Source: a phage
Assembly: GCA_008273105.1 (NCBI GenBank)
Contig: GCA_008273105.1_4080.1
Length of the DNA stretch: 64,000 nt
Direction: 5' to 3' (one strand)
In this document: positions 1-64,000 of the stretch, in pieces
Position numbering within the stretch: position 1 is the first letter of the stretch
How the letters are laid out: each line of letters starts with the position of its first letter
The notes under the pieces: model-generated
The model's input: only the letters and a program-made list of their open reading frames with translations
The model's database searches: none
Told to the model about the DNA's origin: nothing
Program-made: the position numbers and the translations under genes

Positions 1-251
1 ATTAATCTTCAAATCAGACCCAGGGCAATATGAAATGTATTCTGCTTTGTAATGAAAGTCATTATCATCAAAGTACTCCGCGTAGATTTGATTACCTCTA
101 CCATTAGTAAATGCTAGTCTTCCTTTAGATGAACTGAACTCATCGTATTGAAACATACCACCAAAAGGTTTAGGACTTCTGAACTCCTTTGCAATGCGAT
201 AGATATTTTCTGCAAATTCTAAAACACCATCGTAATCATATTCTATAGTAA
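1..251 (-). CDS. hypothetical protein, 3' end beyond window
   Basis: Minus-strand frame open from ATG at 251 to window edge (MITIEYDYDGVLEF...); abuts stop of next gene. Confidence 0.4.
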
Positions 252-728
252 TCATAAACCATTTTTCTCCAGGTACTCAATAATACAATCGACATTGTTC
301 AGGTCCAAGTAGAAATGATCACTATCGGAATTTAGTTCATTTTTAAGGGCTGTTAAAATCACTGAACTGAAAACAATCCTCTCTGGATACACAGTACTGT
401 ACTGGAAGAACTCTTCTTCAGTGTTAATTACAATCGTATCAAATGCTTCATTTATAAGAAGATGATTGTAGTATTTGAAATTATCTGAACTTGGGAAATG
501 GTATGAAATAAAATCACCACTTGGTACTTCATCAAGCACTCTAATACTACAAGTTGATTCATCTGAGCTATAGAGTAACCCATCCATAAAGGAAAGATAT
601 CCATTTCGTTTAATAACTTTATTTTTATCAATTAAAAAATCTTCAGTAACATTCGCAAGGAATTTATAAACCCTGATAATGTCTTTTGCTATTTTTTGTG
701 CATTGCTAAATGATAGGTCTTTGGACAT
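252..728 (-). CDS. family-A small protein (F-Q core motif)
   Basis: ORF 158 aa; core motif TEEEFFQYSTVY then FYLD, shared with array paralogs. Confidence 0.6.
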   Translation of the reverse strand: MSKDLSFSNAQKIAKDIIRVYKFLANVTEDFLIDKNKVIKRNGYLSFMDGLLYSSDESTCSIRVLDEVPSGDFISYHFPSSDNFKYYNHLLINEAFDTIVINTEEEFFQYSTVYPERIVFSSVILTALKNELNSDSDHFYLDLNNVDCIIEYLEKNGL

Positions 729-787
729 TGTGTTATAACCCTTTACAATTAATATAAAGGGATTATATCACAAAAAATCGGTGGGTG

Positions 788-1372
788 TCAAGAGTGGTTG
801 CGAAGTTCTACCATTTCTTCCCAAACTAATTGGTAATCTTCTAAGTCCAGATAGAAGTCTTCATTCCAGTGCACATGAAAGTACTTATACATGAATAGAA
901 CTCCTAAATCGTATGCAGGAAACAATAATGATAGTTGAAAGTAGTATTCCTGATTTAAAACTATATCAATAAACTCTAATGTACGTATGCCACCTTTCGA
1001 TGAACGTATCTCAATGTGTGAGGTATCCTTCATACTGTAACACATGAAACCACCTCTAAATTCTGGATCATATTCACATTCGAACTGCTCACTGTTGTTA
1101 TAGAAATCTCTCCCACTTTCTTGATCTTTCGGTCTACGTACTGATACATGAATATTTTTATCACGGTACATTGAACGATTTAGTATTTTCAAACATTTGA
1201 ACTTATCTTCTTTAATGAACTTGATAATATCAATTATATCTTGTGCTGTACTGATAGCTGATTCGAATGTATCCAACTTAAGATGATTATATTGGGTTCC
1301 AGAGTTCATTTTTTTATCTAACATATAAACCTCATAATTCATACATTTTTGATTTGAACTGCATATGACCAC
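788..1372 (-). CDS. family-A small protein (divergent)
   Basis: ORF 194 aa; motif QEYYFQLSLLF ... FYLDLEDY; true start may be internal (about 1324). Confidence 0.5.
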   Translation of the reverse strand: MVICSSNQKCMNYEVYMLDKKMNSGTQYNHLKLDTFESAISTAQDIIDIIKFIKEDKFKCLKILNRSMYRDKNIHVSVRRPKDQESGRDFYNNSEQFECEYDPEFRGGFMCYSMKDTSHIEIRSSKGGIRTLEFIDIVLNQEYYFQLSLLFPAYDLGVLFMYKYFHVHWNEDFYLDLEDYQLVWEEMVELRNHS

Positions 1373-1667
1373 CTATTTCACATGGATAACAATTCATAAT
1401 TTTGTTCAATAGAATCTGGTATTTTTTAATAACTTCTATATCAATTTTTATATTACTATTAAAAACTAATGATTCTTGAAATAATTCCCCCTCGTCAAGT
1501 GAAGTAAAATCATTTATCTTCAAGGGTATATTGTTGCATCGCAAGGAGAATGTATTTTCATCACGAATTAAAGTATAGAAATCATTATGTTTTTTATTAT
1601 AATCAAATTTAACAAGTAGTAGTTTAATATGAGTAGCGTACATTACTTTAACTAATTCAGTCTTCAT
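1332..1667 (-). CDS. family-A small protein
   Basis: ORF 111 aa; motif DEGELFQESLVFN. Confidence 0.55.
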   Translation of the reverse strand: MKTELVKVMYATHIKLLLVKFDYNKKHNDFYTLIRDENTFSLRCNNIPLKINDFTSLDEGELFQESLVFNSNIKIDIEVIKKYQILLNKIMNCYPCEIGGHMQFKSKMYEL

Positions 1668-2019
1668 AACGGAATAAAATTCTCCTGTACTGCTCCGGTC
1701 CAGTACTCAATCTCTTCACTGGATAATTATCAAAGATTCTTTTCATTTCTTTCTGGATTAAACATAAGAAATCAAAGTTACAATCGTACTTATTATCCCA
1801 TACTAAACTTTCTTGGAATAACTCATCCTCTTGCATTAGTGTAGTGTCAATTACATCTTCACGAACATAGCTATATACTTCATAGCTCTTGAAGCCATCT
1901 TCTGATAATTCTAATTCATATGCAGCCATATCAAACATATCATCATGGTTTGTCTTCAATGATATTAAACAAGTAACTAATTTTTTAGTTGTATAGTATG
2001 TAATACTTAATGTGTTCAT
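1657..2019 (-). CDS. family-A small protein
   Basis: ORF 120 aa; motif QEDELFQESLVWD. Confidence 0.55.
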   Translation of the reverse strand: MNTLSITYYTTKKLVTCLISLKTNHDDMFDMAAYELELSEDGFKSYEVYSYVREDVIDTTLMQEDELFQESLVWDNKYDCNFDFLCLIQKEMKRIFDNYPVKRLSTGPEQYRRILFRYED

Positions 2020-2024
2020 TTGTT

Positions 2025-2627
2025 TTATACCTCAGTATAAAGCTTACAATAGCTTTCATCAAAATCACAAACACTTCTCAAGTACTGACACAGGTCATTG
2101 AAAATATTTACATTTGATATATATACATTATCAAATTCTGTTCGTTGAAAGAATGTATGCATAGAATTTGTAATATATCGCATTGCATCTTCACGTCCCA
2201 TAGTTATATCATTTGTGAACATTGCATCTTCATCAGTACTGATGTGTTCTATTTTAAATGATTTCATAAATGGAATACTCTTTCCTAGGGCATAACCATC
2301 ACCATATGATGCTTCTACTGCACCTTTAGAATAAAGGAATTGATATAAGTCCGAATCACGATTATAAAAAGTACGACATACGGAGGAACATAATTTATTA
2401 TCTATATGAAATAAAAATCTTTTAGCATTTTTGTCTAATACTATTCGCAATGCATCACTCTCTAGAAATATATCACCATCAAGCATAAATGAGAACTGTA
2501 CTAATGCTTTTTCTAAATCCGCTCGTTTGTGATAAATCATTTCCTGCATATATATAATATCATTTGCTAATTTCTTAAAAAACAAATGCACATCTGCACT
2601 ACAACATTTATTTGCATTTATTGACAT
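2025..2627 (-). CDS. hypothetical protein
   Basis: ORF 200 aa, co-oriented and abutting neighbours; no clear family motif. Confidence 0.5.
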   Translation of the reverse strand: MSINANKCCSADVHLFFKKLANDIIYMQEMIYHKRADLEKALVQFSFMLDGDIFLESDALRIVLDKNAKRFLFHIDNKLCSSVCRTFYNRDSDLYQFLYSKGAVEASYGDGYALGKSIPFMKSFKIEHISTDEDAMFTNDITMGREDAMRYITNSMHTFFQRTEFDNVYISNVNIFNDLCQYLRSVCDFDESYCKLYTEV

Positions 2628-3178
2628 AATAGTTCCTTATACATATGATGTACTTTACAAATCTCATTATAGTATTTCATATCAATGTCATTTGTATTAA
2701 AAACGGAAACAGACAATACTGCTAACTTATCAATTAAGTAATTATTATCGGCGTACTCTTTTAACTTATTGAACATATAGATGCATTTTATACTTAATTC
2801 ATCATGCAACACACTGTTCTGAAAAATATTCTCTTCAGTATTAGGAGATAAGTAATCTTCAATTATATACGATAAACTACTATCGCAATCTTTATAGATT
2901 GAAATTGATGGATGTAATGTGTCATACATTACACTAAACAGATCACCGTCATATGTGGATATTAAACTATTATTGGAAACAGTAGGATGATAATATTTCA
3001 GTACTGAAAACTTTGAACAATCAGTGCAGTAAAAATGATCCATCCCTCGACGACTTTCGTATGAGAATAGTTTACTTGTATATTCAATCCCTTTGGTGCG
3101 ACGGATTGTTTCATGCATTTCTGCACATTGCATTAAAATTACCATACGTTCAAACGCAATATCTAAATCATCGTACAT
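2618..3178 (-). CDS. family-A small protein
   Basis: ORF 186 aa; motif TEENIFQNSVLHD. Confidence 0.55.
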   Translation of the reverse strand: MYDDLDIAFERMVILMQCAEMHETIRRTKGIEYTSKLFSYESRRGMDHFYCTDCSKFSVLKYYHPTVSNNSLISTYDGDLFSVMYDTLHPSISIYKDCDSSLSYIIEDYLSPNTEENIFQNSVLHDELSIKCIYMFNKLKEYADNNYLIDKLAVLSVSVFNTNDIDMKYYNEICKVHHMYKELLCQ

Positions 3179-3359
3179 AACGGATATCCTTCTTCAGCGA
3201 ATTAATATATTCCAAAATAACTTGTTCCTGATATTGGGTTCCCAAGTACATCAGGACTTTCAACTCTTTGAATTCAGTACTATATGAGTCTGTTTGCATC
3301 ATTCTAGTAGAATATATATTGAATAGTTTAGCAATGTCATTTTGGTCTATTATTTTCAT
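3168..3359 (-). CDS. family-B small protein (LGTxxQ core)
   Basis: ORF 63 aa; motif YLGTQYQEQVI; outlying member of the 16-24 kb array family. Confidence 0.5.
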   Translation of the reverse strand: MKIIDQNDIAKLFNIYSTRMMQTDSYSTEFKELKVLMYLGTQYQEQVILEYINSLKKDIRYVR

Positions 3360-3558
3360 ATATTCTCTTCTGGATTAGTTCCTGTAAGTGCTGAATATAA
3401 CCCTTCATTGCAACATCCTGTTTGTTAGAGCCAACGAAGAACAAGAGCTTAAAGTCATGGTAATCCATTTTTGGTTTAGTAGTGAACCATATGTCCCACA
3501 CTGCACTCACAGTTCTCATGTATTCAATTCGATTAAATGTTTTTGAATACTTCATCAA
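3337..3558 (-). CDS. family-B-like small protein
   Basis: ORF 73 aa; degenerate motif FVGSNKQDVAM. Confidence 0.45.
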   Translation of the reverse strand: MMKYSKTFNRIEYMRTVSAVWDIWFTTKPKMDYHDFKLLFFVGSNKQDVAMKGYIQHLQELIQKRIYENNRPK

Positions 3559-4069
3559 TGTTAATCGCCAATAAGTTAATATACAAATTACTGTTAAATG
3601 CTATCTGCAATTCCATATAGAACTGAATGATAGCATAGTCAGGGTCAGTACACGATAGTTGAAAACACTGTTCGTCAAATGCATTGTAATTGTACTTAGG
3701 GATGTGAATTTCACGCTTCAAATCAGGTTGACCCCACTTCATCGCATACACACCAATGTTATTGTTCTTTTTCCTTTTCTTAAATGTTAATTGTTGAATA
3801 TTTCCAGCGTTGTCTAGGAAAATAGTATTATTCGACACAGGTGCACCAATAGAAAACAATGATGTATCAATTACGTGTGTCTCACGCACCTCACACTTCT
3901 GGAATGCCCCAGTACCCTGTAATACATAATGAAAATTGTACTTCTCATTAACAACAGTACTAGGATCGATTAAACCAGTACTGCATTTTTTGAGTACTGG
4001 TACAATGGTGCGAATCTTTTTTGATAAATCTTGTAATGCATCAAAGTCATTGATGTTAACTTTCATCAC
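3533..4069 (-). CDS. hypothetical protein (weak family-A signal)
   Basis: ORF 178 aa; GTGAFQKCEV weak match to F-Q core. Confidence 0.5.
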   Translation of the reverse strand: MMKVNINDFDALQDLSKKIRTIVPVLKKCSTGLIDPSTVVNEKYNFHYVLQGTGAFQKCEVRETHVIDTSLFSIGAPVSNNTIFLDNAGNIQQLTFKKRKKNNNIGVYAMKWGQPDLKREIHIPKYNYNAFDEQCFQLSCTDPDYAIIQFYMELQIAFNSNLYINLLAINIDEVFKNI

Positions 4070-4515
4070 TCGAATGTAGCCTCTTCAGTAGTAACAAAAT
4101 TGGTTAGTGTATCCAGTTCAGCAGTGTCAAGATAAAATACATCTAGTACAGATTTCTGATATATTACACTGAATGTGCATAGATTGTCAAGTGTCCCTTG
4201 TTCATAAACAGTACTACCCTGGAAGTACCCTTCTTCAGTACTCAGGGATAAAATATCTGAAATTTTAAAAGATTCTTCAGTTGCATGTCTTTCTATATTA
4301 ACTATATTGCCGTTTCGGTTCAATGAAATATAATCGTATGCTAACTCAATTAGACTATAATTATCCGCATTAGTGTCAAATAAAGCGACAATTTTTCGTC
4401 TCAATCTCTCATCGTGATCATGGTTTTCATCAGCTAAGTATTCAGGATTTTCTTTGAAGAATTTAACGACGCGTAGAATATCATTTGCTTTCTTGATTGC
4501 ACTTTCGTAACTCAT
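4066..4515 (-). CDS. family-A small protein
   Basis: ORF 149 aa; motif STEEGYFQGSTVY ... FYLD; ATGA overlap with neighbour. Confidence 0.55.
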   Translation of the reverse strand: MSYESAIKKANDILRVVKFFKENPEYLADENHDHDERLRRKIVALFDTNADNYSLIELAYDYISLNRNGNIVNIERHATEESFKISDILSLSTEEGYFQGSTVYEQGTLDNLCTFSVIYQKSVLDVFYLDTAELDTLTNFVTTEEATFE

Positions 4516-4820
4516 AATAATTCAACCACTCCATCTCTAAAGTACATATAACTACCACCATTGGATACTGTGAATTCTATTGTCCCCAATAATATATTAT
4601 ATTTTTTTATTTCACATGTAGTACTTGTAGTGTAAGGCTCACCATCTCCTAAGTACATTGACATATGACATAGAACTTTTCTACCAGCATATTTCTCTTC
4701 AAACGATTGTTCAAAACTATGCATAATTTGATTTAAAGCTGAAATGTAATTAATAAAGTCAGGTATTTCTGTCAATGAATTATAAACCGTACAAAGTGAA
4801 TCAAATTCATTTTTAGTCAT
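4512..4820 (-). CDS. hypothetical protein
   Basis: ORF 102 aa in operon context; no family motif. Confidence 0.45.
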   Translation of the reverse strand: MTKNEFDSLCTVYNSLTEIPDFINYISALNQIMHSFEQSFEEKYAGRKVLCHMSMYLGDGEPYTTSTTCEIKKYNILLGTIEFTVSNGGSYMYFRDGVVELL

Positions 4821-5134
4821 TATATTTCTATCTCAATGTAATCCTGTGTGATTAAATAATCCCAATGATACTTCACCTGCTTTTGTAATTCAATTAACGT
4901 AAAGAAGTTGATCGATTTATCCCATACGAGAGATTCCTGGAAAATAAATGATTCATGTTCATCGTAATAATCACACTCTAAAAAATCAGGTATATATTCA
5001 CTATCGTGAATGTATTCAACAAACGAACTAGCTTGGCATTTCTTTACTACTAGTAATAATGAATTATCATGATCAAACAGATACAATAAACTAATTTCAC
5101 CAGGGACGTACTGAACACTGAATAAGTTTTTCAT
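4820..5134 (-). CDS. family-A small protein
   Basis: ORF 104 aa; motif ESFIFQESLVWD. Confidence 0.55.
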   Translation of the reverse strand: MKNLFSVQYVPGEISLLYLFDHDNSLLLVVKKCQASSFVEYIHDSEYIPDFLECDYYDEHESFIFQESLVWDKSINFFTLIELQKQVKYHWDYLITQDYIEIEI

Positions 5135-5583
5135 TCTATACCTTCTGGATCTTTACGAAGTTCTTCGAAATCCAAATAAAATCGAGGACAGTTAACACTC
5201 TTTAAGTACCACATAATAACTAATGCTTCAAGTACTTCATCATCGTAAACAGTACTGTTTTGGAAGTAATACTCTTCACTATCCCACGGACCTTCCAGTA
5301 CTTCATAATTCAAAATTAATGGTTTTTTGCGATTAATAAAACGAATGCTACCATTTTCAACATAACTAATAAATTCTGCATCTCTATTGTATTCAGAAAA
5401 CGATATAGGACTATTGGAATTCAACCCAAGAATAACCCTTACACCAACGGAGTTATTATACATTTCATCCTTGTAGTAGTTGCCGTTCTCGGCTTTGTAC
5501 ACTTCTTTGAACTTTCCTGCCTTTATATCGTCAAAGTATCCATGTAGTTCTTTTGCTTTTTCAAGAGCACTTTGTAATGACAT
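5131..5583 (-). CDS. family-A1 protein (MSLQSAL... GPWDSEEYYFQ subfamily)
   Basis: ORF 150 aa; N-term MSLQSALEKAK, core GPWDSEEYYFQNSTVY, MWYLKS, FYLDF. Confidence 0.65.
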   Translation of the reverse strand: MSLQSALEKAKELHGYFDDIKAGKFKEVYKAENGNYYKDEMYNNSVGVRVILGLNSNSPISFSEYNRDAEFISYVENGSIRFINRKKPLILNYEVLEGPWDSEEYYFQNSTVYDDEVLEALVIMWYLKSVNCPRFYLDFEELRKDPEGIE

Positions 5584-6049
5584 TACCTTCTCCTACAGTA
5601 TTCTCTACATATTCATAATCAAAATAGAAACTACTGGAGTCAATACTTTTGAAATACCACATAATTACAATAACATCTAATTCTTCTTCATTGTACAACG
5701 TACTATTCTGGAAGTAATATTCTTCACTATCCCACGGTCCTTCCAGTACTGAATAAGGAATGATAGTGTCATCAGCATCACTATCTGTGTTGTAGATGGT
5801 AATATCTTCATTACGGCAATAACTAATGTACTGATTGTACATATGATATTCACAGTTATCACTGTCACCAGTATCAGTGTGCAGTACTAATGTTTCTGCA
5901 CATATCTCGGACTCGTCATAATCGTCACGGTCTTTTACAAAAAATTCAGTATCAGATGTTTTATATACACCTGGTACTGAACCTTCCTGTACCATAATCA
6001 TGTACTCATGAATCTTCTTTGCTTCTTTCAATGCACTTTGTAATGACAT
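5561..6049 (-). CDS. family-A1 protein
   Basis: ORF 162 aa; MSLQSALKEAK ... GPWDSEEYYFQNSTLY ... MWYFKS. Confidence 0.65.
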   Translation of the reverse strand: MSLQSALKEAKKIHEYMIMVQEGSVPGVYKTSDTEFFVKDRDDYDESEICAETLVLHTDTGDSDNCEYHMYNQYISYCRNEDITIYNTDSDADDTIIPYSVLEGPWDSEEYYFQNSTLYNEEELDVIVIMWYFKSIDSSSFYFDYEYVENTVGEGNVITKCS

Positions 6050-6492
6050 TACAAATCCCCTGTACTTAAATATTCACATGCTCCCCAGTCAAGAAAGAAT
6101 GGTTCAAAATTCAATTCCTTAAAGTACCACAACACAACCAAGGAATCAAGAATTTCTTGGTTAAAAATGAGACTCTGTTGGAAGTAATACTCTTCAGAAC
6201 CCCACGGGCCATCAAGTACCCCGAAGTCAACAGGTGTATTTGTTGTGTCAAAAGTAATCTTAGTACCTGGAATATATACAAAAAAATTAGTATATTGACT
6301 ACATGAAGAGTACTGTATAGTATTGTCTTTATCCTGTCCCATAAGTAAAATATCATCAGAGTATGTCTTTATACCTGATAGATAATACTCATTACCAAAT
6401 GCACTTACTTTATCACCATAGAAACCACTTTTTATGTTATCGTGGAAGTGATGTATTCTGTGTGCTAGTTCAAGTGCACTTGCTAAACTCAT
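6049..6492 (-). CDS. family-A1 protein
   Basis: ORF 147 aa; MSLASALELAH ... GPWGSEEYYFQQSLIF ... LWYFKE. Confidence 0.65.
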   Translation of the reverse strand: MSLASALELAHRIHHFHDNIKSGFYGDKVSAFGNEYYLSGIKTYSDDILLMGQDKDNTIQYSSCSQYTNFFVYIPGTKITFDTTNTPVDFGVLDGPWGSEEYYFQQSLIFNQEILDSLVVLWYFKELNFEPFFLDWGACEYLSTGDL

Positions 6493-6959
6493 ATATCCTC
6501 TTTAATAACTCGTAGTAGATCCAAGTCCAAATAGAAGCTAGGACAATCTGTATTATTAAAGTACCACAGAATGACAAGCTTGTCAAGTACATCTTCCTCG
6601 TAGATAGTATTCTGCTGGAAGTAGTACTCTTCACTTCCCCAGTCATTATCCAGTACTGAATACGGAAGATGTTTCTCTGCTGCACCAGATATAATGTCAG
6701 AATCTTGTATTAAAATATCAGCATCACGACAGAAGTACATGTAATTATCTTCCAAATTAACATCACACCCATTGAGTGTTGTTTCAGAAGAATCTAAGTT
6801 TTCTTCATACATGTGAATGTACTCACTACTGTCATCGTATCTCATTCGACAATATGATTTACCTTCCTTGAATAGATATCCATTAAGACAATTTGCTACA
6901 ATTTCTTTGCTGCATAAATCAATTAACTTCGCAATCTCTAATGCTCTTTCTAAACTCAT
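6489..6959 (-). CDS. family-A1 protein
   Basis: ORF 156 aa; MSLERALEIAK ... DWGSEEYYFQQNTIY ... LWYFNN. Confidence 0.65.
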   Translation of the reverse strand: MSLERALEIAKLIDLCSKEIVANCLNGYLFKEGKSYCRMRYDDSSEYIHMYEENLDSSETTLNGCDVNLEDNYMYFCRDADILIQDSDIISGAAEKHLPYSVLDNDWGSEEYYFQQNTIYEEDVLDKLVILWYFNNTDCPSFYLDLDLLRVIKEDI

Positions 6960-6960
6960 T

Positions 6961-7452
6961 TCAACCCCTGTTAATACCGTTATCTACAGTTTTCTTTACG
7001 TATTTGTAATCGAAATAGAAGTTCCCAGAACCAATACTTTTAAAGTACCACATAATTATAATAACATCAAGTACTTCATTATCATATACAGTACTTTGTT
7101 GGAAGTAATACTCTTCACTATCCCACGGACCTTCCAGTACTTCACTCGGAATTATAATGTCATTGGAATCGCTGTCAGTACTGTTGATGGTATCTGTATC
7201 ATTAATATAGACCATGTACTCATTATGCATATTAATGAAGCATTCATAATCATTAGGGTCGGTATCTAGTATGCACGTTTCTGTATCCAGTACGCACGTT
7301 TCTGTATCTGAGCAGTCATTATAAAGGAGGTTATCCGGTACATAATATTGAGTACTTGTGTCTTTGAAAACACCGTAAACTGAACCTTCTTTTGCCATAT
7401 TCATGTACTCATGAATCTTCTTTGCTTTTTCCAATGAACTCTGTAATGTCAT
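6961..7452 (-). CDS. family-A1 protein
   Basis: ORF 163 aa; MTLQSSLEKAK ... GPWDSEEYYFQQSTVY ... MWYFKS. Confidence 0.65.
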   Translation of the reverse strand: MTLQSSLEKAKKIHEYMNMAKEGSVYGVFKDTSTQYYVPDNLLYNDCSDTETCVLDTETCILDTDPNDYECFINMHNEYMVYINDTDTINSTDSDSNDIIIPSEVLEGPWDSEEYYFQQSTVYDNEVLDVIIIMWYFKSIGSGNFYFDYKYVKKTVDNGINRG

Positions 7453-7461
7453 TTTATAATC

Positions 7462-7821
7462 TCATATATTGAAATAATAATTATTCGTTCTTGATGGGGA
7501 TGGATTAAATACGTTTTCTTTTTCAAATCTCTTCATTTCATTTTGCAAAGAAACCATTTCTTCAAATGTACAGGAGTACTTATTCTTATCAAACACTAAT
7601 GCAGCCTGAAATAGTTCACCATCGTCCAGTACTGTATAATCTATAAGACTCTCAGATTCATAGTCATAGTCGTCATGTGATACATGAATAAATTTAAAAC
7701 AAGAATCTTTGTAATGCATATATAAACTCAACTCATGTTCCGAGTCGCCCTTAATAAGATTACAGCACAAGTCCCATCCTTTAGGTAACTTATAATAGTA
7801 CATAGAATAATCATATGTCAT
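7462..7821 (-). CDS. family-A small protein
   Basis: ORF 119 aa; motif DDGELFQAALVFD. Confidence 0.55.
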   Translation of the reverse strand: MTYDYSMYYYKLPKGWDLCCNLIKGDSEHELSLYMHYKDSCFKFIHVSHDDYDYESESLIDYTVLDDGELFQAALVFDKNKYSCTFEEMVSLQNEMKRFEKENVFNPSPSRTNNYYFNI

Positions 7822-8174
7822 TCTTGAATTCCTAAATTGAATTTGTATTCTTGATTAATACTTGCATTGGGTTTATGCAAAGCAGCATACTCTTTCATTT
7901 CATTTTGTATTGCAATAACTTCTTCAAATGTACACAAGTACTTCTTATCAAATACTAATGATTCTTGGAATAGTTCTGCGGTATCCATTAATGTATAGTC
8001 CGGCATATCTTGGTGTGGATACTGTAATGAACTGTAATCAATGAATGTAAATTTACCCTGAGTGTAATGAATATACTCATTTGCACTGTGCATTAAATCA
8101 CCTTTGTTTAAATTACAAAAGTACTGATAACTGTGCTTGAAAGTATGTACTGATATTAAAAAATCAAATTCCAT
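7818..8174 (-). CDS. family-A small protein
   Basis: ORF 118 aa; motif DTAELFQESLVFD; its N-terminal 79 bp is duplicated at 8625-8703. Confidence 0.55.
   Translation of the reverse strand: MEFDFLISVHTFKHSYQYFCNLNKGDLMHSANEYIHYTQGKFTFIDYSSLQYPHQDMPDYTLMDTAELFQESLVFDKKYLCTFEEVIAIQNEMKEYAALHKPNASINQEYKFNLGIQE
8096..8174. repeat. 79-bp direct repeat, copy 1 (5' end of gene 7818..8174)
   Basis: aatcacctttgtttaaattacaaaagtactgataactgtgctt...ccat, near-identical (2 mismatches) to 8625-8703. Confidence 0.8.
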
Positions 8175-8545
8175 CAGTACTCAACCTCTACATAAATAGA
8201 TTCAGGAAACTTAGTCATATAATCTTCTGGATAGTTCTGCATTACTTTGATCATTTCTGCCTGTGTAGCACGGACGTATTCAATTGGTGCTCCTGGTAAA
8301 TTCCAGACAGTACTTTCCTGAAAGAATTCCTCTTCTGACAGTACTGTCAGATTTACAAAATCATTACGGTAATTTTTTGAATCATCATATGTGAAGATTT
8401 TAAAAGACCCATTTTCATATAGTACAAGAACAAAATGGGAGAATTTTTGTAATGCACCACCAAGGCTTTCCACGACCGCATGATTCAGTGTACAGATGAC
8501 CTCTTTTTTCCTCATACCGAATTGAATTCTAATTTCTTTTTTCAT
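8174..8545 (-). CDS. family-A small protein
   Basis: ORF 123 aa; motif SEEEFFQESTVWN. Confidence 0.55.
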   Translation of the reverse strand: MKKEIRIQFGMRKKEVICTLNHAVVESLGGALQKFSHFVLVLYENGSFKIFTYDDSKNYRNDFVNLTVLSEEEFFQESTVWNLPGAPIEYVRATQAEMIKVMQNYPEDYMTKFPESIYVEVEY

Positions 8546-8703
8546 AAAATCTCCTTCAGATTAGTACTGAATTTGTACAGAATATTAGAACTGTATACAG
8601 CCTCTGTATCTGTATCCATAATCAAATCACCTTTGTTTAAATTACAAAAGTACTGATAACTGTGCTTAAAAGAATGTACTGATATTAAAAAATCAAATTC
8701 CAT
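8542..8703 (-). CDS. chimeric ORF / gene fragment from partial duplication
   Basis: 53-codon frame; first 27 aa duplicate N-terminus of 7818..8174 then diverge; ATGA overlaps at both ends. Confidence 0.3.
   Translation of the reverse strand: MEFDFLISVHSFKHSYQYFCNLNKGDLIMDTDTEAVYSSNILYKFSTNLKEIL
8625..8703. repeat. 79-bp direct repeat, copy 2
   Basis: Near-identical to 8096-8174. Confidence 0.8.
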
Positions 8704-9080
8704 CACTCTTCCCCTAGATTGAAATGATTACAAAAATCATCTTCACCAGTACTGCACCAGATGTCTATACATTCTCTGTGAATACATTTAATTCTACGCT
8801 GTAATTCAATCATCTCTTCTAATGTACAGATGTACTTCTTATCAAATACTAATGCCGCCTGAAACAGTGCAGCATCATCAAGTACTGTATAGTCCAACAT
8901 CTCGGTTGCTTTACCCCTAAACCCAGTACTAAAATCCATCAAATAAAAGTCAGCATTCCAGTACTTTAAAATCTTGTCCCTAGCGTAGTTTAAATCACCC
9001 TTGTATAAGTTAGAGTGCGTAACTAACTCACCAGTGTACATCCATGTCCTTGCACAAAATTCATTATATTTTATTTCCAT
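8703..9080 (-). CDS. family-A small protein
   Basis: Motif DDAALFQAALVFD; start set at MEIKYNEF (9080) because upstream 47 aa of the six-frame ORF look like translated non-coding sequence. Confidence 0.5.
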   Translation of the reverse strand: MEIKYNEFCARTWMYTGELVTHSNLYKGDLNYARDKILKYWNADFYLMDFSTGFRGKATEMLDYTVLDDAALFQAALVFDKKYICTLEEMIELQRRIKCIHRECIDIWCSTGEDDFCNHFNLGEE

Positions 9081-9276
9081 CTTAATCTCTACTATAATTA
9101 ATAAGGTAAACTCCAATATAAGGAGAACGTTCGGCGGCGGGGTATTTTTTGTTTCAAGAAACATGAACTGTACTCTGAAAAACACAATATAAAACTTTAT
9201 ATTAAACATATACCTTAGCATGTTTTTCAGCGGAAATTTTTTTGACCCCCCTGCGGCCTGTCAAAATGAAACGTCT

Positions 9277-9501
9277 CTATTTATTCAGCCTAGAAACCTT
9301 GATTTCTTCAATCCTTTTCATTGCACAAAGCCTTCGACTCGTCCTCTCGTATATATTCAATACTCGCTGTAATGCATTATCTGTATTATCTGCAACTGCA
9401 ATCTGAACCAAATATGTATCCTTCAAAATAGAATCCATCATGAATTCAAAACCTTTCACACTAAAGCAATATGCCACTTCCGGCTCTTCAAACGTAATCA
9501 T
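9277..9501 (-). CDS. hypothetical protein
   Basis: ORF 74 aa, co-oriented. Confidence 0.45.
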   Translation of the reverse strand: MITFEEPEVAYCFSVKGFEFMMDSILKDTYLVQIAVADNTDNALQRVLNIYERTSRRLCAMKRIEEIKVSRLNK

Positions 9502-9691
9502 AATTCCAATCCCCTATTCCCTCTAACCTTCTAAGATATCTTGCGTAAATTATTTCGAAATATCTGTGCAACGAAATTACGGATTGCTCATAATCATCAT
9601 TCCTGTACATTGTGCATGTCAGAAAATCATTTAACCCAAAATCTAAACTGCACTTGAACTTCTCCTTAGCAACATCTCTAAAATTATTCAT
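9488..9691 (-). CDS. hypothetical protein
   Basis: ORF 67 aa, overlaps neighbour stop. Confidence 0.45.
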   Translation of the reverse strand: MNNFRDVAKEKFKCSLDFGLNDFLTCTMYRNDDYEQSVISLHRYFEIIYARYLRRLEGIGDWNYDYV

Positions 9692-9845
9692 AATATGTCC
9701 TCTGTACAGCGTAGGTGTACTGTGAACTCAGCACCACTAATAGGTAATCTATATTGTAAGCACGATTTCCTCGTTGACTAGCACGGCTGGAATAAAGAAT
9801 ATTATCCACATATGTATTGAACTGATCTTCAAATAACTCTTTCAT
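9684..9845 (-). CDS. hypothetical small protein (53 aa, below ORF-track cutoff)
   Basis: Manual translation MKELFEDQFNTYVDN...; stop overlaps next ATG (ATGAATAA). Confidence 0.35.
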   Translation of the reverse strand: MKELFEDQFNTYVDNILYSSRASQRGNRAYNIDYLLVVLSSQYTYAVQRTYYE

Positions 9846-9873
9846 CAGCATTATACCATCACATAATCATACA

Positions 9874-10425
9874 TCATACATTAACAACTTTATCGATGTA
9901 ATCTTCTAACATATCAATATATCTGGTATTGGTTCTAACTAAAAGGTATGCAAATCCAGAGAACTCCTGTGTATAATGCTTTACAGCGTACATACAACGA
10001 AGCTTATCATTGTCATACATTGTACTGTACTGAAACAAACTCTCGTCTGATAGCTCTAATAACGCTTGGGCTTCACTTCTCGTGAACTTCATAGGGTCAT
10101 GTACTGCATCACAAAAACAAACCTGTGTCTCGCTATTGAAACCCTGTGATAGATATATACCTTCACACTCTGAACGCACCGATACTGCATTATAACTATG
10201 TGTTGCCCCCATCATATCTGAACTCAAAACTAAAATCAACCCATTTTTATTTTTAATCAACAAATCTGACTTAAGGGATTTGATCTCCGTATGGGAAATA
10301 TCACCAAATCTTCCTGGGACTTCAAACTTATCAACGTTGTATACAATCTTTTGTACTTGCTCTTTTAAACGCTTAATTGCACTTCTGTCTTTTTCTAATG
10401 TATCTAATAAACTCATTGAACTCAT
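9874..10425 (-). CDS. family-A small protein
   Basis: Motif SDESLFQYSTMYD; start set at MSSMSLL preceded by AAGGAAAG. Confidence 0.5.
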   Translation of the reverse strand: MSSMSLLDTLEKDRSAIKRLKEQVQKIVYNVDKFEVPGRFGDISHTEIKSLKSDLLIKNKNGLILVLSSDMMGATHSYNAVSVRSECEGIYLSQGFNSETQVCFCDAVHDPMKFTRSEAQALLELSDESLFQYSTMYDNDKLRCMYAVKHYTQEFSGFAYLLVRTNTRYIDMLEDYIDKVVNV

Positions 10426-10435
10426 TGTACTTTCC

Positions 10436-10780
10436 TTACATATTTGTACCGAACAAAACGGAACTTTGAATGCCATTAATCGACACTTCATGTACATATA
10501 TATTTTGTCTGAACAAAGGAACTAATTGAACTAAACTCGTTTGCATAATAATATGCATATGTACATTGTCATATGCCGTTTCGTATTGGAATCGTGCAGC
10601 TTCATCTTCTATGAAATTCGGAACTTGGACTGGATTCTCAAAATTTGTCCTTGTACTGAACTGTACATCATTGTCCTGTACCTTAATACCATATGAATTA
10701 TCATTGTTATCAACTACATCAAATTCAATTAAACTACCATCTTTACTGACGTTTACTATATAAACCGAAAATCGACTCAT
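10436..10780 (-). CDS. family-A small protein (divergent)
   Basis: ORF 114 aa; motif EDEAARFQYETAYD. Confidence 0.5.
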   Translation of the reverse strand: MSRFSVYIVNVSKDGSLIEFDVVDNNDNSYGIKVQDNDVQFSTRTNFENPVQVPNFIEDEAARFQYETAYDNVHMHIIMQTSLVQLVPLFRQNIYVHEVSINGIQSSVLFGTNM

Positions 10781-11295
10781 AAACCTATTTCCTCTAAATC
10801 TTTGACAAATGTATCATAATCCGATAATGACAAAAATATGTCTGTACTGATGTTTTGACGTAATGTATTAAACAAATTATGTACCTGTAATAAATCAGGT
10901 GCATAAATCAGGGATTGCTGGAAATACGATTCTTCTGTATCTAATATATCCCTGCACTCAATTTCACGAACTCGTTGGTATATTGAATTTAATAATACAT
11001 TTTCATCTTTGAGCATTGGAAGGTATCTGATGTACATGTGCTCCATCAACTCATCCTGGATTGAACCCCTGAACTGCAACACGTATTCAAAACACATCAC
11101 TACATCTTGTAGGTAATTGGCACTGTAATTATTGCTGTAAACAATCTTATGACTTCTGAACTCATCATCATCATTTCTGAACCAATTGTCACCCACTTTG
11201 GTGTACTTATGACTAAGCTTCCCATCCTCCAACGCTCGAATGAACTTCATAATGTTAATTGCAAAATCATATGAATGATGCTTGTGTTGATGCAT
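10777..11295 (-). CDS. family-A small protein
   Basis: ORF 172 aa; motif DTEESYFQQSLIY. Confidence 0.55.
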   Translation of the reverse strand: MHQHKHHSYDFAINIMKFIRALEDGKLSHKYTKVGDNWFRNDDDEFRSHKIVYSNNYSANYLQDVVMCFEYVLQFRGSIQDELMEHMYIRYLPMLKDENVLLNSIYQRVREIECRDILDTEESYFQQSLIYAPDLLQVHNLFNTLRQNISTDIFLSLSDYDTFVKDLEEIGL

Positions 11296-11303
11296 TTTTT
11301 ACC

Positions 11304-11498
11304 TCAATTCTGTCCGAAAAAATAACCAAAATGTTTAAAGCAAGAAAGCATTACTATGTTCATCACTCTATCATCAAATTCATCTTGTGTTTCTGCACAT
11401 AATGTTTCACAGATATTCAAATGTAATAATTCAAGCTGGAAACTGTCGGTGAACCAATCAAACTTACGGTATTTTTGTTTAACATCAACTGTAAGCAT
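11304..11498 (-). CDS. hypothetical protein
   Basis: ORF 64 aa. Confidence 0.4.
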   Translation of the reverse strand: MLTVDVKQKYRKFDWFTDSFQLELLHLNICETLCAETQDEFDDRVMNIVMLSCFKHFGYFFGQN

Positions 11499-11499
11499 A

Positions 11500-12123
11500 C
11501 TATATATCCAACCCTTTTACAACATCTACGAAATGTTCAAACACTTCTTTTGAAAAATAACCACCTTCACAAAAAAGCATACTAAACGGTGGCAGCATGT
11601 CCGATAACTCTTTAGCTAAATTGATTTCTGCTCTTAACTCTTGAACATCAATGATATCATGTACTAAAGATAATTGAAACATGAATGCATCTACATCTTC
11701 ATTCATTTCTGAATTGTAATATAACTCTTCAGGGAATTTGTCGGTTTCGTAATAATAAAAAACTTTATTGTTGAACACACCACTAATAGGAACATCATTT
11801 TCATCTTTCTTTGAAATGTTTGTTTCCCATGACTCTATATTATTAGGAACAAAAAAATCATAGGCTGATTTTGAACCCTGTACTGAATCCAACTTTATTC
11901 CATAATATTCCGTATCCATGTATTTCTGCTGTAATGTAATACCACGTGTACTGACATTCACTTGGAATATATCATCTTTATCTGGAACACTAAATGGAAT
12001 ACATAACACTGAATTCTCAGGGTATTTGGCAATGAATGCATCCAGCACTTTATTAAGCACCGGAATGGCAATTTTACTGTACTGCATCAAATCATACATT
12101 TTAATTCTGGTCATATCATTCAC
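11500..12123 (-). CDS. family-A protein
   Basis: ORF 207 aa; motif EDVDAFMFQLSLVHD. Confidence 0.55.
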   Translation of the reverse strand: MNDMTRIKMYDLMQYSKIAIPVLNKVLDAFIAKYPENSVLCIPFSVPDKDDIFQVNVSTRGITLQQKYMDTEYYGIKLDSVQGSKSAYDFFVPNNIESWETNISKKDENDVPISGVFNNKVFYYYETDKFPEELYYNSEMNEDVDAFMFQLSLVHDIIDVQELRAEINLAKELSDMLPPFSMLFCEGGYFSKEVFEHFVDVVKGLDI

Positions 12124-12655
12124 CTGTGTATGTTTTCACCCTTAGCGATTCAAAATCCCATACATCACTGATTGTACCATTGTGCCTGTAATCATAATAT
12201 TCTACTAATACATTATACAATAACTTCAACGATACAAATTCATGATTCCACGGAGCTTTATTCTCATGAACACATTTGGTGATATAAGGTATAATATATA
12301 AACTAAACAACACTAATGGTGAATGTATACATTGCATTTGAAAATATTCTTCTTCTTGCATACAATGCTCAGGAATAATCAATTCCGTATGTGACCCTAA
12401 GCTATACGAACCTGCTGTGTATTTTTTCGTATCACATGCGTACCATATTGTACTATCCGAAATAAATGGAATGATACCATTATTGTTTGCAATGTACATC
12501 ATATGGTAAGAGCGATTTGTCTTGTTAAATATCTCGATACTTTCGATATTACTACAAATCATGTATTCAAGGCAATCAATGATCTTATCTTTAAATGTAC
12601 CAATTTCATTGAATGACATTGCTTTCTGTACTTTTGATACTGTTGTACTGCTCAT
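12116..12655 (-). CDS. family-A protein (divergent)
   Basis: ORF 179 aa; motif QEEEYFQMQCIH. Confidence 0.5.
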   Translation of the reverse strand: MSSTTVSKVQKAMSFNEIGTFKDKIIDCLEYMICSNIESIEIFNKTNRSYHMMYIANNNGIIPFISDSTIWYACDTKKYTAGSYSLGSHTELIIPEHCMQEEEYFQMQCIHSPLVLFSLYIIPYITKCVHENKAPWNHEFVSLKLLYNVLVEYYDYRHNGTISDVWDFESLRVKTYTGE

Positions 12656-13326
12656 ATGTTATCCTTAAAAAAATCCAAATACTCTTCATTGAAAGCATAT
12701 GTATCATCTTTTTTGTTATGCACCACATAATCATAAAGAGCTATGAATGCAGGGATTATGATCTTACATGATTTATTATTGTATTTGTGGTACTCCAAAT
12801 CAACGGTGTTCAATTTAGCAATAAGCATAGCAACAAAGATATCTTCATGGCGATGTACTGTACTGTACTGAAAATACTCATCCTCTCCAATATCTGGATG
12901 ATATAACGGTATAACCAAATTATTACGAATTGACATCTTATATTTTTGTAATGCAGCTAAATGTATGAACCACAATCTATCTTCATTGAAATATGGAAAA
13001 ATAATTTTGTCTGTGCTAATAAAAATTTCTTCATTTCGATTATTTGTCACAAGAGGTGCATACATTTTAATTTTTGCAGATCTAATAATTAAATTAAAAA
13101 TATAATGAATCTTATGAACTGCACTTGATGCATCTTCGTATGTACTTGGGATTATGAAACTCACTATATGTTCTCCTTTAAAATGATTACACATGATAAC
13201 AGCTTTGCACTTCTTTGTCAATACCAAAACGAAAAAAGCCCATATCTTACGATACAGGCGTGCTGGGCATGTTGATTTGAATTTCATTGTACAAATCATC
13301 AATATATAGACATGAAAAAAACACAC
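12652..13326 (-). CDS. family-A protein
   Basis: ORF 224 aa; motif GEDEYFQYSTVH; start probably internal (overlap with upstream gene). Confidence 0.5.
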   Translation of the reverse strand: MCFFHVYILMICTMKFKSTCPARLYRKIWAFFVLVLTKKCKAVIMCNHFKGEHIVSFIIPSTYEDASSAVHKIHYIFNLIIRSAKIKMYAPLVTNNRNEEIFISTDKIIFPYFNEDRLWFIHLAALQKYKMSIRNNLVIPLYHPDIGEDEYFQYSTVHRHEDIFVAMLIAKLNTVDLEYHKYNNKSCKIIIPAFIALYDYVVHNKKDDTYAFNEEYLDFFKDNI

Positions 13327-13753
13327 TATCTTGTACTATATTGTTGTGATAAAGCATTTTAAATACTACATAAAAAAATAAATCAATATCATCGTGGACT
13401 AAATTCTGCTGGAACCACCACTCGTCTGTTAAATCTTGTGCATTAAAATCATCAGGAACTTCAATGAACGACATATCACAATCTTCTTTGTACTCAAACC
13501 ACATGTCGTCATTCGGATAACGTTCATGCTTCTCTGGGTAACAATTGCTGGGATTAAATGTTAAAATATTAAACCCCGTAGAGCAACGTTCTTTATTTAA
13601 AAATGTATTATTCCATACCTGATATTTTTCACCAACATCAAGCTCTTCTGTTACTGATTTTATTGCACATAATGTACTGTATATTGTTTCTATCTTGTGA
13701 ACATATTTAAATGCAGCATCTAAGCTGAACTCTAAATCATACATGTACTGCAT
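13247..13753 (-). CDS. family-A protein
   Basis: ORF 168 aa; motif TDEWWFQQNLVHD. Confidence 0.55.
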   Translation of the reverse strand: MQYMYDLEFSLDAAFKYVHKIETIYSTLCAIKSVTEELDVGEKYQVWNNTFLNKERCSTGFNILTFNPSNCYPEKHERYPNDDMWFEYKEDCDMSFIEVPDDFNAQDLTDEWWFQQNLVHDDIDLFFYVVFKMLYHNNIVQDSVFFSCLYIDDLYNEIQINMPSTPVS

Positions 13754-14073
13754 AAAATTACCTCAACTAAAGCAAGGACTGTATTGAATTCCACTATACT
13801 TGTAATTCCTTGAAGGTACATGTACTTTGCTACTACATATTTCTGTACTAAATTATAATTTTTAAATTCCTCAAAATTGTAATTTAGAACAAAATCTGTA
13901 CTCAAAAATAACTTATGCATCTCTAATGCACTTTGATAATACGCGTACAACTCACTGATATCAATACTGGTTAAATTATATTGTTCATATCTATGATACG
14001 GGATGGCTTCAATTTCAATACTATAAAACCATTCTCTTAACTTATTAATATCAAATGTATTATTCAGCTTCAT
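13732..14073 (-). CDS. hypothetical protein
   Basis: ORF 113 aa. Confidence 0.45.
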   Translation of the reverse strand: MKLNNTFDINKLREWFYSIEIEAIPYHRYEQYNLTSIDISELYAYYQSALEMHKLFLSTDFVLNYNFEEFKNYNLVQKYVVAKYMYLQGITSIVEFNTVLALVEVILCSTCMI

Positions 14074-14626
14074 AACTCAATACCTCCATTAAACACTCAT
14101 ACACACCATCAATCGCATAAGCACAAAAATTGAAATTAATTTTGTGATTCTTGTGTAATGGACTATTGTGTACTGTACTCATTATGACATTATAAAATAA
14201 CAAACGCACTGGTACAAGCATTGAACCTTGGAAAAATTCTTCCTCTGATTTATATGTATTGTACTCTATTGTTTTGTTCGTTTCTTTATCATATGTTACC
14301 ATTACTAATGGGGCATTTTTATTATACCATGCGTACTCTAAATCATTCTTTCCAATAACAGCACCAGGTGCGAAATCCAAAAGACCAATAACACTACGGG
14401 AATTTGGGGTATCAGGTGTATTGAATCGTTTATCAAAATGACTCGTGCACGCAATATATGTATTGTACTTCGATGGAATAATACCAATACATTTGTGGAA
14501 ATGACGCTTGTGATATTTCTGGGCATTATATAAGGCTGCAACAATACAAGCTAACTTTTGTCCCATAAGGATTGCATTAGCGTAGGTGTACTGAATTTCA
14601 TTGCTGGTACGGTACTTCGAGGTCAT
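14060..14626 (-). CDS. family-A protein
   Basis: ORF 188 aa; motif SEEEFFQGSMLV. Confidence 0.55.
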   Translation of the reverse strand: MTSKYRTSNEIQYTYANAILMGQKLACIVAALYNAQKYHKRHFHKCIGIIPSKYNTYIACTSHFDKRFNTPDTPNSRSVIGLLDFAPGAVIGKNDLEYAWYNKNAPLVMVTYDKETNKTIEYNTYKSEEEFFQGSMLVPVRLLFYNVIMSTVHNSPLHKNHKINFNFCAYAIDGVYECLMEVLSYEAE

Positions 14627-14909
14627 AATATTTCCTTTGCCATATCATGGGCTTAAAATCAATAACAGCTTTCTGTATCTTTTTTAATAATAAGACATCA
14701 TAACCACCCGTGTCAATCACTAATTGCTGTTGGAACAATTCTTCATCGGATAATGTATTGAAATCTACAAAATAATCTGTAACTATCGAATCATTTAAAT
14801 GTGCCATGTACCAACCTGAACTTCTTGAATAAATCAAATTCCACCCATCGTCATCATCTTCTAATTCAACATAAATCATATCTGGGGTATACATCATTTT
14901 ATACTTCAT
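14598..14909 (-). CDS. family-A small protein
   Basis: ORF 103 aa; motif SDEELFQQQLVID. Confidence 0.55.
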   Translation of the reverse strand: MKYKMMYTPDMIYVELEDDDDGWNLIYSRSSGWYMAHLNDSIVTDYFVDFNTLSDEELFQQQLVIDTGGYDVLLLKKIQKAVIDFKPMIWQRKYYDLEVPYQQ

Positions 14910-15447
14910 AACTATATCCTTGCATTAATAAATCATAAACTACATGGACTAAATTTAATTGAATATAAAATTTTAAACCTTTAATTAATGGATTCAAATG
15001 CATTGTACTGAATAACATTAGATACATCATCTCATGCGGTTTTGTGATTAATGATTGTTGGAATACGCCAGCTTCATCATAAGGGTCTATGAACTGAAAT
15101 TTGTCTTCATCATAATTTGTATTGGAATGCTGATATATAAAATAATCATCATTGGTATTGTACCACAAATACCCTTCGAATCCTGTACTAACACCTTTGG
15201 TCAATGGGGATGCTGATACTGGATTTGAACTGATTAATGCACCTACATCAACAATCCCCGTTGTATCATATTCGATTTCAACATCAATATCAATGTATTT
15301 CCTTGCGATATCTGCGTTTATGGACAAATATAAACTACCACCTGTCCTCTGACTCAGGATTCCATCTATATGCGATATAGGATGGTTGTTATTGAGGATA
15401 AGCATTATTGTACTTATCTTGTGTGCTAATAACTCTATCTCATTCAT
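14899..15447 (-). CDS. family-A protein
   Basis: ORF 182 aa; motif DEAGVFQQSLIT. Confidence 0.5.
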   Translation of the reverse strand: MNEIELLAHKISTIMLILNNNHPISHIDGILSQRTGGSLYLSINADIARKYIDIDVEIEYDTTGIVDVGALISSNPVSASPLTKGVSTGFEGYLWYNTNDDYFIYQHSNTNYDEDKFQFIDPYDEAGVFQQSLITKPHEMMYLMLFSTMHLNPLIKGLKFYIQLNLVHVVYDLLMQGYSYEV

Positions 15448-15647
15448 AATTTACCTATCGATGGATACCTAGGATTTGTAGGATGTAAAATCCTGTCCTG
15501 TACTGAAAGGTGCTCAAATGTAATTAAACTCAAATAATAATCGTAATTATCAATACCACCCTTCAAATGTATATTGTAATACATCTTAATACTATCTAAT
15601 AATGAATCCTGTAATGCATTTAATGTTATCGTATTAATCTTTTGCAT
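15444..15647 (-). CDS. hypothetical protein
   Basis: ORF 67 aa. Confidence 0.45.
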   Translation of the reverse strand: MQKINTITLNALQDSLLDSIKMYYNIHLKGGIDNYDYYLSLITFEHLSVQDRILHPTNPRYPSIGKL

Positions 15648-15810
15648 TAATGTTCTTCTCTTAAAAATCGTTTGATAGCATAATCTAAATAAAATTCATA
15701 ACACATGCTATCTCTGTTCTTTATCCATATTTTGTAATCGGATTTTATATTACGCAACAAATAATTTGTATTAATTGTGTAATAATCTAATCGCCCTAAT
15801 CTTTCCATTT
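15646..15810 (-). CDS. hypothetical small protein (54 aa, below ORF-track cutoff)
   Basis: Manual translation MERLGRLDYYTINTNYLLRN...; TAATG overlap with downstream gene start. Confidence 0.4.
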
Positions 15811-16185
15811 AATAGGATACTCCTTTCCTTGTACTATGTACGACAAAATCCATCCGTAATGAATAGGATGATTTTTGTCTGAATCAGGAATAAAATATAA
15901 AGCTGTACTTGGATTGTGACTGAATAAATCTTTATTGTCAAATGTAAAATGATCTAATTTTATTATACGCGTTGATAAAGAACGTAATACATTTTTAACA
16001 CTGAACTCTGTTCCTTTGTATTTTTCCGATAATTCAAATAATGCATCTGTAATTAAATCACTGAACTCTTGAATTACAAAATTCTGATAAAATGCATTAA
16101 TCTCTTTAAACTCTGTATACATTTCACTTCTTGTATTCAAAAGGAATATTACTTGTTTAAGATCCTGTACTATTGTTGGGTTCAT
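15796..16185 (-). CDS. hypothetical protein
   Basis: ORF 129 aa. Confidence 0.5.
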   Translation of the reverse strand: MNPTIVQDLKQVIFLLNTRSEMYTEFKEINAFYQNFVIQEFSDLITDALFELSEKYKGTEFSVKNVLRSLSTRIIKLDHFTFDNKDLFSHNPSTALYFIPDSDKNHPIHYGWILSYIVQGKEYPIKWKD

Positions 16186-16423
16186 ATTTGTTTATCTCAT
16201 TATGTACCTTAAGCATCAAAATTTGCATATGAATTTTTTGTTCAAGGTGCTTGATAAATTTCTGTGCCATTTCTTCTTGTTCCGATGTACCAAGATAAAA
16301 TAACAGATTAAATTCTGATAATCGCAAAGAAAAATCTTCATCACCACCCTTTAAACAAAAATCCCTGTACTTCGATGCGTACAAATATTGGTTTACTTTT
16401 TTATAATACCCTGTGTTTTGCAT
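16157..16423 (-). CDS. family-B small protein
   Basis: ORF 88 aa; motif YLGTSEQEEMA. Confidence 0.55.
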   Translation of the reverse strand: MQNTGYYKKVNQYLYASKYRDFCLKGGDEDFSLRLSEFNLLFYLGTSEQEEMAQKFIKHLEQKIHMQILMLKVHNEINKYEPNNSTGS

Positions 16424-16608
16424 ACGATCTCCGTTCGCAATGAACTTATATAATAATGAATGTATTGTTCCTGTGAACGTGTTCCAAGAAAAATAAACAT
16501 ATCAAACTCTGTTCTTTTTAAATTCAATTCATCTTTTGTTAAACTAGTACTGAATTCCCTGTACTTTTGGGTCTTCCATTCTTGATTAATTGTCTTGTAC
16601 ATTGACAT
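16393..16608 (-). CDS. family-B small protein
   Basis: ORF 71 aa; motif FLGTRSQEQYI. Confidence 0.55.
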   Translation of the reverse strand: MSMYKTINQEWKTQKYREFSTSLTKDELNLKRTEFDMFIFLGTRSQEQYIHYYISSLRTEIVCKTQGIIKK

Positions 16609-16912
16609 ATATGGTTCTTCCTTGTGTGCCTTGTATTAGCCTATCAAACACATCGAGCATCACTTTTTGAATATTAATTAGTACTGGCATCGTGCAAATA
16701 TCAATGTCGTATACTAAGCTGTACTGGAATAATTCATCTTCCTGCATTTGTACTAAATTAGGTAAAGGATAATTGTCTGCCTCTTCATCCTGGTACTTGA
16801 AATGCATAACACCATCCTTTTTGTACAAAAGAATGTCAATATCACCTAACTCTTCTGCATAACCAAAAATACATATACTCGATGTTTTTGCTATATTAAA
16901 TTTCATCTCCAC
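16586..16912 (-). CDS. family-A small protein
   Basis: ORF 108 aa; motif QEDELFQYSLVYD. Confidence 0.55.
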   Translation of the reverse strand: MEMKFNIAKTSSICIFGYAEELGDIDILLYKKDGVMHFKYQDEEADNYPLPNLVQMQEDELFQYSLVYDIDICTMPVLINIQKVMLDVFDRLIQGTQGRTIYVNVQDN

Positions 16913-17148
16913 CTCTCTCCGTCAGCACAAGAGTACTGGTACGTTGTCGTTAGGGTAGGGACCATGTTTGTAATGGGCATGTTGTTAACAATAACCGTAA
17001 CAGGCATAAGAATCGTCTCTTCTCTACTCTGTCCTGTCCTTGTGCAATTCATCTTCTGCATTTCATCTGAATCCATGAAATACAATACAAATGGTGCAAT
17101 CCCAAGAACAATACACAAAACGATAAGGAAATTTAAAAAATTTAACAT
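16903..17148 (-). CDS. hypothetical small membrane protein
   Basis: ORF 81 aa with hydrophobic N-terminus (LNFLNFLIVLCIVLGIAPFVLYF); sigma70-like promoter directly upstream. Confidence 0.45.
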   Translation of the reverse strand: MLNFLNFLIVLCIVLGIAPFVLYFMDSDEMQKMNCTRTGQSREETILMPVTVIVNNMPITNMVPTLTTTYQYSCADGERWR

Positions 17149-17177
17149 AATTTTTACCCTATGATTAACGTTAGTGT

Positions 17178-17206
17178 ACTATATCAGTAATGAAAAGTAC
17201 TGTCAA
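17178..17206 (-). promoter_or_regulatory. sigma70-type promoter (TTGACA-N17-TATAGT)
   Basis: Minus-strand TTGACA gtacttttcattactga TATAGT upstream of 16903..17148. Confidence 0.45.
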
Positions 17207-17207
17207 G

Positions 17208-17612
17208 CTAGTATTGCACTGTTCTAATGAAAGTACCTGAACTCATGGATTTAAGCTTATGAACCTCTTCCTGCATACCCTTGATTAACCCTAAAGGTAT
17301 AGGTACATCATGTACTAAGCTGTACTGAAAGTATTCTTCTTCAGATAAAGTACTAACATCTGGAACGCCAATTTTAGTTATATAATCTTGATGTGTTGAC
17401 CAATAAATTATATCTTCAGTAGAATTGTACTCCCCATATACTGAACAGTATTGATGAATATCTTTCCTGTACCCTTGAGCAATAAAGAACTTATCTACTG
17501 CATTACCAGCATTAATAGAATTCACTTCGATTGTCACAGTACTTGAGCTTGTATAACTCTTAGTATTATCAGTACTTTTAATACTCAACTGTGTGTTCTT
17601 CATAATCACCAT
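17208..17612 (-). CDS. family-A small protein
   Basis: ORF 134 aa; motif SEEEYFQYSLVHD. Confidence 0.55.
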   Translation of the reverse strand: MVIMKNTQLSIKSTDNTKSYTSSSTVTIEVNSINAGNAVDKFFIAQGYRKDIHQYCSVYGEYNSTEDIIYWSTHQDYITKIGVPDVSTLSEEEYFQYSLVHDVPIPLGLIKGMQEEVHKLKSMSSGTFIRTVQY

Positions 17613-17922
17613 TAGGCTCCTGTTTAGATTCTTTCATTAGTACTATCATCTTATGTACTAATGGCATAGGAAACTCTAAATCCCATACTAATGATTCCTG
17701 AAAGTATTCCTCTGGTGATAAAGTACTTAAATCTTTAATATCAACGTGCTTGTATATTTTATTTTCGTAATTAACAAATGATATATATAAATCACTAACA
17801 TAAGAATCATAGGTAATTGTGAATGGCTTACCCTTGTAATCCATTACATCTCTACATAGACTACTTTTGATATATGTATGTTCAAATGATTTATATACCT
17901 TGAGTTGTATATTAGTTTTCAT
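17578..17922 (-). CDS. family-A small protein
   Basis: ORF 114 aa; motif SPEEYFQESLVWD. Confidence 0.55.
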   Translation of the reverse strand: MKTNIQLKVYKSFEHTYIKSSLCRDVMDYKGKPFTITYDSYVSDLYISFVNYENKIYKHVDIKDLSTLSPEEYFQESLVWDLEFPMPLVHKMIVLMKESKQEPNGDYEEHTVEY

Positions 17923-18187
17923 ATTTCTCTTTATTAGCTTGTTTGGTTTTATAGTGAATTAAATCTATTAATGTAATCAAGTACAACGTCAAATAGTACT
18001 CTTGTTGATCTGTACCTAATGATACAAAGAACTTGTGCTCATAGATTAAAACCTGTTTCTCTTCAAATGGACATTTAATCCTCTGTATAGGCTTAAGTAA
18101 ATGATAGTACTTATTAAATCTATGATACATTTCTAGTTCTGTCAGTACTTTCATATTAAACACATACTCCATTAGCTGTAGCATCAC
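17912..18187 (-). CDS. family-B small protein
   Basis: ORF 91 aa; motif VSLGTDQQEYY. Confidence 0.55.
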   Translation of the reverse strand: MMLQLMEYVFNMKVLTELEMYHRFNKYYHLLKPIQRIKCPFEEKQVLIYEHKFFVSLGTDQQEYYLTLYLITLIDLIHYKTKQANKEKYEN

Positions 18188-18377
18188 GTAAAGCTGTCAA
18201 ATACTTCTGTACGGCTTGCTCTTGCTTATTTGTACCTAAAAGTATATACATCCATAATTCACTGTAATGTACATCTTGTGTATAAGGGTCATTGTAACTT
18301 TTTGATAATATAGCATCAAATTCAGATGCATGAACCCTTGTGAACTTAAGAATATCTTGTTGTGTTATGATTCTCAT
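18156..18377 (-). CDS. family-B small protein
   Basis: ORF 73 aa; motif LLGTNKQEQAV. Confidence 0.55.
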   Translation of the reverse strand: MRIITQQDILKFTRVHASEFDAILSKSYNDPYTQDVHYSELWMYILLGTNKQEQAVQKYLTALRDATANGVCV

Positions 18378-18589
18378 ATCTTTTCCTGTACTATCTGTAT
18401 AAGAATCCCTATGTGTGAATTAACAGTTCTCTCTTGGTGCTGTGTTCCTAAGAGTGTCAGTACTATCATATCTGAACGCAAAAGATTTTTTTCAAGTTCA
18501 CTTATATCAGTTCTTGAATCAAGTGCCATATATTTGTGATTATTCTTCCTGAATAGTGCCAAGTACTCTTGGTTTGATATTATCTTCAT
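18374..18589 (-). CDS. family-B small protein
   Basis: ORF 71 aa; motif LLGTQHQERTV. Confidence 0.55.
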   Translation of the reverse strand: MKIISNQEYLALFRKNNHKYMALDSRTDISELEKNLLRSDMIVLTLLGTQHQERTVNSHIGILIQIVQEKI

Positions 18590-18801
18590 AGTTTACTTTT
18601 AATTTCCATTAAAAGTGCTCTAATATGCTCATTGACAAATCGCTCTTGGGAATCTGTGTCTAGGGTGAGAAGCATTCTTAAATCGGAACCTCTGATGGTA
18701 TATTCTAAATCATTCTTTGATTCTCGCATAAGTTTCTGAAAGGATGAGAAGTGTAATCCCATGAGTTCAATGTATTCTGCTGTTCCTAGTGGTTTTGGCA
18801 T
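18586..18801 (-). CDS. family-B small protein
   Basis: ORF 71 aa; motif LTLDTDSQERFV. Confidence 0.55.
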   Translation of the reverse strand: MPKPLGTAEYIELMGLHFSSFQKLMRESKNDLEYTIRGSDLRMLLTLDTDSQERFVNEHIRALLMEIKSKL

Positions 18802-19019
18802 TTTAGTTCAATAGCTCGTTTAAGTGTATTAATATAATCTTTAATGTCGTGTTCTTGATAGTTCGTTCCAAGGGTAGCTAGAACATAGACTTCATTTCTC
18901 TTAATAATTTTATCCATATCTGGTATATCTGATGTGTTAATGACGAAGAGCTTCAAAAACAGTCCATTTATGATTGTTAGGTATTCTACATCGGTAATGA
19001 TTTTCATTTGCATTTGCAT
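18786..19019 (-). CDS. family-B small protein
   Basis: ORF 77 aa; motif ATLGTNYQEHDI. Confidence 0.55.
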   Translation of the reverse strand: MQMQMKIITDVEYLTIINGLFLKLFVINTSDIPDMDKIIKRNEVYVLATLGTNYQEHDIKDYINTLKRAIELKCQNH

Positions 19020-19225
19020 TTTCTCAGTACTGATTCTTTAAGTTCATTGATGTAGCACTCTACATATTCTTCTTGTAGGTTTGTTCCGATATGTAACAGT
19101 ACTCTTAAATCTGCTCTCAGTACTTCTTTGTCATCTTCATCTATATCAGACAGTGTTATGTTTAAGAATTTACTTGAACTCTCTATAAGTAATATTACTG
19201 AATCACCTTTGCTTAAAATTTTCAT
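19004..19225 (-). CDS. family-B small protein
   Basis: ORF 73 aa; motif HIGTNLQEEYV. Confidence 0.55.
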   Translation of the reverse strand: MKILSKGDSVILLIESSSKFLNITLSDIDEDDKEVLRADLRVLLHIGTNLQEEYVECYINELKESVLRKCKCK

Positions 19226-19433
19226 AATCTCTTTTTGCTTTCCTCGCCAAAAGGTACATATACGATTCTTCGTATTGTGCTTGGTAGTTTGTGTTTAAGA
19301 GTCGAAACAACTTCTGTTCTGCTAGAACGAGTTGCTTATCTTCATAACAACGATAGCGTATCAACTTTTTGTATTCGATGTTGATTACATCCATTACTAT
19401 AAGCCCATGTTCATCATCTGTCAAGTGTTTCAT
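19203..19433 (-). CDS. family-B small protein
   Basis: ORF 76 aa; motif LLNTNYQAQYE. Confidence 0.55.
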   Translation of the reverse strand: MKHLTDDEHGLIVMDVINIEYKKLIRYRCYEDKQLVLAEQKLFRLLNTNYQAQYEESYMYLLARKAKRDYENFKQR

Positions 19434-19672
19434 GCATTTTTTCTTTTTCTTATATGTTTAGTTAAAAGGTATATTAGTTTTCTATTGTATTCTTCCTGAT
19501 AGTTTGTTCCTAATAGTGCAAGAAGTTTTGCTTCAACTAAAGCTAATTGACGTTCTTCAAATGTGTGTTCCAGTATGTACTTTGGGTTTGATTTTTTAGC
19601 GTAATCACTATTAGTTTTCATTACAATCTTATGATATTCATTAACTGTTAGGATTTTTAAATACTTGATCAT
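19430..19672 (-). CDS. family-B small protein
   Basis: ORF 80 aa; motif LLGTNYQEEYN. Confidence 0.55.
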   Translation of the reverse strand: MIKYLKILTVNEYHKIVMKTNSDYAKKSNPKYILEHTFEERQLALVEAKLLALLGTNYQEEYNRKLIYLLTKHIRKRKNA

Positions 19673-19892
19673 GTATCTTTTCCTTTATAGAGAATTTAAG
19701 ATATCGAAGCATACTTTCAATGTAATACTCTTGTCTGTCAGTGCCAAGAAAGTACATGAGTTGAATGTATAAAACTTCTGCACTCCTTTCCGCTGGAGAC
19801 TTGTTTGTGTCGTTTGGAAGTTGATTTGTATGTTTTCTTGATTTAATTAGTCGTTCTTTTAACTCATCGTCTGTTAAGTATTTCATTTGCAT
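19641..19892 (-). CDS. family-B small protein
   Basis: ORF 83 aa; motif FLGTDRQEYYI. Confidence 0.55.
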   Translation of the reverse strand: MQMKYLTDDELKERLIKSRKHTNQLPNDTNKSPAERSAEVLYIQLMYFLGTDRQEYYIESMLRYLKFSIKEKIHDQVFKNPNS

Positions 19893-20118
19893 TTACTTTT
19901 TCCTTAATAGTGATTTTAAGATATCTAATCATACGTGCAACATATTCCTCTTGTCTATCAGTTCCCAGAAGATATGGTAGTGATTGGAATAATACTTCTG
20001 CACTCCTTTCTGCTGGGGTTTGGTTTAGGTCAATTGGACGTTTATTGGTATATCTCTTGGCACGAACTAATCTCTCGACGTATTCATTATAGGTTAAGTA
20101 TATCATTTCATTTTGCAT
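19864..20118 (-). CDS. family-B small protein
   Basis: ORF 84 aa; motif LLGTDRQEEYV. Confidence 0.55.
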   Translation of the reverse strand: MQNEMIYLTYNEYVERLVRAKRYTNKRPIDLNQTPAERSAEVLFQSLPYLLGTDRQEEYVARMIRYLKITIKEKVNANEILNRR

Positions 20119-20338
20119 TAACTTTTTCCTTAATACTCATTATAAGATGTTCAATCATATTTTGAACCATAAATTCTTGTTTATCAGTTCCAAGAACGTA
20201 TGGTAGCTTCTGAAACAATACATTTGCAGATACTTCAGATATTGATTGATTTGGAACGAACTTAAGAGTAATGTTTTTGGTTTTTAACATCTTCTCTTGA
20301 AATTCTTCATTCGTTAAGTATATCATTTCATTTTGCAT
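20108..20338 (-). CDS. family-B small protein
   Basis: ORF 76 aa; motif VLGTDKQEFMV. Confidence 0.55.
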   Translation of the reverse strand: MQNEMIYLTNEEFQEKMLKTKNITLKFVPNQSISEVSANVLFQKLPYVLGTDKQEFMVQNMIEHLIMSIKEKVNAK

Positions 20339-20554
20339 TTACATTCTCTCATATATATTTTGGGTTAAAAGGTCAATCCAGATTTCCACATATCGTTGTT
20401 GGTGTTGCGTCCCTAACAGTACACCCAACTTAGCTTCACACTCTAATAACAATCTGGTTTTGTATGGTAGACTTTGGAATCCTATAGTAGCATCTAATTT
20501 GGTAATTGCATAGTTGATTCGGATGAATCTTTCTTGCAATGTGATGTTGATCAT
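20339..20554 (-). CDS. family-B small protein
   Basis: ORF 71 aa; motif LLGTQHQQRYV. Confidence 0.55.
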   Translation of the reverse strand: MINITLQERFIRINYAITKLDATIGFQSLPYKTRLLLECEAKLGVLLGTQHQQRYVEIWIDLLTQNIYERM

Positions 20555-20841
20555 TTCTTAGTACACCTCAGTGGTTGGGTCATTTGATGAAAGTACAGCT
20601 TACCTCTGATTTCCAGTAGTAACTCCGCGATTAAGCGATTTACTTCTGTATCTTGATAGTTTGTTCCTAAGAATACACCCATCTTTAACTCACGCATCAT
20701 AATCATTTTCTTACTGTGTTGAATTTCTGGGTTGTGATAGATTGTATTACGTTTGTGCGTAATTTTTGTCATACGCTCGGTATATTCATCTTTACTTAAA
20801 TTGATCATTTGCATGTTCATCAACCTCACATTTATTTTCAA
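20551..20841 (-). CDS. family-B small protein
   Basis: ORF 96 aa; motif FLGTNYQDTEV. Confidence 0.55.
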   Translation of the reverse strand: MKINVRLMNMQMINLSKDEYTERMTKITHKRNTIYHNPEIQHSKKMIMMRELKMGVFLGTNYQDTEVNRLIAELLLEIRGKLYFHQMTQPLRCTKK

Positions 20842-20843
20842 TA

Positions 20844-21110
20844 CTATTCTTTAGTTTGTAGATATAGTTTTCTTCCAATGTATCTCTTAAGTGCGATTAT
20901 GTATTCATCTACATAATACTCCTGATAGTTTGTTCCTATGAATGCACCCACCTTTAACTCAAGTTTCATAATCATCTTATTTCCGTGTTTAATGACTTCT
21001 CCGTGATGGATTTCATTAAGTCCAGGTGCAATTTTCACCAGGCGTTCTTTATATTTTGCTTGAGATAATTTAATCATTTTCATGTTAATTACCCTTACAT
21101 TTATTTTCAA
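20844..21110 (-). CDS. family-B small protein
   Basis: ORF 88 aa; motif FIGTNYQEYYV. Confidence 0.55.
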   Translation of the reverse strand: MKINVRVINMKMIKLSQAKYKERLVKIAPGLNEIHHGEVIKHGNKMIMKLELKVGAFIGTNYQEYYVDEYIIALKRYIGRKLYLQTKE

Positions 21111-21315
21111 TACTATTCATTAGTTCTCTAAGATAGTTTTTTACCTTACCTGCCTGATAGTTGGTCCCTAGAAAGTTGCATAACTCTGCTTCTATAATTT
21201 TGATTTTTCTGATATCAGGCTTCAATCTTTTGTTATTGAATATTTGAATCCTTATATCTCTGGATGCATTTAAACGTTTTTGATATTCATGGTAAGTTAA
21301 ATGAATCATTTTCAT
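21085..21315 (-). CDS. family-B small protein
   Basis: ORF 76 aa; motif FLGTNYQAGKV. Confidence 0.55.
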   Translation of the reverse strand: MKMIHLTYHEYQKRLNASRDIRIQIFNNKRLKPDIRKIKIIEAELCNFLGTNYQAGKVKNYLRELMNSIENKCKGN

Positions 21316-21530
21316 TTACGTTTAACCTCTCGCTGGAGGGCATCAATTAACATCAGTACAGCATTCTCTTGATAGTTTGTTCCTAAGACTGAAAGCATCT
21401 TTATCTCATTTACTAAAATCAACTTCTTTGAGGGTTCAATAATGTTACTATCATAAACGGCCTTACGTGCTGGATAAGTTTTCGCCAGTATAACATAAAA
21501 TTCGTCTTTACTTAAATTAATCATTTGCAT
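21312..21530 (-). CDS. family-B small protein
   Basis: ORF 72 aa; motif VLGTNYQENAV. Confidence 0.55.
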   Translation of the reverse strand: MQMINLSKDEFYVILAKTYPARKAVYDSNIIEPSKKLILVNEIKMLSVLGTNYQENAVLMLIDALQREVKRK

Positions 21531-21739
21531 TTACTTTTAACCTCTTTCTGTAGAGCGTCAATCCATAGATCTACATACATTTGTTGATAGTTTGTGCCTA
21601 AGAGTGCACCTACATAGAGTTCAGTTACTAGTGCGTGCTTAAGGTTAGCTTGGATGCTCTTATCGCTTGATATCATTCTCCTTCTGCTTCCACATGTTTT
21701 CAGGAGTCTGATGTATTCAAAGCCTTGTAAATTTCTCAT
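21521..21739 (-). CDS. family-B small protein
   Basis: ORF 72 aa; motif LLGTNYQQMYV. Confidence 0.55.
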   Translation of the reverse strand: MRNLQGFEYIRLLKTCGSRRRMISSDKSIQANLKHALVTELYVGALLGTNYQQMYVDLWIDALQKEVKSKCK

Positions 21740-21951
21740 ATTTTGGATACCACCTTGTTACGTAAGGAACTTAATAATACGTCAGTGTAGATGTTTTGAT
21801 AGTTTGTCCCTACGAATACACCCAACTTCATTTCAGCTATTATAACACATTTGTCCTCTTGTGCAATAGATTTGTTTAACACAATACTATACACTTTTGA
21901 TTTGATAGTTTGTAACCTCCAATGATACTGATACTCATTAAGAATTATCAT
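21736..21951 (-). CDS. family-B small protein
   Basis: ORF 71 aa; motif FVGTNYQNIYT. Confidence 0.55.
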   Translation of the reverse strand: MIILNEYQYHWRLQTIKSKVYSIVLNKSIAQEDKCVIIAEMKLGVFVGTNYQNIYTDVLLSSLRNKVVSKI

Positions 21952-22186
21952 TCTCTTTCCTCCAGATTTCGGTTCTCATGTGTTGGCAGTGTGCATCAAT
22001 ATATTGCTCTATCGATCTGGCGATTGCTGTTTTATCAGTGCCTGTCATCAGTACAAGCATCTCGGCCTCACAGTGAAGTAAACGCATGATATCATAGGGT
22101 AATATTTCAGATACCGTGTCATAGTGTTTCTGTGCCAGTGTCTGCAATAGTTTACAATACATTTTGTGATTTAGTCTTTGTCGCAT
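21938..22186 (-). CDS. family-B-like small protein (divergent)
   Basis: ORF 82 aa; degenerate motif LMTGTDKTAIA. Confidence 0.45.
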   Translation of the reverse strand: MRQRLNHKMYCKLLQTLAQKHYDTVSEILPYDIMRLLHCEAEMLVLMTGTDKTAIARSIEQYIDAHCQHMRTEIWRKENDNS

Positions 22187-22443
22187 TGTTTATTCCATTC
22201 TTTTTTGGCTCTCTGGGTTTTATATTGGATTTGGTTTCTTAATGCTGCCAAGTATCGTTGAATGAACAGATCTTGATAGTTTGTTCCAATGAATTTCATA
22301 AGATAAACATCACCGTTGATAACATCCACTTCAGGTGCACCATGTAATGCATTGTTTTTTCTAAGGGTGTTAATAAGAGAGAAGAGGGCAGTTTGATACT
22401 CAACTCCTGATAAAGTCTTCATGTTTTGCGAGCCAATATTCAT
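22171..22443 (-). CDS. family-B small protein
   Basis: ORF 90 aa; motif FIGTNYQDLFI. Confidence 0.55.
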   Translation of the reverse strand: MNIGSQNMKTLSGVEYQTALFSLINTLRKNNALHGAPEVDVINGDVYLMKFIGTNYQDLFIQRYLAALRNQIQYKTQRAKKEWNKQCDKD

Positions 22444-22663
22444 CTAGTTTATCCTGTATAACATTCATTAATTGATCGACAAATTCTTTGCAAAACTTAT
22501 CTTGATATTGAGTCCCCATAAAGTACAGCAACCATAGCTCATTAACTTTAGCTCGCATTTGGTTCCATGTAAGGGTGGGGTCATCGTAGATTACTCTTGC
22601 TTCTGGGGTGAGCTTTCGAATTCTAAGTGAATATTCATCTTGTGTTAAGTATTTCATTTGCAT
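22400..22663 (-). CDS. family-B small protein
   Basis: ORF 87 aa; motif FMGTQYQDKFC. Confidence 0.55.
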   Translation of the reverse strand: MQMKYLTQDEYSLRIRKLTPEARVIYDDPTLTWNQMRAKVNELWLLYFMGTQYQDKFCKEFVDQLMNVIQDKLDEYWLAKHEDFIRS

Positions 22664-22812
22664 TTGTCCATAATGTAATTCTTGAGTGCAACTATGTGTT
22701 CATGGATATAAAAATTCTGATGAGAAGTTCCAAGAAAGTACAGCATCCATCCCTCACTCTGCTCGACTTCTAGTTTAGTATCGAGTTGGTCAGATATGTT
22801 AATGAAAACCAT
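22657..22812 (-). CDS. family-B small protein (51 aa, below ORF-track cutoff)
   Basis: Manual translation MVFINISDQLDTKLEVEQSEGWMLYFLGTSHQNFYIHEH...; motif FLGTSHQNFYI. Confidence 0.5.
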
Positions 22813-23036
22813 TAGTTCTTTTCCTTTCTTTCTATTTGTTTCATAAGAACATTGATATACTCACCCGCAAACCTATTCTGATACTGCGTCCCCATGAATT
22901 CCAACATCCATACTTCAGCAACCTTTTCTTCAATTTCAGTTCATTGTAAGTACATCATAGTGAAGTAAATGGTGTTCTCTTTTTTTCTGGCACTCTTAGC
23001 ACGGGCCTCGTATTCAAAGTTATTAATGATGTTCAT
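22812..23036 (-). pseudogene. family-B member disrupted by frameshift
   Basis: ATG at 23036 gives MNIINNFEYEARAKSA... ending at in-frame TGA after 32 aa; family motif FMGTQYQNRFAGEYINVLMKQIERK continues in another frame to TAA at 22812. Confidence 0.45.
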
Positions 23037-23250
23037 TACATTTGTCCATTATGTAATTAGTGAGTGCAACTATGTGTGCAACAACATACTCTTCCTGAAA
23101 GTTCGTCCCCAGTACAGCCAACATGCGTACATCGGTGGTGTTTATCTTGTGTTCCAATCGAGTTAAACCTTTTATTTGTAAAAGGGTATCGTATTTGTTT
23201 AATGCATCAATGATAATTCTCATCTTCTCAATATTACTTAAATGTTTCAT
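23023..23250 (-). CDS. family-B small protein
   Basis: ORF 75 aa; motif VLGTNFQEEYV. Confidence 0.55.
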   Translation of the reverse strand: MKHLSNIEKMRIIIDALNKYDTLLQIKGLTRLEHKINTTDVRMLAVLGTNFQEEYVVAHIVALTNYIMDKCNEHH

Positions 23251-23459
23251 AGTTTACTCTTAATGTAGTTCTGAAGTTCAATTAAGTATTTCCCTACATA
23301 ATACTCCTGAAAGTCTGTATCCAAAAATGCACCCATAAGTAAATCCTTCTCCATTGCCCTTGATAAGTTAAGGTCTGCATTTGAAAGGTATATAAGTAAT
23401 ATTTCAGTCTGGACAGAATTGAAACGTTTCTTATATTCTTCTGGTGTTAATATAATCAT
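23247..23459 (-). CDS. family-B small protein
   Basis: ORF 70 aa; motif FLDTDFQEYYV. Confidence 0.55.
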   Translation of the reverse strand: MIILTPEEYKKRFNSVQTEILLIYLSNADLNLSRAMEKDLLMGAFLDTDFQEYYVGKYLIELQNYIKSKL

Positions 23460-23671
23460 AATTTGATCCTGATGTATTTCTCAAGAGATGACAAATACTT
23501 TTCCTCATAATACTCCTGATAGTCTGTTCCCAAGAATGCACCCAAAAGTATTTCATTTTCCAATACCTCGGCTAAGTTTAAATCAGAAGTCTCTTCGTAT
23601 ATTATGAGGATTTCAAGTTGTCTGGCAGCGATGCGTTTAGTATATTGATATGAGTTTTCTATAATAATCAT
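23456..23671 (-). CDS. family-B small protein
   Basis: ORF 71 aa; motif FLGTDYQEYYE. Confidence 0.55.
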   Translation of the reverse strand: MIIIENSYQYTKRIAARQLEILIIYEETSDLNLAEVLENEILLGAFLGTDYQEYYEEKYLSSLEKYIRIKL

Positions 23672-23877
23672 AGTTTACTCTTTATATCTTGAATTAAAAA
23701 TCGAATCCATTCTTCAACATAATCTTCCTGATGGTTTGTGTTCAGTACAGCCAACATGCGGATCTCTGCTCTTGCAACTTCAATTTCAGTTTTAGGCAGG
23801 TCTTTGCTGATATCCACCATTAAGTCCATGTATTTCAAGATAAGACCGTATGATTGGGTTCGTGTTATAGTTTTCAT
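23668..23877 (-). CDS. family-B small protein
   Basis: ORF 69 aa; motif VLNTNHQEDYV. Confidence 0.55.
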   Translation of the reverse strand: MKTITRTQSYGLILKYMDLMVDISKDLPKTEIEVARAEIRMLAVLNTNHQEDYVEEWIRFLIQDIKSKL

Positions 23878-24074
23878 TGTTTCCTCGTGGACAATATTTT
23901 ATTTTTCAATGTATCCATATATTGCCACACCCATCTACCCTGATAGTTTGTTCCCAATGTAATCAAAAGGTATAACTCCATTCGTTCTACGTGTGTGTCT
24001 GTATTATAAATCTTTGTGAAGTTTTTACGTAACAGTGATTGATATTCTTCTTTATTTAAAATACGCATTTTCAT
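23874..24074 (-). CDS. family-B small protein
   Basis: ORF 66 aa; motif TLGTNYQGRWV. Confidence 0.55.
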   Translation of the reverse strand: MKMRILNKEEYQSLLRKNFTKIYNTDTHVERMELYLLITLGTNYQGRWVWQYMDTLKNKILSTRKQ

Positions 24075-24268
24075 AGTTTACTCGTTATATCTTCAATTAA
24101 ATACCAAATCCAATCGTTGACATACCTTTCCTGAAAGTTAGTTCCAATGAATAGTGCCATAATTAATTCACGCTTATAGGCAATACCACGGTCATGTGAC
24201 TTATACATTATCATAGCCATGTTATTGATAAGTCTTTCGTGGTGTTCTGCTTGAGTTAAAATACGCAT
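24071..24268 (-). CDS. family-B small protein (first gene of array)
   Basis: Motif FIGTNFQERYV; start set at MRILTQ preceded by AAGGGAG; promoter-like TTGACT...TAAAAT upstream. Confidence 0.5.
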   Translation of the reverse strand: MRILTQAEHHERLINNMAMIMYKSHDRGIAYKRELIMALFIGTNFQERYVNDWIWYLIEDITSKL

Positions 24269-24517
24269 AGGGACTCCCTTGAAAATAATATCAATCATAT
24301 TTTATACGATTCATATAAAAAGTCAATAACATTTTATTCGTAATACCCCTTTATCGAAGTCGCTAAGGTTACCCGCCCTTTAGCCCCCTACGCATTTTGC
24401 CATAGTCCAATCCCTTTTATTTCAAAAAAGTCAAGGGATTACCTATGCATTTTTTTAACGCATAATTTTAAAAACGCCTTGACTTTTTTCTGAATCAGTA
24501 CTAGATCCCTTTACGCA

Positions 24518-24727
24518 TTAATCCTTCGTTACGCTAACGATTATCTGTGTATCCCCGTAGTCCTGCCATACTTCCACGCCATCGGTCGCCCTGGTTAGTC
24601 GTGCTGTCATCTGCTTAATGGTCTTAGGCTTTAGTGGAACCTGTTGCAGTACTGTACGCATAGCATCATTGACGTTATCATGTACGCCTGCAATAGTACC
24701 TAGAACGCTGTATACTGTATAGAACAT
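24518..24727 (-). CDS. hypothetical early protein
   Basis: ORF 69 aa; AGGAGGG SD 7 nt upstream of ATG. Confidence 0.55.
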   Translation of the reverse strand: MFYTVYSVLGTIAGVHDNVNDAMRTVLQQVPLKPKTIKQMTARLTRATDGVEVWQDYGDTQIIVSVTKD

Positions 24728-24795
24728 ATGTATGCCCTCCTGATATAGTTAAGGCCGCTACAAGGCGGCCTATGATGTTTGGTGATGTGTAACGC

Positions 24796-25197
24796 TTACA
24801 GTCCTAAGATAGTGCGTGCTTCGTTACGTTCCGTACACAGCTGCATGATGTGAGCAAGTAAGTCCTTGCTAATGTATCCGGTGTTCATAGCTTCACGAAT
24901 AGATACATCATAAGCACCGAACCCCGTGCGAACGATACGCACATCATTCAGGTTAGTATTATAGATACCGCCGAGATCAACGGCTTCGAATACTACATCA
25001 ACAGAATATTCATTGTTGCCATCGTGGAAGTTTTCCAGTGCAATAGTATTGGATACCGCCCAACGTTTGCAGTTTCCAATGATGCGGCACTGTTCCGGTT
25101 GGATAGTACCATTACTTACAGCGTACTCCAGTGCATCTTTACCGAAAGTCCGAGCCAGTACTAAAACGTCAGCGAAGGAATTGATTGAGAAGGTCAT
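24796..25197 (-). CDS. hypothetical early protein
   Basis: Start set at MTFSINSF after AAGGAG; six-frame N-terminal extension MVLPPKLRSFI is the translated 5'-UTR hairpin. Confidence 0.55.
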   Translation of the reverse strand: MTFSINSFADVLVLARTFGKDALEYAVSNGTIQPEQCRIIGNCKRWAVSNTIALENFHDGNNEYSVDVVFEAVDLGGIYNTNLNDVRIVRTGFGAYDVSIREAMNTGYISKDLLAHIMQLCTERNEARTILGL

Positions 25198-25250
25198 GAT
25201 AAAACTCCTTAATTTAGGAGGGAGAACCATTTCCCCCTCTCTATGTAAAA

Positions 25251-25278
25251 CATTATACTTGATTCTAAGTACTATGCA
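25251..25278 (-). promoter_or_regulatory. sigma70-type early promoter (TTGCAT-N16-TATAAT)
   Basis: Minus strand: aaaaagtac TTGCAT ... TATAAT gttttacat, followed by GC hairpin and SD. Confidence 0.6.
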
Positions 25279-25286
25279 AGTACTTT

Positions 25287-25619
25287 TTACATTTTAATAC
25301 CTGGATTCAGGTAGCGGTGAGATCCATATTCTGGATCGGTTTCGGTCCAGTACTGTAAATCGATAGTACCTTTCGCGTTAATCTTGTCTACCAGCTTATT
25401 CATCTTAGTGTATACTACGTCAGCATCGATGCGTTTAAAGCCAGTAGCTTTAGTGAAGTAGTAGTGATTTGCTTCACTATCATTAAGGATATACCGAGCA
25501 CCGTTTGCAGTCTGTGCGATAATGATTGAGTATTCTACTTCCCGATCCAGACCGTCGATGAATACAGATGAAACATTGGTACGGATGAAAGCTTTAACGA
25601 TAGCGATTGAAGTACTCAT
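25287..25619 (-). CDS. hypothetical early protein
   Basis: ORF 110 aa; AGGAG SD; TTGACA-N17 promoter upstream. Confidence 0.55.
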   Translation of the reverse strand: MSTSIAIVKAFIRTNVSSVFIDGLDREVEYSIIIAQTANGARYILNDSEANHYYFTKATGFKRIDADVVYTKMNKLVDKINAKGTIDLQYWTETDPEYGSHRYLNPGIKM

Positions 25620-25825
25620 TTTGAATCTCCTAACTTTGTGGGCCGTCGCACCATTGCCGCCCTACGAGATACATTATTGCAGTACTGATATACTTTGTCA
25701 ATACTTTTTTTATTAATAGTTTTCACTTCACCAGCAGATAGTTACTCACCGTTATTAACTATATATTTTGGATACACTTATGCACCCTGTGGGCTAGTTT
25801 TTGTCTATGCGTATATAATAGCAAA

Positions 25826-25858
25826 GGAACTGACCGGAGTCAATCCCTTTTTTATTCT
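25826..25858 (-). terminator. intrinsic terminator hairpin (in repeated intergenic module)
   Basis: ggaactgaccggagtcaatccc hairpin with flanking A/T runs immediately downstream of gene 25861..26118; overlaps a TTGACT -35-like hexamer. Confidence 0.45.
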
Positions 25859-25860
25859 TT

Positions 25861-26118
25861 TTATGAAATATCTTCGATGTAGTCGGCCCATTTCATTTTT
25901 TCAGTACTGTCAATGGCTACCGGATTATTTGGATCAAACCATTCACCATTCCCGCAATACATACCCACGGCAACGGTTTTATAGCCATCCTGTGCAGTAC
26001 TCCACGACATAGCACGATAGATATGGCCTTTAACTGGTTGCAGTACTGGTAATGTTTTATGGTCTTCTACGTAGGCCATAGCTTGAGGATTTACCCGATA
26101 TTGTGTGAACTGTTCCAT
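25861..26118 (-). CDS. hypothetical early protein
   Basis: ORF 85 aa; AGGGGA SD. Confidence 0.55.
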   Translation of the reverse strand: MEQFTQYRVNPQAMAYVEDHKTLPVLQPVKGHIYRAMSWSTAQDGYKTVAVGMYCGNGEWFDPNNPVAIDSTEKMKWADYIEDIS

Positions 26119-26194
26119 TATGTTTCCCCTTGTAGTTAGTAAAGTTATTACATCAGTACTATCAAGCTATGTCAATAGTACTGAAATAAAACTT

Positions 26195-26419
26195 TTAGAT
26201 TAGATTATTGATGCCGTTGATGGTAGACTCGCTTTCTTCTTTCTCCCATTGGCGGTAGTACTTCCATGCTTCATGATATGTGGCGATTAGTTCATCTTTT
26301 TGATCCTGAGTACATGCCAGTACTGAATCACGATGAGCGGTGTTATAGATAGAATCGAATGATTTCTTCTCTTCTGCCAGGTTAGCTACTTCCCGCATTA
26401 GTTCATCAAAGTTAGCCAT
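26195..26419 (-). CDS. hypothetical early protein
   Basis: ORF 74 aa (MANFDEL...); AAGGAG SD; 5'-UTR hairpin gggggaggatatctccccc. Confidence 0.6.
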   Translation of the reverse strand: MANFDELMREVANLAEEKKSFDSIYNTAHRDSVLACTQDQKDELIATYHEAWKYYRQWEKEESESTINGINNLI

Positions 26420-26466
26420 TTTATTACTCCTTTTAGTGGGGGAGGATATCTCCCCCTATGCAAAAC

Positions 26467-26494
26467 ATTATACTTTGTTTTAGTTATTATGCAA
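26467..26494 (-). promoter_or_regulatory. sigma70-type early promoter (TTGCAT-N16-TATAAT)
   Basis: Minus strand TTGCAT aataactaaaacaaag TATAAT, then UTR hairpin 26438-26456. Confidence 0.6.
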
Positions 26495-26750
26495 GTACTT
26501 TTTTCATATAAAGATTATATTCTACACCGCCGTAACCTTCTACGATGATATGTTTTGCGTTATCACGTTTGCACATAGTGAAACCGTTGTTGATGTGTTC
26601 TGCATTTTCCAGGGCGACATCACCGATAGCGGCACATACGGCACTAATAACAGTATTCCGCAAAGTACTGGTATCATTAGCGGTCATAGTAGTTTGCAGT
26701 ACTACGTTGTCGTATACGTGTGCATTGATAGTGATTTCGATAGTGTTCAT
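26487..26750 (-). CDS. hypothetical early protein
   Basis: ORF 87 aa; AGGAG SD. Confidence 0.55.
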   Translation of the reverse strand: MNTIEITINAHVYDNVVLQTTMTANDTSTLRNTVISAVCAAIGDVALENAEHINNGFTMCKRDNAKHIIVEGYGGVEYNLYMKKVLA

Positions 26751-26836
26751 GGTGTATCTCCTGGACTGGCGGGAGAACTATTCCCCCGCTCTATGTAAAA
26801 CATTATACGTTAATCTAACTACAATGCAAGTACTTT

Positions 26837-27028
26837 TTAAATTTTATTTCCGATATAGTCCGGTCTATTCTTTTCGGTCATACGCTTTGCTAATGTTTGC
26901 ATATGGCTTATTGCGTTTAATGTGTCTTCCTCCAGGGATGAATCAACATAATCAGGATCATTCTTCACCTTGCAATGATTATGATAGCGTAGTACTGCCA
27001 GTACTTTTTTAACTTCTTCTACTGTCAT
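26837..27028 (-). CDS. hypothetical early protein
   Basis: ORF 63 aa; ATGA overlap with upstream gene (coupled). Confidence 0.5.
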   Translation of the reverse strand: MTVEEVKKVLAVLRYHNHCKVKNDPDYVDSSLEEDTLNAISHMQTLAKRMTEKNRPDYIGNKI

Positions 27029-27297
27029 AATAAGTACCCCACTTCGTTAGCTTTCAGGTTAGTATCAATCATCAGTGGATTTTTGTAGTTCACAAAACGA
27101 TTAGTTTTCTCGATAGCGAATCCCATATAATCCAGCTTACTAACAGTACATTCATTCTTAAAAACTTCTTTCGCTGCATCGATGGCTGATTGCATGGATA
27201 ACCGACCATCTAAATTAATGTTTCCAAATGATCCACCAGCAGAAGTAGGATTACCGTTCATATCTTTAATGATCATAGTAGCGGAGTAGCTGGACAT
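27025..27297 (-). CDS. hypothetical early protein
   Basis: ORF 90 aa; AGGAA SD; hairpin ggggagaactattctcccc in 5' UTR. Confidence 0.55.
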   Translation of the reverse strand: MSSYSATMIIKDMNGNPTSAGGSFGNINLDGRLSMQSAIDAAKEVFKNECTVSKLDYMGFAIEKTNRFVNYKNPLMIDTNLKANEVGYLL

Positions 27298-27381
27298 AAT
27301 TTTGTTTCCTTTTAGTATCGGGGAGAACTATTCTCCCCTTGATGTAAACTATTATACAGTACTGATATACTTTGTCAATAC

Positions 27382-27603
27382 TTAATTACGTTTAAAATGA
27401 TATGTGCCTTTATCATCCTGTACGCCCCATACTGATTTACCATCAACACCAGTGAAACCGGATTGTAATTCAATATGGAAACCATTATTATCAACTACAA
27501 AAACTTTTTTATTTTCATCCCGATAACATTGATATTCTGAATCAACATTAAAGGCCGCATCATTCAGAAGATTGGAAGCGTAAATGCAAGTCATTGTAGT
27601 CAT
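27382..27603 (-). CDS. hypothetical early protein
   Basis: Start set at MTTMTCIY after AAGGAA; upstream extension is translated UTR hairpin. Confidence 0.5.
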   Translation of the reverse strand: MTTMTCIYASNLLNDAAFNVDSEYQCYRDENKKVFVVDNNGFHIELQSGFTGVDGKSVWGVQDDKGTYHFKRN

Positions 27604-27657
27604 GATTTTATTCCTTATTCTTTGAGGGAGAACCATTTCCCCCTCTCGATATAAAAC

Positions 27658-27685
27658 ATTATACTTGATTCTAAGTACAATGCAA
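27658..27685 (-). promoter_or_regulatory. sigma70-type early promoter (TTGCAT-N16-TATAAT)
   Basis: Minus strand TTGCAT tgtacttagaatcaag TATAAT. Confidence 0.6.
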
Positions 27686-27779
27686 GTACTTTTTAAAAAA
27701 TAGTTTTCAGTACTGAATACTTATATAATAGATACATTTATGCACCCTGTGGGTCAGTGAGCTATCTCTCAATGAATAT

Positions 27780-27828
27780 ATAATAGCAAAGGGACTGACC
27801 GAAGTCAATCCCTTTTTTAATCTTTTTT
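27780..27828 (-). terminator. terminator hairpin overlapping a promoter-like TTGACT-N17-TATTAT element
   Basis: gggactgaccgaagtcaatccc hairpin with A/T flanks just downstream of kinase-like gene; same module at 25.8, 30.7 and 34.4 kb. Confidence 0.45.
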
Positions 27829-28411
27829 ATCGTGTTATAGTTACGGCTTTTACATCCCGCTTTTTATAGTACTGATTCCAGATATTGCGGGTTAAACCGT
27901 AATCAAGTACTTTAATAAGGCCGTTGCGATCCTGGCCGATATTCTGTTTTCTGATATCTCTTATCGTTAGTGTTGACAGTGTATCATCAACGTGTTGTAG
28001 TGCATCAGCAAAGCGGTGCTGGCGTTCAATTGCATTACGTTTAATATTGTACTTTAATTCGTTGCACGCGTTAACGTGCTTTACACTGCCTTTGCTTGCA
28101 GTACTCAACCGATCCATAACGATAAACATATTATCAGGATCGCTTAAATGCATATGCACTTTAGCAAAGTACTGTTTCAATTGAGGGCGGTCATAGTCTA
28201 AAAAATTCCATACCTTACATTCAGTTTCATTTTGTTCTACACCCGCATCACAATTGGCGACCTTAATCACTAACCGATCATTTAAAGCGAAAACTATACG
28301 GGAAGAACCTGCACCGATGATCTCCAAGCCAGCTAACCGACAAGCTGAAAGGATCTCTTTGTTGGTTTCCATTTCTGACAGTGTACGGATGAATTTAGTA
28401 TAATTACGCAT
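27827..28411 (-). CDS. protein kinase-like protein (truncated ePK-like fold)
   Basis: Gly-rich loop IGAGSSRIVF, VIK lysine, catalytic-loop-like IRDIRKQNIG, DYG (DFG-like) with typical spacing; start set at MRNYTKF after AAGGAGA. Confidence 0.6.
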   Translation of the reverse strand: MRNYTKFIRTLSEMETNKEILSACRLAGLEIIGAGSSRIVFALNDRLVIKVANCDAGVEQNETECKVWNFLDYDRPQLKQYFAKVHMHLSDPDNMFIVMDRLSTASKGSVKHVNACNELKYNIKRNAIERQHRFADALQHVDDTLSTLTIRDIRKQNIGQDRNGLIKVLDYGLTRNIWNQYYKKRDVKAVTITR

Positions 28412-28442
28412 TGCATGTTCTCCTTGAGTTAATGAAACTATA

Positions 28443-28685
28443 TTACAGTACTTTACTATCAATGGCAACTACTTTTTTAACATTAACGGCGTGGATCACT
28501 TCCTTCGTGTTTTTAGTACTGAATACTTTTGCCGTACCTTGTTCGACCGCAATACGATAGCGACCGTTAACGTCCACCATGTTGATAAAGTCCGGGGTAC
28601 TGAATGGAGTTACCCGGCATTTAAGAACGGTTAACAGTTCCACCAGCGTTGTAGTCTCTTTGATACGTTTTTCTAAAGTAATCAT
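28443..28685 (-). CDS. hypothetical early protein (paralog of 28743..28961)
   Basis: Start set at MITLEKRIK downstream of TTGACA-N17-TACTAT; six-frame extension MTVLKCFS is translated promoter. Confidence 0.5.
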   Translation of the reverse strand: MITLEKRIKETTTLVELLTVLKCRVTPFSTPDFINMVDVNGRYRIAVEQGTAKVFSTKNTKEVIHAVNVKKVVAIDSKVL

Positions 28686-28742
28686 TTTGTTTTCCCCGTG
28701 TTGGTATGCGTACATAGTACTAAAACATTTGAGTACTGTCAA

Positions 28743-28961
28743 TTAGATAATAGAATATTTCTTTAGTGATAATGCGTCTTCTGTCGGTTGATATTCTACA
28801 CCGTTCCCGTTATCTACCTTAGTGAGTAAACCTTTATCAATGAGTTTTTTGATGGTACGGTTTCCCTGTTGAAAACTGGTGAAGTGTGAATCATTACGAA
28901 AGGTATAACCGTGCTTCACTGCTTCATCAATAGTTTTCTTTTCGATTTTAGATAATTTCAT
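28743..28961 (-). CDS. hypothetical early protein, possible HTH DNA-binding
   Basis: Start set at MKLSKIEKK downstream of TTGACA-N17-TATTAT; HTH assignment is a guess from sequence appearance. Confidence 0.45.
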   Translation of the reverse strand: MKLSKIEKKTIDEAVKHGYTFRNDSHFTSFQQGNRTIKKLIDKGLLTKVDNGNGVEYQPTEDALSLKKYSII

Positions 28962-29017
28962 TTTGTTTCTCTCTCTGTGTTGGTATAGATACATAATACT
29001 AAAACATTTGAGTACTG

Positions 29018-29272
29018 TCAACGTGATATTAGTTTTATTTTTTTATTGTATTGTTGGTGTTCATATAGATTAATTTTTCCAGTACTCTCGATCACTATTC
29101 TATTGTTAGTGTCTACGTCGATTACACGTAGTTTCCCGTTGCTTAACTTCCTAGGCAATAGACTACCATTAATAAACTCATTAGCAAGCTGTACGGCCTT
29201 TGAGATGATTCTCTGTGGGGCTTTATAGTGTACCCGTAATACATTATCGTTTGATAGTTGAACCTTAATCAT
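29018..29272 (-). CDS. hypothetical early protein
   Basis: ORF 84 aa. Confidence 0.5.
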   Translation of the reverse strand: MIKVQLSNDNVLRVHYKAPQRIISKAVQLANEFINGSLLPRKLSNGKLRVIDVDTNNRIVIESTGKINLYEHQQYNKKIKLISR

Positions 29273-29285
29273 TTTGTTTATCCTA

Positions 29286-29311
29286 TAAAAAAGGCGGGAA
29301 CAGTTCCCGCC
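29286..29311 (-). terminator. intrinsic terminator
   Basis: Hairpin ggcgggaacagttcccgcc followed on minus strand by TTTTTTAT, just downstream of 29335..29730. Confidence 0.6.
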
Positions 29312-29334
29312 GTGTTGTTAGTACTGCAATGTTA

Positions 29335-29730
29335 TTAGATAACCTGGCGGCGTTTACTGTATACTGTTACACGGTTTCCTTTACGGTCATGACGGATCTC
29401 TTTCTGGTTACGAATCAGTTCACTTGGACGCTTAAGGTTTGCCAGGTGATCCGCGTGAGTCCATGCATTTGCGTTAACTGTAACTTCAATATCAGAACCT
29501 TCCAAGAAGTCATCTTGAGCGTTCAGTACTTCAGCCAGTTCTTGAGCTTTCTTCAGTTCTGCTTCAGTAAGTACAGGCTCAGGTGAATTCACAATATCAG
29601 AGATCTCTTTGAACTGTACCGCCCAGCGTTGTCCTTTCGGTGCATCTTTGCCCATGTCTTTAAATGTTTCACCTTCTTCACGAGCAACGATGCGAGCTTG
29701 TTCACGGGTAGCGAAGAATTTAGTAATCAT
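29335..29730 (-). CDS. hypothetical early protein (paralog of 41617..41880)
   Basis: Shares KFFATREQARI, TFKDMG, RWAV, DRKGNRVTVY with 41617 gene. Confidence 0.55.
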   Translation of the reverse strand: MITKFFATREQARIVAREEGETFKDMGKDAPKGQRWAVQFKEISDIVNSPEPVLTEAELKKAQELAEVLNAQDDFLEGSDIEVTVNANAWTHADHLANLKRPSELIRNQKEIRHDRKGNRVTVYSKRRQVI

Positions 29731-29829
29731 GGTGTACATCCTATTAGTTAAGTTAATTAGTACTACAAGTTAGAGTCTATTATAAAGTACTATCTGGGCA
29801 ATGTCAAATAGTACTTTAAATGGATTCTA

Positions 29830-30153
29830 TTACATGTCTTTCTTACGTTTTACATCGTAGTAACGAACTGTAATTTCTTTGTTGATCTCTTCCTCGATGC
29901 GGTGAATAACTTTTTCTTTCGGGTTGAAACCTATTACAGTTTCTTTAATGATCTCCAAGCCCGTGTATTCGCCTTGTGTACCGTAACCGTAAGTAAAGGT
30001 TTCATGTCCCAGGTCTTCCCAGCGGTCACCAATCAATGCAGACACGTAGCATGAGTGGTAAGTATTGCCGTGGCTATCAGTCCACCGATTAACTTTAATG
30101 TCAAAGGAAGTTACAATTTTCATTTCTACTTTCTGGGTAAGGATCATAGCCAT
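29830..30153 (-). CDS. hypothetical early protein (paralog of 35992..36315)
   Basis: Shares RWTDSxGNTYHSC, FTYGY and C-terminal VKRKKD. Confidence 0.55.
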   Translation of the reverse strand: MAMILTQKVEMKIVTSFDIKVNRWTDSHGNTYHSCYVSALIGDRWEDLGHETFTYGYGTQGEYTGLEIIKETVIGFNPKEKVIHRIEEEINKEITVRYYDVKRKKDM

Positions 30154-30242
30154 TTTAATTTCTCTCTTTGTTAGGTGGGGAACTATTCCCCACTTGATGT
30201 AAAATATTATACAGTACTAAAAACTATTGTCAAACTATTTTA

Positions 30243-30443
30243 TCAAATTGTTTCCCATTTCATGTTACCCGCTTTACGCTGTGAAACAGGAATAAACATG
30301 TTATTAATGTTACTAATATAACCGACCTGTAAGTCACGCTGTGAACCATACGCCCGACTTGCTGCATTTTTAGCACCGCGTTCTGATTTATAAACGCCGC
30401 TGGATACTGTAAAGCCTACTACACCGAAAGTAAAATGTTTCAT
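30243..30443 (-). CDS. hypothetical early protein
   Basis: ORF 66 aa; TTGACA-N16-TATAAT and AGAGGAA SD upstream; long duplicated leader further upstream. Confidence 0.55.
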   Translation of the reverse strand: MKHFTFGVVGFTVSSGVYKSERGAKNAASRAYGSQRDLQVGYISNINNMFIPVSQRKAGNMKWETI

Positions 30444-30493
30444 TTTGTATTCCTCTTTGTGGTTGATGTAAGTATTATACTCGTTTAATTTCT

Positions 30494-30600
30494 ATTGTCA
30501 AACTATTTTATCAGGGGAGGTTTTCGTATGTCTTACTCCTGGACTACTTAACGGGGAGTTACTTGTTTCGTTCCCCGTCCTGATGTAAAACATTATACGC
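30494..30600 (-). repeat. about 107-bp structured leader repeat (copy 1)
   Basis: Near-identical to 40926-41035; contains hairpin acggggag...ctccccgt and the early promoter -10 region. Confidence 0.7.
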
Positions 30601-30766
30601 TTATCGTGATACTTTGCAAGTACTTTTTAAAAATAGTTTTCAGTACTATCAAATACTAGCCGCCAGCATATAATAGATACATTTATGCACCCTGTGGGCT
30701 GATTTGTTTCTATGCGTATATAATAGCAAAGGGACTGACCGGAGTCAATCCCTTTTTTAATTCTTT

Positions 30767-30916
30767 TTAAACTTGTTTTGGGTTGCGATATGTGATAGCG
30801 TTCGGGTACATTTGTTTAATGTTATTCCATGCCTGGTTAACATTGTAACCACTTGAGCGAATCAGTTGGTTACTACCGACACCTTGAAACACTACTTCGA
30901 ATAAGAATTCTTTCAT
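30767..30916 (-). CDS. hypothetical small protein (49 aa, below ORF-track cutoff)
   Basis: Manual translation MKEFLFEVVFQGVGSNQLIR...; AGGTGA SD; ATGA overlap with upstream gene. Confidence 0.4.
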   Translation of the reverse strand: MKEFLFEVVFQGVGSNQLIRSSGYNVNQAWNNIKQMYPNAITYRNPKQV

Positions 30917-31086
30917 GCTTTCACCTCGCGATCTGCTTTACCTTTACGCCACGACATTACTAATTGTTCGCGTTGCCATAAGTCGAGTGATACAAAAAGT
31001 TTTGCGGTATCACTTTTAGGATACTCGCCATTAGTACCTAACCGATAAAACAGATCTTTCAGTACTGATAATTCTACTTGAATCAT
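30913..31086 (-). CDS. hypothetical small protein (57 aa, below ORF-track cutoff)
   Basis: Manual translation MIQVELSVLKDLFYRLGTNGEYPK...; AGGAG SD; ATGA overlaps both ends. Confidence 0.45.
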   Translation of the reverse strand: MIQVELSVLKDLFYRLGTNGEYPKSDTAKLFVSLDLWQREQLVMSWRKGKADREVKA

Positions 31087-31175
31087 TTTATTACTCCTGA
31101 TTGCGTTAATACTTCTACTATTGCATGAATGATCATAAGTACAGCTAAAACAATAATCATCGGATTCATTTGCAT
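31083..31175 (-). CDS. hypothetical small hydrophobic peptide (30 aa)
   Basis: MQMNPMIIVLAVLMIIHAIVEVLTQSGVIK; AAGGAG SD 8 nt upstream; first gene of a 3-gene mini-operon. Confidence 0.35.
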   Translation of the reverse strand: MQMNPMIIVLAVLMIIHAIVEVLTQSGVIK

Positions 31176-31192
31176 AAGCTGTACTCCTTATA

Positions 31193-31405
31193 TTAATCTT
31201 TCAGCCAATGATCTTGAATGAATTTTTCACAGAATCCCTGTTTCATGGATTCTAACAGGCGTTCGCGGTGAGCGGCGGCATATTGCTCAGTACTATGCGT
31301 TACGCCAGGCTGATAACGTGATACCCCATCCGGTCCGATGTATTGTACATCCCACGGTTTTTCGTTAGTATCAGACCATTTACGAACGATTAGTTGACCT
31401 TGCAT
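31193..31405 (-). CDS. hypothetical early protein
   Basis: ORF 70 aa; AGGAAA SD; UTR hairpin. Confidence 0.55.
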   Translation of the reverse strand: MQGQLIVRKWSDTNEKPWDVQYIGPDGVSRYQPGVTHSTEQYAAAHRERLLESMKQGFCEKFIQDHWLKD

Positions 31406-31489
31406 TTTTCTTTCCTCTTAGTGGGGAGAATCATTTCTCCCCTTCATGTAACTTATTATACAGTACTATAATCTATTGTCAAATACTTT

Positions 31490-31678
31490 TTAAAGTTTAT
31501 GAATCAATTCTTTATCTAAGCGATAGCGTACATTATTAATGGTAACAGCATTATTTTTAATGCTACGCTGTACAGGTCCACCAGCAATAACAAACGTTGC
31601 TTTATTACCCCGAACAATGATAGCACTTCCAGGATTACCGAAATCATCTTGTACTAAAATACTTGATAAGTTTTCCAT
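31490..31678 (-). CDS. hypothetical early protein
   Basis: ORF 62 aa; AGGAAA SD; UTR hairpin aggggaagatgtttcccct. Confidence 0.55.
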   Translation of the reverse strand: MENLSSILVQDDFGNPGSAIIVRGNKATFVIAGGPVQRSIKNNAVTINNVRYRLDKELIHKL

Positions 31679-31756
31679 TTTTATTTCCTCTTAGTAGGGG
31701 AAGATGTTTCCCCTTGATGTAAGTACTATAACAGTACTTAAAACTAAATGCAAGTA

Positions 31757-32113
31757 CTATGATAAAATCATGATAGGATATTCACTATCGATCAGTACCT
31801 CGAATCCGAACCCTTCGTACCATTCTTTAAGATTAAAGGCGTTATCTTCTCCCGTATCGCATTCTAAGATGATACAATCTGAATCATCGGCGGCATCGAT
31901 AAAGGCATTCATTAATTCGTTACCTTCACCATTGCCCCGACTATCAGGATCAACATAAAGAGAATCAATAAACGCTACACGGTCATAATCAAGATCCGGT
32001 GCAATGATTCCACGTTTAACAAACCAGTACTGCAACTGTGCTACTTTGCCCTGTACTTGATAGCCAGTGATCTCGCCATTGTCAGTAGTACGCGTGATAT
32101 GTTGTATTCCCAT
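31757..32113 (-). CDS. GNAT-like acetyltransferase (tentative)
   Basis: VAFIDSLYVDPDSRGNGEGNELMNAF resembles GNAT motif A (R-x-x-G-x-G); short for a GNAT. Confidence 0.35.
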   Translation of the reverse strand: MGIQHITRTTDNGEITGYQVQGKVAQLQYWFVKRGIIAPDLDYDRVAFIDSLYVDPDSRGNGEGNELMNAFIDAADDSDCIILECDTGEDNAFNLKEWYEGFGFEVLIDSEYPIMILS

Positions 32114-32142
32114 GATTTCAATCCTCAGTTAAGATATAAAAT

Positions 32143-32170
32143 ATTATACACTATCTTTCAGTACTGTCAA
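32143..32170 (-). promoter_or_regulatory. sigma70-type promoter (TTGACA-N16-TATAAT)
   Basis: Minus strand TTGACA gtactgaaagatagtg TATAAT upstream of 31757 gene. Confidence 0.6.
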
Positions 32171-32176
32171 TACTTT

Positions 32177-32434
32177 TTATCTCATAGATCTATGCCAACA
32201 ATTACGCGGATCTCTTTTAAAAGTACTATCATGATCCTCCTGGCAAGTAATACAATACATGCACCCTATAACGGCCTGGCGTCGATTCTCAGGGATTTTA
32301 TCGCCGCAGTCGAGGCAATGTACTAGTGATTCTCTTTGTGCGTTAATTTGCTTTCTAGCGTGGTTAACGGCGGCCTGAATCACTGCGTTAATCTCGTCTT
32401 GTTCGGCCCCGTCTTTCGCGAATCCTACAGCCAT
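32177..32434 (-). CDS. traR: TraR/DksA-family C4 zinc-finger protein
   Basis: CLDCGDKIPENRRQAVIGCMYCITCQ matches the TraR/DksA zinc-finger pattern C-x2-C-G-x2-I-P-x2-R ... C-x2-C-Q. Confidence 0.65.
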   Translation of the reverse strand: MAVGFAKDGAEQDEINAVIQAAVNHARKQINAQRESLVHCLDCGDKIPENRRQAVIGCMYCITCQEDHDSTFKRDPRNCWHRSMR

Positions 32435-32763
32435 TATTTTAACCTCATTATAAAAATACTATAGTACTGTAATGCTACAATAATACTACTAGTGCTAATC
32501 TTATTCAAACCACATGATACTACATATCCACCAGCATTACCACGGATAGTAACGCCTTTGTACTGTCTATATAAATTCAACTGCGTATATTGCCTTTGAT
32601 CAAGAATTGATCAGAATTATACGCCTTATGCTAAATTGATCCAGTACTTTTTTGATCATTTATTGATCGATATTATATAGTTACATTTGTGCACCCTATG
32701 GGTTAGTGACGTTCTCGTCTTGATGTAAGTATTATGCCAGTACTGGAGGATATTGTCAATAGA

Positions 32764-32961
32764 TTATTTTAATTTTTTTCTGTCATTGATTAATGCTTTC
32801 AGTACTATACTAATGATTTGCAATGATTCATCAATGACTATAAAATTATTCTCTTTCATTAGATGATAGTTACCATTGATTGTATATTCTAAGGAGTACT
32901 GTTTACGTTTAATTTTTGATAATGTTTCTATTTGTTTTTGTACTGATTTCATGCTAATCAT
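32764..32961 (-). CDS. hypothetical early protein
   Basis: ORF 65 aa. Confidence 0.5.
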   Translation of the reverse strand: MISMKSVQKQIETLSKIKRKQYSLEYTINGNYHLMKENNFIVIDESLQIISIVLKALINDRKKLK

Positions 32962-33066
32962 TGTTAAACGTCCTGTAACGCATTCTAACGAGATAAACGG
33001 TTTAGTACTGACATTGTATAGGGTAATGAATTAAAGCCCACCAGCGTTAACTAGTGGGCTATAATC

Positions 33067-33210
33067 TTACATCTTGCGGATAATCTTAACAGTATCTTTC
33101 ACCGATTTACCGTCTTGCTGGCATTGCTCGATCATTGCGTATTGTTCTGCGGTCAGATCCTCGCCAGTTTTTGCCAGTACTGCGTCGATGAATGAATCCA
33201 GTGCGATCAT
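33067..33210 (-). CDS. hypothetical small protein (47 aa, below ORF-track cutoff)
   Basis: Manual translation MIALDSFIDAVLAKTGEDLTAEQYAMIEQCQQDGK...; hairpin downstream. Confidence 0.4.
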   Translation of the reverse strand: MIALDSFIDAVLAKTGEDLTAEQYAMIEQCQQDGKSVKDTVKIIRKM

Positions 33211-33309
33211 TTTGTTTCTCTCTTAGGTTAAGTTAACTACTGTTGATAAAACTTATTATACAGTACTATCAAACTATGTCAATAACTTTAATAGTACTGG
33301 TAATATATT

Positions 33310-33489
33310 TTAGCGGTAGTCGTCGTATGCTTTATTCACCTGGCGAATGTAACTTTCAAAGGCTTCGTCTACCGTTTCATACTCCCGAACATAATCACCA
33401 TAGGAAACCACATACATACCTTTTTGATCTTCAAACGACATGATGATAGAATCCAGGCCGATGATTTCAGTTTTTGCGATGATAGCCAT
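33310..33489 (-). CDS. hypothetical small protein (59 aa, below ORF-track cutoff)
   Basis: MAIIAKTEIIGLDSIIMSFEDQKG...; preceded by TTGACA-N17-CATAAT and AAGGA SD. Confidence 0.5.
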   Translation of the reverse strand: MAIIAKTEIIGLDSIIMSFEDQKGMYVVSYGDYVREYETVDEAFESYIRQVNKAYDDYR

Positions 33490-33523
33490 TTTTAATTCCT
33501 TAGTAGTGTAGTTGATAAAAGTT

Positions 33524-33552
33524 ATTATGTCAGTACTATCAAACTATGTCAA
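33524..33552 (-). promoter_or_regulatory. sigma70-type promoter (TTGACA-N17-CATAAT)
   Basis: Minus strand TTGACA tagtttgatagtactga CATAAT; AGTACTG sits just upstream of the -10, as in several other promoters. Confidence 0.55.
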
Positions 33553-33571
33553 TAGTACTGTGATAATATTT

Positions 33572-33784
33572 TTAGTTAATGATAGTCAGTGTAAAATTGT
33601 AATCCCCTGCCTGGTATAGTACTTTGTCGCCGAACGTTCCAACACGTTTCATATTGCAATAGATACCCATAACACTTTTTACATCTTTGATATTCCGAAC
33701 GCCAGTAATATCCTTGTTGAAAGTATCATGATCAGAAAATAAAACTTGTTTTGCATTTTTCAGTACAGTGCGGATATTAGCCAT
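33572..33784 (-). CDS. hypothetical early protein
   Basis: ORF 70 aa; UTR hairpin ggggagaactattctcccc upstream. Confidence 0.55.
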   Translation of the reverse strand: MANIRTVLKNAKQVLFSDHDTFNKDITGVRNIKDVKSVMGIYCNMKRVGTFGDKVLYQAGDYNFTLTIIN

Positions 33785-33876
33785 TTTGTTTTTTCTCTGT
33801 TAGTGGGGAGAACTATTCTCCCCTTGATGTAAACTATTATACAGTACTATAATCTATTGTCAAACTATTTTTTATA

Positions 33877-34218
33877 TTATTCGAAATCTTCCGGTACTGA
33901 CTGATAATCATCTTCACCATAAGCACTTTCTAACCGCTCACCAGTGTAATCATCAGTTAGTGAGTCATCCTCATAGTTCACGTCTACGCCAGTGATGTAA
34001 AACTGGCTATCGTCTGGATCATTGAAATTAATTTTTTGGATGTTTACAATAACTGTATTGATGCCCAGGACACCGCCATCAGCCGTTACAAAGTACTGAT
34101 AGTTTTCACAACCGCCTGAATTGAAACCGTAATTAATTTCGGCCCGACCATCATTTAAACGCAGTACCTGGGCGATGATTTCATTTTCAAAGTTAGATTG
34201 AGCAATTGAGATAGTCAT
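33877..34218 (-). CDS. hypothetical early protein, acidic C-terminus
   Basis: ORF 113 aa. Confidence 0.55.
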   Translation of the reverse strand: MTISIAQSNFENEIIAQVLRLNDGRAEINYGFNSGGCENYQYFVTADGGVLGINTVIVNIQKINFNDPDDSQFYITGVDVNYEDDSLTDDYTGERLESAYGEDDYQSVPEDFE

Positions 34219-34428
34219 GATTCGTTTCCTTATTACCAGGGGAAACCGTTTCCCCTTGCGATGTAAAACATTATACGCTTATTGAGATAGTTTGCAAGTA
34301 CTTTTTAAAAATAGTTTTCAGTACTCAAACATTATACAATAGATACACTCCTGCACCCTGTGGGCTAGTGAGCTATCTCTCAATGAATATATAATAGCAA
34401 AATGGCTGACCGAAGTCAACCACTTTTT

Positions 34429-34566
34429 TCATTTATTTTTAGCTTTTAGAATCGCCGCCTTTCGCGTCATGCCTTGCTTGATGTACTCCTTTACTTTCGC
34501 TTTTTTAGCGTTTACCTTGTCTGCTTTCGTTTTAGGAGTACTGTAAATTATACTGTTAGGATTCAT
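34429..34566 (-). CDS. hypothetical small basic protein (45 aa)
   Basis: MNPNSIIYSTPKTKADKVNAKKAKVKEYIKQGMTRKAAILKAKNK; Lys-rich; GGTGA SD; abuts upstream gene stop. Confidence 0.4.
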   Translation of the reverse strand: MNPNSIIYSTPKTKADKVNAKKAKVKEYIKQGMTRKAAILKAKNK

Positions 34567-34656
34567 TTAAATCACCATAAAGAATAGATAGGTTACTAAC
34601 AACGCCGCGATCAATGCACCGACCAGGGCCGAACTGTAATAAGCTAATGATTTCAT
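34567..34656 (-). CDS. hypothetical small hydrophobic peptide (29 aa)
   Basis: MKSLAYYSSALVGALIAALLVTYLFFMVI; ATGA overlap with upstream gene. Confidence 0.3.
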   Translation of the reverse strand: MKSLAYYSSALVGALIAALLVTYLFFMVI

Positions 34657-34805
34657 TTTTTAGCCTGAAAATAATGTTTAATTTGAGCGGCGGTCAGTGC
34701 ACAATTACGCAGGAAGTTTTCTGTATAACTGCGTCGAGTACTGAAAGAAAATTGACCTTTGCCGTTACCGATAGTAACATCAAACCGAGCATTATATTGT
34801 TTCAT
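34656..34805 (-). CDS. hypothetical small protein (49 aa)
   Basis: MKQYNARFDVTIGNGKGQFSF...; AGGAG SD; UTR hairpin ggggagaaccatttccccc. Confidence 0.5.
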
Positions 34806-34886
34806 TTTGATTCTCCTTGTATCAGGGGAGAACCATTTCCCCCTCTATGTAAACAATTATACAGTACTAAAAACTAATTGCAAGTA

Positions 34887-35033
34887 TTATTTTTTAGATT
34901 TACGCAAACTTTCTACCATCTCAGGAGTAAGGCCCGGTGGGTAGGAAACCACTTCATCAACGAAACGTAAAGGGAATACCCCAGCGAAAGGTGAACATGC
35001 TTTCTTAGTATTACTCTTTTTTGATGCTTTCAT
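34887..35033 (-). CDS. hypothetical small protein (48 aa)
   Basis: MKASKKSNTKKACSPFAGVFPLRFVDEVV...; AAGGAA SD; UTR hairpin. Confidence 0.45.
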   Translation of the reverse strand: MKASKKSNTKKACSPFAGVFPLRFVDEVVSYPPGLTPEMVESLRKSKK

Positions 35034-35102
35034 TTCATATTCCTTAATTAGTGGGGAGAATCATTTCTCCCCTTCATGTAAAACATTATACAGTACTGAA
35101 AA

Positions 35103-35312
35103 CTAATTGCAAGTACTATTTGAAAGTAAATGCTCATACGCTGCATTAACTACATTTTCAATAACCGACTGTACAGAAAGATCCCCCACGTCCTGGCTAT
35201 AGTAGAAATTGCTTACAGTGGTGTCATCGTATGCAAATACTTTACCAGGTACTGCATCAATCACATACATATTAACCTTTAAGATGTCGATCTTATCCTG
35301 TACAGTAAGCAT
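35103..35312 (-). CDS. hypothetical early protein
   Basis: ORF 69 aa. Confidence 0.5.
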   Translation of the reverse strand: MLTVQDKIDILKVNMYVIDAVPGKVFAYDDTTVSNFYYSQDVGDLSVQSVIENVVNAAYEHLLSNSTCN

Positions 35313-35317
35313 ATTAA

Positions 35318-35590
35318 TTAACCTTTTAAGTACTGGCTTAAGTAGTCTTTTTGATCTTCGGTGATTGCAGTCATCTTCCCTAGTACTGGATTAATGATAT
35401 AATCCCCTGTAACGTCCTGTAACGCATTCTCAGGCGGTGAAACGGCTGGGGTAGCCATAGCCATTGCCTGGACTTGTTCGACGCTGTAACGCTCATAAAG
35501 GCGGCATTCTTCCGGTGTTAACATAGCATCAGTACGCTTCATCGGTTTAATGATGCTTTCGATCTCATTCAGTACTTGATTAACGTTCAT
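35318..35590 (-). CDS. hypothetical early protein
   Basis: ORF 90 aa. Confidence 0.5.
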   Translation of the reverse strand: MNVNQVLNEIESIIKPMKRTDAMLTPEECRLYERYSVEQVQAMAMATPAVSPPENALQDVTGDYIINPVLGKMTAITEDQKDYLSQYLKG

Positions 35591-35641
35591 GGTATAATCC
35601 CCAATATAAGCGGCCTAAATCGACCGCTAACGATGTTTTGA

Positions 35642-35911
35642 TTAATAGGTGTAAGGTTGACGCTCAAACAATGATTGTACGCTGTACGCCCCGCTAATGG
35701 GCTTCGCTGGCAAATCAATTTTATATTGTTCACGCTTAAAGATAATAAAACGGCAATTGTTTTTAACATCAAAATTGATTGAACGTTCCAGGAGTTTTCC
35801 ATCGTGCACAAATACAAGATAACCGCTTGGTACTTGTTTTGTAGAACTGGTTGCAACCATAGACCGACGAACATGTGTACCTGCATCGATTAAAGTACTG
35901 ATATTTTTCAT
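35642..35911 (-). CDS. hypothetical early protein
   Basis: ORF 89 aa with AGAGGA SD; preferred over overlapping low-complexity frame 35587..35886. Confidence 0.5.
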   Translation of the reverse strand: MKNISTLIDAGTHVRRSMVATSSTKQVPSGYLVFVHDGKLLERSINFDVKNNCRFIIFKREQYKIDLPAKPISGAYSVQSLFERQPYTY

Positions 35912-35991
35912 TTTACTATCCTCTTAAGTTGATTTAATTTCTTTCCCCTATGCAGACACTGTATCAAAGTATCTGCATAAAGTAAAGCTAA

Positions 35992-36315
35992 TTAAAGATC
36001 TTTTTTACGTTTTACATCCTGTACAGTACAATGCAACGGGATAGACAAATCATTACACAAACGAGTAAGGGAGGTTTCAACAGTATCAAGCCCGTCTACT
36101 GATTCCTTTAAGAGATCAAACGCCGTTTGTTGATATGCATCTTCATAGCCATAAGTAAATGATTCAACCGCCAGATCATTCAAACCGTTATCCAGTTCAA
36201 CGCTTACATGACAAGAATGATAAGTATTGCCATATGAATCAGTCCAACGTTTACCGTCAACATTGATTGCATGGATTGCAGCCAGGGAAACGGTGTTGAT
36301 GATAGTTTTAGCCAT
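35992..36315 (-). CDS. hypothetical early protein (paralog of 29830..30153)
   Basis: Shares RWTDSYGNTYHSC, FTYGY, VKRKKD; AAGGAA SD. Confidence 0.55.
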   Translation of the reverse strand: MAKTIINTVSLAAIHAINVDGKRWTDSYGNTYHSCHVSVELDNGLNDLAVESFTYGYEDAYQQTAFDLLKESVDGLDTVETSLTRLCNDLSIPLHCTVQDVKRKKDL

Positions 36316-36406
36316 TTTAGTATTCCTTAAATTAATATGTGTCGTCTTGATAAAATCTATTATGCCAGTACTATCAAACTATGTCAATAGTACTGTGATA
36401 ATATTT

Positions 36407-36619
36407 TTACTTACTTTCTTTCGCTGCTTTATATGTTGCCACTGCCATAACCACATCAGCACGAACAAAGTTTTTAACCGTGTCACTGTAATAATTGATC
36501 GCATCATCTATATCTGCGAACGTCCGATACATACCGCACCAAGATACTTTATAACCTTCTTTCACTTCTGCCAGTTTAACGATAGTCTTGTTAACTTTGA
36601 TTTTAGTAATGATAGCCAT
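36407..36619 (-). CDS. hypothetical early protein
   Basis: ORF 70 aa; AGGAAA SD; UTR hairpin. Confidence 0.55.
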   Translation of the reverse strand: MAIITKIKVNKTIVKLAEVKEGYKVSWCGMYRTFADIDDAINYYSDTVKNFVRADVVMAVATYKAAKESK

Positions 36620-36705
36620 TTTAGTTTCCTTGTAGTGGGGAGAATCATTTCTCCCCTTGATGTAATGTATTATACTTTATTCGATTTACTTTGCAAGTAC
36701 TTTTT

Positions 36706-36933
36706 TTAATTTAATTCATCCAGGCAAAGGATACGCTCAACGCCCAAATCAGTTAAACTAATCGACGGCACTTGATAGGTTTCAATGTATGCTACACTTG
36801 CCCACTGACCGAACTCATTAACGGCCCAGGTATTCATTGCATTTTGCAATTCCGCACCTGCCTTGTTAGTAATGACTGCAACTACTTGTTCGTTGCCAGT
36901 AGTACCAGATACGCGAGTAATGATAATAGCCAT
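36706..36933 (-). CDS. hypothetical early protein
   Basis: Start set at MAIIITRV after AAGGAA; six-frame extension MFYIERG is the translated -10 region. Confidence 0.5.
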   Translation of the reverse strand: MAIIITRVSGTTGNEQVVAVITNKAGAELQNAMNTWAVNEFGQWASVAYIETYQVPSISLTDLGVERILCLDELN

Positions 36934-37170
36934 TGTTTTGATTCCTTTGATTTGGAAGGAGAACCGTTTCCCCCTCTCGATGTAAAACATTATACGCTAA
37001 TCTCTTAATCGTGCAAGTACTTTTTATTACTTTTTGCAAAATACTTTAAACGCTCTCAATCGCATTCTAACGACCTTAACGCCACCAGCTAGGGCGATGT
37101 ATCAGATAATCAGTTTAATGCGTTAGAATCGATTCTAGGCGGTGCTGGTGGACTGGAATACTACAGACAC

Positions 37171-37197
37171 AAAAAAGCCCACTGTTTAAGGTGGGCT
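37171..37197 (-). terminator. intrinsic terminator
   Basis: Hairpin agcccacc ttaaacag tgggct followed on minus strand by TTTTTT; identical copy at 37906-37932. Confidence 0.65.
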
Positions 37198-37218
37198 AGT
37201 GATTCAGTACTTTAATTG

Positions 37219-37701
37219 TTATGCTTCAACTTTGCGATGAGCTTCGATCCATTCCTCGCGAGTCATACCGCTTTCTTTGATAGCGTCCAGTACTACCGCA
37301 ATGCAGTTACCGCGTACAGGAATCATATGTTCTTCCCCGTTATCAAGTACTACAGTAACACGTTCTTGAATCCATTTTTTAGGTTTAGATTCTGGCTTAT
37401 CTTCACCATACTTAACCGCCAGGGCTTTATGTGCCATTTCTACAACTACTTCCAGATCCAATCCAGCCACCGCCGCCTGGATACTTTCGATTGTTGCTTG
37501 CAGTTCGGCTTCACGGGCTTTTTTCTGTTCTTCCAGTTCTGCTACCTTTTTGGCTTGCAGTTCTTTAGCTTCACTGTACGCAATGTTAAAATTGTTGCGT
37601 ACTGCTTTCATGGTATCGTTATCCAGGTCAGCCAACAATTCAGCAGCAATAACAGTATCGTTTGAAATCAGTGCTTTCAGGAATGATTTTACATTAGCCA
37701 T
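37219..37701 (-). CDS. H-NS-like nucleoid-associated protein (tentative)
   Basis: Helical charged N-terminal region (AKELQAKKVAELEEQKKAREAELQ); C-terminus VVLDNGEEH...PVRGNC...AIKESGMTREEWI loosely resembles, from memory, the H-NS C-terminal DNA-binding region; start at MANVKSF after GAGGA. Confidence 0.35.
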   Translation of the reverse strand: MANVKSFLKALISNDTVIAAELLADLDNDTMKAVRNNFNIAYSEAKELQAKKVAELEEQKKAREAELQATIESIQAAVAGLDLEVVVEMAHKALAVKYGEDKPESKPKKWIQERVTVVLDNGEEHMIPVRGNCIAVVLDAIKESGMTREEWIEAHRKVEA

Positions 37702-37905
37702 TTTATAAATCCTCAATTAAAGTTTAGTTTACGTTTATTAGTGTATCAAAGTTTTATCGACGTGTCCAGTTTTTCGTTCGACTTACTGGCGGTCTACTTA
37801 GTGCTCCCCGTCTTGATGTAATACATTCTACGCCTTTTTGTGGTAATGTCAACTACTATTTTAAAACTATTTTTAAAGTATGCAGTACTACGATAATACA
37901 AAAAC

Positions 37906-37932
37906 AAAAAAGCCCACTGTTTAAGGTGGGCT
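37906..37932 (-). terminator. intrinsic terminator (second copy)
   Basis: Same hairpin agcccacc...tgggct + T-run downstream of 37950..38249. Confidence 0.65.
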
Positions 37933-37949
37933 AGTGATTCAGTACTATA

Positions 37950-38249
37950 TTATAAACAGTTAATTACTCCGGTGTGCGTTACTTTCTCAGTATCCATAAC
38001 CGTGACCGATCCACGCTTAGTACTTACATCGTAATAAATTGTCGTGCTACCTTTTTCGTCTTCTTCATGGAACGGGCCGCTTTTAAATGCTTCTGGCTGG
38101 ATCTCTAAATCCTTTAAAACAATCTCGCCAGTACTTTCATCTGTCATCGCAACAGTGCACTGAATGAATTTTTCACTACTTACATCTAACGACGCATTAA
38201 CAGCGAAAGAGGAAACAGATAAAGCCAGGGCGATGATTGCAATTTTCAT
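37950..38249 (-). CDS. secreted/periplasmic protein with N-terminal signal peptide
   Basis: MKIAIIALALSVSSFAVNA-SLD: n-region, hydrophobic core and AxA-like cleavage site; AAGGA SD. Confidence 0.55.
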   Translation of the reverse strand: MKIAIIALALSVSSFAVNASLDVSSEKFIQCTVAMTDESTGEIVLKDLEIQPEAFKSGPFHEEDEKGSTTIYYDVSTKRGSVTVMDTEKVTHTGVINCL

Positions 38250-38333
38250 TTGATTATCCTTAGTTACCAGGGGGAACCGCTCCCCCGTGCGATGTAAAAT
38301 ATTGTACAGTACTAAAAACTAATTGCAAGTACT

Positions 38334-38570
38334 TTATGATTTTTTATAAAACATTTCGGCAGTAATATTTTTACCCGTTGGTTGTACTTTATCCAGAATT
38401 TTTTGATGCCCTGGCCGTCCAAATGAATATGATCCGTAAACCGTAAACCAGTAGTTACCCTCAGTGTTTACATGTACAGCACAATAGGGAACGCCCCGCG
38501 ATTCATCACCAATAAAGTGTGATACCGTTCCCGTTACATTAGCAGACGTTGATTTGATTTGTTCAAGCAT
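38334..38570 (-). CDS. hypothetical early protein
   Basis: ORF 78 aa; AAGGAA SD; UTR hairpin gggggaaccgctccccc. Confidence 0.55.
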   Translation of the reverse strand: MLEQIKSTSANVTGTVSHFIGDESRGVPYCAVHVNTEGNYWFTVYGSYSFGRPGHQKILDKVQPTGKNITAEMFYKKS

Positions 38571-38679
38571 TTTCTTATTCCTTAGTTACCAGGGGGAACC
38601 GCTCCCCCTATGCAAAACATTATACGCGTTTAAAAACTAATAGCAAGTATTTTAATAAAAAGTATTTGAAAAATAATTG

Positions 38680-38708
38680 TTGACAACTGCATCCAGTACT
38701 GGCATAAT
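38680..38708 (+). promoter_or_regulatory. plus-strand sigma70-type promoter (TTGACA-N17-CATAAT), antisense to early genes
   Basis: TTGACA actgcatccagtactgg CATAAT, followed about 28 nt later by CCCACAGGGTGCA at 38737-38749. Confidence 0.45.
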
Positions 38709-38788
38709 TACTACATAAAGACGATACAGTCACTAACCCACAGGGTGCATAGATCCGTCTATTAAATGATTCAGTACTTAACAATAAA

Positions 38789-38806
38789 GGGGATCAATCG
38801 ATCCCC
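38789..38806 (-). terminator. hairpin terminator downstream of 38813..39034
   Basis: ggggatcaatcgatcccc followed on minus strand by TTTATTGTT. Confidence 0.45.
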
Positions 38807-38812
38807 TATGTA

Positions 38813-39034
38813 TTACTTAGTAAGGTATAAACAGAAGTCACCTTTATTTGCTACGCCGCCAGTGTAACGCGATGAATAGTTAGAAACGTCCTGGACTTCT
38901 GCTATTACCAGTGTATCATCATTCAATTCGTCGCAGAAGCAAACGGCTGGATCTTTTACGCCGATCTTGTCGGCATGTTCCCGCATAGATTTAACCAGTG
39001 CTTCCAGTTGAGAAAGAGTAGTGATATTAGCCAT
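38813..39034 (-). CDS. hypothetical early protein
   Basis: Start set at MANITTL after GAGGA; upstream extension is translated hairpin. Confidence 0.5.
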   Translation of the reverse strand: MANITTLSQLEALVKSMREHADKIGVKDPAVCFCDELNDDTLVIAEVQDVSNYSSRYTGGVANKGDFCLYLTK

Positions 39035-39118
39035 TGTATTTTCCTCATTACCAGGGAGAACCATTTCTCCCCTCTATGTAAACTATTATACAGTACTGAA
39101 AACTAATTGCAAGTACTT

Positions 39119-39307
39119 TTAATTAAATTCCATAAAATCATTCTCAACGTGCACAACAATTTGATTGTTTTTAAAGTCCGCAGCGAACTCGATGCAATCA
39201 TAAACCGCTTTTTGTGTTACAATGCTATGAGTACCAATCGGATTAATAGGGGATTGAATTGTTTCAATCTCGTTCCCTTGCTCATTAACAATTAAAATAT
39301 TAAACAT
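39119..39307 (-). CDS. hypothetical early protein
   Basis: ORF 62 aa; AGGAG SD. Confidence 0.5.
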   Translation of the reverse strand: MFNILIVNEQGNEIETIQSPINPIGTHSIVTQKAVYDCIEFAADFKNNQIVVHVENDFMEFN

Positions 39308-39363
39308 CGCTGTTACTCCTGGGTAGTGTTAACTCGATATAAAGTATTATACGCCTTTATTGC

Positions 39364-39567
39364 TTAGTGTCCAGTACTTTTTAAAACATATTCATAAACA
39401 CTACGCACATCATTGATCATCGCCTGGCGGTTAGCAGGTAACGCACCAGGATCGCCACTATCCCAGGCATTGATAAAACTCCCCAAATCATGAAAGATTT
39501 TATTCTGTAAGCCGATTAACTGCAATTCTTTTTCTTCAAGCTCTTTGATACGGTCAATTAAAAGACT
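39364..39567 (-). CDS. hypothetical early protein
   Basis: Start set at MSLLIDRIK after GAGGA. Confidence 0.45.
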   Translation of the reverse strand, partial: SLLIDRIKELEEKELQLIGLQNKIFHDLGSFINAWDSGDPGALPANRQAMINDVRSVYEYVLKSTGH

Positions 39568-39587
39568 CATTAGATAATCCTCAGTAC

Positions 39588-39875
39588 TTAATTGTAAGAT
39601 CCGCAACGGTTACAATAGTGCCCGTCTTCCTCGTCATCGTCAACGAATTGACCGACGAAATTATCTACTTTCTCTTTGAGATTCTGATAATTGTTTTCAA
39701 CTTCCTTTAGACGTTCCTGGTAGTATTCCAGGGCTTGCACATACGCCGCCTCAGCCGTTTTCGCTCTTAAGGCTAAATTCATGCCACGCGTTTCATCGTA
39801 CATCCAAAAGCCATCGGTGCACTCACTGATTGACAATGATTTGGTTAACACTTTATAGTCAATTACTTTGCTCAT
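39588..39875 (-). CDS. hypothetical early protein with C-terminal Cys pair
   Basis: Start set at MSKVIDYKVL after GAGGA; C-terminus HYCNRCGSYN. Confidence 0.45.
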   Translation of the reverse strand: MSKVIDYKVLTKSLSISECTDGFWMYDETRGMNLALRAKTAEAAYVQALEYYQERLKEVENNYQNLKEKVDNFVGQFVDDDEEDGHYCNRCGSYN

Positions 39876-39931
39876 TAGATAATCCTCAGTAAAGGCGGGA
39901 ACCACACCCGCCATTGATTCAGTACTGAATG

Positions 39932-40171
39932 TTACATTCCAACCATTGCAGCACGGATCGCCGTAGTGCTATACTTGAATCCGTCCGGTGTTGTAGTAGT
40001 ACCGTTGGCTTTTAATCTGCGGTACATACATTGGGCCGCAATATCTTTAGTTTTACATTGTGCGATGCAACTTTGAGCAAGCCGATATAATGACTCACCG
40101 TTATTAATCCACAATGAAACATTCCAATGAGTTTTGTTTTTGTGTCCGTTGTAAGTTTTAGTACTAGCCAT
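39932..40171 (-). CDS. hypothetical early protein (paralog of 41972..42211)
   Basis: Shares GHKNKTHWNVSLWINN.ESLYRLAQ and TPDGFKYSTTAIRAAMVGM. Confidence 0.55.
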   Translation of the reverse strand: MASTKTYNGHKNKTHWNVSLWINNGESLYRLAQSCIAQCKTKDIAAQCMYRRLKANGTTTTPDGFKYSTTAIRAAMVGM

Positions 40172-40261
40172 TTTTAAATCCTCGTTTGAGCGGGGAACCA
40201 TTCCCCGCCTCGATATAAAGTATTATACGCTTTTAAACTTAGTTTGCAAGTACTTTTTAAA

Positions 40262-40873
40262 TTAATATGCGATTGATTCTACTACGTCATCAATAACATT
40301 GAATTGATATTCGTTACCCTCAATCAGTGCCGTAATGTTTTCAGTAGTGAATTGATCCTCATATGCATTCTCTAAATCACGGTACAACTTGCGGGATAAT
40401 TCACGAATAGTTTCAGTGAGTAGTTCCTCAAGCTCATTAACTAACGTTTCTTGTTTTGCGGTTAAATCAGTGTAAGCCGATTCAATGTACCCGCTTACAG
40501 TATTCTCATGTGAGTACAAAGAATGAGAACGCTTTACACTCATCGCCAAATCATCTTCATTCAGCAGGTGACGGATTGAGCGATACTTAGTTAATGCTCT
40601 TACCTTGCGTAAAAACTTCACTGCGTCAACGTGGTCAGTACTGATTGATGCACCGTCACCCTGGGACCAAAAACCACTGAATTGTATTTCAGCGTCATTA
40701 ATGCCATATTCCGGTAGTACTGTTTCTTTATAGTATTCAATTTCACTTTCAGAAAAATAATTGTCGTTTGAGTTTTTTTCACGTTCCCGAACCAGTTCGA
40801 TAGCCGCCGCTTGTTGTTCTGCGTTCAGTTCAGAAAAAGCCATAACGAAAGTAGTAGTAGTGATAGTTTTCAT
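40262..40873 (-). CDS. acidic hypothetical protein
   Basis: ORF 203 aa, many D/E residues, motif FSGFWSQGDGASI; GAGGG SD. Confidence 0.55.
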   Translation of the reverse strand: MKTITTTTFVMAFSELNAEQQAAAIELVREREKNSNDNYFSESEIEYYKETVLPEYGINDAEIQFSGFWSQGDGASISTDHVDAVKFLRKVRALTKYRSIRHLLNEDDLAMSVKRSHSLYSHENTVSGYIESAYTDLTAKQETLVNELEELLTETIRELSRKLYRDLENAYEDQFTTENITALIEGNEYQFNVIDDVVESIAY

Positions 40874-40925
40874 TTTGTAACCCTCATTCAGTAGTTTATG
40901 TAAGTATTATACGCTTTTAAAAACA

Positions 40926-41035
40926 TTTGTCAAACTATTTTATCAGGGGAGTTTTTCGTGTGCCTTACTCCTGGGCTACTTAACGGGGAGTTACTTATTT
41001 CGTTCCCCGTCCTGATGTAAAACATTATACGCCTT
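40926..41035 (-). repeat. about 107-bp structured leader repeat (copy 2)
   Basis: Near-identical to 30494-30600. Confidence 0.7.
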
Positions 41036-41095
41036 TAAACATAGTTTGCAAGTACTTTTTAAAAATAGTTTTCAGTACTGAATATTAAAAAAGTA

Positions 41096-41124
41096 TTGAC
41101 AGCATTATCAAGTACTGGCATAAT
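41096..41124 (+). promoter_or_regulatory. plus-strand sigma70-type promoter (TTGACA-N17-CATAAT)
   Basis: Followed by CCCACCGGGTGCA at 41146-41158; convergent with an inverted copy at 41203-41216. Confidence 0.45.
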
Positions 41125-41298
41125 ATACCCCATGACAACAGCTAACCCACCGGGTGCACAATTGTAACTATACTAAACTAATTTTTCTATAGATACACTC
41201 CCGCACCCTATGGGCTACGGCTTATCTGCCAATGAATACATTATGCCAGTACTGACAAAATAAGTCAATACCGGCAATTGTAAAGATTTGTAAACTGC

Positions 41299-41529
41299 TT
41301 ATACTGCAATCGCGTCCAGGCTATAATAATAATAAGTGCCGTATTGGTGTACTTTATTACCTTTTATTTCAGTACTGAATGAATCCGAACGGTTTGCATA
41401 TGATGTTAATTTAAAGTACTTTGATTTGCTGATACGTTGCCATACACCGCAGATCCGCTGTAAGTAAGTAGTTTTATTAGTGGTAGTATCTTTTACGGTT
41501 TTAACTTCAGTCATATACATATTAGTCAT
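41299..41529 (-). CDS. hypothetical early protein
   Basis: ORF 76 aa. Confidence 0.5.
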   Translation of the reverse strand: MTNMYMTEVKTVKDTTTNKTTYLQRICGVWQRISKSKYFKLTSYANRSDSFSTEIKGNKVHQYGTYYYYSLDAIAV

Positions 41530-41616
41530 TTTTATTACTCCAGGTTATAGGCGGGAAGTGTTCCCGCTCTCGATGTAAAACATTATACGCCATTAAACAT
41601 AGTTTGCAAGTACTTT

Positions 41617-41880
41617 TTATTCAAGTACTGCAATCTTTTTAGTACGGTACACGGTCACGCGGTTGCCCTTTCGGTCGAGCTTTATTTCTACCACTCGACG
41701 CGATACACTATCGGGACTTTTTAAGGCCGCTAACCAGTACTGTAATGATCTGGCGGTACTACGCTTTACAATGGCCCAACGTTTACCACGTTCCGATTGT
41801 ACGCCCATATCTTTAAACGTTGCCCCGGCGTGGCGTGCGGCGATCCGAGCTTGTTCACGCGTCGCAAAATACTTAATATT
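41617..41880 (-). CDS. hypothetical early protein (paralog of 29335..29730)
   Basis: Start set at MNIKYFATREQ; shared motifs with 29335 gene. Confidence 0.5.
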   Translation of the reverse strand, partial: NIKYFATREQARIAARHAGATFKDMGVQSERGKRWAIVKRSTARSLQYWLAALKSPDSVSRRVVEIKLDRKGNRVTVYRTKKIAVLE

Positions 41881-41971
41881 CATGCTGTTGCCCTTATCGT
41901 TGGTGTATGAATAAAACACTATTATAAAGTACTATCCCCGTGCAATAGTACTTTAAATAAATTCTATTCTA

Positions 41972-42211
41972 TTACATTCCAACCATTGCCGCACGGATCG
42001 CAGTAGTGCTATATTTGAATCCGTCCGGTGTTTTATCTTGTCCAGTCTGTTCTAAAAATAACATCATATGACGGGCCGCATCATTGCGATTAGTGCTATC
42101 GTTAATAAAGTCCTGGGCCAACCGGTATAATGATTCATCGTTATTAATCCAAAGGCTTACATTCCAATGAGTTTTGTTTTTGTGACCTAAGAACATTTTT
42201 GATTTAGCCAT
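41972..42211 (-). CDS. hypothetical early protein (paralog of 39932..40171)
   Basis: ORF 79 aa; GAGGA SD. Confidence 0.55.
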   Translation of the reverse strand: MAKSKMFLGHKNKTHWNVSLWINNDESLYRLAQDFINDSTNRNDAARHMMLFLEQTGQDKTPDGFKYSTTAIRAAMVGM

Positions 42212-42306
42212 TTTTTTTTAATCCTCTTATATAGTGGGGAACTATTCCCCACCTGATGTAAAACATTATACGCCATTAAACATAGTTTGCAAGTACTTTA
42301 TTAAAC

Positions 42307-42669
42307 TTATTTGTAAATTTTACCACTGTCAGCCCATACCAGGAAACGAGGCATATTATCCCATGCATCTTGTTTTAAGTTTAAGCCGTGCAATTCCTCA
42401 GTTGTTGCCATCCCTGGTACTGGCTTACTACACACCGCGAAATTTTCGCCCATATACTGATAAACCATCGTCAAATCATTTGAGATCATTATATGGATCA
42501 TTGAATCCAGCATCAAAGTAGCGGCGTATTGTTCACGCTTAAGCGGCAACATTGCAATAAGTTCCCGATAAGCTGCAATGTGAATTTTTACAGTTTCAGC
42601 CGGAAGACCTTTCATCTCATCGCGGAAGTTTACCAGGTTAAGCATGATTTTATTGATTTGAGTCGCCAT
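42307..42669 (-). CDS. hypothetical early protein
   Basis: Start set at MATQINKIM; six-frame extension MFYIESG is the translated -10 region. Confidence 0.5.
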   Translation of the reverse strand: MATQINKIMLNLVNFRDEMKGLPAETVKIHIAAYRELIAMLPLKREQYAATLMLDSMIHIMISNDLTMVYQYMGENFAVCSKPVPGMATTEELHGLNLKQDAWDNMPRFLVWADSGKIYK

Positions 42670-42724
42670 CGTTTTAATCTCTCTTAATGTGTAGCGGGAA
42701 GTGTTCCCGCTCTCGATGTAAAAC

Positions 42725-42752
42725 ATTATACGCTTTTATCAGTACGGTGCAA
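42725..42752 (-). promoter_or_regulatory. sigma70-type early promoter (TTGCAC-N16-TATAAT)
   Basis: Minus strand TTGCAC ... TATAAT gttttacatcgag, then hairpin gcgggaagtgttcccgc. Confidence 0.55.
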
Positions 42753-42784
42753 GTACTTTCTACAAATACTTTTAAAATAGTTTT

Positions 42785-42876
42785 CTTTCTATATAGGAGT
42801 ACTATTATTCAGTACTGAATCAATCCAGGGGAACTATCTTTCTATATAGGAGTACTATTATTCAGTACTGAATCAA
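42785..42876. repeat. 39-bp direct repeat x2 (14-bp spacer)
   Basis: ctttctatataggagtactattattcagtactgaatcaa at 42785-42823 and 42838-42876; contains palindrome ttcagtactgaa. Confidence 0.8.
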
Positions 42877-43028
42877 CCAAATCACTACTACACCCCATAA
42901 AACGGCCTCAGACGCATTCTAACGCATTAATACACATAAGCTATACATTTGCACCATTCCAATCATTCCAGGGCTTTACAGGCCGTTTAAACGCGTTAAA
43001 TTATTTTCAATTATTTTGTTTTTAGGTA

Positions 43029-43056
43029 TTGACTTGATCCTGAAAAAGCGTATAAT
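43029..43056 (+). promoter_or_regulatory. plus-strand sigma70-type promoter (TTGACT-N16-TATAAT)
   Basis: Initial transcribed sequence tactacatagacg matches the 38.7 kb copy; CCCAGAGGGTGCG at 43084-43097. Confidence 0.45.
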
Positions 43057-43495
43057 TACTACATAGACGCGAGAAAGCGGAAACCCCAGAGGGTGCGGAA
43101 TTACGCCCAAAATTCAAGATATAAAAAAAGGATACACTCCCGCACCCTAGCAGGTAAACGCACTTTCTCAGTACTGAAATATAGTACCATAGTCCGGCCC
43201 AGGATAGCAAGCAAATTAATTAAAACTTTTTTGCTTCCAGGGTATTGCTTTATTTTTTCAGTACTGTATAATAGTTCCATCAAGTCGAGAAAGACTCAAG
43301 CCCACCGGGTGCATAGTTACGCCCAAAATTCAGTACTGAAAAAAATTTTAAAAATATCCGTCCAGGCCGTTGACATTGCCCCCAGTTTATAAGATAATGA
43401 TTCCAGATTCAGAAAAATCTAACGTTCGATACTGCTGGGGAATTTACCCCGACGCGGTAGGGGAACTATTGGAAAAAACAAAATAAAATTTTGAT

Positions 43496-43600
43496 TTAGC
43501 CGTCTATACTTCCAGACGTGTAACCATCTAGCCGTTTAGCCGTCCAGAAATCTAGCCGTTTAGCCGTCTAGATGGATAGCCATCTTTACTTCCAGACTTC
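43496..43600. repeat. iteron-like cluster (AGCCGT x6, CTTCCAGAC x2, CCATCTAG/CTAGATGG inverted pair)
   Basis: tagccgtttagccgtc repeated; visible by eye in the non-coding hub. Confidence 0.7.
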
Positions 43601-44657
43601 TGGAGGGCTAGACATATCTACGCCCAAAATCCATCCAGGGTAACTACACCCAAAATCCGTCAGTACTATACCATAGATCTATCTTTTGAAAGGGAGTATT
43701 CAGTACTGCCATCATAGCCCTCACTATGTTACCCTAGGAGGATGAAGACCATCATGTAGTACTGAATACTGTTAGAGGGAATCCACCAGCTTGTGCTGGT
43801 GGCATAATGCTTTAGATTAAAATCAGTACTAATACCATTCTGTTAATATCAGTACTGTTATTACGATTTTCATATGAGGTTCAAAAAGATGTACCACCAC
43901 AGGAGGAACTATCTTTTCTGTACTGTACTGTCTCACGACAGGAGGTAGAGTAAATGAATTGTTCGCAGCAACTCATCTCTCTATGTAGAACATTATACAG
44001 TACTGAATCATAATGTCAATAACTTTCTTTCATCTTTCAGTACTGATATTCTTGAGAACTACCCGACTACAATCATCATTATATCCCACAAATCATAAAC
44101 GTCCCAACGTAAATTTCAACTTTCGAAGATCCAACTTTTATTTCATAGGTACTCCAAAATTTTTAGGATCGAGATTTAGGATGGAGTACTAACCAACTTT
44201 TTGCTGGAGCCTCAAGGGGTAATTGAATTTTACCCCGAAGGGTAAAAGGGTAATTGTAATTAAGGTGAAAGTAATAATTCAGTACTAATCATTGCGTGAT
44301 TACTTTTGATTACATTTGATGTAATTTGCAAAATGGAAAAGGAGCTTGGAAACTAAAAAGTACGGCAGACTTCCTCTGCCTACTTAGTGGCATATCAGTA
44401 CTGAATCATTCACACACATTTCCGTGCATTCTTGAGCAATCTTGTCTATACTAATCAGTACTGAATCATATATAATCATTCTGTGATTCTACGGTGCTCA
44501 TATAAATGTTTATATATGATTACTTATGACTACCTATGATTACGGGGTTTAGCCTGGGGAGAATCCTAGTGATCGCATTTGTCCAGGCTGAATTTTAACA
44601 ATTCGCCTGTACATAAAGGTTGTTCACTAGGAGCTTCCCCTGTCTCTATGTGTTTAA

Positions 44658-44849
44658 TTACTTTCTATATATAAGCATTAAGATATAGTAGTACTGATTA
44701 TACTGTACATTCTCTTTAATATTATAAGGGTCTATAGCAATCTCGGTACATCTGTTAAATGCATATCTATTAAATGCCAGTGGAATTATAGATCTAATCC
44801 ATACTTGTTCATTTTCTTTTAGTTTACTTATATAGAAGTTTTTATACAT
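44658..44849 (-). CDS. family-C small protein
   Basis: ORF 63 aa; MYKNFYISKL ... YYILMLIYRK. Confidence 0.55.
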   Translation of the reverse strand: MYKNFYISKLKENEQVWIRSIIPLAFNRYAFNRCTEIAIDPYNIKENVQYNQYYYILMLIYRK

Positions 44850-44864
44850 AGTATTCTCTATTAA

Positions 44865-45047
44865 TTAATATGATAGTACTAGTGTTAGTACTGAGCACAA
44901 TTGTTCTTTATAGTTCTTATGGTATATAGAATCTTTTATGCACTCATTGAAGTGCCATAGGTATAATCTTGGGTCGCATTCTTTATATATTCTTACGGGG
45001 ACGAATGTTAGTTTTCGTATATAGAATTCTTTATGTTCTTTATTCAT
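44865..45047 (-). CDS. family-C small protein
   Basis: ORF 60 aa; MNKEHKEFYIRKL ... LTLVLSY. Confidence 0.55.
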   Translation of the reverse strand: MNKEHKEFYIRKLTFVPVRIYKECDPRLYLWHFNECIKDSIYHKNYKEQLCSVLTLVLSY

Positions 45048-45048
45048 A

Positions 45049-45237
45049 TTAGTACCTGAATATAAGTAGGATTATGTTATAGTACTGGTTAGTACTGCAA
45101 TGATTCTCTATACATCGATTAACAGTTATGGAATAGCTATATCTGGCGTAAGCATTATCCAGGGGGATTTTACATTGAGCACTTAGAGAAAGTACAGTAG
45201 GTAGTGTATTCAAATAGAAGTCTTTGTAATTATTCAT
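45049..45237 (-). CDS. family-C small protein
   Basis: ORF 62 aa; MNNYKDFYLNTL ... ILLIFRY; 1-nt gap to next gene. Confidence 0.55.
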   Translation of the reverse strand: MNNYKDFYLNTLPTVLSLSAQCKIPLDNAYARYSYSITVNRCIENHCSTNQYYNIILLIFRY

Positions 45238-45439
45238 ACAGGAATAGTATACCTATGATACCTGAGTACAGGTTAGTACTGTTACCATCTTCGTTTGCGT
45301 TTAAAGTCATTTGAATACAATTATTGTAGCATACTCTGCCGAAAAATGTATTAGTACTTAAAGGTGGAGTAGTCCTTAGAAACATTTGTTCTGAGGGGCT
45401 TATGTATTTGGAGTAGAATTCTTTATGTTCTTTATTCAT
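45230..45439 (-). CDS. family-C small protein
   Basis: ORF 69 aa; MNKEHKEFYSKY ... IGILFLYE. Confidence 0.55.
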   Translation of the reverse strand: MNKEHKEFYSKYISPSEQMFLRTTPPLSTNTFFGRVCYNNCIQMTLNANEDGNSTNLYSGIIGILFLYE

Positions 45440-45444
45440 ATTAG

Positions 45445-45630
45445 TTAGTGTCTGTATATAAGTAATAGTAAGAATACGTACTGCACATCTTCATCTTTAG
45501 TATTGAGTACTGTACGTATTGCGTCATTAAACAAGAATATAGTACTTGGGTCATGAGAATTTAAAGGGGTTCTGGGTACGGCACATTTGTAGTTCCCTTT
45601 AACAAATTGTGTGTAGTATTCTCTATGCAT
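45445..45630 (-). CDS. family-C small protein
   Basis: ORF 61 aa; MHREYYTQF ... LLLLIYRH. Confidence 0.55.
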   Translation of the reverse strand: MHREYYTQFVKGNYKCAVPRTPLNSHDPSTIFLFNDAIRTVLNTKDEDVQYVFLLLLIYRH

Positions 45631-45631
45631 A

Positions 45632-45817
45632 TTAGTACCTATATATTAGGGCGATAATGTAGTACAATTCATATGGAATGTAATTTGGGGTGATCGCACA
45701 CTGTGTATGGTAAATGAATTGTTCGGTATTTTTCTTATCCTTGATATCTATTGGGATTAGTGGTATAAGCATTTGGGAGTTTAGATCGAGATGGCTTAAG
45801 TAGAATTCTTTATGCAT
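45632..45817 (-). CDS. family-C small protein
   Basis: ORF 61 aa; MHKEFYLSHL ... IIALIYRY. Confidence 0.55.
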   Translation of the reverse strand: MHKEFYLSHLDLNSQMLIPLIPIDIKDKKNTEQFIYHTQCAITPNYIPYELYYIIALIYRY

Positions 45818-45826
45818 ATTGTTCTT

Positions 45827-46015
45827 TTAGAATACGAAAGCTAGGTACAGGGTATGATACAGTACTCGATGATAGCTGTCAAAATCTAGTATACATGCTT
45901 TAGTGCACATAGTAAAGTACACTTTATCGTTTTGTGCATTGATACCGCGAGGTTTATCTAATAGATTAGTACTGAGGTACATTGGGAAATATTTTGTGTA
46001 GTATTCTTTATGCAT
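45827..46015 (-). CDS. family-C small protein
   Basis: Start set at MHKEYYTKY (family N-terminus); ... HTLYLAFVF. Confidence 0.5.
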   Translation of the reverse strand: MHKEYYTKYFPMYLSTNLLDKPRGINAQNDKVYFTMCTKACILDFDSYHRVLYHTLYLAFVF

Positions 46016-46016
46016 A

Positions 46017-46199
46017 TTAGTACCTGAATATAAGTAGGATAGTGTTATATAGCTGGTCATAACTACTACTATTTTCTATACTTCGTTCTATGCAGTTATT
46101 GAATCCCAGTACTACCAAATCGTTATCCATAGGGACTTTGTATCTGGCGTAGTGTTCAAAAATGCTGGGGAGAAATTGTGTGTAGTATTCTTTGTGCAT
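46017..46199 (-). CDS. family-C small protein
   Basis: ORF 60 aa; MHKEYYTQF ... TILLIFRY. Confidence 0.55.
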   Translation of the reverse strand: MHKEYYTQFLPSIFEHYARYKVPMDNDLVVLGFNNCIERSIENSSSYDQLYNTILLIFRY

Positions 46200-46200
46200 A

Positions 46201-46392
46201 TTAGTACCTATATATTAGTAAAAGGATGTGATACAGTACTCGATTATAGTCTTCAATATATATCGAGGATTTAGTGCACTGAATGAAGTAGTCTTTTTCG
46301 TAGTTTTTTTCTATACCCAATGCAACGTTTGGTACAAGGTGTTGGAGATACATTGGGAGTTTCTCTATGTAGTATTCTTTGTGGTTATTCAT
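46201..46392 (-). CDS. family-C small protein
   Basis: ORF 63 aa; MNNHKEYYIEKL ... ILLLIYRY. Confidence 0.55.
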   Translation of the reverse strand: MNNHKEYYIEKLPMYLQHLVPNVALGIEKNYEKDYFIQCTKSSIYIEDYNRVLYHILLLIYRY

Positions 46393-46393
46393 A

Positions 46394-46576
46394 TTAGTAC
46401 CTGAATGTTAGCATTACTACGTAGTACAGCATATATGGATTATCATCGTATATGAGCGTGTACTTAGTACATTATTGGAACATTATCTTTGCGTGATCTT
46501 TTATGCCTATTGGTTCTGTTGGTATATGGTGCTGGAGATGCATAGGGATTTTATCCCTGTAGTATTCTTTGTGCAT
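46394..46576 (-). pseudogene. family-C member with in-frame TAA nonsense codon
   Basis: MHKEYYRDKIPMHLQHHIPTEPIGIKDHAKIMFQ-stop, same frame continues CTKYTLIYDDNPYMLYYVVMLTFRY-stop giving the family C-terminus. Confidence 0.5.
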
Positions 46577-46586
46577 GTTGTTCTCT

Positions 46587-46769
46587 TTAGTACTTATATA
46601 TTAGGAGTAAAATGTTATAGTACTGGTTCATTGTATCATCATTTTCTATAGCACGTTTTACGCTATTCATGTAGTTAGATCGAGCGGCACGAGTTATGAG
46701 AAGAACTTTGTATGCAGCAAAGTATTTTTGCTGCACGGGTAGTTTAGAGATATAGTATTCTTTATACAT
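46587..46769 (-). CDS. family-C small protein
   Basis: Start set at MYKEYYISKL; ... ILLLIYKY. Confidence 0.5.
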   Translation of the reverse strand: MYKEYYISKLPVQQKYFAAYKVLLITRAARSNYMNSVKRAIENDDTMNQYYNILLLIYKY

Positions 46770-47433
46770 AGTTTGTAATATACGTAATGAGGTGATGCAT
46801 TTTCTTATTAGTACTGATAATTTCCTGTACATGTTTTGTCAGATTGTACGCGTTTTTATAGAGTACTGGATTATCGATTACAGTACTGTACATGAATAGT
46901 TCTTCTTCCTGTAGTTCTTTGTGTTCTAGTTCTTTGAGGAATTGCAGTACTGTATCAGTTTCTTCTGTACGTTGTGCTTGCCAGAAGTGCATATTCTCGT
47001 GTACTTTTTCTGCATCAGTAGAGTATATGCCACCCATTTGGAATTGTGCTGTATTGACATCGTGGGAGGTGTTACAATTCCCGAAGAAGTATGTATTCCC
47101 GAAGTATAGCATTAAAGTGCACGGGGTATTATCCAACTGCATATTGATGATGAAGGATGCGTTCTTTAGTACCTTTGTGCTCGTATTAGTACTCAATACT
47201 TTTAAATCAGTATTATAGATATTCATATAATGAACAGCTATATTATTTTTCTTCATGTACAATTCAAGGTTCTTTGATACGTTAACTCCATTTGTACTGG
47301 ATTTTTCCTTTTTATTTCGTTTCTTTAGTACATTCGGGTGATACGTATATGCAGATGTAACTGATTCTGCCTGAATACTATTGAGGTACTTAAAGTGCTT
47401 AAGGTATTGTTTGCTGTGTGCATTAAGTTTCAT
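46762..47433 (-). CDS. hypothetical protein with family-A-like core, embedded in family-C array
   Basis: ORF 223 aa; contains QEEELFMYSTVIDN resembling the family-A F-Q core. Confidence 0.5.
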   Translation of the reverse strand: MKLNAHSKQYLKHFKYLNSIQAESVTSAYTYHPNVLKKRNKKEKSSTNGVNVSKNLELYMKKNNIAVHYMNIYNTDLKVLSTNTSTKVLKNASFIINMQLDNTPCTLMLYFGNTYFFGNCNTSHDVNTAQFQMGGIYSTDAEKVHENMHFWQAQRTEETDTVLQFLKELEHKELQEEELFMYSTVIDNPVLYKNAYNLTKHVQEIISTNKKMHHLITYITNYV

Positions 47434-47443
47434 TTGGTTTCCT

Positions 47444-47623
47444 TTATATAGATGCCAGGGCGAGGATTTCCCTGTAGGGATTATCTTGTGTTAGTACAGC
47501 ATAAATGCAGCTATTGAGATTAATATTTTTAGTACTTTTTGTTCCTAGTTTGTAGTAATCAACGAATGTGTCGTACATGAAACGGTCTTTAATGCTTATG
47601 TGTTCTCTATAGAATTGTTGCAT
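47444..47623 (-). CDS. family-C small protein (59 aa, below ORF-track cutoff)
   Basis: Manual translation MQQFYREHISIKDRFMYDTF ... YREILALASI. Confidence 0.45.
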   Translation of the reverse strand: MQQFYREHISIKDRFMYDTFVDYYKLGTKSTKNINLNSCIYAVLTQDNPYREILALASI

Positions 47624-47631
47624 AGTATTCC

Positions 47632-47820
47632 TTACATAGAGATGAGTTTCAGTACATCAATATACATATAACGTTCAGATGACTGTACACGGGTAGTGAT
47701 AATCTCAATCGATATGTTTTTAATTAGAGGTGAAGATGATTGATGGTTCTGAATAAATGTGTGGTGCATACTTTGTTCTATGTGGTTTAGTTTATTGAAG
47801 TAGTACTCAAAAGTGTTCAT
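47632..47820 (-). CDS. family-C small protein (subtype 2)
   Basis: ORF 62 aa; MNTFEYYFNKL ... YIDVLKLISM. Confidence 0.55.
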   Translation of the reverse strand: MNTFEYYFNKLNHIEQSMHHTFIQNHQSSSPLIKNISIEIITTRVQSSERYMYIDVLKLISM

Positions 47821-47827
47821 GTCTACC

Positions 47828-48007
47828 TTAGATTGAGATTAGTTTAAGTACTTCTCTGTACGTGTACTTTTCGTTTTGTGCTTCTACTGTACACGAGAGT
47901 AGATAACGTTTTTTATCTCTTTTGTTCCCGACTGTGTAGTACCTTTGGAATTTATTATAGTTGTATCTATCTTTGTGCTGGAGGTTATAGATATAGAATT
48001 CTTGCAT
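47828..48007 (-). CDS. family-C small protein (59 aa, below ORF-track cutoff)
   Basis: Manual translation MQEFYIYNLQHKDRYNYNKFQRYY ... YREVLKLISI. Confidence 0.5.
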   Translation of the reverse strand: MQEFYIYNLQHKDRYNYNKFQRYYTVGNKRDKKRYLLSCTVEAQNEKYTYREVLKLISI

Positions 48008-48015
48008 AGAGTACC

Positions 48016-48201
48016 TTATATTGCTATCAGTTTGAGTACTTCAATATATGTGCGGTACTCTGCTTTAATTAAATTTGTACACACTGTAAGGGAATTTCTT
48101 TGTATAAGTTTATTGCCGCTTTTATACGCATTTCTCCACACATAGAGATGAGATCTTTCAGGCATAGATAGTTTATTGGTATAGTACTCAAATGTATTCA
48201 T
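48016..48201 (-). CDS. family-C small protein (subtype 2)
   Basis: ORF 61 aa; MNTFEYYTNKL ... YIEVLKLIAI. Confidence 0.55.
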   Translation of the reverse strand: MNTFEYYTNKLSMPERSHLYVWRNAYKSGNKLIQRNSLTVCTNLIKAEYRTYIEVLKLIAI

Positions 48202-48209
48202 ATATTACC

Positions 48210-48392
48210 TCAAATAGAGATTAGTTTAAGTACTTCTCTGTATGTGTACTTTTCGTTTTGTGCATCTCTTGTGCTTGTATATAGGTATCCTCGACGATAT
48301 TTGTTGCTCCCGTTCTTGTAGTGGAATTCGAACTTATTGTAGATGAATCTATCGCCAGGCTGTAATTTACTTAAGTACAATTCAATGCTCAT
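48210..48392 (-). CDS. family-C small protein (subtype 2)
   Basis: Start set at MSIELYLSKL; ... YREVLKLISI. Confidence 0.5.
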   Translation of the reverse strand: MSIELYLSKLQPGDRFIYNKFEFHYKNGSNKYRRGYLYTSTRDAQNEKYTYREVLKLISI

Positions 48393-48402
48393 AGTATTCT
48401 CT

Positions 48403-48588
48403 TTACATATCAATAAGTTTCAGTACTGCTCGGTACGTGTACTTAGTTGTCAGTGCTTCTTTAATAGAAATACAGAAGTAATGTTGTTTGTCTCTTATAC
48501 TGCCGCGTTTGTAGTACCACACATGGGAGTTGTGACTGTACTTGTCTCTGTCGGATAGTTGTTGGTAGTAGTAGCTTATATGATTCAT
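48403..48588 (-). CDS. family-C small protein (subtype 2)
   Basis: ORF 61 aa; MNHISYYYQQL ... YRAVLKLIDM. Confidence 0.55.
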   Translation of the reverse strand: MNHISYYYQQLSDRDKYSHNSHVWYYKRGSIRDKQHYFCISIKEALTTKYTYRAVLKLIDM

Positions 48589-48640
48589 TATAATGTAATT
48601 AGCCTTACTATATTAAAGTACTCGGTCCCTGGTGTACCTT

Positions 48641-48835
48641 TTAGAACTTAAAGATGAGGTTCAGGATAGAGCGGTACTTAGTTTCAGGGAACTGATGTTC
48701 TATTGCATAACGTGTCACCATCCTGAAATCGTAATTATAATACAGATTATCCTTTCTCATAGGTGGTGCTAAAGAGAATGATAGCTGTTCTTGTTTGGGT
48801 AGTTTACTACAATAGAAATCTTTATGATTATTCAT
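48641..48835 (-). CDS. family-C small protein
   Basis: ORF 64 aa; MNNHKDFYCSKL ... ILNLIFKF. Confidence 0.55.
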   Translation of the reverse strand: MNNHKDFYCSKLPKQEQLSFSLAPPMRKDNLYYNYDFRMVTRYAIEHQFPETKYRSILNLIFKF

Positions 48836-49037
48836 AGAAATATATTAGTCCTATTAAACCTGAGTACATAATATTTTTGTTATTGCATTCGATTGCTTCT
48901 AGAGTACTACGTATACAATTATTAAAGCAATCTCTACCGAATTGAGTATTGGTACTTACAGGTGATACACTCCTTAGAAACAATTGTTCTTCGTTGCTAA
49001 GGTATTTGGTGTAGAATTCTTTATGTTCAGTATTCAT
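48828..49037 (-). CDS. family-C small protein
   Basis: ORF 69 aa; MNTEHKEFYTKYL ... IGLIYFYE; near-duplicate architecture of 45230..45439. Confidence 0.55.
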   Translation of the reverse strand: MNTEHKEFYTKYLSNEEQLFLRSVSPVSTNTQFGRDCFNNCIRSTLEAIECNNKNIMYSGLIGLIYFYE

Positions 49038-49038
49038 A

Positions 49039-49242
49039 TTAGTACTCGATTAATAGGGTAAGGATGTAATAGTATTGCATACATTCTACCCCTTGTAAAG
49101 CATTTCTTATGTTATTATTCCTGTACGAGTTCAGGAGTTTAGGGCTACGTTTGAGGTGTTTGAAATTAGTTTGTGTATGCAGTAGGCTTTCACGTAGACC
49201 TTTTGTTGGTAGTGCATCGATGTAGTACTGTTCGATATTCAT
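49039..49242 (-). CDS. family-C small protein
   Basis: ORF 67 aa; MNIEQYYIDAL ... ILTLLIEY. Confidence 0.55.
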   Translation of the reverse strand: MNIEQYYIDALPTKGLRESLLHTQTNFKHLKRSPKLLNSYRNNNIRNALQGVECMQYYYILTLLIEY

Positions 49243-49466
49243 ATAGATAGCAGTACTAAGATTTTTGATAATTGTTTATTGCTATCCCCGCAGATGTTGC
49301 TGTGTAAAATACTCACAATGAGGGTATCAATTGCATTGTTCATCATAAGGGTGCATCCTGGACTATTATAATTTTTTAGCTCAATTAGCCACGAACTATC
49401 CGCGAGAAATTCCCCGTACTCTAGTTCATTTAGAGTATTGAGGTAGTACTTAAGAGTATTTGTCAT
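49239..49466 (-). CDS. family-C small protein (first gene of operon)
   Basis: ORF 75 aa; MTNTLKYYLNTL; AAGGAGA SD and sigma70-type promoter upstream. Confidence 0.55.
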   Translation of the reverse strand: MTNTLKYYLNTLNELEYGEFLADSSWLIELKNYNSPGCTLMMNNAIDTLIVSILHSNICGDSNKQLSKILVLLSI

Positions 49467-49491
49467 GTGTAGTTCTCCTTATATTCCTTCT

Positions 49492-49520
49492 ATAGTACAC
49501 CAGTACTGAAAGGATGTCAA
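49492..49520 (-). promoter_or_regulatory. sigma70-type promoter for family-C operon (TTGACA-N17-TACTAT)
   Basis: Minus strand TTGACA tcctttcagtactggtg TACTAT, then AAGGAGA SD and ATG at 49466. Confidence 0.55.
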
Positions 49521-49539
49521 GGGTTTTCTTTATGGGGTA

Positions 49540-49568
49540 AATATGATATAATGAATAAGGAGGGATTT
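49540..49568 (+). promoter_or_regulatory. promoter -10 (TATAAT) and SD of first leader-tagged cassette
   Basis: aaatatgatataatgaataaggaggg then ATG at 49569; no good -35. Confidence 0.5.
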
Positions 49569-50678
49569 ATGTTACCTTTTGGAAGAATGTTAAAGTATGG
49601 GAATGTAGCACCTGTACCCAAAAAAATAAAGAAAGTTATTGCAGGATATGATAATTTATATGTACTATATGGTGATGGATCGCTATATGGTTGTGGAATC
49701 AATAACTATCAACAGTTAAATATTACTGGAACTACTACACAAAATAAATGGGTACTGATTACAAATGGCGTTAATAATGCATGGGCTGGTGGATATAATA
49801 TTTTATATTTTAAAGAAGATAAATTTATAATGCACGGAACTAATGTCTCATTAGGTTTAGGAAATAATACAATTCCACTAGGTGGAGTAGATGTAACTTC
49901 TTCATTTCCAGATATATCTGATATTAAAATGATATCCATTGGTTTTGATTCAATGCACTATGTTAGTGCTGATGGTAAAATTGTATATGGAAGAGGTATG
50001 AACACAAATGGTTCTGTTGGTTCAGGTAGTACTTACTCACAGAGTACTTTTACTTCAGTACTGAATAATGGCACTAATCAGGTTATTGATATATTTGGTA
50101 ACGTTAATAATACAGTGCTTCTAACGTCAAATGGCGAGCTTCGTGCGTGTGGTACAAGTGCTTATGGTTCCATAGGAAATGAAACTGGTAAGTGGACATC
50201 GTTTGGTTTAAAATTATCTGGCACTAAAATAATGGGTGGTAATGCGTATAGTACGCTTGCATATACAAATGCGGGAATGTACCACACAGGGTGGCAGTTA
50301 AATGGGGAACTGGGAAATGGTTTAGATACTAACGTACAGGTATATCCATTTCAATTTAACTCTAAAACAATAGATAGCAAGATAGATAAAATTGCTAAAT
50401 CATCATCTGGGTCATATGTTAATATGTACTCAACAACAGAAGGAAAGATATATACTACAGGTGCATATGGTAAAAACGGCTCAACTACTGCATTGAATTT
50501 GTTCACCAATACACTAACACTTGAAAATTACAATCCAGATGCCGCAGCGTTGTATACGTGCACAAACTTCAGTGTTGTATATGATGGTAATGAAACTATT
50601 GCTGTAAGTGGTAGTCCTACATATGTACCAGGTGACGTTGCCGCAAATAGATGGACCACAATTCCATTACCCAAGTAA
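49569..50678 (+). CDS. MLPF-leader RCC1-like beta-propeller repeat protein 1
   Basis: Start MLPFGRMLKYGN after AAGGAGG; body has repeated G-x-L/V-Y-G-C/R-G-x-N-x-x-G-x-L/V/I-G-x-G units (YGCGINNYQQL, YGRGMNTNGSVGSG, ACGTSAYGSIGN). Confidence 0.75.
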   Translation: MLPFGRMLKYGNVAPVPKKIKKVIAGYDNLYVLYGDGSLYGCGINNYQQLNITGTTTQNKWVLITNGVNNAWAGGYNILYFKEDKFIMHGTNVSLGLGNNTIPLGGVDVTSSFPDISDIKMISIGFDSMHYVSADGKIVYGRGMNTNGSVGSGSTYSQSTFTSVLNNGTNQVIDIFGNVNNTVLLTSNGELRACGTSAYGSIGNETGKWTSFGLKLSGTKIMGGNAYSTLAYTNAGMYHTGWQLNGELGNGLDTNVQVYPFQFNSKTIDSKIDKIAKSSSGSYVNMYSTTEGKIYTTGAYGKNGSTTALNLFTNTLTLENYNPDAAALYTCTNFSVVYDGNETIAVSGSPTYVPGDVAANRWTTIPLPK

Positions 50679-50684
50679 TACGAT

Positions 50685-50714
50685 GCCAGTACTTGATACT
50701 GGCTTTCTTATTTG
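50685..50714 (+). terminator. intrinsic terminator (cassette boundary)
   Basis: gccagta cttga tactggc hairpin + tttcttatttg T-run. Confidence 0.65.
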
Positions 50715-50747
50715 TATTAAATATAGTATAATGATAAAGGAGGAACT
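50715..50747 (+). promoter_or_regulatory. cassette promoter -10 (TATAAT) and SD
   Basis: gtattaaatatagTATAATgataAAGGAGG; weak or absent -35. Confidence 0.5.
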
Positions 50748-51926
50748 ATGTTACCTTTTGGAAGAATGTTGAATTATGGAAATGAAGCACCGGGCGTACC
50801 AACACCAAAAGATTTCTTTTTGGATGTATCATCCGGCAAACCTACTATGTTGATGCTTTTGGATAACGGCGAAGTATGGGGTTGTAGTAATGATGGACAA
50901 CTATTAGGTTTAAACACTACCGCGTCAGCATACGGTAAGCCATACTTTGTTATGGAAAATGTTAAGTTAATGTTCGCGTCAGTGTGGGGGACATTACTTA
51001 TCACTAACGATAATAAAGTGAAGTACACTGGTAGACAAACCATGTTTAATGGTTCATCTAATTATTGGAGTACTTTTCAAGATTTTACAACGAAGTACAC
51101 GACTGTTGGTATTGACATAAGTACTATAGAAAAAGTTGGATTCAATACTGGTACATTATTCCTACGCACAACTAATGGTGATTTATGGGGTCATGGAAAT
51201 AACGCTAATGGTTATTTCGGAAAAGGAAATACCGTGGCGAATTACACACCAACCAAGATCAAGACTAATACATTAGATTTTTGGTTAACTAATGGGAATG
51301 CAATTGTACAAACTGGCCCTAAAGAATTCTATGCTACTGGTGATAATTATTATTATCAAATGGGTGTTACGACTACTGGTAATATAACAACATGGACACA
51401 GATTTTTAAGGACGCTACTGATGATCCTGAGTTTGAATATAATGCAATGCGAACAAGTCAAGCAACATTAATACTTTACGGTAAAGGAACTACATTCTAC
51501 GCAAGTGGGAGAAACTATATGAGTTCATGGGGTGTATCTGGAGCACCAGTGGATGTTAATACTACACTATATAAAGGTACGTTACCATTTGTACCCGGGG
51601 ATTTAACATATTTTTATGCTGGTCGAGAACAAGCATATTGGACTAACTTAATCATTGATACTAATGGAGTTCTGTACATATCTGGAACAAAAGATGGGGG
51701 TGGTGGTTCAAATGCACCTATATTTGAAGTATTACCAACCCCAAGTAGTGCAGTTGGATTCAAATGTGGTACAGCAACACGTTCTTATGCTATAATGGAT
51801 TGTACTGGCAATCAATTTATGTACGCACGTGGTACAGCTTTGTCAGACCCTGCTGGCTTTACACCAATGAGTACACCATTAAATCATACATGGACACACA
51901 TAACAGATTTTAAATTTAACCGATAA
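50748..51926 (+). CDS. MLPF-leader RCC1-like beta-propeller repeat protein 2
   Basis: MLPFGRMLNYGN leader; repeats of WGCSNDGQLLG / WGHGNNANGYFGKG type. Confidence 0.75.
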   Translation: MLPFGRMLNYGNEAPGVPTPKDFFLDVSSGKPTMLMLLDNGEVWGCSNDGQLLGLNTTASAYGKPYFVMENVKLMFASVWGTLLITNDNKVKYTGRQTMFNGSSNYWSTFQDFTTKYTTVGIDISTIEKVGFNTGTLFLRTTNGDLWGHGNNANGYFGKGNTVANYTPTKIKTNTLDFWLTNGNAIVQTGPKEFYATGDNYYYQMGVTTTGNITTWTQIFKDATDDPEFEYNAMRTSQATLILYGKGTTFYASGRNYMSSWGVSGAPVDVNTTLYKGTLPFVPGDLTYFYAGREQAYWTNLIIDTNGVLYISGTKDGGGGSNAPIFEVLPTPSSAVGFKCGTATRSYAIMDCTGNQFMYARGTALSDPAGFTPMSTPLNHTWTHITDFKFNR

Positions 51927-51932
51927 TATTAT

Positions 51933-51966
51933 GCCAGTACTTGATACTGGCATTTCTTTTTGTATT
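51933..51966 (+). terminator. intrinsic terminator (cassette boundary)
   Basis: gccagtacttgatactggc + atttctttttgtatt. Confidence 0.65.
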
Positions 51967-51997
51967 AAATATAATATAATGAATAAAGGAGGGAAAT
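51967..51997 (+). promoter_or_regulatory. cassette promoter -10 and SD
   Basis: aaatataatataatgaataAAGGAGGG. Confidence 0.5.
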
Positions 51998-53191
51998 ATG
52001 TTACCTTTTGCAAGAATGGTTAAATACGGGAATAAACAGCCTATTCCTGAACCAGTTGAGTTCACTGATGTTTTACAGCAACATTATACTAATGCTATGT
52101 ATCTACATAAGCCCACGAATACACTATACGGTTATGGTGGTAATAACTTGAGCCAATTAGGTCTAGGGAATCAATCGACAGTTTCTACTTTTACAGTACT
52201 GGCAACGCACTGTGCAGCCTTTTGGTTAGGCGTTCATGGATCATTGATGATTGACTTGGATAATAGAATATATTTCACAGGGAATACAGTAGCATTCCCC
52301 GATTATGGAGATGCAACTCCAGTTAATGGTTATTTTAGAACATGGACTGATGTTACTGCCGCATTTAACAAAATAAATATACACGCTAATTTAATCAAGA
52401 GTGTACATATAGGTGAAAGTACTAGAATATTACTACACGATGGAAGAGTCGTTGTTTGTGGTAAAAATGCAAATGCCGAATGTGGAACAGGTAACCAAAA
52501 TCCCATTCCAGTACTAACAGTTGTTACTGGTATGGGTGAAGTTTCTCAATTGGCGTGTTCATTACAGGGTACGCACTATCTCAAAACAAATAAAGAAGCA
52601 TGGTTTTGTGGTAAGGATAACTTTGGTGAAAGTGGTGGTGGGACTAGCTCATACGTTTTTACTAATAAATTAATACGAACCAACGTCGATTATATAAGTG
52701 CTACTTATGATGTTACCTGGTGGTTCACTGCCGGTAGGGTGTACTGGAGTGGTAGAAACAATTCTGGACAAGCTGGGAATGGTACTACTTCAACTACAAA
52801 CCAATTAACTACAGTTCAGAATTCACAGGTTATAGTGAATATTAGTGATGGTTTCCTGTGTCCTAGTAATATGGGTAACTCAACAATTGGTGCACCTATG
52901 GCTCAATACCCATCATATGTCAGGAGTGCAGGCATCAATACATATGGTCAAGAAGGGACGGGAAATACAACAGTAATTACTTCGTGGGGGGCGTTTTCTT
53001 TAAGTGCGATACAGGGTGGATATGACAATGTTCTTATGGCATCCAAAGACTGGTCCAGAACAATAATTATAACTAAAGATTATAAATTATATGCATGTGG
53101 GGGCTTTAACGGTTCAGGTGGTAACTTACCGGATGGTACTTCCTTAATTAAAACATTAACATTAATGCCAACGCAGTTATGGCAACAATAG
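51998..53191 (+). CDS. MLPF-leader RCC1-like beta-propeller repeat protein 3
   Basis: MLPFARMVKYGN leader; repeats YGYGGNNLSQLGLG, VCGKNANAECGTG, WSGRNNSGQAGNG. Confidence 0.75.
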   Translation: MLPFARMVKYGNKQPIPEPVEFTDVLQQHYTNAMYLHKPTNTLYGYGGNNLSQLGLGNQSTVSTFTVLATHCAAFWLGVHGSLMIDLDNRIYFTGNTVAFPDYGDATPVNGYFRTWTDVTAAFNKINIHANLIKSVHIGESTRILLHDGRVVVCGKNANAECGTGNQNPIPVLTVVTGMGEVSQLACSLQGTHYLKTNKEAWFCGKDNFGESGGGTSSYVFTNKLIRTNVDYISATYDVTWWFTAGRVYWSGRNNSGQAGNGTTSTTNQLTTVQNSQVIVNISDGFLCPSNMGNSTIGAPMAQYPSYVRSAGINTYGQEGTGNTTVITSWGAFSLSAIQGGYDNVLMASKDWSRTIIITKDYKLYACGGFNGSGGNLPDGTSLIKTLTLMPTQLWQQ

Positions 53192-53199
53192 GAGGGAAT

Positions 53200-54309
53200 A
53201 TGTTACCTTTTGGAAGAATGATTAGGTATGGAAATATTGTCCCTGGTCCTAAAAAAATAATTAAAGTTGGTGCTTCTACCCAAGGCCAATTCTTATTGAC
53301 TGATTCACATGATTTATATTACATAGGTAGAAATCAAGGTGGTGAATCTGGAAATGGTAATACCAACACGGTATCTTCATGGATATTAGTAAGTGCAGAT
53401 GTTTCTAATTTTTTCGTGGGTGATCGTACACTTGTTATTATTAAAAATGATAATACTATATGGACATCAGGTCAAACGTACTGGTTCTCATCTTCTACAA
53501 CTACTTCTTACAGTACTGTATTAGTTGAAAGGACTAGTTGGTTTACCAATGCTATACCAGTCAGTGAAATTGCTAATATTGTATGCACAAATGGTTTAAT
53601 ATTTGTACTTAGCACTAATTCAGTACTCTATGGTGCAGGAGATAATGGATATCGTGGTTCTTTGGGTATTGGTTCCTCATCAATTTACACATTAACTCAA
53701 TGTGCTACGAACGTTCGTAAAGTAATGACCAATGCGAATGATAGTATATATCTTACATTAGATAATAAGCTATATAGTTCTGGATGGAATAGTAGTGGGC
53801 AGCATGGTACGGGGAACCAAACACAAATTAACACTTGGGGATTGCGTAGTTCTGGTGTAATCGATGCAGCCATTGGTGGTAATGCATTAAATTACTATAA
53901 TGGTACATCATATTTCGTATGTGGTCAAACTCCAAACTTTCTTAGTTCAGGTACGACTACATTCCGTGCAGTTCCTTTAAGTACTTTGCCTAATAGTTCT
54001 CCGTTGTTTATGACGAATTCACCTGCCTTAAATACTGCTACACAAATGGTAATTACTAGTACATATCAGAAGGGTGTTGGGGCGAACCGTGGTTTGGGAT
54101 TAAACAATTCTCAAACTGGTGCTATATATAGTGCTACCAATTTACAATTACCCGTTGAAGTTAGTGAGATTAGGGATGTTCTTTTTAGTGATGGTTTGAC
54201 ATCGATATTAACCAAAAATGGAGATGTGTATAGTACTGGATCGTATTACGCCATTCCAGGTGCAATCGAGGATGTTGCAGTCTTTACTAAAATTGATTTA
54301 CCAAAATAA
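53200..54309 (+). CDS. MLPF-leader RCC1-like beta-propeller repeat protein 4
   Basis: Start MLPFGRMIRYGN 8 nt after stop of gene 3 (TAG overlaps AGGAGGG SD); no terminator/promoter cassette, so likely co-transcribed. Confidence 0.75.
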   Translation: MLPFGRMIRYGNIVPGPKKIIKVGASTQGQFLLTDSHDLYYIGRNQGGESGNGNTNTVSSWILVSADVSNFFVGDRTLVIIKNDNTIWTSGQTYWFSSSTTTSYSTVLVERTSWFTNAIPVSEIANIVCTNGLIFVLSTNSVLYGAGDNGYRGSLGIGSSSIYTLTQCATNVRKVMTNANDSIYLTLDNKLYSSGWNSSGQHGTGNQTQINTWGLRSSGVIDAAIGGNALNYYNGTSYFVCGQTPNFLSSGTTTFRAVPLSTLPNSSPLFMTNSPALNTATQMVITSTYQKGVGANRGLGLNNSQTGAIYSATNLQLPVEVSEIRDVLFSDGLTSILTKNGDVYSTGSYYAIPGAIEDVAVFTKIDLPK

Positions 54310-54315
54310 CATAAT

Positions 54316-54346
54316 GCCAGTACACTGTACTGGCTTTCTTATTTGT
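54316..54346 (+). terminator. intrinsic terminator (cassette boundary)
   Basis: gccagtac act gtactggc + tttcttatttg; loop differs from other copies, stem conserved. Confidence 0.65.
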
Positions 54347-54379
54347 ATTAAATATAGTATAACAAATAAAGGAGGGAAT
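54347..54379 (+). promoter_or_regulatory. cassette promoter -10 (TATAAC variant) and SD
   Basis: gtattaaatatagTATAACaaataAAGGAGGG. Confidence 0.45.
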
Positions 54380-55519
54380 ATGTTACCTTTTGCAAGAATG
54401 GTTAAGTACGGGAATATCGCACCTGAACTGATTCTACCTAAAAACAGGTTACAATGTTCTGCTGATGCCAAATTTTATTTACACACAAATGGCAATCTAT
54501 ATTGGTTTGGTTCTTCAGCATATGGACAAAGTGGTAATAGTTCATTGGACTCTTCAACTGAATGGACTCTTGTCAACTCAAATGTTACACGATATTGGGG
54601 TGGGGTACAAGGAACAATTGCTATAAAGAAAGATGGTACTATTTGGTACACTGGTAGACGTACTGTTATTCCAATACTATCTTCAAACACTAACGGCGTT
54701 TGGGTTGATATAACACAGAACTTTACTGATTTCGGTGTCAGTGCAGATGATATTGATAGTGTTGTGATATCTTCGTGTATGCGTGTATTTTTAAAAAATG
54801 GAAAGTGGTTCTACTGTGGTGCTGGTACTGGTGGTGTTTTTGGGAATGGATCAACTTCAAGCGTTTCACGATTCACCTATAGTACAATAGAAAATGTTAT
54901 CAGTGCTGGTTGTGCAATATATAGTACTGGATTAGTACTAAATGATGGTTCATATTGGTATGCAGGTAGAACGTTTGTATCAGGAACGACGACACAAAAC
55001 TTGCTCACATTTACACAAGATACTTCGATTAGTAATGCAATTAAAGCAGTCAATACAAATGAAACTTCTTATATATTTCTTAATGATGGTAATGTTAAAG
55101 TTGCATCTATTAACGACTATGGACAAGCAGGTACAGGAAATAGGTCAGTAGCCCCAATGAGTACATTAATTCCAAATTTATCATTCCAAGGAGAAGTGGA
55201 GTTGGTGGGTGAGCTTGGGACAAACCTTACCGGACCATCCTGTATAATTAATAATAATAATAAGTTATTTTCATGTGGCCTTAATTCAAATGGTCAATGT
55301 GGTATTGGTACAACTGATATGTATATAACATCATTCGCTGAAATGGATCTTACTGCATTAGAAGGTAGTAATCTTAGTAGTTTTTGTAAGAGCTATTCTT
55401 ATACGATGTTAGTTGACGAATATAATAATTTATACACATGTGGTGTACCCAATCTTACTGGAATGTCTTCAACTACTGTACCAACAAGGGTTCCTGATTC
55501 ACTTCTACCGTGGAAATAA
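54380..55519 (+). CDS. MLPF-leader RCC1-like beta-propeller repeat protein 5
   Basis: MLPFARMVKYGN leader; repeats WFGSSAYGQSGN, YCGAGTGGVFGNG, SCGLNSNGQCGIG. Confidence 0.75.
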   Translation: MLPFARMVKYGNIAPELILPKNRLQCSADAKFYLHTNGNLYWFGSSAYGQSGNSSLDSSTEWTLVNSNVTRYWGGVQGTIAIKKDGTIWYTGRRTVIPILSSNTNGVWVDITQNFTDFGVSADDIDSVVISSCMRVFLKNGKWFYCGAGTGGVFGNGSTSSVSRFTYSTIENVISAGCAIYSTGLVLNDGSYWYAGRTFVSGTTTQNLLTFTQDTSISNAIKAVNTNETSYIFLNDGNVKVASINDYGQAGTGNRSVAPMSTLIPNLSFQGEVELVGELGTNLTGPSCIINNNNKLFSCGLNSNGQCGIGTTDMYITSFAEMDLTALEGSNLSSFCKSYSYTMLVDEYNNLYTCGVPNLTGMSSTTVPTRVPDSLLPWK

Positions 55520-55525
55520 TATAAT

Positions 55526-55556
55526 GCCAGTACACTGTACTGGCTTTCTTATTTGT
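55526..55556 (+). terminator. intrinsic terminator (cassette boundary)
   Basis: gccagtacactgtactggc + T-run. Confidence 0.65.
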
Positions 55557-55590
55557 ATTAAATATAGTATAATGAATAAAGGAGGGAAAT
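55557..55590 (+). promoter_or_regulatory. cassette promoter -10 and SD
   Basis: attaaatatagTATAATgaataAAGGAGGG. Confidence 0.5.
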
Positions 55591-56739
55591 ATGTTACCTT
55601 TTGTAAGAATGATGAATTATGGGAATATTGCCCCTGGTAAGGATAGGCGTTTTAAAATATATTCAAGTGATTCTATGTATCTTCATGATACTTATACTAA
55701 TAAGTTGTATGCATCTTCTGCGACGAATTGGGGTACTGGAACAGGTGTAGCATCGAGTAAATTTATTCTTTGTGCAGAGAATGTTAAACGAGTTCTATTG
55801 GAAGATAACAGTAGTAGTTGTCAATTGTATGAAGAGAAAGGTACTGGAAAAGTTTTTATCACTGGTAACACGAAGGCATTCACTGGTGTAACTGATACAA
55901 AAACTTTGTGGACGGACTGTACTACGTGGATAACATCAGGTGGTATTAATGTTTCTGATATAAAATACATGAGTAGTTTTAATGATATGAAGGTGAATTT
56001 GATAACAAACGATGGTACGTTGTATTGTTGTGGAGTTAACAATAACTCGAACCTATCATCATTTGGTGATGGTACAAACATTAATTCTTTTAACACATTC
56101 AAAAGGGTAGATACTATAACTTCGGTTAAAAAGGCAGTTGGTAACATATACCTAAAAGAAGATAATACTTTATGGGGTTGTGGTTTTAACTATTACTATC
56201 AGTTAGGTACAGGTAATCAAACTTCTATTACTGGGGTGACGATGATTTCTTCGGATGTTATAGATTTTGATGTAAGTTATCAGAGTACATTTTTTATTAA
56301 ATCGGATAATAATTTGTACGCTTGTGGTAAACAGTTCGGTGCACAATACGGGAACGAATTTGGCACAGGTGGTACTTCTTCATCTACCGATATACAATAC
56401 AAAACTCCGACATTATTGAGTTCGGGAGTTTATACTCTATATACGTGTGTTAGTAACATGGCATCACATATAGCTAAAGGTGATGAAGTTCTATACGCAT
56501 CTGGGTCGAATGGATTTGGTCAATTAGGTGTTGGTAATAATATTAATCAGTACTCATATACTCCTTCGTATACTTCGTTTAATAGTTCGTGTAATTTGGT
56601 ACGCACTCCATCTGGTTCACTTATACTTACGGACACTGAGCAATTATATTATTGTGGGTATGCTATGGTAGTAATGGGGGGAATTGCTGGACAAAACATT
56701 CTTAGTTATACAGAAGTTGATATGTCATTTATACAATGA
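55591..56739 (+). CDS. MLPF-leader RCC1-like beta-propeller repeat protein 6
   Basis: MLPFVRMMNYGN leader; repeats YCCGVNNNSNLSSFGDG, WGCGFNYYYQLGTG, YASGSNGFGQLGVG. Confidence 0.75.
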   Translation: MLPFVRMMNYGNIAPGKDRRFKIYSSDSMYLHDTYTNKLYASSATNWGTGTGVASSKFILCAENVKRVLLEDNSSSCQLYEEKGTGKVFITGNTKAFTGVTDTKTLWTDCTTWITSGGINVSDIKYMSSFNDMKVNLITNDGTLYCCGVNNNSNLSSFGDGTNINSFNTFKRVDTITSVKKAVGNIYLKEDNTLWGCGFNYYYQLGTGNQTSITGVTMISSDVIDFDVSYQSTFFIKSDNNLYACGKQFGAQYGNEFGTGGTSSSTDIQYKTPTLLSSGVYTLYTCVSNMASHIAKGDEVLYASGSNGFGQLGVGNNINQYSYTPSYTSFNSSCNLVRTPSGSLILTDTEQLYYCGYAMVVMGGIAGQNILSYTEVDMSFIQ

Positions 56740-56745
56740 TTTAAT

Positions 56746-56776
56746 GCCAGTACAGAGTACTGGCTTTCTTATTTGT
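56746..56776 (+). terminator. intrinsic terminator (cassette boundary)
   Basis: gccagtac aga gtactggc + T-run. Confidence 0.65.
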
Positions 56777-56810
56777 ATTAAATATAGTATAATGAATAAA
56801 GGAGGAATTT
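56777..56810 (+). promoter_or_regulatory. cassette promoter -10 and SD
   Basis: attaaatatagTATAATgaataAAGGAGG. Confidence 0.5.
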
Positions 56811-58001
56811 ATGTTACCTTTTGTAAGAATGATGAATTATGGGAATATTGTCCCAGTACCACTTCAAATTAAGAAAATAATCCCAACTGATTTAGATGTT
56901 GTTGTTCTGTATACGGATGGTCAACTATATGCACGTGGGAATAATAGTTTTGGGAAATTTGGTAGGGGAAACAACACTGCATTAAAATCATGGACATTAA
57001 TTAGAGAAAACGTTAACGATTGCTGGGTTACACAAGGAACTTTATTAGTAAAAGATAATGACTCAAATTATTTTTATTGTGGATATGGTGATCATGTTGG
57101 TTTACCAACTAGTACTACTACGTTTTTAAGTTATAACCAATATATTGAAAATTTGTACACGCAAAGTTCAAGTACTTCAATTAAACAGATGTATGGAGGT
57201 ACTACGTGGTTTACGGTATTAATGGATAATAATACAATATGGAGTACTGGTTGGAGTGGGGCTAGACAATTCGCTGATGGTACTGGTAGTACTCAACAAA
57301 TAACAGATGGATCATTTGTAAAAGCTGTCACGCCTAATGTTGATATTGCACAAATACTGTCAACAAATAACTGTGTAATGTTTTTTGATACACAAAATAA
57401 TTTATATATTGGTGGTGGTACGTCAGGTATAAGTACCAGTACCACATGGACACCATTTAATGAATATACTTTATATAAACCAAGTACAACATACACAAAA
57501 ACGTTACAATACACTGGATGCTCAAGTGGTGCAGTCAGTGCTTTGGTTGAGAATCCAAGTACTGGTGCACGTCAGTTTCTAGTTGGTGGTTTAGCGAGTA
57601 ATGGTGCATGGGGTAACAATACCACAACCAGTTCGGCAATTGCTGTATTAGGGAGCAATAGTACGACATTACCAACTGGAACTTTGTATTCAATTCATAC
57701 AGGATACCCAACACAATCTAGTATACTAGTTACGAGTACTGGTGTATATGCAACTGGTTTAAATGCGAGTAGTTATGCTGGTTCGTTGGGTGTTGGTTCT
57801 AATGTTACTATTGGTAGATTTACTATATGTCCAATGCCAGCAGAAATATCATATTCTATGTATGATAAAATAAAAATATATCGCGGTTCGTATCGTACTT
57901 TTCTAACTGCTGATATGAAAAATATATATTCAACCGGAACGTATGATGATGGTGGTCCTAGTACAAATAGATATGTTCTGGATACACCTAGACAATTGTA
58001 A
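56811..58001 (+). CDS. MLPF-leader repeat protein 7 (RCC1-like, more divergent)
   Basis: MLPFVRMMNYGN leader; YARGNNSFGKFGRG and Gly/Thr-rich repeats. Confidence 0.7.
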   Translation: MLPFVRMMNYGNIVPVPLQIKKIIPTDLDVVVLYTDGQLYARGNNSFGKFGRGNNTALKSWTLIRENVNDCWVTQGTLLVKDNDSNYFYCGYGDHVGLPTSTTTFLSYNQYIENLYTQSSSTSIKQMYGGTTWFTVLMDNNTIWSTGWSGARQFADGTGSTQQITDGSFVKAVTPNVDIAQILSTNNCVMFFDTQNNLYIGGGTSGISTSTTWTPFNEYTLYKPSTTYTKTLQYTGCSSGAVSALVENPSTGARQFLVGGLASNGAWGNNTTTSSAIAVLGSNSTTLPTGTLYSIHTGYPTQSSILVTSTGVYATGLNASSYAGSLGVGSNVTIGRFTICPMPAEISYSMYDKIKIYRGSYRTFLTADMKNIYSTGTYDDGGPSTNRYVLDTPRQL

Positions 58002-58008
58002 TAATTTA

Positions 58009-58039
58009 GCCAGTACAAAGTACTGGCTTTCTTATTTGT
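58009..58039 (+). terminator. intrinsic terminator (cassette boundary)
   Basis: gccagtac aaa gtactggc + tttcttatttg. Confidence 0.65.
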
Positions 58040-58072
58040 ATTAAATATAGTATAATGAATAAAGGAGGAAGT
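58040..58072 (+). promoter_or_regulatory. cassette promoter -10 and SD
   Basis: attaaatatagTATAATgaataAAGGAGG. Confidence 0.5.
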
Positions 58073-59206
58073 ATGTTACCTTTTGGAAGAATGGTTAAGT
58101 ACGGAAATAAAAGACCATCTAATAATATCAAAAAGATTTCATGCACAACCAATAACAGTGTTTTGGTGCTCACCGAAAGTGGAGATTTGTATGGTTTTGG
58201 ATTCAATTCAGGTGGTGAACTTGGCACTGGTGCAACAACTAGTGTTACTTCAGTTATTCAAATTGACACTGGAGTTGATGATGTATGGGGTGGCAGTCTA
58301 TGTGCAATGTACAGAAAAGGCGATGAATTCTTTGGTAGCGGGAACGGTTCTTATTATGGTTCAAGTACTGTTAACTCAACCACATTTGTAAATGTAACAC
58401 ACATATTCCAAGATATAGATATTCTTAATATTAAGAAAATTAAAATGACAACAGGTTTGTTTATATTAATGCAAAACGGCAACTTATATGGATGTGGGGT
58501 AAACACCAATTGTCAATTTGGTACTGGTGAGGCAGGGAATTTTCGTTATCCTATAGCTACATTAACACAAACGGATGTTGTTGATTTTGATATTTTAGGA
58601 AACGCTAGTATAATATTAAAGACCGATGGGTACATGTACAGTGCGGGTGATAATGGTCGTGGACAACTTGGTAGTGCTGCCGCAACCACAGTTCTGGTAT
58701 ATACACAAATTAGTAAATTTCCAAATGTAACCAATTTGAATCTGTTCGGATGCACACAATCCTGTTCATTATTCAAAGATAGTGATGGTAAAACGTGGTT
58801 GAGTGGTAATAGTTATGGTATTGATTACCCAGTAGTAGCTACAACATTATTCAGTAAAGAAGCACCAGTACCTGAAGGTACATTTAGATTTATCCACACG
58901 AGATCAGGGGCAAATTCACCAGTAATATGTACACCCACTGGGTATTATGTTGCTGGTACTAACCCTTATGGTGCATATGGTATAGGTACAAATGTAACTC
59001 TGACTGCATACACTAGAATGGATTCAATGGATAATTACATATCAAATTATAATGATGTTCCTGTGTTTGATGGTTGTTTCTATGGGACATATTTTGCAGT
59101 CGGAGAACGTCTGTTTGGTGCAGGTAATGGAAATTTAGGTAATGTTCCAGGATATACTGGAACACAACGTAACTATGTAGAAATTAATTATAAAAATAAA
59201 CCTTAA
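58073..59206 (+). CDS. MLPF-leader RCC1-like beta-propeller repeat protein 8
   Basis: MLPFGRMVKYGN leader; repeats YGFGFNSGGELGTG, YGCGVNTNCQFGTG, YSAGDNGRGQLG. Confidence 0.75.
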   Translation: MLPFGRMVKYGNKRPSNNIKKISCTTNNSVLVLTESGDLYGFGFNSGGELGTGATTSVTSVIQIDTGVDDVWGGSLCAMYRKGDEFFGSGNGSYYGSSTVNSTTFVNVTHIFQDIDILNIKKIKMTTGLFILMQNGNLYGCGVNTNCQFGTGEAGNFRYPIATLTQTDVVDFDILGNASIILKTDGYMYSAGDNGRGQLGSAAATTVLVYTQISKFPNVTNLNLFGCTQSCSLFKDSDGKTWLSGNSYGIDYPVVATTLFSKEAPVPEGTFRFIHTRSGANSPVICTPTGYYVAGTNPYGAYGIGTNVTLTAYTRMDSMDNYISNYNDVPVFDGCFYGTYFAVGERLFGAGNGNLGNVPGYTGTQRNYVEINYKNKP

Positions 59207-59212
59207 TACAAT

Positions 59213-59243
59213 GCCAGTACTTGATACTGGCTTTTCTTTTTGG
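59213..59243 (+). terminator. intrinsic terminator (cassette boundary)
   Basis: gccagtacttgatactggc + ttttctttttg. Confidence 0.65.
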
Positions 59244-59276
59244 TTAAATATAGTATAATGAATAAAGGAGGGAATT
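59244..59276 (+). promoter_or_regulatory. cassette promoter -10 and SD
   Basis: gttaaatatagTATAATgaataAAGGAGGG. Confidence 0.5.
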
Positions 59277-60014
59277 ATGTTACCTTTTGCAAGAATGGTT
59301 AAGTTCGGGAATAAAATTGAATATAAGCCACATGGTGAACAATTAATCACGACAATAGGAACAACACAATTTACAGTTCCTGCTGGCGTTACCGAAATAT
59401 CAGTATGTGTTATTTCGCCGGGTGGTCAACGTGGTGCTGGTGGCGGCTTATCGTGGCGTAATAATATTCCGGTTTCTGGTGGTGAGTACTTAAGTGTTTC
59501 TCTTACACATCCCAACACTACTACAGCAGTTGAAAACGGTTTATATCGTGGAACTGAAAAACTATGTGTTAGCTTCACTGGTGAATATAGGGTTGGTGGA
59601 CTAGGTGGGAAAGCTGCTAACGCTATTAATGATGGTGGTGGTAATGGGGGCAACGCTGGTGTAAGTGGTGGTGCAGTCATTGGTGGTGGTGCTGGTGGCT
59701 ACACTGGTAAAGGTGGTAACGGAGATGCAATCACTGGTGAAAATGGTGCTGGCGGCGGCGGTGGTGGTGGTGCATTCTATAATACCTCGTTCATTGGTAC
59801 GGGTGGTGGTACTGGTATCATTGTTCAAGGTGCTAATGGTATTGGCGGTAGATACGATGGTTCATATAATGGTGGTGCTGGTAGTGGTGGTGCTGGTAAG
59901 ATGTATGGTGGTGGTGGTAGTATATGGGATAATTTTTCTTATACGGCTGCTGGTGGTGGTGCTGTGCGAATAATATGGGGACGTGGGAGATATTATCCTA
60001 ACAATTCAGTCTAA
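59277..60014 (+). CDS. MLPF-leader glycine-rich protein (non-RCC1 cargo)
   Basis: Same leader MLPFARMVKFGN fused to a Gly-rich body (GGGNGGNAGVSGG, GAGGGGGGGAF, GGAGSGGAG) unrelated to the propeller paralogs. Confidence 0.7.
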   Translation: MLPFARMVKFGNKIEYKPHGEQLITTIGTTQFTVPAGVTEISVCVISPGGQRGAGGGLSWRNNIPVSGGEYLSVSLTHPNTTTAVENGLYRGTEKLCVSFTGEYRVGGLGGKAANAINDGGGNGGNAGVSGGAVIGGGAGGYTGKGGNGDAITGENGAGGGGGGGAFYNTSFIGTGGGTGIIVQGANGIGGRYDGSYNGGAGSGGAGKMYGGGGSIWDNFSYTAAGGGAVRIIWGRGRYYPNNSV

Positions 60015-60021
60015 AATATAG

Positions 60022-60052
60022 GCCAGTACTTGATACTGGCTTTCTTATTTGT
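60022..60052 (+). terminator. intrinsic terminator (cassette boundary)
   Basis: gccagtacttgatactggc + tttcttatttg. Confidence 0.65.
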
Positions 60053-60085
60053 ATTAAATATAGTATAATGAATAAGGAGGGAATT
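60053..60085 (+). promoter_or_regulatory. cassette promoter -10 and SD
   Basis: attaaatatagTATAATgaatAAGGAGGG. Confidence 0.5.
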
Positions 60086-61228
60086 ATGTTACCTTTTGGA
60101 AGAATGGTTAAGTACGGGAATATTGCACCAGTTCCGGTAGTTCCTACAATAAAAGATTTTAAGATTGGCTTTTCGCATGAAGTGTTATTGGACAGTGCAG
60201 GTGATGCATGGGGTATTGGATACAATACAGATGGGCAGTTAGGCTTTTTGGATGCAAATACCAATTCACTAGGTGCGTGGTCTAAGATATATACTGATGT
60301 TCGATTAATTGGAGTTACTGCTAGATATACAGTGGTAGTTACTAATAATAATAGAATCCTTTACGCAGGAAATAACTTAATTTCTAGTACTACTACTCTT
60401 GGGTGGACCGATATAACTGCCAGTATGGGTCCGGTTGCGGTGGATAGCATCGATGCATTATATTGCACAGATGGTATGATGCATATTAAAACTTCAGATG
60501 GTTCTTTATATGCATATGGTCGTAACATGAACGCAAACAGTGGTGTTACTGGTGGTGTTATTAGTGTTGCAACTAAGGTTAATTTGCCTTCTGCTGTAAA
60601 TGACATGCGATATACGTTTAGTTATGGTTCAGTACTATGTCGATTGGATACGACTTCTATATACGCATGGGGACGAAACACAAATGGTGAATTAGGCCAG
60701 GGTAATACAACAGCTATCGTTACACCAAAACTATTGTCTGGTGCTTCTATTGCAATGGGTACTTCGTATAATGCTACTGCAATTGTTTCTGGTTCTGCAT
60801 CGTTAGTTACGTGTGGTGGTCAGAACAGTGGTCAGTTGGGTAATGGTATTACTACTGATGGTAATGTTTACGTATATGCTGCTAGAACATACCCTGGCGA
60901 TCTTAATACTATAAGAAGTCCAGTGGATTGTAGTACAACGTACACCTCTGCATTTATGAGTCCAGATGGTATATATTACACTGGTGCTAACCGAAGCATG
61001 TTTGGTGGTATTAGTGGTGCTGCTACCGTTGGTGTATATACTAAATGTAGTGATTTACCAATAACATATTCTAATATAATTCAGTGGGGTAGTGGTACTA
61101 TTGGTGGTGCTATATGTAGTAGTACAGAGTTATACCAATGTGGCATCGGTCGATACATTGCTGGAGATGGTGCGAGCACAACCAGGTATGGATTTAGGAA
61201 GACCCCATTACCTTGGGATGTTTATTGA
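60086..61228 (+). CDS. MLPF-leader RCC1-like beta-propeller repeat protein 10
   Basis: MLPFGRMVKYGN leader; repeats WGIGYNTDGQLG, YAYGRNMNANSG, WGRNTNGELGQG, CGGQNSGQLGNG. Confidence 0.75.
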   Translation: MLPFGRMVKYGNIAPVPVVPTIKDFKIGFSHEVLLDSAGDAWGIGYNTDGQLGFLDANTNSLGAWSKIYTDVRLIGVTARYTVVVTNNNRILYAGNNLISSTTTLGWTDITASMGPVAVDSIDALYCTDGMMHIKTSDGSLYAYGRNMNANSGVTGGVISVATKVNLPSAVNDMRYTFSYGSVLCRLDTTSIYAWGRNTNGELGQGNTTAIVTPKLLSGASIAMGTSYNATAIVSGSASLVTCGGQNSGQLGNGITTDGNVYVYAARTYPGDLNTIRSPVDCSTTYTSAFMSPDGIYYTGANRSMFGGISGAATVGVYTKCSDLPITYSNIIQWGSGTIGGAICSSTELYQCGIGRYIAGDGASTTRYGFRKTPLPWDVY

Positions 61229-61234
61229 AATAAT

Positions 61235-61268
61235 GCCAGTACTCAAGTACTGGCATTTCTTTTTGATT
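61235..61268 (+). terminator. intrinsic terminator (cassette boundary)
   Basis: gccagtac tcaa gtactggc + atttctttttg. Confidence 0.65.
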
Positions 61269-61299
61269 AAATATAGTATAATGAATAAAGGAGGGAAGT
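61269..61299 (+). promoter_or_regulatory. cassette promoter -10 and SD
   Basis: attaaatatagTATAATgaataAAGGAGGG. Confidence 0.5.
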
Positions 61300-62475
61300 A
61301 TGTTACCTTTTGCAAGAATGGTTAAGTATGGGAATATTAAACCTGCACCTTCGGGTGTATTAAAGATTAGTACATCTGTAACACATATGGGTATGTTATT
61401 TGATAGTGGTAACTTATATCTACGTGGGCGTGGTGCATATTATATGCTAGGAAATAATAGTACTGAGTATGTACAAAATGGGTGGGTACTTTGTCCATAT
61501 AAAGTTTCTAATGTTTGGTGTTTATTCGCAGGGACAATTATACTTACGACTGACGGAGAATTTTACTTAGCAGGGCAAATGAACTATCTCGGTGTATCTG
61601 CATCACCTGTTCCTGGATGGACTAATATTACATCTATATTGTCTACAATTCCAAGCCTTACTACAGTTCAAGATATAGCTTCTACCGAAACTACCGCATT
61701 TAATGGTTCTTTATTAATTCTGTTAAGTGATGGTAACTTATATGGGATAGGCCGTAATGCTGGGGGTGAATTGGGTGTTACTGGAATACAATCAACACCT
61801 ATTTTGATTAACACGGGTGTTACTTTAATCGCAGGAACACAGTCGGGTGGTGCTTTCCATTTTGTAAAAAATGGACAATATTACAGATGTGGTAATAATG
61901 CAAGTTATAACCTAGGTACAAGTTCATCTAAACTATCCACATTTACAGTAAGTACTGATATATCAGGAACAGTTATTGGTATTTCATGTACTACTGAAAC
62001 GACTTCAGTACTTACATCGAATAATGGTAATATTACAGTATATACGGCTGGAAAAAACACTGATTATTGTTTAGGAATAGGGTATGGAGACACTACGATT
62101 ATCATGAGTCCATTTAGTGCTACTCCCGCAATTAGTGGGATTATACCAGATGCTGCTTCGATGAATAACCACAGTTTGAATTATTTTATAATGGCAATGA
62201 CACAGAATGGTAAACTTTATACATGTGGTAGTGGTGTTCCTCTGGGTTGGCCTCCTTCTAGTGCATCAGAAAGATCTTCTTACCACCAAGTACAATATGA
62301 GGATATGGATATTGCTCCAGATGTTAATGCATTTGCAGTACAAGGTGGTTCTGGTGTGTTATACGCGTTAGTGGGGACTAATGAGGTGTACTGGTGTGGT
62401 AATGGGTCTATGTTTCAGGAACAGAGTCCGGGTACACAACAAGTTAAAATGAAGAAAATGATTTTACCAGAATAG
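61300..62475 (+). CDS. MLPF-leader RCC1-like beta-propeller repeat protein 11
   Basis: MLPFARMVKYGN leader; repeats YGIGRNAGGELG, RCGNNASYNLG. Confidence 0.75.
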   Translation: MLPFARMVKYGNIKPAPSGVLKISTSVTHMGMLFDSGNLYLRGRGAYYMLGNNSTEYVQNGWVLCPYKVSNVWCLFAGTIILTTDGEFYLAGQMNYLGVSASPVPGWTNITSILSTIPSLTTVQDIASTETTAFNGSLLILLSDGNLYGIGRNAGGELGVTGIQSTPILINTGVTLIAGTQSGGAFHFVKNGQYYRCGNNASYNLGTSSSKLSTFTVSTDISGTVIGISCTTETTSVLTSNNGNITVYTAGKNTDYCLGIGYGDTTIIMSPFSATPAISGIIPDAASMNNHSLNYFIMAMTQNGKLYTCGSGVPLGWPPSSASERSSYHQVQYEDMDIAPDVNAFAVQGGSGVLYALVGTNEVYWCGNGSMFQEQSPGTQQVKMKKMILPE

Positions 62476-62483
62476 GAGTGAAT

Positions 62484-63626
62484 ATGTTACCTTTTGCAAG
62501 AATGGTTAAGTACGGGAATATTATAATCCCCCTTGATATAAAAAAAGTTGATTTAACAATAAATGGTTGTATAATACTTACAAGTGATGGTAAATTATAT
62601 GCAAGTGGGACTCAATCAGCAGGTCAATTTGGATTAGGAAATAGAACAACACTTACAGTACGTACATTAATAGCCGAAAATGTGGTTAATTTTTGGTTTA
62701 GTCAGTCTGGATTAACTATTTTAAAAAATGATAGTTCATATTGGTTTAGTGGAGCAGCATATGCATATGGAGATAGTGGTAATGTTTTTATTAACATTGA
62801 TAGTTTAATCAAAGACAAATTTGACAATGCGAGCGAAATATATGTTGCACGTGATCATGCAACTGTTATTGTAAACGCCGATGGTTCAGTTTGGGTTTTA
62901 GGTTCTAATTTATATGGTATGATTGGGTTAGCAAGTACTACAACATACGCCCCTACATGGACACAAAATACAAACCTTACTGGTGTTTCTAAAATGCAAT
63001 TTGGTCATCTGAACGCATGTGGAATAAGATCGAATGGCGACGTTGTTGCGTGGGGTGAGAACAGATTCAACTGCTTCACAACTGTGGGCGGTACTGGTTA
63101 CCTGACACCAAGAGTAGTTAAGTCAAATGTGATTGATTTTTATTTAACTGCAACATCTTGTTTTATGTGGAGTGATGCTACTTCAGTTTATTTTAGTGGC
63201 TATACTGGGGACACTGGATTATTAAATTCTGCGGCTGGTAGTACCTTTCAGTCATACAATATATACAGTGTAGCTCAACCGGAAACATATGTAAGTTCAG
63301 AGTTTCGTTTTATAAAGCATACAAACTACAACTATGGTAATGCTGTTAACTTACCAGTATACGTTAAATTTAGAATTAATGGTGAAGTTTATAGTAGTGG
63401 ATATAACTTAAGTAGTAGTTTGGGGGTAAATTCCGTTTCCACCAGCGTAAAAAATACAACTTTAGTTCCAGGTGCATCAAAAATGACATCGTGGGTGGCT
63501 GGTGATACTAATGTTAAATTAGCTACTATTGATGGTAGTTTATATGGTGCAGGTAACGTACAATATATTTTAGATAAACCAAGTCAAGAAATATATCCCA
63601 CATATCAAAAATTAAATATAATATAA
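62484..63626 (+). CDS. MLPF-leader RCC1-like beta-propeller repeat protein 12
   Basis: Start MLPFARMVKYGN 8 nt after stop of gene 11 (TAGGAG overlap); no cassette, likely co-transcribed. Confidence 0.75.
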   Translation: MLPFARMVKYGNIIIPLDIKKVDLTINGCIILTSDGKLYASGTQSAGQFGLGNRTTLTVRTLIAENVVNFWFSQSGLTILKNDSSYWFSGAAYAYGDSGNVFINIDSLIKDKFDNASEIYVARDHATVIVNADGSVWVLGSNLYGMIGLASTTTYAPTWTQNTNLTGVSKMQFGHLNACGIRSNGDVVAWGENRFNCFTTVGGTGYLTPRVVKSNVIDFYLTATSCFMWSDATSVYFSGYTGDTGLLNSAAGSTFQSYNIYSVAQPETYVSSEFRFIKHTNYNYGNAVNLPVYVKFRINGEVYSSGYNLSSSLGVNSVSTSVKNTTLVPGASKMTSWVAGDTNVKLATIDGSLYGAGNVQYILDKPSQEIYPTYQKLNII

Positions 63627-63636
63627 AGGAGGGAAT

Positions 63637-64000
63637 ATGTTACCTTTTGGAAGAATGTTAAAGTACGGAAATATTAAACCAACTCTTCCTGAAATAAAGA
63701 AATTGGATGGTAGTCAATTACATGTCGGATTACTTTATAGTACAGGGAATATGTACATGCGTGGTTCTGGTTCGAACTATAAATTAGGTACAGGGGATGC
63801 TAGTGATGTATTCGGTGGTTGGGTACATGTACCCTATGAAGTTGATGATTTTTGGGCGTGTGTATCCGGTACATTAATAAAGACTGTTGATAATAAATTA
63901 TATTGTGCAGGTCTATACATGGGTGGATATTTTGGGGCTAGTGGTTCATATGTTAACTGGACTGAAGTAACTTCATTATTTGTAGGTATTGACGTGTCGC
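63637..64000 (+). CDS. MLPF-leader RCC1-like repeat protein 13 (3' end beyond window)
   Basis: Start MLPFGRMLKYGN 10 nt after stop of gene 12 with AAGGAGGG SD; frame open to window end. Confidence 0.7.
   Translation, partial: MLPFGRMLKYGNIKPTLPEIKKLDGSQLHVGLLYSTGNMYMRGSGSNYKLGTGDASDVFGGWVHVPYEVDDFWACVSGTLIKTVDNKLYCAGLYMGGYFGASGSYVNWTEVTSLFVGIDVS

Follow-up and report, generated by a model that had tools for sequence, protein, structure and literature searches.

Organisation of the Family A array

The window, a 64-kb stretch of a ~350-kb phage genome, analysed over its whole length, contains 31 minus-strand ORFs between positions 252 and 17,922 that all carry a short block centred on the residues Phe-Gln (F-Q) and are referred to below as Family A (Table 1). 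The tandem paralogy claimed by an earlier note is confirmed by a loose regular expression for the block, which matches 30 of the 31 members (0.23 expected and at most 3 in 500 residue shuffles), and by the family HMM, which recovers from the 64-kb window the same 31 ORFs plus the truncated ORF 1-276 and no others. According to six-frame translation of the whole window, block sites fall in the three minus frames and are confined to 1-17.9 kb, chance sites aside; two such chance sites lie on the plus strand at ~19.7 and ~22.7 kb. The array extends ~11 kb past window position 1, and in this giant E. coli phage Family A amounts to ~50 copies and ~8% of the genome, a genuine and very large expansion of strongly differing paralogs.

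Table 1. Family A members and promoter- or terminator-like sites of the array (window coordinates unless a contig is named)
Position	Strand	Feature	Evidence or remark
1..276	-	Truncated member, C-terminal part only, F-Q block past window edge	HMM E 2.5e-5
L002 20382-20876		Full BF17 gene for truncated member 1..276	has MTEEMYFQESCIHD
252..728	-	Long-class member, NTEEEFFQYSTVY	HMM E 8e-26; phrog_12674
762..791	-	σ70-type promoter-like site TTGACA-18-TATAAT, 12/12, TG extension	consensus match only
788..1372	-	Long-class member, NQEYYFQLSLLF, true start probably 1342 or 1324	HMM; P0056
1332..1667	-	Short-class member, DEGELFQESLVF	HMM
1657..2019	-	Short-class member, QEDELFQESLVWD	AlphaFold model pLDDT 81.8
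2025..2627	-	Divergent long-class member, SMHTFFQRTEFD, weakest match	HMM E 5.7e-5
2618..3178	-	Long-class member, TEENIFQNSVLHD	HMM
3533..4069	-	Long-class member, FDEQCFQLSCTD	HMM
4066..4515	-	Long-class member, TEEGYFQGSTVY	HMM
4820..5134	-	Short-class member, HESFIFQESLVWD	HMM
5131..7452 (5131-5583, 5561-6049, 6049-6492, 6489-6959, 6961-7452)	-	Five tandem close paralogs, all SEEYYFQ(N/Q)(S/N)(T/L)	32-39% aa identity to first copy
7462..8545 (7462-7821, 7818-8174, 8174-8545)	-	Three short-class members	HMM
8703..9221	-	Short-class member, DDAALFQAALVFD, true start near 9080	
9874..10497	-	Long-class member, SDESLFQYSTMYD, true start probably M28 at 10416	
10436-10780	-	Short-class member, DEAARFQYETAYD	HMM
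10777-11295	-	Long-class member, TEESYFQQSLIY	HMM
11500-12123	-	Long-class member, DAFMFQLSLVHD	HMM
12116-12655	-	Long-class member, QEEEYFQMQCIH	HMM
12652-13326	-	Long-class member, GEDEYFQYSTVH, true start probably 13164	HMM
13221-13193	-	σ70-type promoter-like site, 11/12, TG, after terminator-like hairpin	consensus match; 82-nt gap
13259-13238	-	Terminator-like hairpin	consensus match only; in 82-nt gap
13247..13753	-	Long-class member, TDEWWFQQNLVHD	HMM
14060-14626	-	Long-class member, SEEEFFQGSMLV	HMM
14598-14909	-	Short-class member, SDEELFQQQLVID	HMM
14899-15447	-	Long-class member, DEAGVFQQSLIT	HMM
16586..16912	-	Short-class member, QEDELFQYSLVYD	HMM
17178..17206	-	σ70-type promoter-like site, 11/12, TG, in 59-nt gap	consensus match
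17208-17612	-	Short-class member, SEEEYFQYSLVHD, missing from 121Q	HMM
17578-17922	-	Short-class member, SPEEYFQESLVWD	HMM

The statement that almost every ORF belongs to the family is overstated, since ~16 of the 48 ORFs within the array fall into other families or none; functional clues were sought for these and none obtained, all being unknowns. Close packing is borne out, with 33 of 47 junctions overlapping by 1-31 nt (rather than 1-20), 7 of 47 showing gaps of 0-10 nt, and a coding density of 97%. SD-like motifs and ATGA/TAATG coupling are seen at array genes. As for protein size, the lower end of the suggested 100-225 aa holds, while trimming of over-extended starts lowers the upper end to ~207 aa. 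The encoded proteins are soluble, mostly acidic (median pI 4.7), and no more than 100-200 aa long. Of the two downstream motifs, MWY(F/L)K is a mark of the five close paralogs in 5131-7452 alone, and FYLD, which does occur throughout, is a degenerate [FI]-Y-[FLI]-[DN] strand and not a fixed motif. Only F and Q form invariant alignment columns; averaged over all columns, identity is 12%. Both residues are present in 127 of 127 sequences (the window members plus 96 representative clusters), an invariance that is partly due to ascertainment because the searches reward F-Q; in BF17, ~4-5 array genes have MFN, LQ, MQ, or FTQ in place of F-Q.

The array lies next to the ~20-kb terminal repeat and is read away from the physical end, with genes 17208-17612 and 17578-17922 at its upstream end. 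Strong σ70-like sites occur in 4 of the 7 gaps >10 nt, including the site at 762..791, which lies ahead of gene 252-728 in a gap of 59 nt. The total number of promoter sites within 1-20 kb, counted as consensus matches in AT-rich DNA, shows no excess over shuffles; in the adjoining terminal-repeat region, σ70-like sites are significantly overrepresented (104 vs 74±9). Just downstream of gene 8703..9221, a 54-aa ORF (8542-8706) starts with a copied 5' end of gene 7818-8174 (85 nt, 96% identical). In every genus, a Dam methylase and RnlA/PseT tRNA-repair genes directly follow the array.

Distribution and selection

Family A had not been described before; its members are single-domain proteins, and it is limited to Rak2-like enterobacterial jumbo phages. 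Searches with 10 members reported no Pfam match below E 0.04, whether Ocr, ArdA, or any other family, searches with all 31 against NCBIfam and PADLOC gave just single-member matches at chance level, and a PDB profile search matched nothing. A known-domain identity was dropped on these grounds; the earlier impression that the block is not a known domain holds. A second iteration with a 116-sequence profile found no further remote homologs or domain fusions, and the family was not found in cellular genomes. It is seen in every Rak2-like genus examined, with copy numbers of 8, 20, 31, and 50, a six-fold range at similar genome sizes. Members fall in PHROGs 9317, 12674, 13866, 15629, 19795, 28680, 30243, 30978, 31297, and 32681, all labelled "unknown function"; these are Family A members themselves, joined by weak cross-hits, which PHROGs divides into many unrelated-looking unannotated groups. 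The family is undescribed in the literature on 121Q, PBECO4, CBB, phAPEC6, Sharanji, and fEgEco12, as well as in the Iyer/Aravind jumbo review, the jumbo pangenome paper, and BASEL. For CBB only 22 BLAST-level paralogs are mentioned, and no description of the unifying motif, fold, or array appears in the literature searched.

Family A ORFs are demonstrably genuine genes that encode proteins and evolve under purifying selection. The invariant residues are encoded by mixed synonymous codons (TTC 18 and TTT 13 for Phe, CAG 16 and CAA 15 for Gln), the block Ser by both AGY and TCN codons, and codon identity equals 57% at positions 1+2 vs 35% at position 3, which indicates selection at the protein level and not a DNA repeat. 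DNA repeats (family D1, copies 64-78% identical to the reference) link only the five close, recent paralogs, and the codon analysis rules out that a repeat gave rise to the motif, the refuting condition named in the earlier note. The proposition that such a repeat imposes the motif, or that the ORFs are not genes, has a negligible probability: nothing but regular spacing favours it, whereas codon usage, the value of dN/dS, translation signals, and confident fold predictions all oppose it.

Compared with 121Q, in which syntenic orthologs exist for 30 of the 31 genes, dN/dS is 0.28, and it is again 0.28 against vB_Ec-M-J, a second divergence level, which places the orthologs under purifying selection. 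At equal dN/dS, dS is 0.58 in the array vs 0.20-0.27 in its neighbours. JNE01 carries strain-specific paralogs. RaK2 and BF17 share a collinear gene order in the distal half of the array. Purifying selection together with this cross-genus collinearity indicates old, individually conserved paralogs, and synteny combined with the low dN/dS gives no sign of a fast arms race; the term "hypervariable", in the sense of rapid diversification, is therefore not supported. Independent expansion in each genus proved only partly true, with bit scores low throughout and about half of the best hits crossing genera.

An ancient, syntenic, selectively constrained array present in all these genera might also be expected of phage-internal housekeeping genes, i.e., regulators or assembly and replication accessories for the phage's own large genome. 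This explanation is quite unlikely, however, given the six-fold copy-number variation between genomes of similar size and the genes gained or lost in single strains and the deeply diverged alleles, which are unusual for core functions. The array corresponds to ~gp405c-gp466c in phAPEC6, and the virion proteome of that phage, the one available, comprises 62 proteins with none in gp348-gp548 (PMC7247149), which rules out virion or internal proteins.

Predicted structure of the conserved block

AlphaFold models are confident for both the long class (gene 5131-5583; pLDDT 89, pTM 0.84) and the short class (gene 1657-2019; pLDDT 82, pTM 0.77). A common fold is predicted with confidence, in which a β-sheet leads into the short F-Q helix, followed by a long helix and a closing β-strand. 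Full-length homology of the two classes was not retained, as hhalign backs a stretch of 26 columns only, and the shared topology beyond these columns is read from two AlphaFold secondary-structure strings. The block falls within the most confidently predicted region of the fold (per-block pLDDT 96-98), in line with the fold-stabilising role considered earlier, and may be the structural keystone of the scaffold. In the long model a helix (103-109) begins right after S102, and D114 stands just before the next one (115-129). Judging from the secondary-structure strings of the models rather than coordinates, the Ser/Thr at -5 would cap the N-terminus of the short helix with Glu-Glu in its first turn, Phe would be packed in the core, Gln and Ser would tether the helix to the next short strand, and Asp would cap the following helix, while the remainder of each protein could be free to vary.

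Family A has no metal-binding pattern and no known-fold match. Candidates for comparison among β-sheet-platform folds are the RNAP β lobe, LolA, MHC-I-like viral decoys (OMCP, m152, and UL18), and Mam33/p32 (gC1qBP), the last being a seven-stranded antiparallel sheet with one N-terminal and two C-terminal helices.

The 3C, TEV, and HRV-3C proteases cleave ENLYFQ|G/S or LEVLFQ|GP, which the E-x-x-Y/L-F-Q pattern resembles, e.g., in EEGYFQGS at 4066-4515. That the block is a processing signal of this type is nevertheless hardly credible and was rejected, since beyond this resemblance the residue after Q is not small (Y27, E21, Q21, L19, N13, and A7 of 127), the block is helical in the confident models, and the proteins are absent from virions, the site of phage protease action.

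The invariance of Phe, and especially of Gln, exceeds the usual structural demand, which hints at a shared partner or activity. The proteins could be adaptors whose acidic F-Q helix docks one common hub, with the variable rest picking the cargo, as in F-box, BTB, or poxvirus ANK/PRANC proteins. We regard this explanation as somewhat unlikely; candidate hubs would be host RNA polymerase, a protease, a chaperone, or a phage enzyme. A rather unlikely extension is that Family A is a binder library, in which the variable sheet of each of ~50 paralogs would pick its own host target, a defence or housekeeping protein, and the acidic F-Q helix would hand it to a common machine (protease, RNA polymerase, or phage enzyme). 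If true, this library would be the bacterial-virus counterpart of F-box, BTB, and PRANC substrate adaptors, and the biggest phage anti-host repertoire known.

Possible role and relation to known systems

Tandem arrays of small divergent single-domain proteins typify polyimmunity loci, and both the layout of the array and its differing content among strains would suit an immunity-type repertoire that neutralises toxins or effectors of bacteria or rival phages, similar to polyimmunity and superinfection-exclusion arrays. Since no SUKH/SMI1 or other immunity family is matched in Pfam and none in the PADLOC models, no cognate toxin genes lie near the array, and cellular genomes lack the family, such a role appears improbable.

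The explanation we prefer, at a little less than an even chance, is that Family A serves as an early-expressed host-handling toolkit, with each paralog hitting a different host protein. The array sits just inside the left genome end, expanded in tandem to ~8 to 50 genes, and would be transcribed early by host RNA polymerase from σ70-type promoters as translationally coupled operons; the equivalent region of CBB has been inferred to be early (PMC5259590). Each product may bind or block its own host protein for takeover or anti-defence, and one target per paralog would explain why dozens of dissimilar copies are kept and why alleles differ strongly between strains. The case for an immunity or anti-defence role is drawn from where the array lies, its putative promoters, the adjacent genes, and the diversity of alleles. 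Signals of conflict type seen at the locus comprise acidic pI, strain-specific paralogs, high dS, and the tRNA-repair and Dam neighbours.

Early takeover and anti-defence blocks of large lytic phages (the T5 pre-early and T4 early regions, the SPO1 takeover module, and small acidic inhibitors like Ocr) resemble the array in their location at the entering genome end, in σ70-type promoters (candidate sites in the array), and in cytoplasmic products that are small, mostly acidic, and absent from virions. Those blocks, however, hold unrelated proteins, whereas Family A is a single family amplified 50-fold. Terminal families of large eukaryotic DNA viruses (ASFV MGF110/360/505, poxvirus ANK, and Bcl-2-like) also consist of tens of divergent tandem paralogs near the genome end, with lineage-variable copy number. 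In their own viruses, the ASFV and poxvirus families act in host range and in evading immunity. They nonetheless belong to another realm, host, and set of folds, and have no sequence or structure relation to Family A. For MGF360, such a role is described in PMC12474291. A lineage-specific expansion of a small domain in a jumbo phage is also reported for Bacillus phage G, with ~35 copies of a zinc ribbon (Iyer et al. 2021, PMC7824862); that domain, in contrast, has a known Zn-ribbon fold, while Family A occurs in several phage genera.

More than 80% of genes in these 350-kb phages are without known function, and Family A represents ~1 gene in 12 in Asteriusvirus. Some 10 or more "unknown" PHROG clusters become one superfamily that has a defined signature and a predicted fold and is always found at the same genomic address. 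Should its members serve host takeover or anti-defence, the array would offer a panel of ~50 natural inhibitors for use in phage-therapy design and in the biology of E. coli, Klebsiella, and Salmonella, and phages would, if this is true, build terminal multigene families as giant eukaryotic viruses do. The copy-number gradient also provides a natural experiment on jumbo growth by internal duplication vs gene capture.

Membership of Family A and selection on its conserved block

The tandem F-Q paralogs described in the earlier note are found both in the ORF listing and in an independent scan: 31 minus-strand ORFs at 252-17,922 carry a block consisting of an acidic run, an aromatic residue or Leu, F-Q, x, S, and [L/T][V/I]Ω(D). 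A permissive regular expression matches 30 of the 31 members, while residue shuffles give 0.23 expected matches (maximum 3), and the six frames of the rest of the window contain only two chance plus-strand sites. In the MAFFT alignment, no column is invariant except F and Q, and column identity averages 12%. The family HMM, built from the 31 window members and 96 database representatives, recovers exactly these members plus the truncated ORF 1-276, and nothing else in the 64 kb. Relative to F, the family-wide residues are S/T at −5, E at −4 (E or D in 115/127), E at −3, Ω or L at −1, S at +3 (103/127), L/T at +4, V/I/L at +5, an aromatic at +6, and D at +7. Genes do abut or overlap as claimed: overlaps occur at 33 of 47 junctions (mostly 1, 4, or 11 nt), coding density in the interval equals 97%, and an SD-like motif is present at most genes. 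Of the 48 ORFs in this stretch, about 16 fall outside the family: four bear the motif of a second family, and the others either hit unrelated PHROGs, all of unknown function, or lack any PHROG match.

A DNA-level repeat as the source of the motif, named in the earlier note as a finding that would refute its reading, was sought and failed as an explanation. Invariant Phe is encoded by both TTC and TTT (18 and 13 genes, respectively), invariant Gln by CAG and CAA (16 and 15), and the conserved Ser by AGY and TCN codons. Positions 1 and 2 of the block's 13 codons show 57% identity, against 35% for position 3, and DNA-level repeats in the array connect only five recent paralogs (the SEEYYFQ genes, 5131-7452) and one 85-nt recent partial duplication. 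Thus, the motif is kept by selection on protein, and codon mixing together with position-3 divergence rules out a DNA-level repeat as its source.

Syntenic orthologs in 121Q exist for 30 of the 31 genes (the exception is 17208-17612), with a pooled dN/dS of 0.28; the more distant vB_Ec-M-J also gives 0.28. Against vB_Ec-M-J, Family A has a dS of 0.58 versus 0.20 for genes of the direct terminal repeat (DTR) and 0.26-0.27 for other neighbours, with equal dN/dS; at the nucleotide level the array is 72-87% identical, compared with 89-98% for most of the terminal repeat. Higher dS at equal dN/dS indicates that Family A alleles are about three times older than their surroundings, with constraint not lower. 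This is what one expects when divergent alleles are exchanged or maintained, rather than when genes decay. The 85-nt direct repeat arose when part of gene 7818-8174, its 5′ end, was recently duplicated, and it yields a 54-aa ORF (8542-8706); it shows directly that duplication and recombination continue within the array.

Protein properties and predicted fold

Family A proteins are soluble, and most are acidic (median pI 4.67, mean net charge −9.5); they contain 14% aromatic residues and fall into two size classes, each modelled once by AlphaFold2 with family alignments. The long-class model (5131-5583; pLDDT 89, pTM 0.84) consists of an N-terminal helix, seven β-strands, short helices 93-97 and 103-109 (the latter being EEYYFQN), a long helix 115-129, strand 135-138 (FYLD), and a final helix. 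In the short-class model (1657-2019; pLDDT 82, pTM 0.77), five strands precede the F-Q helix, which is followed by a long helix and a terminal strand. In both, prediction is best over the motif block. Profile-profile comparison of the two classes gives a probability of 92.7% and E of 4e-7, yet over 26 columns only; PHROG cross-hits reach about 80 residues. No relative of the confident model is recognisable among solved structures in the PDB.

In the long model, S102 directly precedes the F-Q helix and D114 precedes the next one. Judging by this placement in the secondary-structure strings, the block may be read as a helix cap, an acidic first turn, a Phe in the core, Gln and Ser tying it to a short strand, and finally a residue that caps the following helix. 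The extreme invariance of Gln would also suit an F-Q helix docking all paralogs, as adaptors, to one shared partner, which is the main rival to the host-interaction role considered below; however, the apparently buried, capping-type context of F-Q speaks against it, and we regard docking as unlikely. As for the likeness of EEGYFQGS and DELFQES to TEV and HRV-3C sites, it is almost certainly coincidental, and a meaningful relation is hardly credible.

Genome layout and distribution

The window comes from an Asteriusvirus-type jumbo coliphage; positions 4000-9000 share 99.7% identity with Escherichia phage BF17 and 94-99% with G17, SHEFM2K, phAPEC6, and 121Q. Position 1 of vB_Ec-M-J aligns with window position 44,384. 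That record annotates a DTR of 21,525 bp, whose inner boundary falls near window position 24,370. GC skew and coding strand switch at ~44.4 kb, which probably marks the physical genome end. DTRs of ~21 kb have been experimentally verified in fEgEco12 (PMC13070987). The DTR homologue, the small-gene block, and Family A are all transcribed away from this putative end (see table).

Coordinates of the array, its surroundings, and its counterparts in other phages (copies are HMM matches per 40-50-kb locus)
Feature	Sequence	Coordinates	Strand	Remarks
DTR homologue	window	44.4 to 24.4 kb (24371-44384)	minus	alignment to vB_Ec-M-J 21.5-kb DTR
Block of ~70-90-aa genes	window	24.3 to 17.9 kb	minus	between DTR homologue and Family A
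Family A array	window	17.9 kb to 1	minus	third from the putative genome end
Second-expansion ORFs	window	17912-24301; 3171-3600; 16157-16635	minus	
σ70-like site	window	791-762	minus	12/12 with TG
σ70-like site	window	13221-13193	minus	11/12 with TG
σ70-like site	window	17206-17178	minus	11/12 with TG
σ70-like site	window	9264-9236	minus	10/12
85-nt direct repeat	window	8092-8176; 8621-8705		96% identical
38-nt element AAAGGGATTGACTCCGGTCAGTCCCTTTGCTATTATAT	window	25813-25850; 27778-27815; 30718-30755	minus	≤1 mismatch, 0 expected
Diverged copy of 38-nt element	window	34399-34426	minus	
Hairpin AGCCCACCTTAAACAGTGGGCT, then T-run	window	37911-37932; 37176-37197	minus	identical
Downstream conserved block	BF17 (L002)	35839-46555		45 Family A copies in the whole locus
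Downstream conserved block	Klebsiella RaK2 (L005)	40980-50000		31 Family A copies in the whole locus
Downstream conserved block	Salmonella Munch (L006)	41720-50000		20 Family A copies in the whole locus
Downstream conserved block	Erwinia Eneladusvirus pEa_SNUABM_47 (L007)	31114-38993		7-9 Family A copies in the whole locus, F-Q-x-[S/L/M]-T variant

The second expansion comprises ~29 ORFs of 68-114 aa with a common h-L-G-T-N-Y-Q-E..Y-h..h-I..L that match phrog_4148 (function unknown). It occupies the gap from the terminal-repeat boundary to Family A, and four copies are embedded within the array.

The array runs past window position 1, with ~11 kb more in BF17, where distal members include MTEEMYFQESCIHD, LSEEELFQESTIS, and LSEESYFQNSLIY as well as degenerate copies (MFNANLLYD, LALQYQVLYN, ALMQLSTSEP, and FFTQSTMVK). 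A 137-aa non-family gene (MKLYHASTVKIDNFYIPYGGLHMGG...) inside the distal array (BF17 locus, 28775-29188) matches phrog_11632, function unknown, and has no match in Pfam. The array is flanked in all four phages by spaced small genes beside the terminal repeat on one side and, on the other, by a conserved Dam methylase/cytidylyltransferase ... RnlA RNA ligase/PseT kinase block. Across the four genera this block holds a Dam-type methylase, a nucleotidyl/cytidylyltransferase (annotated as such in RaK2, Munch, and pEa_SNUABM_47), and RnlA, with PseT polynucleotide kinase in all but the part of Munch covered. BF17 and Munch have two or three extra F-Q members immediately upstream of the RNA ligase.

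A consensus tblastn probe matches 54 phage records; each is a ~350-kb Rak2-like phage of Escherichia, Klebsiella, Salmonella, or Erwinia, or a fragment of one. The exhaustive profile search over 1.84 billion representatives reports 96 clusters, with the block in 96/96; named members are all hypothetical proteins, either of Rak2-like phages or of ~350-kb "E. coli" assemblies. No Pfam or fused domain was found on any match, and a second iteration added nothing. Similarity between genera is as low as within a genome (bit scores 20-60). Reciprocal best hits between RaK2 and BF17 are collinear across the distal half of the array, and much of the expansion is thus older than the split of these genera; local duplications, the five SEEYYFQ genes among them, came later. 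Family A is a genuine single-domain family, old, confined to phages, under purifying selection, and packed into coupled operons.

Expression signals and possible role

The few intergenic gaps in the array contain the strongest σ70-like sites. On its gene strand, the same as that of the array, the DTR homologue has 8 σ70 promoters that match the consensus perfectly and many sites that match it at 11/12; its 104 σ70 sites significantly exceed the 74±9 in shuffles, and its genes are small, single, and widely spaced. The 38-nt element forms a 12-bp hairpin with a −35-like TTGACT in the stem, followed by a −10-like TATTAT, and may act as terminator and promoter combined, or else as an early promoter subject to regulation. 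The two terminator-like hairpins are 735 nt apart in the terminal-repeat region.

The array would be transcribed early by host RNA polymerase, and its products would act on host components in the cytoplasm; Family A proteins were not detected in virions (phAPEC6 proteome, PMC7247149). Left-end genome position, acidity and small size, adjoining genes for counter-defence (Dam, and RnlA/PseT, linked by the phAPEC6 authors to countering Prr), strain-specific paralogs, and deep allelic divergence all suggest, tentatively, a diversified host-interaction repertoire serving takeover or anti-defence. For the same proteins, phage-internal housekeeping seems improbable, and an immunity-type role quite improbable.

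Family A proteins were already in databases as scattered hypotheticals, and large paralog expansions are familiar from big viruses. What is new is seeing these proteins as a single superfamily marked by a sharp signature and a confident model, with a fixed genomic address and a copy-number gradient from ~8 to 50 across genera; in Asteriusvirus, the family takes up ~8% of the genome.

Follow-up and report, generated by a model that had tools for sequence, protein, structure and literature searches.

A hyper-abundant AGTACT palindrome in giant enterobacterial phages is probably a genome mark for a DNA-binding factor

The closest described counterpart of the word reported here is HIP1 (GCGATCGC) of cyanobacteria. 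Like the phage hexamer AGTACT, HIP1 is a perfect palindrome of a few bases that is found in great excess over the whole genome, both within genes, in all frames, and in the gaps between them. It is likewise kept by selection rather than by repair-bias replenishment, and its function is still unsettled (PMC5861425, PMC4390886). HIP1 is an 8-mer of cellular chromosomes with 15-300-fold enrichment, whereas AGTACT is a 6-mer of phage genomes with 8-13-fold enrichment; AGTACT also occupies fixed promoter and terminator positions, while no gene-level role has been found for HIP1. A 10-90-kb periodicity is reported for HIP1. Sites for nucleoid occlusion and macrodomains form a second group, namely the SlmA site SBS (GTGAGTACTCAC), the Noc site NBS and the MatP site matS. 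These are palindromes of 12-14 bp to which a dimeric protein binds, and their distribution over the replicon gives it spatial information or an identity. AGTACT is also the core of the SlmA site (PMC3020112), but such sites number tens per 4-5-Mb chromosome, compared to about 900 AGTACT per 0.35 Mb of phage DNA, and the flanks that SlmA requires are disfavoured around the phage motif. GATC in E. coli, read by the Dam methyltransferase and by binding proteins (SeqA, MutH), is likewise a short genome-wide palindrome that is also found in certain promoters and is concentrated in special regions, although it is a 4-mer near chance frequency. Chi and DUS/USS are further short words held at high density by selection, which a DNA-processing machine must meet often, but these are asymmetric and read on one strand, whereas AGTACT is symmetric and has symmetric flanks. 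In phage SPO1, the abundant protein TF1 prefers phage over host DNA, and its preferred sites lie over early promoters of the terminal redundancy, which TF1 represses. TF1 recognises phage DNA by its hydroxymethyluracil, while AGTACT would set phage DNA apart through its density in ordinary DNA; no homologue of TF1/HU was found.

The window analysed here is a 64,000-nt stretch (35% G+C) of an Asteriusvirus, a 121Q/PBECO4/G17-like E. coli jumbo phage. AGTACT ranks first by abundance among all 4096 hexamers in the window, with 259 copies compared to 20.1 ± 4.9 (maximum 31) in dinucleotide-preserving shuffles. This 12.6-fold excess is stronger than the first-pass annotation had claimed from inspection by eye, and makes AGTACT the sole strongly enriched palindrome in the window, the runner-up reaching 2.4-fold. 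The contrast that was drawn with the usual avoidance of restriction sites also holds, as other palindromes are depleted: GGTACC and CGTACG do not occur, and ACCGGT, CAGCTG, TCTAGA and AAGCTT are low. An order-4 Markov model, the kind of check that had been proposed, predicts 220 sites. This expectation is close to the observed count because the sub-words AGTAC and GTACT are inflated by AGTACT itself; the model is therefore circular and does not refute the enrichment. Codon usage leaves the observed/expected ratio well above one, with 168 coding sites compared to 54 ± 6 when synonymous codons are shuffled within genes, a 3-fold excess. Coding sites use all three frames (72/36/61), which together with this excess argues for selection on the DNA rather than on the protein. 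AGTACT was said to occur in coding and intergenic DNA alike, and does so at 4.0 and 9.7 sites per kb, respectively, a ratio of 2.4. Its single-mismatch neighbour words are not depleted, and the signature of a repair bias is thus absent.

Genome-wide, the phage has 919 AGTACT sites in 352 kb, with a mean spacing of 451 bp (CV 0.87; largest gap 2.1 kb), and they are distributed a little more evenly than at random. The early region has the highest density, and late genes also contain the motif; host DNA carries 0.06 sites per kb. AGTACT tops all hexamers in 350-kb genomes across a clade of giant enterobacterial phages, and its enrichment is common to RaK2-like, GAP32, BF-like and CBB-like phages (observed versus expected counts in the clade: 919 versus ~100, 945 versus 80, 181 versus 8.7, 44 versus 6 and 51 versus 6). 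The totals of 919 and 945 are nearly equal in genera that share no nucleotide similarity. Enrichment is absent in relatives at ≤47% tail-sheath identity, and in one relative, the Pseudomonas phage PA5oct, AGTACT is depleted (1 versus 10 expected). In the comparison with fEgEco12, 77% of the coding sites and 14 of 14 intergenic sites are intact, whereas control hexamers are intact in 46% and 63% of cases, respectively; with A4, the sites reach 79% and 18 of 18, and the controls 51% and 63%. The sites are thus under position-specific purifying selection. Variability is lowest at G2 and C5 and highest at the outer A/T positions, and the changes C5-to-T and G2-to-A are the rarest (3 of 53).

These results bear on the idea that the word has no function, its excess arising from codon or dipeptide usage, from a mutation or repair bias, or from repeated promoter-terminator cassettes that have spread. 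The order-4 model, which predicts 220 of the 259 sites, and the many intergenic sites inside repeated cassette sequences would fit this idea. However, the Markov fit is circular, and a by-product is refuted by the use of all frames at 3-fold over synonymous shuffles, the undepleted neighbour words, the above-background conservation of sites in unique coding DNA, the lack of excess in relatives outside the clade and the nearly equal totals kept across dissimilar genera; we regard it as extremely unlikely. The purifying selection on the sites, the conservation of the trait over several phage genera and the exact promoter positions shared between genera (see below) support a functional role for the enrichment, as had been suggested.

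The sequence around the core is symmetric. C precedes 47% of the sites and G follows 42%, a preference reflected in the 52 copies of CAGTACTG in the window. Each half-site prefers T, T, C, giving symmetric TTC...GAA flanks, and the flank TTC is about 5-fold enriched beside AGTACT. Long symmetric extensions are 2-3 times above chance frequency. In two genera, the commonest 12-mer extension is the palindrome TTCAGTACTGAA, one of the 12-bp palindromes that had been pointed out, with nine copies in the window, 16 in the E. coli phage and 31 in the Klebsiella phage. Two copies are paired at 42808-42872, each followed by another AGTACT 13 bp away, and further copies start at 2997, 27706, 39918, 41071, 41368, 43329 and 50054. 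The flanks also speak to whether the reader could be a conserved protein of Enterobacterales hosts, whose titration or activation might, for example, block cell division. All enriched phages infect Enterobacterales while the Pseudomonas relative is depleted, and the obvious candidate, the nucleoid-occlusion factor SlmA, has the AGTACT core in its own site. Yet SlmA has a strong requirement for G at position 1, T at position 2 and a purine at position 3 (PMC3020112), where the phage half-sites favour T, T and C. Given the base composition, GT-purine flanks should occur 47 times in one genome and 56 times in the other, but they are found 19 and 23 times, respectively, and neither the full GT.AGTACT.AC site nor GAGTACTC occurs in the window. 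The disfavoured flanks and absent full sites largely refute SlmA as the reader, and a host protein seems very unlikely.

The enrichment had been assigned to the whole of positions 1-64,000; it holds overall, but it is not uniform. Density is 4.4 per kb at 1-9033, 6.6 at 16546-19124, 6.4 at 24366-44384, 6.8 at 44385-49500 and 2.6 at 49501-64000, whereas the blocks 9034-16545 and 19125-24365 contain no AGTACT. These two motif-free blocks, and the strand-specific half-site absence described below, go beyond the first-pass annotation. Positions 24366-44384 (minus strand) are one copy of a direct terminal repeat of ~20 kb, as both boundaries, 24366 and 44384, coincide with ends of the G17 record, and 44384 is the physical genome terminus; the repeat of fEgEco12 measures 20,993 bp (PMC13070987). 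The repeat carries ~60 small early genes, all with individual sigma70-type promoters, and 129 AGTACT sites (11.4 per kb between genes, 4.1 inside). Chi is likewise enriched in this repeat. Across the terminus, a 1.4-kb non-coding stretch (43281-44657) contains dense AGTACT, mostly as gattcAGTACTga, along with short direct repeats.

Within the terminal repeat, AGTACT lies at two fixed promoter positions, both of which had been recognised previously. In the first class, exemplified at 25231-25286 (minus strand), AGTACT is fused to a TTGCA-type -35 (aaaaAGTACTTGCA ... TATAAT), and the motif starts 27 nt upstream of the -10 hexamer. There are 17 copies of the fused form AGTACTTGCA on the repeat's sense strand, and offset 27, the top AGTACT-to-TATAAT offset genome-wide, is found at 17 of the repeat's 43 TATAAT hexamers and at 13 of 45 in GAP32 (offsets 27-29). 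In the second class, AGTACT abuts the -10 at about -19 to -14 (TTGACA-spacer-gatAGTACTgTATAAT; 33211-33309, minus strand, where a second AGTACT lies immediately upstream of the -35). The arrangement AGTACT-N-TATAAT occurs 11 times, and offset 7 is found at 11 of the 43 TATAAT hexamers of the repeat, compared to 10 of 45 in GAP32 and none in antisense controls. Both offsets are common to Asteriusvirus, GAP32 and RaK2-like phage, and their placement in sigma70 promoters looks operator-like. Late promoters, marked by TATAAATA, and middle promoters, marked by TGAAACG, show no association with AGTACT. A structural promoter context, one of three roles suggested earlier, is insufficient as the whole story since only ~5% of sites are at these two positions and most are inside genes. 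The motif was also correctly placed in cassette terminator stems: GCCAGTACT..TACTGGC stems follow genes at 49.5-63.6 kb, and conserved intrinsic-terminator hairpins with AGTACT in the stem (50683-61258, plus strand; e.g., GCCAGTACTtgaTACTGGC followed by a T-run) start at 50683, 51930, 56743, 58007, 59210, 60020 and 61231, downstream of RCC1-repeat paralogues.

The first motif-free block, at 9034-16545 (minus strand), is an operon of ~25 small paralogous genes whose sense strand lacks ACT, the half-site of the palindrome, over 7512 nt (the plus strand lacks AGT). The absence spans all frames and the untranslated parts, and it is kept across the genus (G17, PBECO4, ECO103, fEgEco12 and A4). AGTAC words remain at unchanged density (5.8 per kb), with 41 of 44 reading AGTACA. 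The operon resembles mRNA-interferase-resistant messages (ACA-less for MazF, GCU-less for MqsR), in which one trinucleotide is likewise gone from the sense strand in all frames and wholly through synonymous choices. Those cases are single genes, however, whereas this is a 7.5-kb block of ~25 phage genes, and the word excluded here is one half of the palindrome that is iterated through the genome. The second block, at 19125-24365 (minus strand), is an array of ~25 tightly packed ~70-aa genes that adjoins the terminal repeat and lacks AGTACT in fEgEco12 and A4 as well. GTAC is not enriched in it (14 versus 16 expected), and 11 of the 14 are TGTACT inside the recurring word GCTGTACTG.

The ACT-free operon would suit a signal in RNA, with AGUACU or ACU cleaved or bound by a sequence-specific endoribonuclease that turns over early transcripts, as T4 RegB does at GGAG, and the operon encoding messages that need to survive. 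The palindrome is present in transcripts of either direction, its density peaks in the early region, and the loss of ACU from all frames and untranslated parts is a known signature of interferase resistance, with ACA-less and GCU-less precedents (PMC12151602). Nevertheless, the best-conserved sites lie upstream of transcription starts (-39 to -34 and -19 to -14), the strand-symmetric flanks are those expected of duplex DNA, and the motif is in late genes too. No ACU-specific RNase is documented in the literature searched, and ChpB cuts ACA, ACG and ACU, yet ACA is the operon's main Thr codon. We therefore consider an RNA signal quite improbable. A strong phage primase site would also tie the palindrome to the ACT-free strand, as a half-site read on one strand. 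The template would be 5'-AGTACT-3' with ACT as the essential 3' trinucleotide and pppGUACU as the primer; the palindrome would serve both strands and be enriched because a 6-mer is otherwise too rare for Okazaki starts on a 350-kb genome. Bacterial and phage primases (T7, T4, DnaG) read a template trinucleotide with a central pyrimidine, a form that ACT fits, and the slightly regular spacing, with its 451-bp mean and 2.1-kb largest gap, is compatible with priming. Even so, a primase leaves the exact promoter positions, terminator stems and symmetric TTC...GAA flanks unaccounted for, and 7.5 kb unprimed on one strand should not kill, leaving an absolute ban without reason. We know of no primase that requires six bases. 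These phages do encode their own primase (PMC7247149), but we find a primase site improbable.

The main rival to a binding factor is a phage-encoded orphan DNA methyltransferase, with AGTACT as an epigenetic signal comparable to Dam/GATC or methylated HIP1. Methylation could set the timing of early promoters through the difference between fully methylated and newly replicated DNA, guide repair, discriminate phage from host DNA and protect ~900 ScaI/Eco255I-type sites from restriction; so many unprotected sites of known restriction specificity would be risky because the phage otherwise avoids palindromes. A perfect 6-bp palindrome is a classic target of Type II-like methyltransferases, conserved orphan N6-adenine and C5-cytosine methyltransferases occur in the clade (PMC7247149, PMC5259590, PMC3622015), a 286-aa C5 enzyme was found in a relative, and HIP1 sets a precedent for an iterated palindrome linked to orphan methyltransferases (PMC4390886). 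Conversely, the ACT-free operon retains AGTACA with no loss of density while methyltransferases seldom take near-cognate sites, and the symmetric preferences reach 3-6 bp past the core. The rarity of C5-to-T and G2-to-A changes argues against 5-methylcytosine, although not against N6-adenine or N4-cytosine. In digests of fEgEco12 DNA, cutting is normal with ten enzymes, among them CpG-sensitive ClaI, NruI and SmaI but not ScaI (PMC13070987). On balance, a methylation target seems possible but rather unlikely; by analogy with Dam and SeqA, binding and methylation could coexist at AGTACT.

We favour, though tentatively, a symmetric and probably dimeric factor that binds double-stranded DNA sequence-specifically at the AGTACT core, with TTCAGTACTGAA as its optimum, and that is conserved in the clade and most likely phage-encoded. 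Such a reader is preferred because TTCAGTACTGAA is symmetric, AGTACA is tolerated and C-to-T decay is absent; of the roles suggested earlier, this corresponds to the protein-binding site. The variability pattern, together with AGTACA being kept where AGTACT is forbidden, suggests the graded tolerance typical of a binding site. We infer that the reader is a protein and that the phage encodes it, as well as what its binding does; scans of ~50 window proteins with Pfam and PHROGs revealed no DNA-binding domain. The ban on ACT on one operon strand is not accounted for by a binding factor alone.

AGTACT hyper-abundance appears to be undescribed, as neither the enrichment nor the ACT-free operon is mentioned in the literature searched. 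Given this, its top abundance, the selection on it within genes and its fixed spots in early promoters, AGTACT probably marks the genomes of this clade for a DNA-binding factor. All enterobacterial jumbo phages of the RaK2-like clade would share the factor. At early sigma70-type promoters, the palindrome overlaps the upstream edge of the -35 or -10 hexamer, and occupancy there would control early transcription, most simply by shutting it off. For the ~95% of sites away from promoters, any role is conjecture: these ~900 sites, spread evenly through genes, would give the unmodified phage genome 40-100 times the binding-site density of the host, which could let the same factor single out phage DNA to coat, organise or identify it.

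The palindrome AGTACT occurs 259 times in the window, compared with 20.1 ± 4.9 in dinucleotide-preserving shuffles (maximum 31), and is its top-ranked hexamer at a G+C content of only 35%. This bears out the over-representation that the first-pass annotation had suspected by eye. AGTACT also stands apart from other palindromes, with a 12.6-fold excess where the runner-up reaches 2.4-fold and many others are depleted. An order-4 Markov model predicts 220 sites, but this does not refute the excess, because the model is circular: the 5-mers AGTAC and GTACT are themselves inflated by AGTACT. The decisive control is a codon-aware one. Shuffling synonymous codons within each gene yielded 54 ± 6 sites compared with a real count of 168, a 3-fold excess. 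Coding sites use all three reading frames (72/36/61) which, together with the excess over synonymous shuffles, rules out a codon or dipeptide artefact. Sites are denser between genes (9.7 per kb) than in coding sequence (4.0 per kb).

Other palindromes are avoided across the whole window. GGTACC and CGTACG are both absent despite 672 occurrences of GTAC, and ACCGGT (1 observed, 7 expected), CAGCTG (1 and 6.7), TCTAGA (3 and 14) and AAGCTT (6 and 16) are scarce. Such avoidance is as expected for unmodified phage DNA.

The flanks of AGTACT are weak but symmetric: the base before the core is C in 47% of sites, and the base after it is G in 42%. The preferred flank of each half-site is TTC, and TTCAGTACTGAA is the predominant 12-bp form. 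This strand symmetry argues against the motif acting as an RNA signal, as does the fact that the best-conserved sites are not transcribed; we place that reading among the weaker or rejected ones. The host protein SlmA was considered as a reader, since its binding site has an AGTACT core (PMC3020112). Each half of that 12-mer, GTRAGY, must begin with GT and carry a purine as its third base (PMC3020112), whereas the phage half-sites prefer T/T/C. GTR flanks are disfavoured (19 versus 47 expected in one genome and 23 versus 56 in another), and the window contains no GT.AGTACT.AC site. SlmA was therefore rejected.

The window comes from an Asteriusvirus (E. coli jumbo phages of the 121Q/PBECO4/G17 group) and is 98% identical to phage G17. 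Window positions 24366 and 44384 correspond to the two physical ends of the G17 record; this interval therefore represents one copy of a direct terminal repeat of ~20 kb, with the genome terminus at 44384. A 20,993-bp repeat was shown experimentally for the related phage fEgEco12 (PMC13070987). The minus strand of the repeat carries ~60 small genes, with a promoter for each one. AGTACT density varies along the window, from 4.4 per kb at 1-9033 and 6.6 at 16546-19124 to 6.4 in the terminal repeat (11.4 between genes, 4.1 within them), 6.8 at 44385-49500 and 2.6 at 49501-64000; it is 0 at 9034-16545 and at 19125-24365. The latter block, directly inside the terminal repeat, consists of ~25 tightly packed genes of ~70 aa each. 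It is the sole other block lacking enrichment of AGTACT or GTAC, and most of its GTACs belong to a single GCTGTACTG word per paralogue. Equivalents of this array were found in two other loci, L011 (~4600-10000) and L012 (~5850-10000).

Across the terminus, 1.4 kb of non-coding DNA is dense in gattcAGTACTga. At the terminus itself, 44000-44384 holds short direct repeats resembling ctagacggctaaacggctagat along with a cluster of AGTACT sites, which may have a role in end recognition or packaging. The E. coli Chi sequence (GCTGGTGG) is present in 14 copies where ~0.4 are expected, on the minus strand at 27233, 28640, 31578, 32528, 33038, 37082, 43783 and 63439, and on the plus strand at 37144, 43795, 49785, 59436, 59691 and 59949. 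Nine lie within the terminal repeat. Seven of these have the orientation that RecBCD would read on entry at the 24366 end; the other two suit entry at 44384, and the nearer lies 590 bp from that terminus. This placement suggests end protection. Many early cassettes of the repeat also share a G+C-rich conserved hairpin (GGGGAGAA...TTCTCCCC) in the 5' UTR, between promoter and ribosome-binding site (for example at 27298-27381 and 33785-33876). As no T-run follows it, this hairpin is likely a stabiliser or processing element and not a terminator. Megablast of 30000-36000 unexpectedly also matched five records named as Campylobacter phages and single Acinetobacter and Erwinia phage records, which may be mislabelled or contaminated.

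The excess extends beyond the window. In OR844650.1, a complete relative of 352 kb, AGTACT is again the top hexamer, with 919 sites compared with ~100 expected. Within its genes the motif is even, at ~2.6 per kb; it peaks just past stop codons and 40-60 nt ahead of start codons, and dips over ribosome-binding sites. At short range the spacing is slightly above random regularity (CV 0.87), and the largest gap is 2.1 kb where ~2.9 kb is expected. Cooperative paired sites were set aside, as only a weak excess of pairs spaced 20 bp apart was seen.

Outside the genus, AGTACT is enriched in 30 kb of RaK2 (83 versus 6.9 expected), in 30 kb of GAP32 (181 versus 8.7) and in a complete RaK2-like Klebsiella phage, where it also ranks first among hexamers (945 versus 80). 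Two viral contigs with a tail-sheath identity of 66-67% contain 44 and 51 sites where 6 are expected, and a group at 48% identity shows a weak excess (14 versus 4.9). The groups with the enrichment are Asteriusvirus, Alcyoneusvirus, Mimasvirus, CBB and BF. All loci at or below 47% tail-sheath identity had AGTACT at expectation and no comparable palindrome. The Pseudomonas phage PA5oct (locus L096, 100001-135000) is the opposite of the enterobacterial clade, with AGTACT depleted ~10-fold (1 versus 10.2 expected). CTGCAG was considered as a substitute palindrome there (15 versus 3.2), but its copies are scattered and their modest excess probably reflects codon usage. In 50 kb sampled from E. coli K-12 there are three AGTACT sites, and phage DNA therefore carries 40-100 times the host density.

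The claim that AGTACT is built into promoters at fixed positions was upheld with exact spacings. Relative to perfect TATAAT hexamers in the terminal repeat, AGTACT lies at offset 7 in 11 of 43, where it abuts the -10 element (TTGACA...gatAGTACTgTATAAT), and at offset 27 in 17 of 43, where it is fused to a TTGCA-type -35 element (aaaaAGTACTTGCA). The antisense control in the repeat showed neither peak. Both offsets recur in GAP32, at 7 and 27-29, and genome-wide they are the most frequent offsets in both the E. coli and the Klebsiella phages. Hence, the palindrome occupies a fixed site overlapping or abutting a sigma70 -35 or -10 element in three genera. A genome-wide offset analysis detected no association with the late (TATAAATA) or middle (TGAAACG) promoter motifs described for the clade (PMC5259590). 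This promoter geometry does not fit the proposal that AGTACT marks primase sites, with which its spacing agrees, and we count that explanation too among the weaker or rejected ones.

AGTACT had further been assigned to the stems of cassette terminators. This is correct for the array of RCC1 genes: 3' of genes there, hairpins such as GCCAGTACTtgaTACTGGC are followed by a T-run. Several other gccAGTACT sites (32736, 36364, 38703 and 41245) are promoters with the motif next to the -10, seen from the opposite strand. The array itself, at 49551-63626 on the plus strand to the right of the terminal repeat, comprises ~11 tandem paralogous genes of 245-433 aa. Two of the three scanned genes encode RCC1-repeat (beta-propeller) domains and the third gave no match; conserved hairpin terminators containing AGTACT follow at least seven genes.

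Individual sites are conserved between diverged lineages much more strongly than other hexamers. Compared with fEgEco12, 77% of coding AGTACT sites are intact, versus 46% of control hexamers in the same alignments, and all 14 intergenic sites are intact (controls 63%). The comparison with phage A4 gave similar values of 79% versus 51% for coding sites and 18 of 18 versus 63% for intergenic ones. Repair conversion or mutation bias of the very-short-patch type was excluded as the source of the sites, as none of the 18 single-mismatch neighbours of AGTACT is depleted. Where sites differ, AGTACA and TGTACT are the most frequent alternates (18 of 53). G2 and C5 are nearly invariant.

The main rival to a binding protein, which we judge rather unlikely and which is compatible with such a protein, is that AGTACT is a methyltransferase target. 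A perfect symmetric 6-bp palindrome has the right form for a Type II-like enzyme of ScaI/Eco255I specificity, and some 900 sites of a known restriction specificity would need protection in a genome that otherwise avoids palindromes. Orphan methyltransferases are encoded by these phages (found here; PMC7247149, PMC5259590). C-to-T changes at C5, and G-to-A changes, are the rarest of all; this absence of C-to-T decay argues against 5-methylcytosine at C5, and against that modification only. The DNA of fEgEco12 has been tested with ten enzymes other than ScaI (PMC13070987).

The best fit, proposed tentatively, is a symmetric DNA-binding protein that is conserved across the clade and would bind AGTACT both as a regulator of early promoters and genome-wide. 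We prefer a binding protein because the motif has a symmetric 12-bp optimum with graded tolerance of near-cognate sites, and because operator-like sigma70 positions are conserved across genera alongside blanket coverage under position-specific selection. Pfam and other scans of ~50 window proteins revealed no DNA-binding domain and no AGTACT reader; Pfam returned only a kinase-like protein, a GNAT acetyltransferase, RCC1 repeats and DUFs.

The AGTACT-free block at 9034-16545 has a second, stricter property. Its plus strand contains no AGT at all, while ACT is present there at a normal count of 194. The sense strand of its ~25 co-directional minus-strand genes thus lacks ACT in every frame and in the spacers. 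At the rate of the neighbouring block (190 in 8965 nt), ~160 ACTs would be expected in these 7512 nt (P ~1e-69), which speaks strongly for selection. When every word of 2 to 5 nt was scanned across one whole genome, the ACT gap (8.2 kb, log10 P -65) had no competitor. The zone is also found in G17, PBECO4, ECO103, fEgEco12 and A4, and persists even at protein identities of 53% and 43%; its coordinates are ~10001-17000 in loci L001 and L002, 12563-20856 in L011 and 11951-18932 in L012. Its upstream edge varies between lineages, so the constraint operates on individual genes. An assembly or base-calling artefact is ruled out, since the zone recurs in six isolates of independent origin (Germany, Korea, Turkey, Finland and Ireland). 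The encoded proteins are paralogues sharing an E-x-[YLF]-F-Q motif, with no detectable structural relatives, and no significant RNA structure was found when the 3' end of the operon was checked for a terminator.

The banned ACT/AGT matches the half-site of AGTACT exactly, a ~1-in-32 coincidence that suggests a mechanistic link. Within the operon AGTAC persists at its usual density, as AGTACA in 41 of 44 copies and in all frames. No trinucleotide-free zone was found in the complete RaK2-like genome or in the first 75 kb of GAP32, though the palindrome is enriched in both, which makes the ban an addition specific to Asteriusvirus. The only precedent we know of for a trinucleotide-free sense strand is resistance to a trinucleotide-specific mRNA interferase, and the operon has its hallmark, absence of the trinucleotide in all frames and in untranslated parts. 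No ACU-specific endoribonuclease is documented in the literature searched, and no RNase domain was found among the window proteins. Avoidance of ChpB (ACD) or MazF was ruled out, as ACA is retained as the main Thr codon, and DarT-type modification of single-stranded DNA was rejected, as DarT2 reads TNTC and DarT1 has no defined motif.

A more speculative proposal, which we consider improbable, takes the density of AGTACT as a genome-identity tag in place of a chemical disguise of the DNA, combined with a half-site activity that spares one operon. A phage protein that recognises AGT/ACT half-sites would engage the palindrome as a dimer and so discriminate phage DNA, with 2.6-6.4 sites per kb, from that of the host, with 0.06 per kb, serving transcription control, protection or compaction. 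A related activity would read the same half-site in single-stranded DNA or RNA, from which one Asteriusvirus operon would have to be fully exempt. If true, these phages would tell self from host by a motif rather than by base modification, and would carry a built-in set of immune genes.

The nearest known parallel is HIP1, a palindrome of cyanobacteria (PMC5861425, PMC4390886). HIP1-type motifs are tied to orphan methyltransferases that recognise the motif or its core; the methyltransferases present in the AGTACT phages (PMC7247149) are at most candidates for such a role. Like HIP1, AGTACT is a short perfect palindrome enriched many-fold genome-wide, within and between ORFs and independent of frame, and its sites are conserved above background, pointing to selection rather than neutral replenishment. 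Unlike HIP1, it is a different word with a lower fold-excess and a clear gene-level placement. The AGTACT system is thus a phage counterpart of HIP1. In the searched literature on Asteriusvirus, RaK2, GAP32, CBB and PA5oct the motif is not mentioned, and the word is never paired with these phages. HIP1 has gone without explanation for decades, and phages are a far more tractable system than cyanobacteria for a puzzle of this type.

Giant phages of the RaK2 group are under development for therapy, with more than 80% of their genes uncharacterised, and to our knowledge nothing is known of how their 350-kb genomes of ordinary, unmodified DNA are organised and regulated. The ban on ACT points to a nuclease, a modifier or a primase, as yet undiscovered, that reads three nucleotides and belongs to the phage or to its E. 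coli hosts. As the commonest word of these genomes, conserved across genera without nucleotide similarity and wired into early promoters, AGTACT offers direct experimental handles that could lead to a central regulator or an epigenetic system.

Follow-up and report, generated by a model that had tools for sequence, protein, structure and literature searches.

A direct repeat in a jumbo-phage gene array as the probable target duplication of an ectopically inserted gene cassette

In the Hendrix/Hatfull model of phage mosaicism, novel joints in tailed-phage genomes arise by illegitimate recombination. Morons are extra genes inserted between genes that are adjacent in related phages. Early genes in the hyperplastic regions of T4-type phages are reportedly shuffled by way of promoter/stem-loop cassettes, in a model of the type put forward by Arbiol, Comeau and Krisch. 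Microhomology-mediated template switching (FoSTeS/MMBIR) is known mainly from cellular genomes. The locus described here is phage mosaicism of the ordinary kind, made by illegitimate recombination and then spread homologously, and it stands out only in that sequences are available for the donor, the empty site and the product alike.

The window (the whole stretch of 64,000 nucleotides that was analysed) comes from an Asteriusvirus-type jumbo coliphage. In the region of interest, identity to jumbo coliphages of the Asteriusvirus type and to Salmonella phages is 93-99.8%; such close matches include phAPEC6, G17, SHEFM2K, slurp01, 121Q and PBECO4. Five genes, all on the minus strand, follow one another in the order gene 5, ORF53, gene 123, gene 118, gene 119 (the terms 'cargo' and 'recipient' anticipate the reading developed below):

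8703..9080, minus strand: gene 5, 125 aa, family phrog_15629, the upstream neighbour
8542..8703, minus strand: ORF53, 53 codons, a chimera
8174..8545, minus strand: gene 123, the cargo, 123 aa, family phrog_13866
7818..8174, minus strand: gene 118, family phrog_15629, the recipient gene
7462..7821, minus strand: gene 119, family phrog_15629

Genes 118, 119 and 5 match the 121-position profile of phrog_15629 end to end, and phrog_13866 is distantly related to that family. Pfam searches with all five genes and with gp366 of phage 121Q gave no match, and the PHROGs matches for these genes are to families of unknown function only. A full-text search of the papers on fEgEco12 (Asteriusvirus) and CBB (RaK2-like) found neither the locus nor paralogue arrays described.

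The locus was noticed through a pair of direct repeats. A preliminary description had reported 8096-8174 and 8625-8703 as near-identical with two mismatches, and a gapless alignment confirms this (77/79 identities). The full extent of the repeat is 82 bp, with 80 of 82 positions identical (97.6%) and a start-to-start distance of 529 bp between the copies:

8095..8176, minus strand: head copy 1, the downstream copy, made up of the first 79 nt of gene 118 and the shared TCA of the TGATGGA stop/start motif
8624..8705, minus strand: head copy 2, the upstream copy

Head copy 1 has the gene 118 start codon at 8174-8172; its low-coordinate end (8095-8099) reads GATTT in gene orientation and its high-coordinate end (8170-8176) reads TGATGGA, and these are the microhomologies of the left and right junctions, respectively. 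The 82 bp thus break down into the left microhomology (5 bp), recipient sequence (70 bp) and the right microhomology (7 bp). Head copy 2 gives ORF53 its ribosome-binding context, its ATG (8703-8701) and its codons 1-27. Of the two mismatches, one is silent; the other is non-synonymous, with gene 118 encoding Thr11 and ORF53 Ser11. In length, the pair ranks third among the high-identity direct repeats of the window. The chance expectation for such pairs is about 1e-31 in 64 kb (a composition-based estimate), and over its first 79 nt gene 118 shares only 44 positions with gene 119 and 53 with gene 5, its true array paralogues; the repeat is therefore not explicable by chance. An assembly artefact was considered and rejected, as the arrangement is present in more than 10 independent assemblies. 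The same arrangement occurs in nine further aligned phage genomes, in ECO103 4-12-1 (found with BLAST) and in one ENA metagenome contig.

The alignment of 21 genomes separates 10 filled genomes, all with identical junctions, from 11 empty ones, and the difference between these otherwise colinear relatives is one clean-bordered gap of 529 bp (592 bp relative to 121Q). This presence/absence unit comprises one head copy and the following segment:

8177..8623, minus strand: the cassette read here as an insert, 447 bp, missing in 11 of 21 aligned relatives

The cassette contains a 3' fragment of a gene resembling A4_364 of phage A4, and then the complete gene 123. The preliminary description had taken the repeat for a free-standing 79-bp segmental duplication; instead, the copies flank this 447-bp segment with a whole extra gene at 8174..8545. 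In the empty-site genomes, the stop codon of gene 5 directly overlaps the start of gene 118 (GTGATGG). A 1051-bp query placed over the repeat pair matched the whole arrangement in 11 records and spanned exactly 522 bp in about 20. Phage E9.1 matches window positions 7400-8176 and 8621-9300 by way of one shared head copy, so its gene 5 directly precedes gene 118. Comparison with related genomes thus bears out the arrangement as real and present in other assemblies, but it points to the footprint of an insertion, not to a simple duplication; the broader claim that the locus records recombination in the gene array is supported.

The cassette has a recognizable donor arrangement. In phage A4, the 192-aa gene A4_364 overlaps the following gene A4_365 by ATGA; A4_364 is an intact, coherent gene, and the motif FQxxLxxD, a signature of the array, spans the point at which it is broken in the filled genomes. 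The full-length (192 aa) gene was found only in A4 and two metagenome contigs, and in a large protein database A4_364 has one relative only and gene 123 has five relatives at an identity of at least 94%. The donor order recurs in two Logan contigs, of which L027 is one; A4, L027 and L028 all have a 192/198-aa gene and then a 122-aa gene, colinear with the insert and reaching beyond it. The filled arrangement holds the last 142 bp of the 192-aa gene and the whole of the 122/123-aa gene. The alignment of phage 121Q with A4 needs no gap and has 483/522 identical nt; it begins at GATTTGATTATGGAT, takes in the cargo and ends at CTGATGGA. The tail of 121Q gp366 is the counterpart of the final 47 residues of A4_364 (...DLIMDVDSAATYSSNVLCKEFQNSKILELLYIADCNILYKFCTHLKEIL). 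The window aligns with A4 at 398/420 nt plus 46/56 nt; the nucleotide identity of the cassette is 95% to A4 and 96% to L027, and the gene 123 product is 93.5% identical to A4_365. When A4 is compared with the 1051-bp window query, the match is limited to the cargo gene.

The window also carries its own, diverged version of this gene pair elsewhere in the array:

2025..2627, minus strand: resident diverged homologue of A4_364, 200 aa, at the positionally orthologous place in the array
1657..2019, minus strand: resident positional counterpart of A4_365 and gene 123, 120 aa, 28% identical to A4_365

A4_364 and the product of 2025..2627 are colinear, with 24% identity over 191 aa (E=7e-9), and the A4 locus is syntenic with window positions 1-4069 at 27-42% amino acid identity, not with the insertion site. 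This synteny, together with the near-match of gene 123 to A4_365, indicates that the insert is ectopic; with a resident counterpart at 1657..2019, gene 123 amounts to an additional copy, foreign in type and ectopic in position. By these alignments, the insert is a partial, ectopic copy of an A4-type gene pair, and the resident diverged pair lies about 6 kb away. The copies and the interval between them do not derive from one contiguous genome sequence, as they would in a simple intragenomic duplication: the 447-bp interval is 95-96% identical to the A4/L027 locus, and the parent gene is present in the window only as a 24%-identical homologue. No full-length A4_364 was found in the filled genomes of the phage collection, which makes transfer from another genome more likely than a duplication inside a single genome. 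The sampled donors (A4, L027 and L028) are 93-96% identical to the insert overall, with 10 differences in the 21 nt adjoining the left joint; since they are not identical to it, the true donor would lie outside the sampled sequences. Junction-specific scans of IMG/VR and JGI metagenomes returned no further filled, empty or donor examples.

Both breakpoints coincide with microhomology, as in an illegitimate-recombination mosaic joint. At the left joint this is GATTT (5 bp, or 7/8 over GATTTRAT), which encodes Asp-Leu in the same phase in both parents. In gene orientation and with the joint marked by a slash, the gene 118 side reads ...AACAAAGGTGATTT/AATGCAC, the A4_364 side reads ...CAACAGGATTT/GATTATGGAT and the product reads ...AAAGGTGATTT/GATTATGGAT. 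At the right joint the microhomology is TGATGGA (7 bp), which is the stop/start overlap between adjacent genes; here A4 reads GAGTACTGATGGA/TTTAGT, the product GAGTACTGATGGA/ATTTGATT and the empty site GAAGTGTGATGGA/ATTTGATT. Within the recipient gene, the left and right joints are offset from each other by about 79 bp. As a result of this stagger, the 5' end of gene 118 is duplicated, and because its first 79 nt are present twice the gene itself is left intact.

At the left joint lies ORF53, in which the gene 118 head supplies codons 1-27 and the final 26 codons of the A4_364-like gene supply codons 28-53:

8542..8623, minus strand: ORF53 tail, the 3'-end remnant of an A4_364-like gene
8572..8587, minus strand: deletion scar, a 63-bp (21-codon) in-frame loss within the ORF53 tail

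The preliminary description was right about the chimeric origin of this reading frame, with 27 codons from the N-terminus of gene 7818..8174, but these are not identical in the two genes, which differ at residue 11 (Thr or Ser). The 'unrelated sequence' to which it saw them fused has a source after all, the 3' end of the A4_364-like gene. The ATGA overlaps it placed on both sides of ORF53 hold on the downstream side, where the boundary with gene 123 is a 4-nt ATGA overlap, but not upstream, where ORF53 meets gene 5 in a 1-nt TGATG overlap. ORF53 and 121Q gp366 match only positions 1-39 of the phrog_15629 profile (E=1.2e-9 and 2.7e-6), and neither is a full-length member of the family. Relatives annotate ORF53 as a hypothetical protein (phAPEC6 gp446c, G17_00559, PSLUR01_00268); 121Q gp366 is a 74-codon form of it. 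The 63 bp missing from the shorter form are kept in 121Q, in the ENA contig L029 and in donor-type A4 and L028, so the 53-codon form is derived. The deletion is flanked by two imperfect 15-nt direct repeats, TAATGTTCTGTGCAA and TAATATTCTGTACAA. From the donor, the tail inherits the AAGGAG Shine-Dalgarno sequence of gene 123 and the ATGA stop/start overlap; ORF53 thus takes its translation start from gene 118 and brings these donor signals to the cargo gene. A consensus scan of 7300-9500 for promoters and terminators, covering sigma-70-type signals only, gave none above the shuffle expectation and none flanking the cargo.

The head copies can be compared across genomes as alleles. Head copy 1 of the window is the single-copy allele of JP4, UB and WPEC3, and head copy 2 is that of PBECO4 and SD-15; the two window mismatches, which match alleles of empty-site genomes, are probably not new mutations. 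The two head copies differ at 13-16 of 82 positions in 121Q and CRJP21, and the ENA contig L029 has the same diverged head-2 patch. The first 30 and last 33 nt of the head are invariant across all 21 genomes. A search for the source of the diverged patch gave no match in the window within 9 mismatches, and in IMG/VR its sole match was 121Q itself. Divergence between copies does not measure the time since duplication here, with other filled genomes carrying very different head-2 alleles; because the window copies equal single-copy alleles, their near-identity reflects allele exchange and is unusable as a duplication age. Judged by these alleles, the near-identity is secondary and silent on when the duplication arose. 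Calling the duplication 'recent', in the sense of private to this genome, is not supported: its junctions are common to 121Q, slurp01, G17, phAPEC6 and others, and the copies are strongly diverged in 121Q and CRJP21, with the same patch in an ENA contig. The diverged patch co-occurs with the 74-codon form in 121Q and L029 and with the short form in CRJP21; in the window both the patch and the 63 bp are missing. This suggests an order in which patch and long tail were followed by patch and short tail (as in CRJP21), after which head 2 was replaced (as in the window).

The unit has also moved between backgrounds. In all filled genomes the insert is 96.8-100% identical, and the flanks drop to 80-90%. 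Turkey3 combines fEgEco12-type flanks, a head-2 allele of fEgEco12/CMSTMSU type and a window-type head 1; its insert is identical to that of the window at 447/447 positions, but its flanks are only 81-90% identical to the window. This pattern indicates the transfer of precisely one repeat unit, by crossovers that fell within the heads. Conversely, SD-15 has flanks 100% identical to the window, without the insert. Filled genomes are intermingled with empty ones in the neighbour-joining (NJ) tree of either flank, and the most divergent genomes (ph0011, UE-S1 and CMSTMSU) are all empty. The presence of the cassette is thus discordant with the phylogeny of its flanks, which argues that the unit was gained or lost by homologous recombination. 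On this pattern, genomes acquire the 529-bp unit through homologous recombination, shed it when the repeats recombine with each other, or do both; for any single empty-site genome, primary absence and secondary precise deletion may each fit.

We consider it probable, at roughly 80%, that the repeat is the target duplication left by the ectopic insertion of a gene cassette. The ancestral arrangement is gene 5 followed directly by gene 118, which persists in PBECO4, E9.1, SD-15 and others, and a relative whose array is of the A4 type has the 192-aa gene and the 122-aa gene elsewhere in the same array. In a mixed infection, or during recombination-dependent replication, a strand would exit gene 118 after nucleotide 79, copy the donor segment and re-enter the recipient at the gene 118 start codon, about 79 bp upstream of the exit. 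With re-entry upstream of exit, the gene 118 head would be duplicated and gene 118 would remain whole. The upstream head would be fused in frame to the donor gene tail, giving a 74-codon ORF that a later 63-bp in-frame deletion would shorten to 53 codons. Gene 118 would now use a downstream initiation context that came from the donor, and the cargo would keep its AAGGAG and ATGA overlap. Later, the 529-bp unit would have been exchanged among backgrounds through crossovers in the head copies, and the resulting reshuffling of head alleles would yield the near-identity seen in the window. The event may have been template switching or break-and-join, in one step or two; the sequence of the product is compatible with each. 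RaK2-like jumbo phages encode T4-type recombination proteins (UvsX, UvsW, gp46/47 and endonuclease VII; PMC5259590), and such functions are consistent with frequent recombination.

Other histories were weighed against the same evidence. The one closest to the preliminary description would have 79 bp of gene 118 recently duplicated in this same genome, next to unrelated sequence, so that a new ORF arose; it draws on copies that are 97.5% identical and 529 bp apart in the same array. It is highly improbable, given that a cassette of foreign type, for which the donor arrangement is defined, lies between the copies, that at least 10 other genomes or contigs have the arrangement in common, that the copies are far more diverged in 121Q, CRJP21 and L029, and that both window copies equal alleles from single-copy genomes. 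The polarity might also be reversed, with the filled state ancestral, ORF53 a decayed full-length array member and the single-copy genomes produced by deletion between the heads. Precise deletion works well on direct repeats of 82 bp, crossovers at differing positions in a window-like genome could give the heads of SD-15 and of JP4/UB, and the interleaving of empty and filled genomes in the flank trees fits as well; some individual empty sites may indeed be secondary losses. As an account of the origin this is nevertheless very unlikely: the tail family (A4_364, window 2025..2627) differs from the head family (phrog_15629), head and tail meet at a microhomology within a conserved donor motif, the cargo has its positional counterpart elsewhere in the array, and the three most divergent genomes, ph0011, UE-S1 and CMSTMSU, are empty without exception. 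Thus, a rearrangement into an empty site would still be needed. Transfer between genomes could be dispensed with if an A4-type pair had once stood at the position equivalent to 1657-2627, been partly copied about 6 kb upstream and later been replaced at its original place. Source and target would then be only some 6 kb apart in one array, and recombinational allele replacement is evidently common in the region; we find such a course distinctly unlikely, however, as no sequenced filled genome keeps the A4-type full-length gene and an extra replacement would be required in the ancestor of all filled genomes.

An autonomous mobile element with target-site duplication, whether a transposon or a homing-endonuclease cassette, is barely credible, even though a direct target duplication lies on either side of the insert, its occurrence among relatives is patchy, and conservation is far higher in the insert than in its flanks. 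The only complete gene encodes a 123-aa protein without Pfam match and without nuclease or transposase similarity; no homing endonuclease of the LAGLIDADG, GIY-YIG, HNH or similar families is encoded, nor is the combination of terminal inverted repeats with a transposase or recombinase present. An inverted-repeat scan gave no pairs coinciding with both cassette ends, one end of the insert is a truncated gene, and the duplication of 70-82 bp is far above transposon target duplications. A separate question is whether ORF53 is a functional new chimeric gene under selection. It is intact in all 11 filled sequences, it inherited a working translation start, and both the fusion and the later 63-bp deletion preserved the frame (a joint chance of about 1 in 9, which is a weak hint of selection). 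On the other hand, divergence among the filled genomes is too low for intactness to inform; pN/pS in the tail (0.39-0.61) is similar to that in the cargo (0.28-0.41), with tiny counts; the head is only 27 of the ~118 residues of the parent fold; and the head region is freely swapped between alleles. Function is therefore unlikely, and ORF53 most likely a by-product.

If ectopic insertion of a cassette is taken as the preferred reading, a further idea concerns what the product could do next. Being bracketed by two copies of a very conserved head, the 529-bp unit could act as a self-contained, 'homology-armed' cassette that loops out as a circle and re-enters relatives at a single head by a Campbell-type single crossover. 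We regard this as speculative and quite unlikely; if true, it would account for Turkey3, and a one-off illegitimate event would have made an ordinary gene horizontally mobile without dedicated enzymes. Selection for the cargo or for an ORF53 function might drive such spread.

As a case study, the locus provides a base-resolved example of how a giant-phage gene array is remodelled, with sequenced states that include the donor, the unoccupied site, the 74-codon primary product, the 53-codon deletion product and a transfer into a divergent background. Stop/start overlap sequences can serve as recombination punctuation, and when two joints are staggered, a gene can be added while the recipient gene survives. 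Small 'hypothetical proteins' such as phAPEC6 gp446c, G17_00559 and 121Q gp366 can be junction by-products and not genes proper. The locus is also a warning that copy divergence is unreliable for dating duplications where alleles exchange freely. It shows neither a new kind of element nor any function.

Compared with the known systems, the locus resembles a transposon target-site duplication in having direct repeats of target sequence around an insert, but the repeats are 70-82 bp long here versus 2-14 bp, and unlike a transposon the insert has no terminal inverted repeats, no transposase and a truncated gene at one end. With FoSTeS/MMBIR it shares a templated insertion with 5-7 bp microhomologies, duplication of adjacent recipient sequence and a cluster of base changes adjoining one joint; the evidence differs in that it consists here of the product sequence alone, and break-and-join would give the same product. 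As in T4-type modular shuffling, small genes of unknown function move between large myoviruses at short repeats, but in this locus the 5' coding end of the recipient gene forms the repeat, which the insertion itself made; the promoter/hairpin repeats of the window lie at 25-44 kb, away from the insertion site. Like a moron, gene 123 is an extra gene between two genes that are neighbours in close relatives, and its presence is patchy. The sigma-70-type scan detected no promoter or terminator of its own. Unlike a moron, it is embedded in the operon through stop/start overlaps; it brings along part of the gene that used to precede it, and the array around it is of its own superfamily. The closest likeness is to the Hendrix/Hatfull novel joints: near-identity switches abruptly to no similarity at defined breakpoints, these lie at or near gene boundaries with short microhomologies, and the new joint spreads by homologous recombination through its flanks. 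The differences are that donor arrangement, empty site and product are all sampled here at base resolution, and that the joints are staggered, so that the recipient gene is intact and about 79 bp of it are present twice.

The repeated head of gene 118 (7818..8174, minus strand), present at 8095-8176 and 8624-8705 on either side of the 447-bp insert, is conserved chiefly at its two ends. The first 30 nt (8145-8174) and the last 33 nt (8095-8127) are invariant in all 21 aligned genomes, even in genomes whose identity to the window is 85-92% over the remainder of gene 118 and only 80-85% in the upstream neighbour, gene 5 (8703..9080, minus strand); variable sites are clustered in codons 10-17. 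The second copy of the head has invariant stretches at the positions equivalent to 8095-8127 and 8145-8174 of the first.

Directly 3' of the left junction, where the second head meets the tail of the 53-codon ORF, the window differs from the donor-type sequences of phage A4 and Logan contig L028 by 10 substitutions in 21 nt (8600-8620). These 21 nt read GATACAGATACAGAGGTTGTA in the genomes with the insert and GATGTGGATTCAGCAGCTACA in the donors; outside 8600-8620, the tail and the cargo gene (gene 123, 8174..8545) differ from the donors by only about 5%. This cluster could stem from a donor that has not been sampled, from relaxed constraint or from mutagenesis associated with the junction.

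The relatives offer two further observations on gene 5. Its homologue in phAPEC6, gp447c (L007 1704-2081), is annotated as 'amidohydrolase 3'. The Pfam search, run with the window's gene 5 as the counterpart of gp447c, gave no amidohydrolase match, and the homologues are called hypothetical in every other record; this label is probably wrong. In phage UE-S1 (L026 819-1547), the equivalents of gene 5 and gene 118 are annotated as one 242-aa CDS, with a 1-nt insertion at the boundary between them (column 1815 of the 21-genome alignment); the CDS may represent either a natural gene fusion at this junction or a sequencing error.

Elsewhere in the array, a 46-nt perfect repeat (5260-5305 and 7099-7144) joins the phrog_9317 paralogues 5131..5583 and 6961..7452, whose identity apart from this repeat is 76-78% over stretches of 145-218 nt; the repeat may be a gene-conversion tract inside the array. 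Many of the listed minus-strand genes in window 1-16000 carry a common sequence motif, E-x-[FY]-F-Q-x-[SA]-x-[VL]-[WFYH]-[DN] (for example ELFQESLVFD, EYYFQNSTVYD and MFQLSLVHD), and the PHROG families 15629, 13866 and 9317 cross-match one another. Taken together, the shared motif and the cross-matches suggest that a single large superfamily of unknown function occupies much of this region.

On the scale of the whole window, the palindrome AGTACT occurs 259 times, compared with 20 +/- 5 expected from dinucleotide-preserving shuffles and 77 for the next most frequent palindromic hexamer. It is spaced at about 150-250 bp across most of the window, in all reading frames and in intergenic repeats, and is absent from two blocks, 8961-16545 (7.6 kb) and 19120-24496 (5.4 kb). 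The first boundary of these blocks matches the position where gene 5 starts, together with intergenic region 9081-9276.

Two other sets of repeats lie further along. At 49500-64000 (plus strand) there are 12 paralogues in tandem, each about 375-433 aa long, linked by repeats of up to 94 nt with 97% identity; every one has the N-terminus MLPFGRM(V/L)KYGN and a near-identical upstream region (TATAAT ... AGGAGG). An element of 48-97 nt, in which a GC-rich hairpin (GGGGAGAACCATTTCTCCCC-like) adjoins promoter-like hexamers on the minus strand (TTGCAA or TTGACA, 17 nt, TATAAT), occurs 26 times between small minus-strand genes at 25200-44030. These elements are reminiscent of the early-promoter/stem-loop cassettes in T4-type phages.
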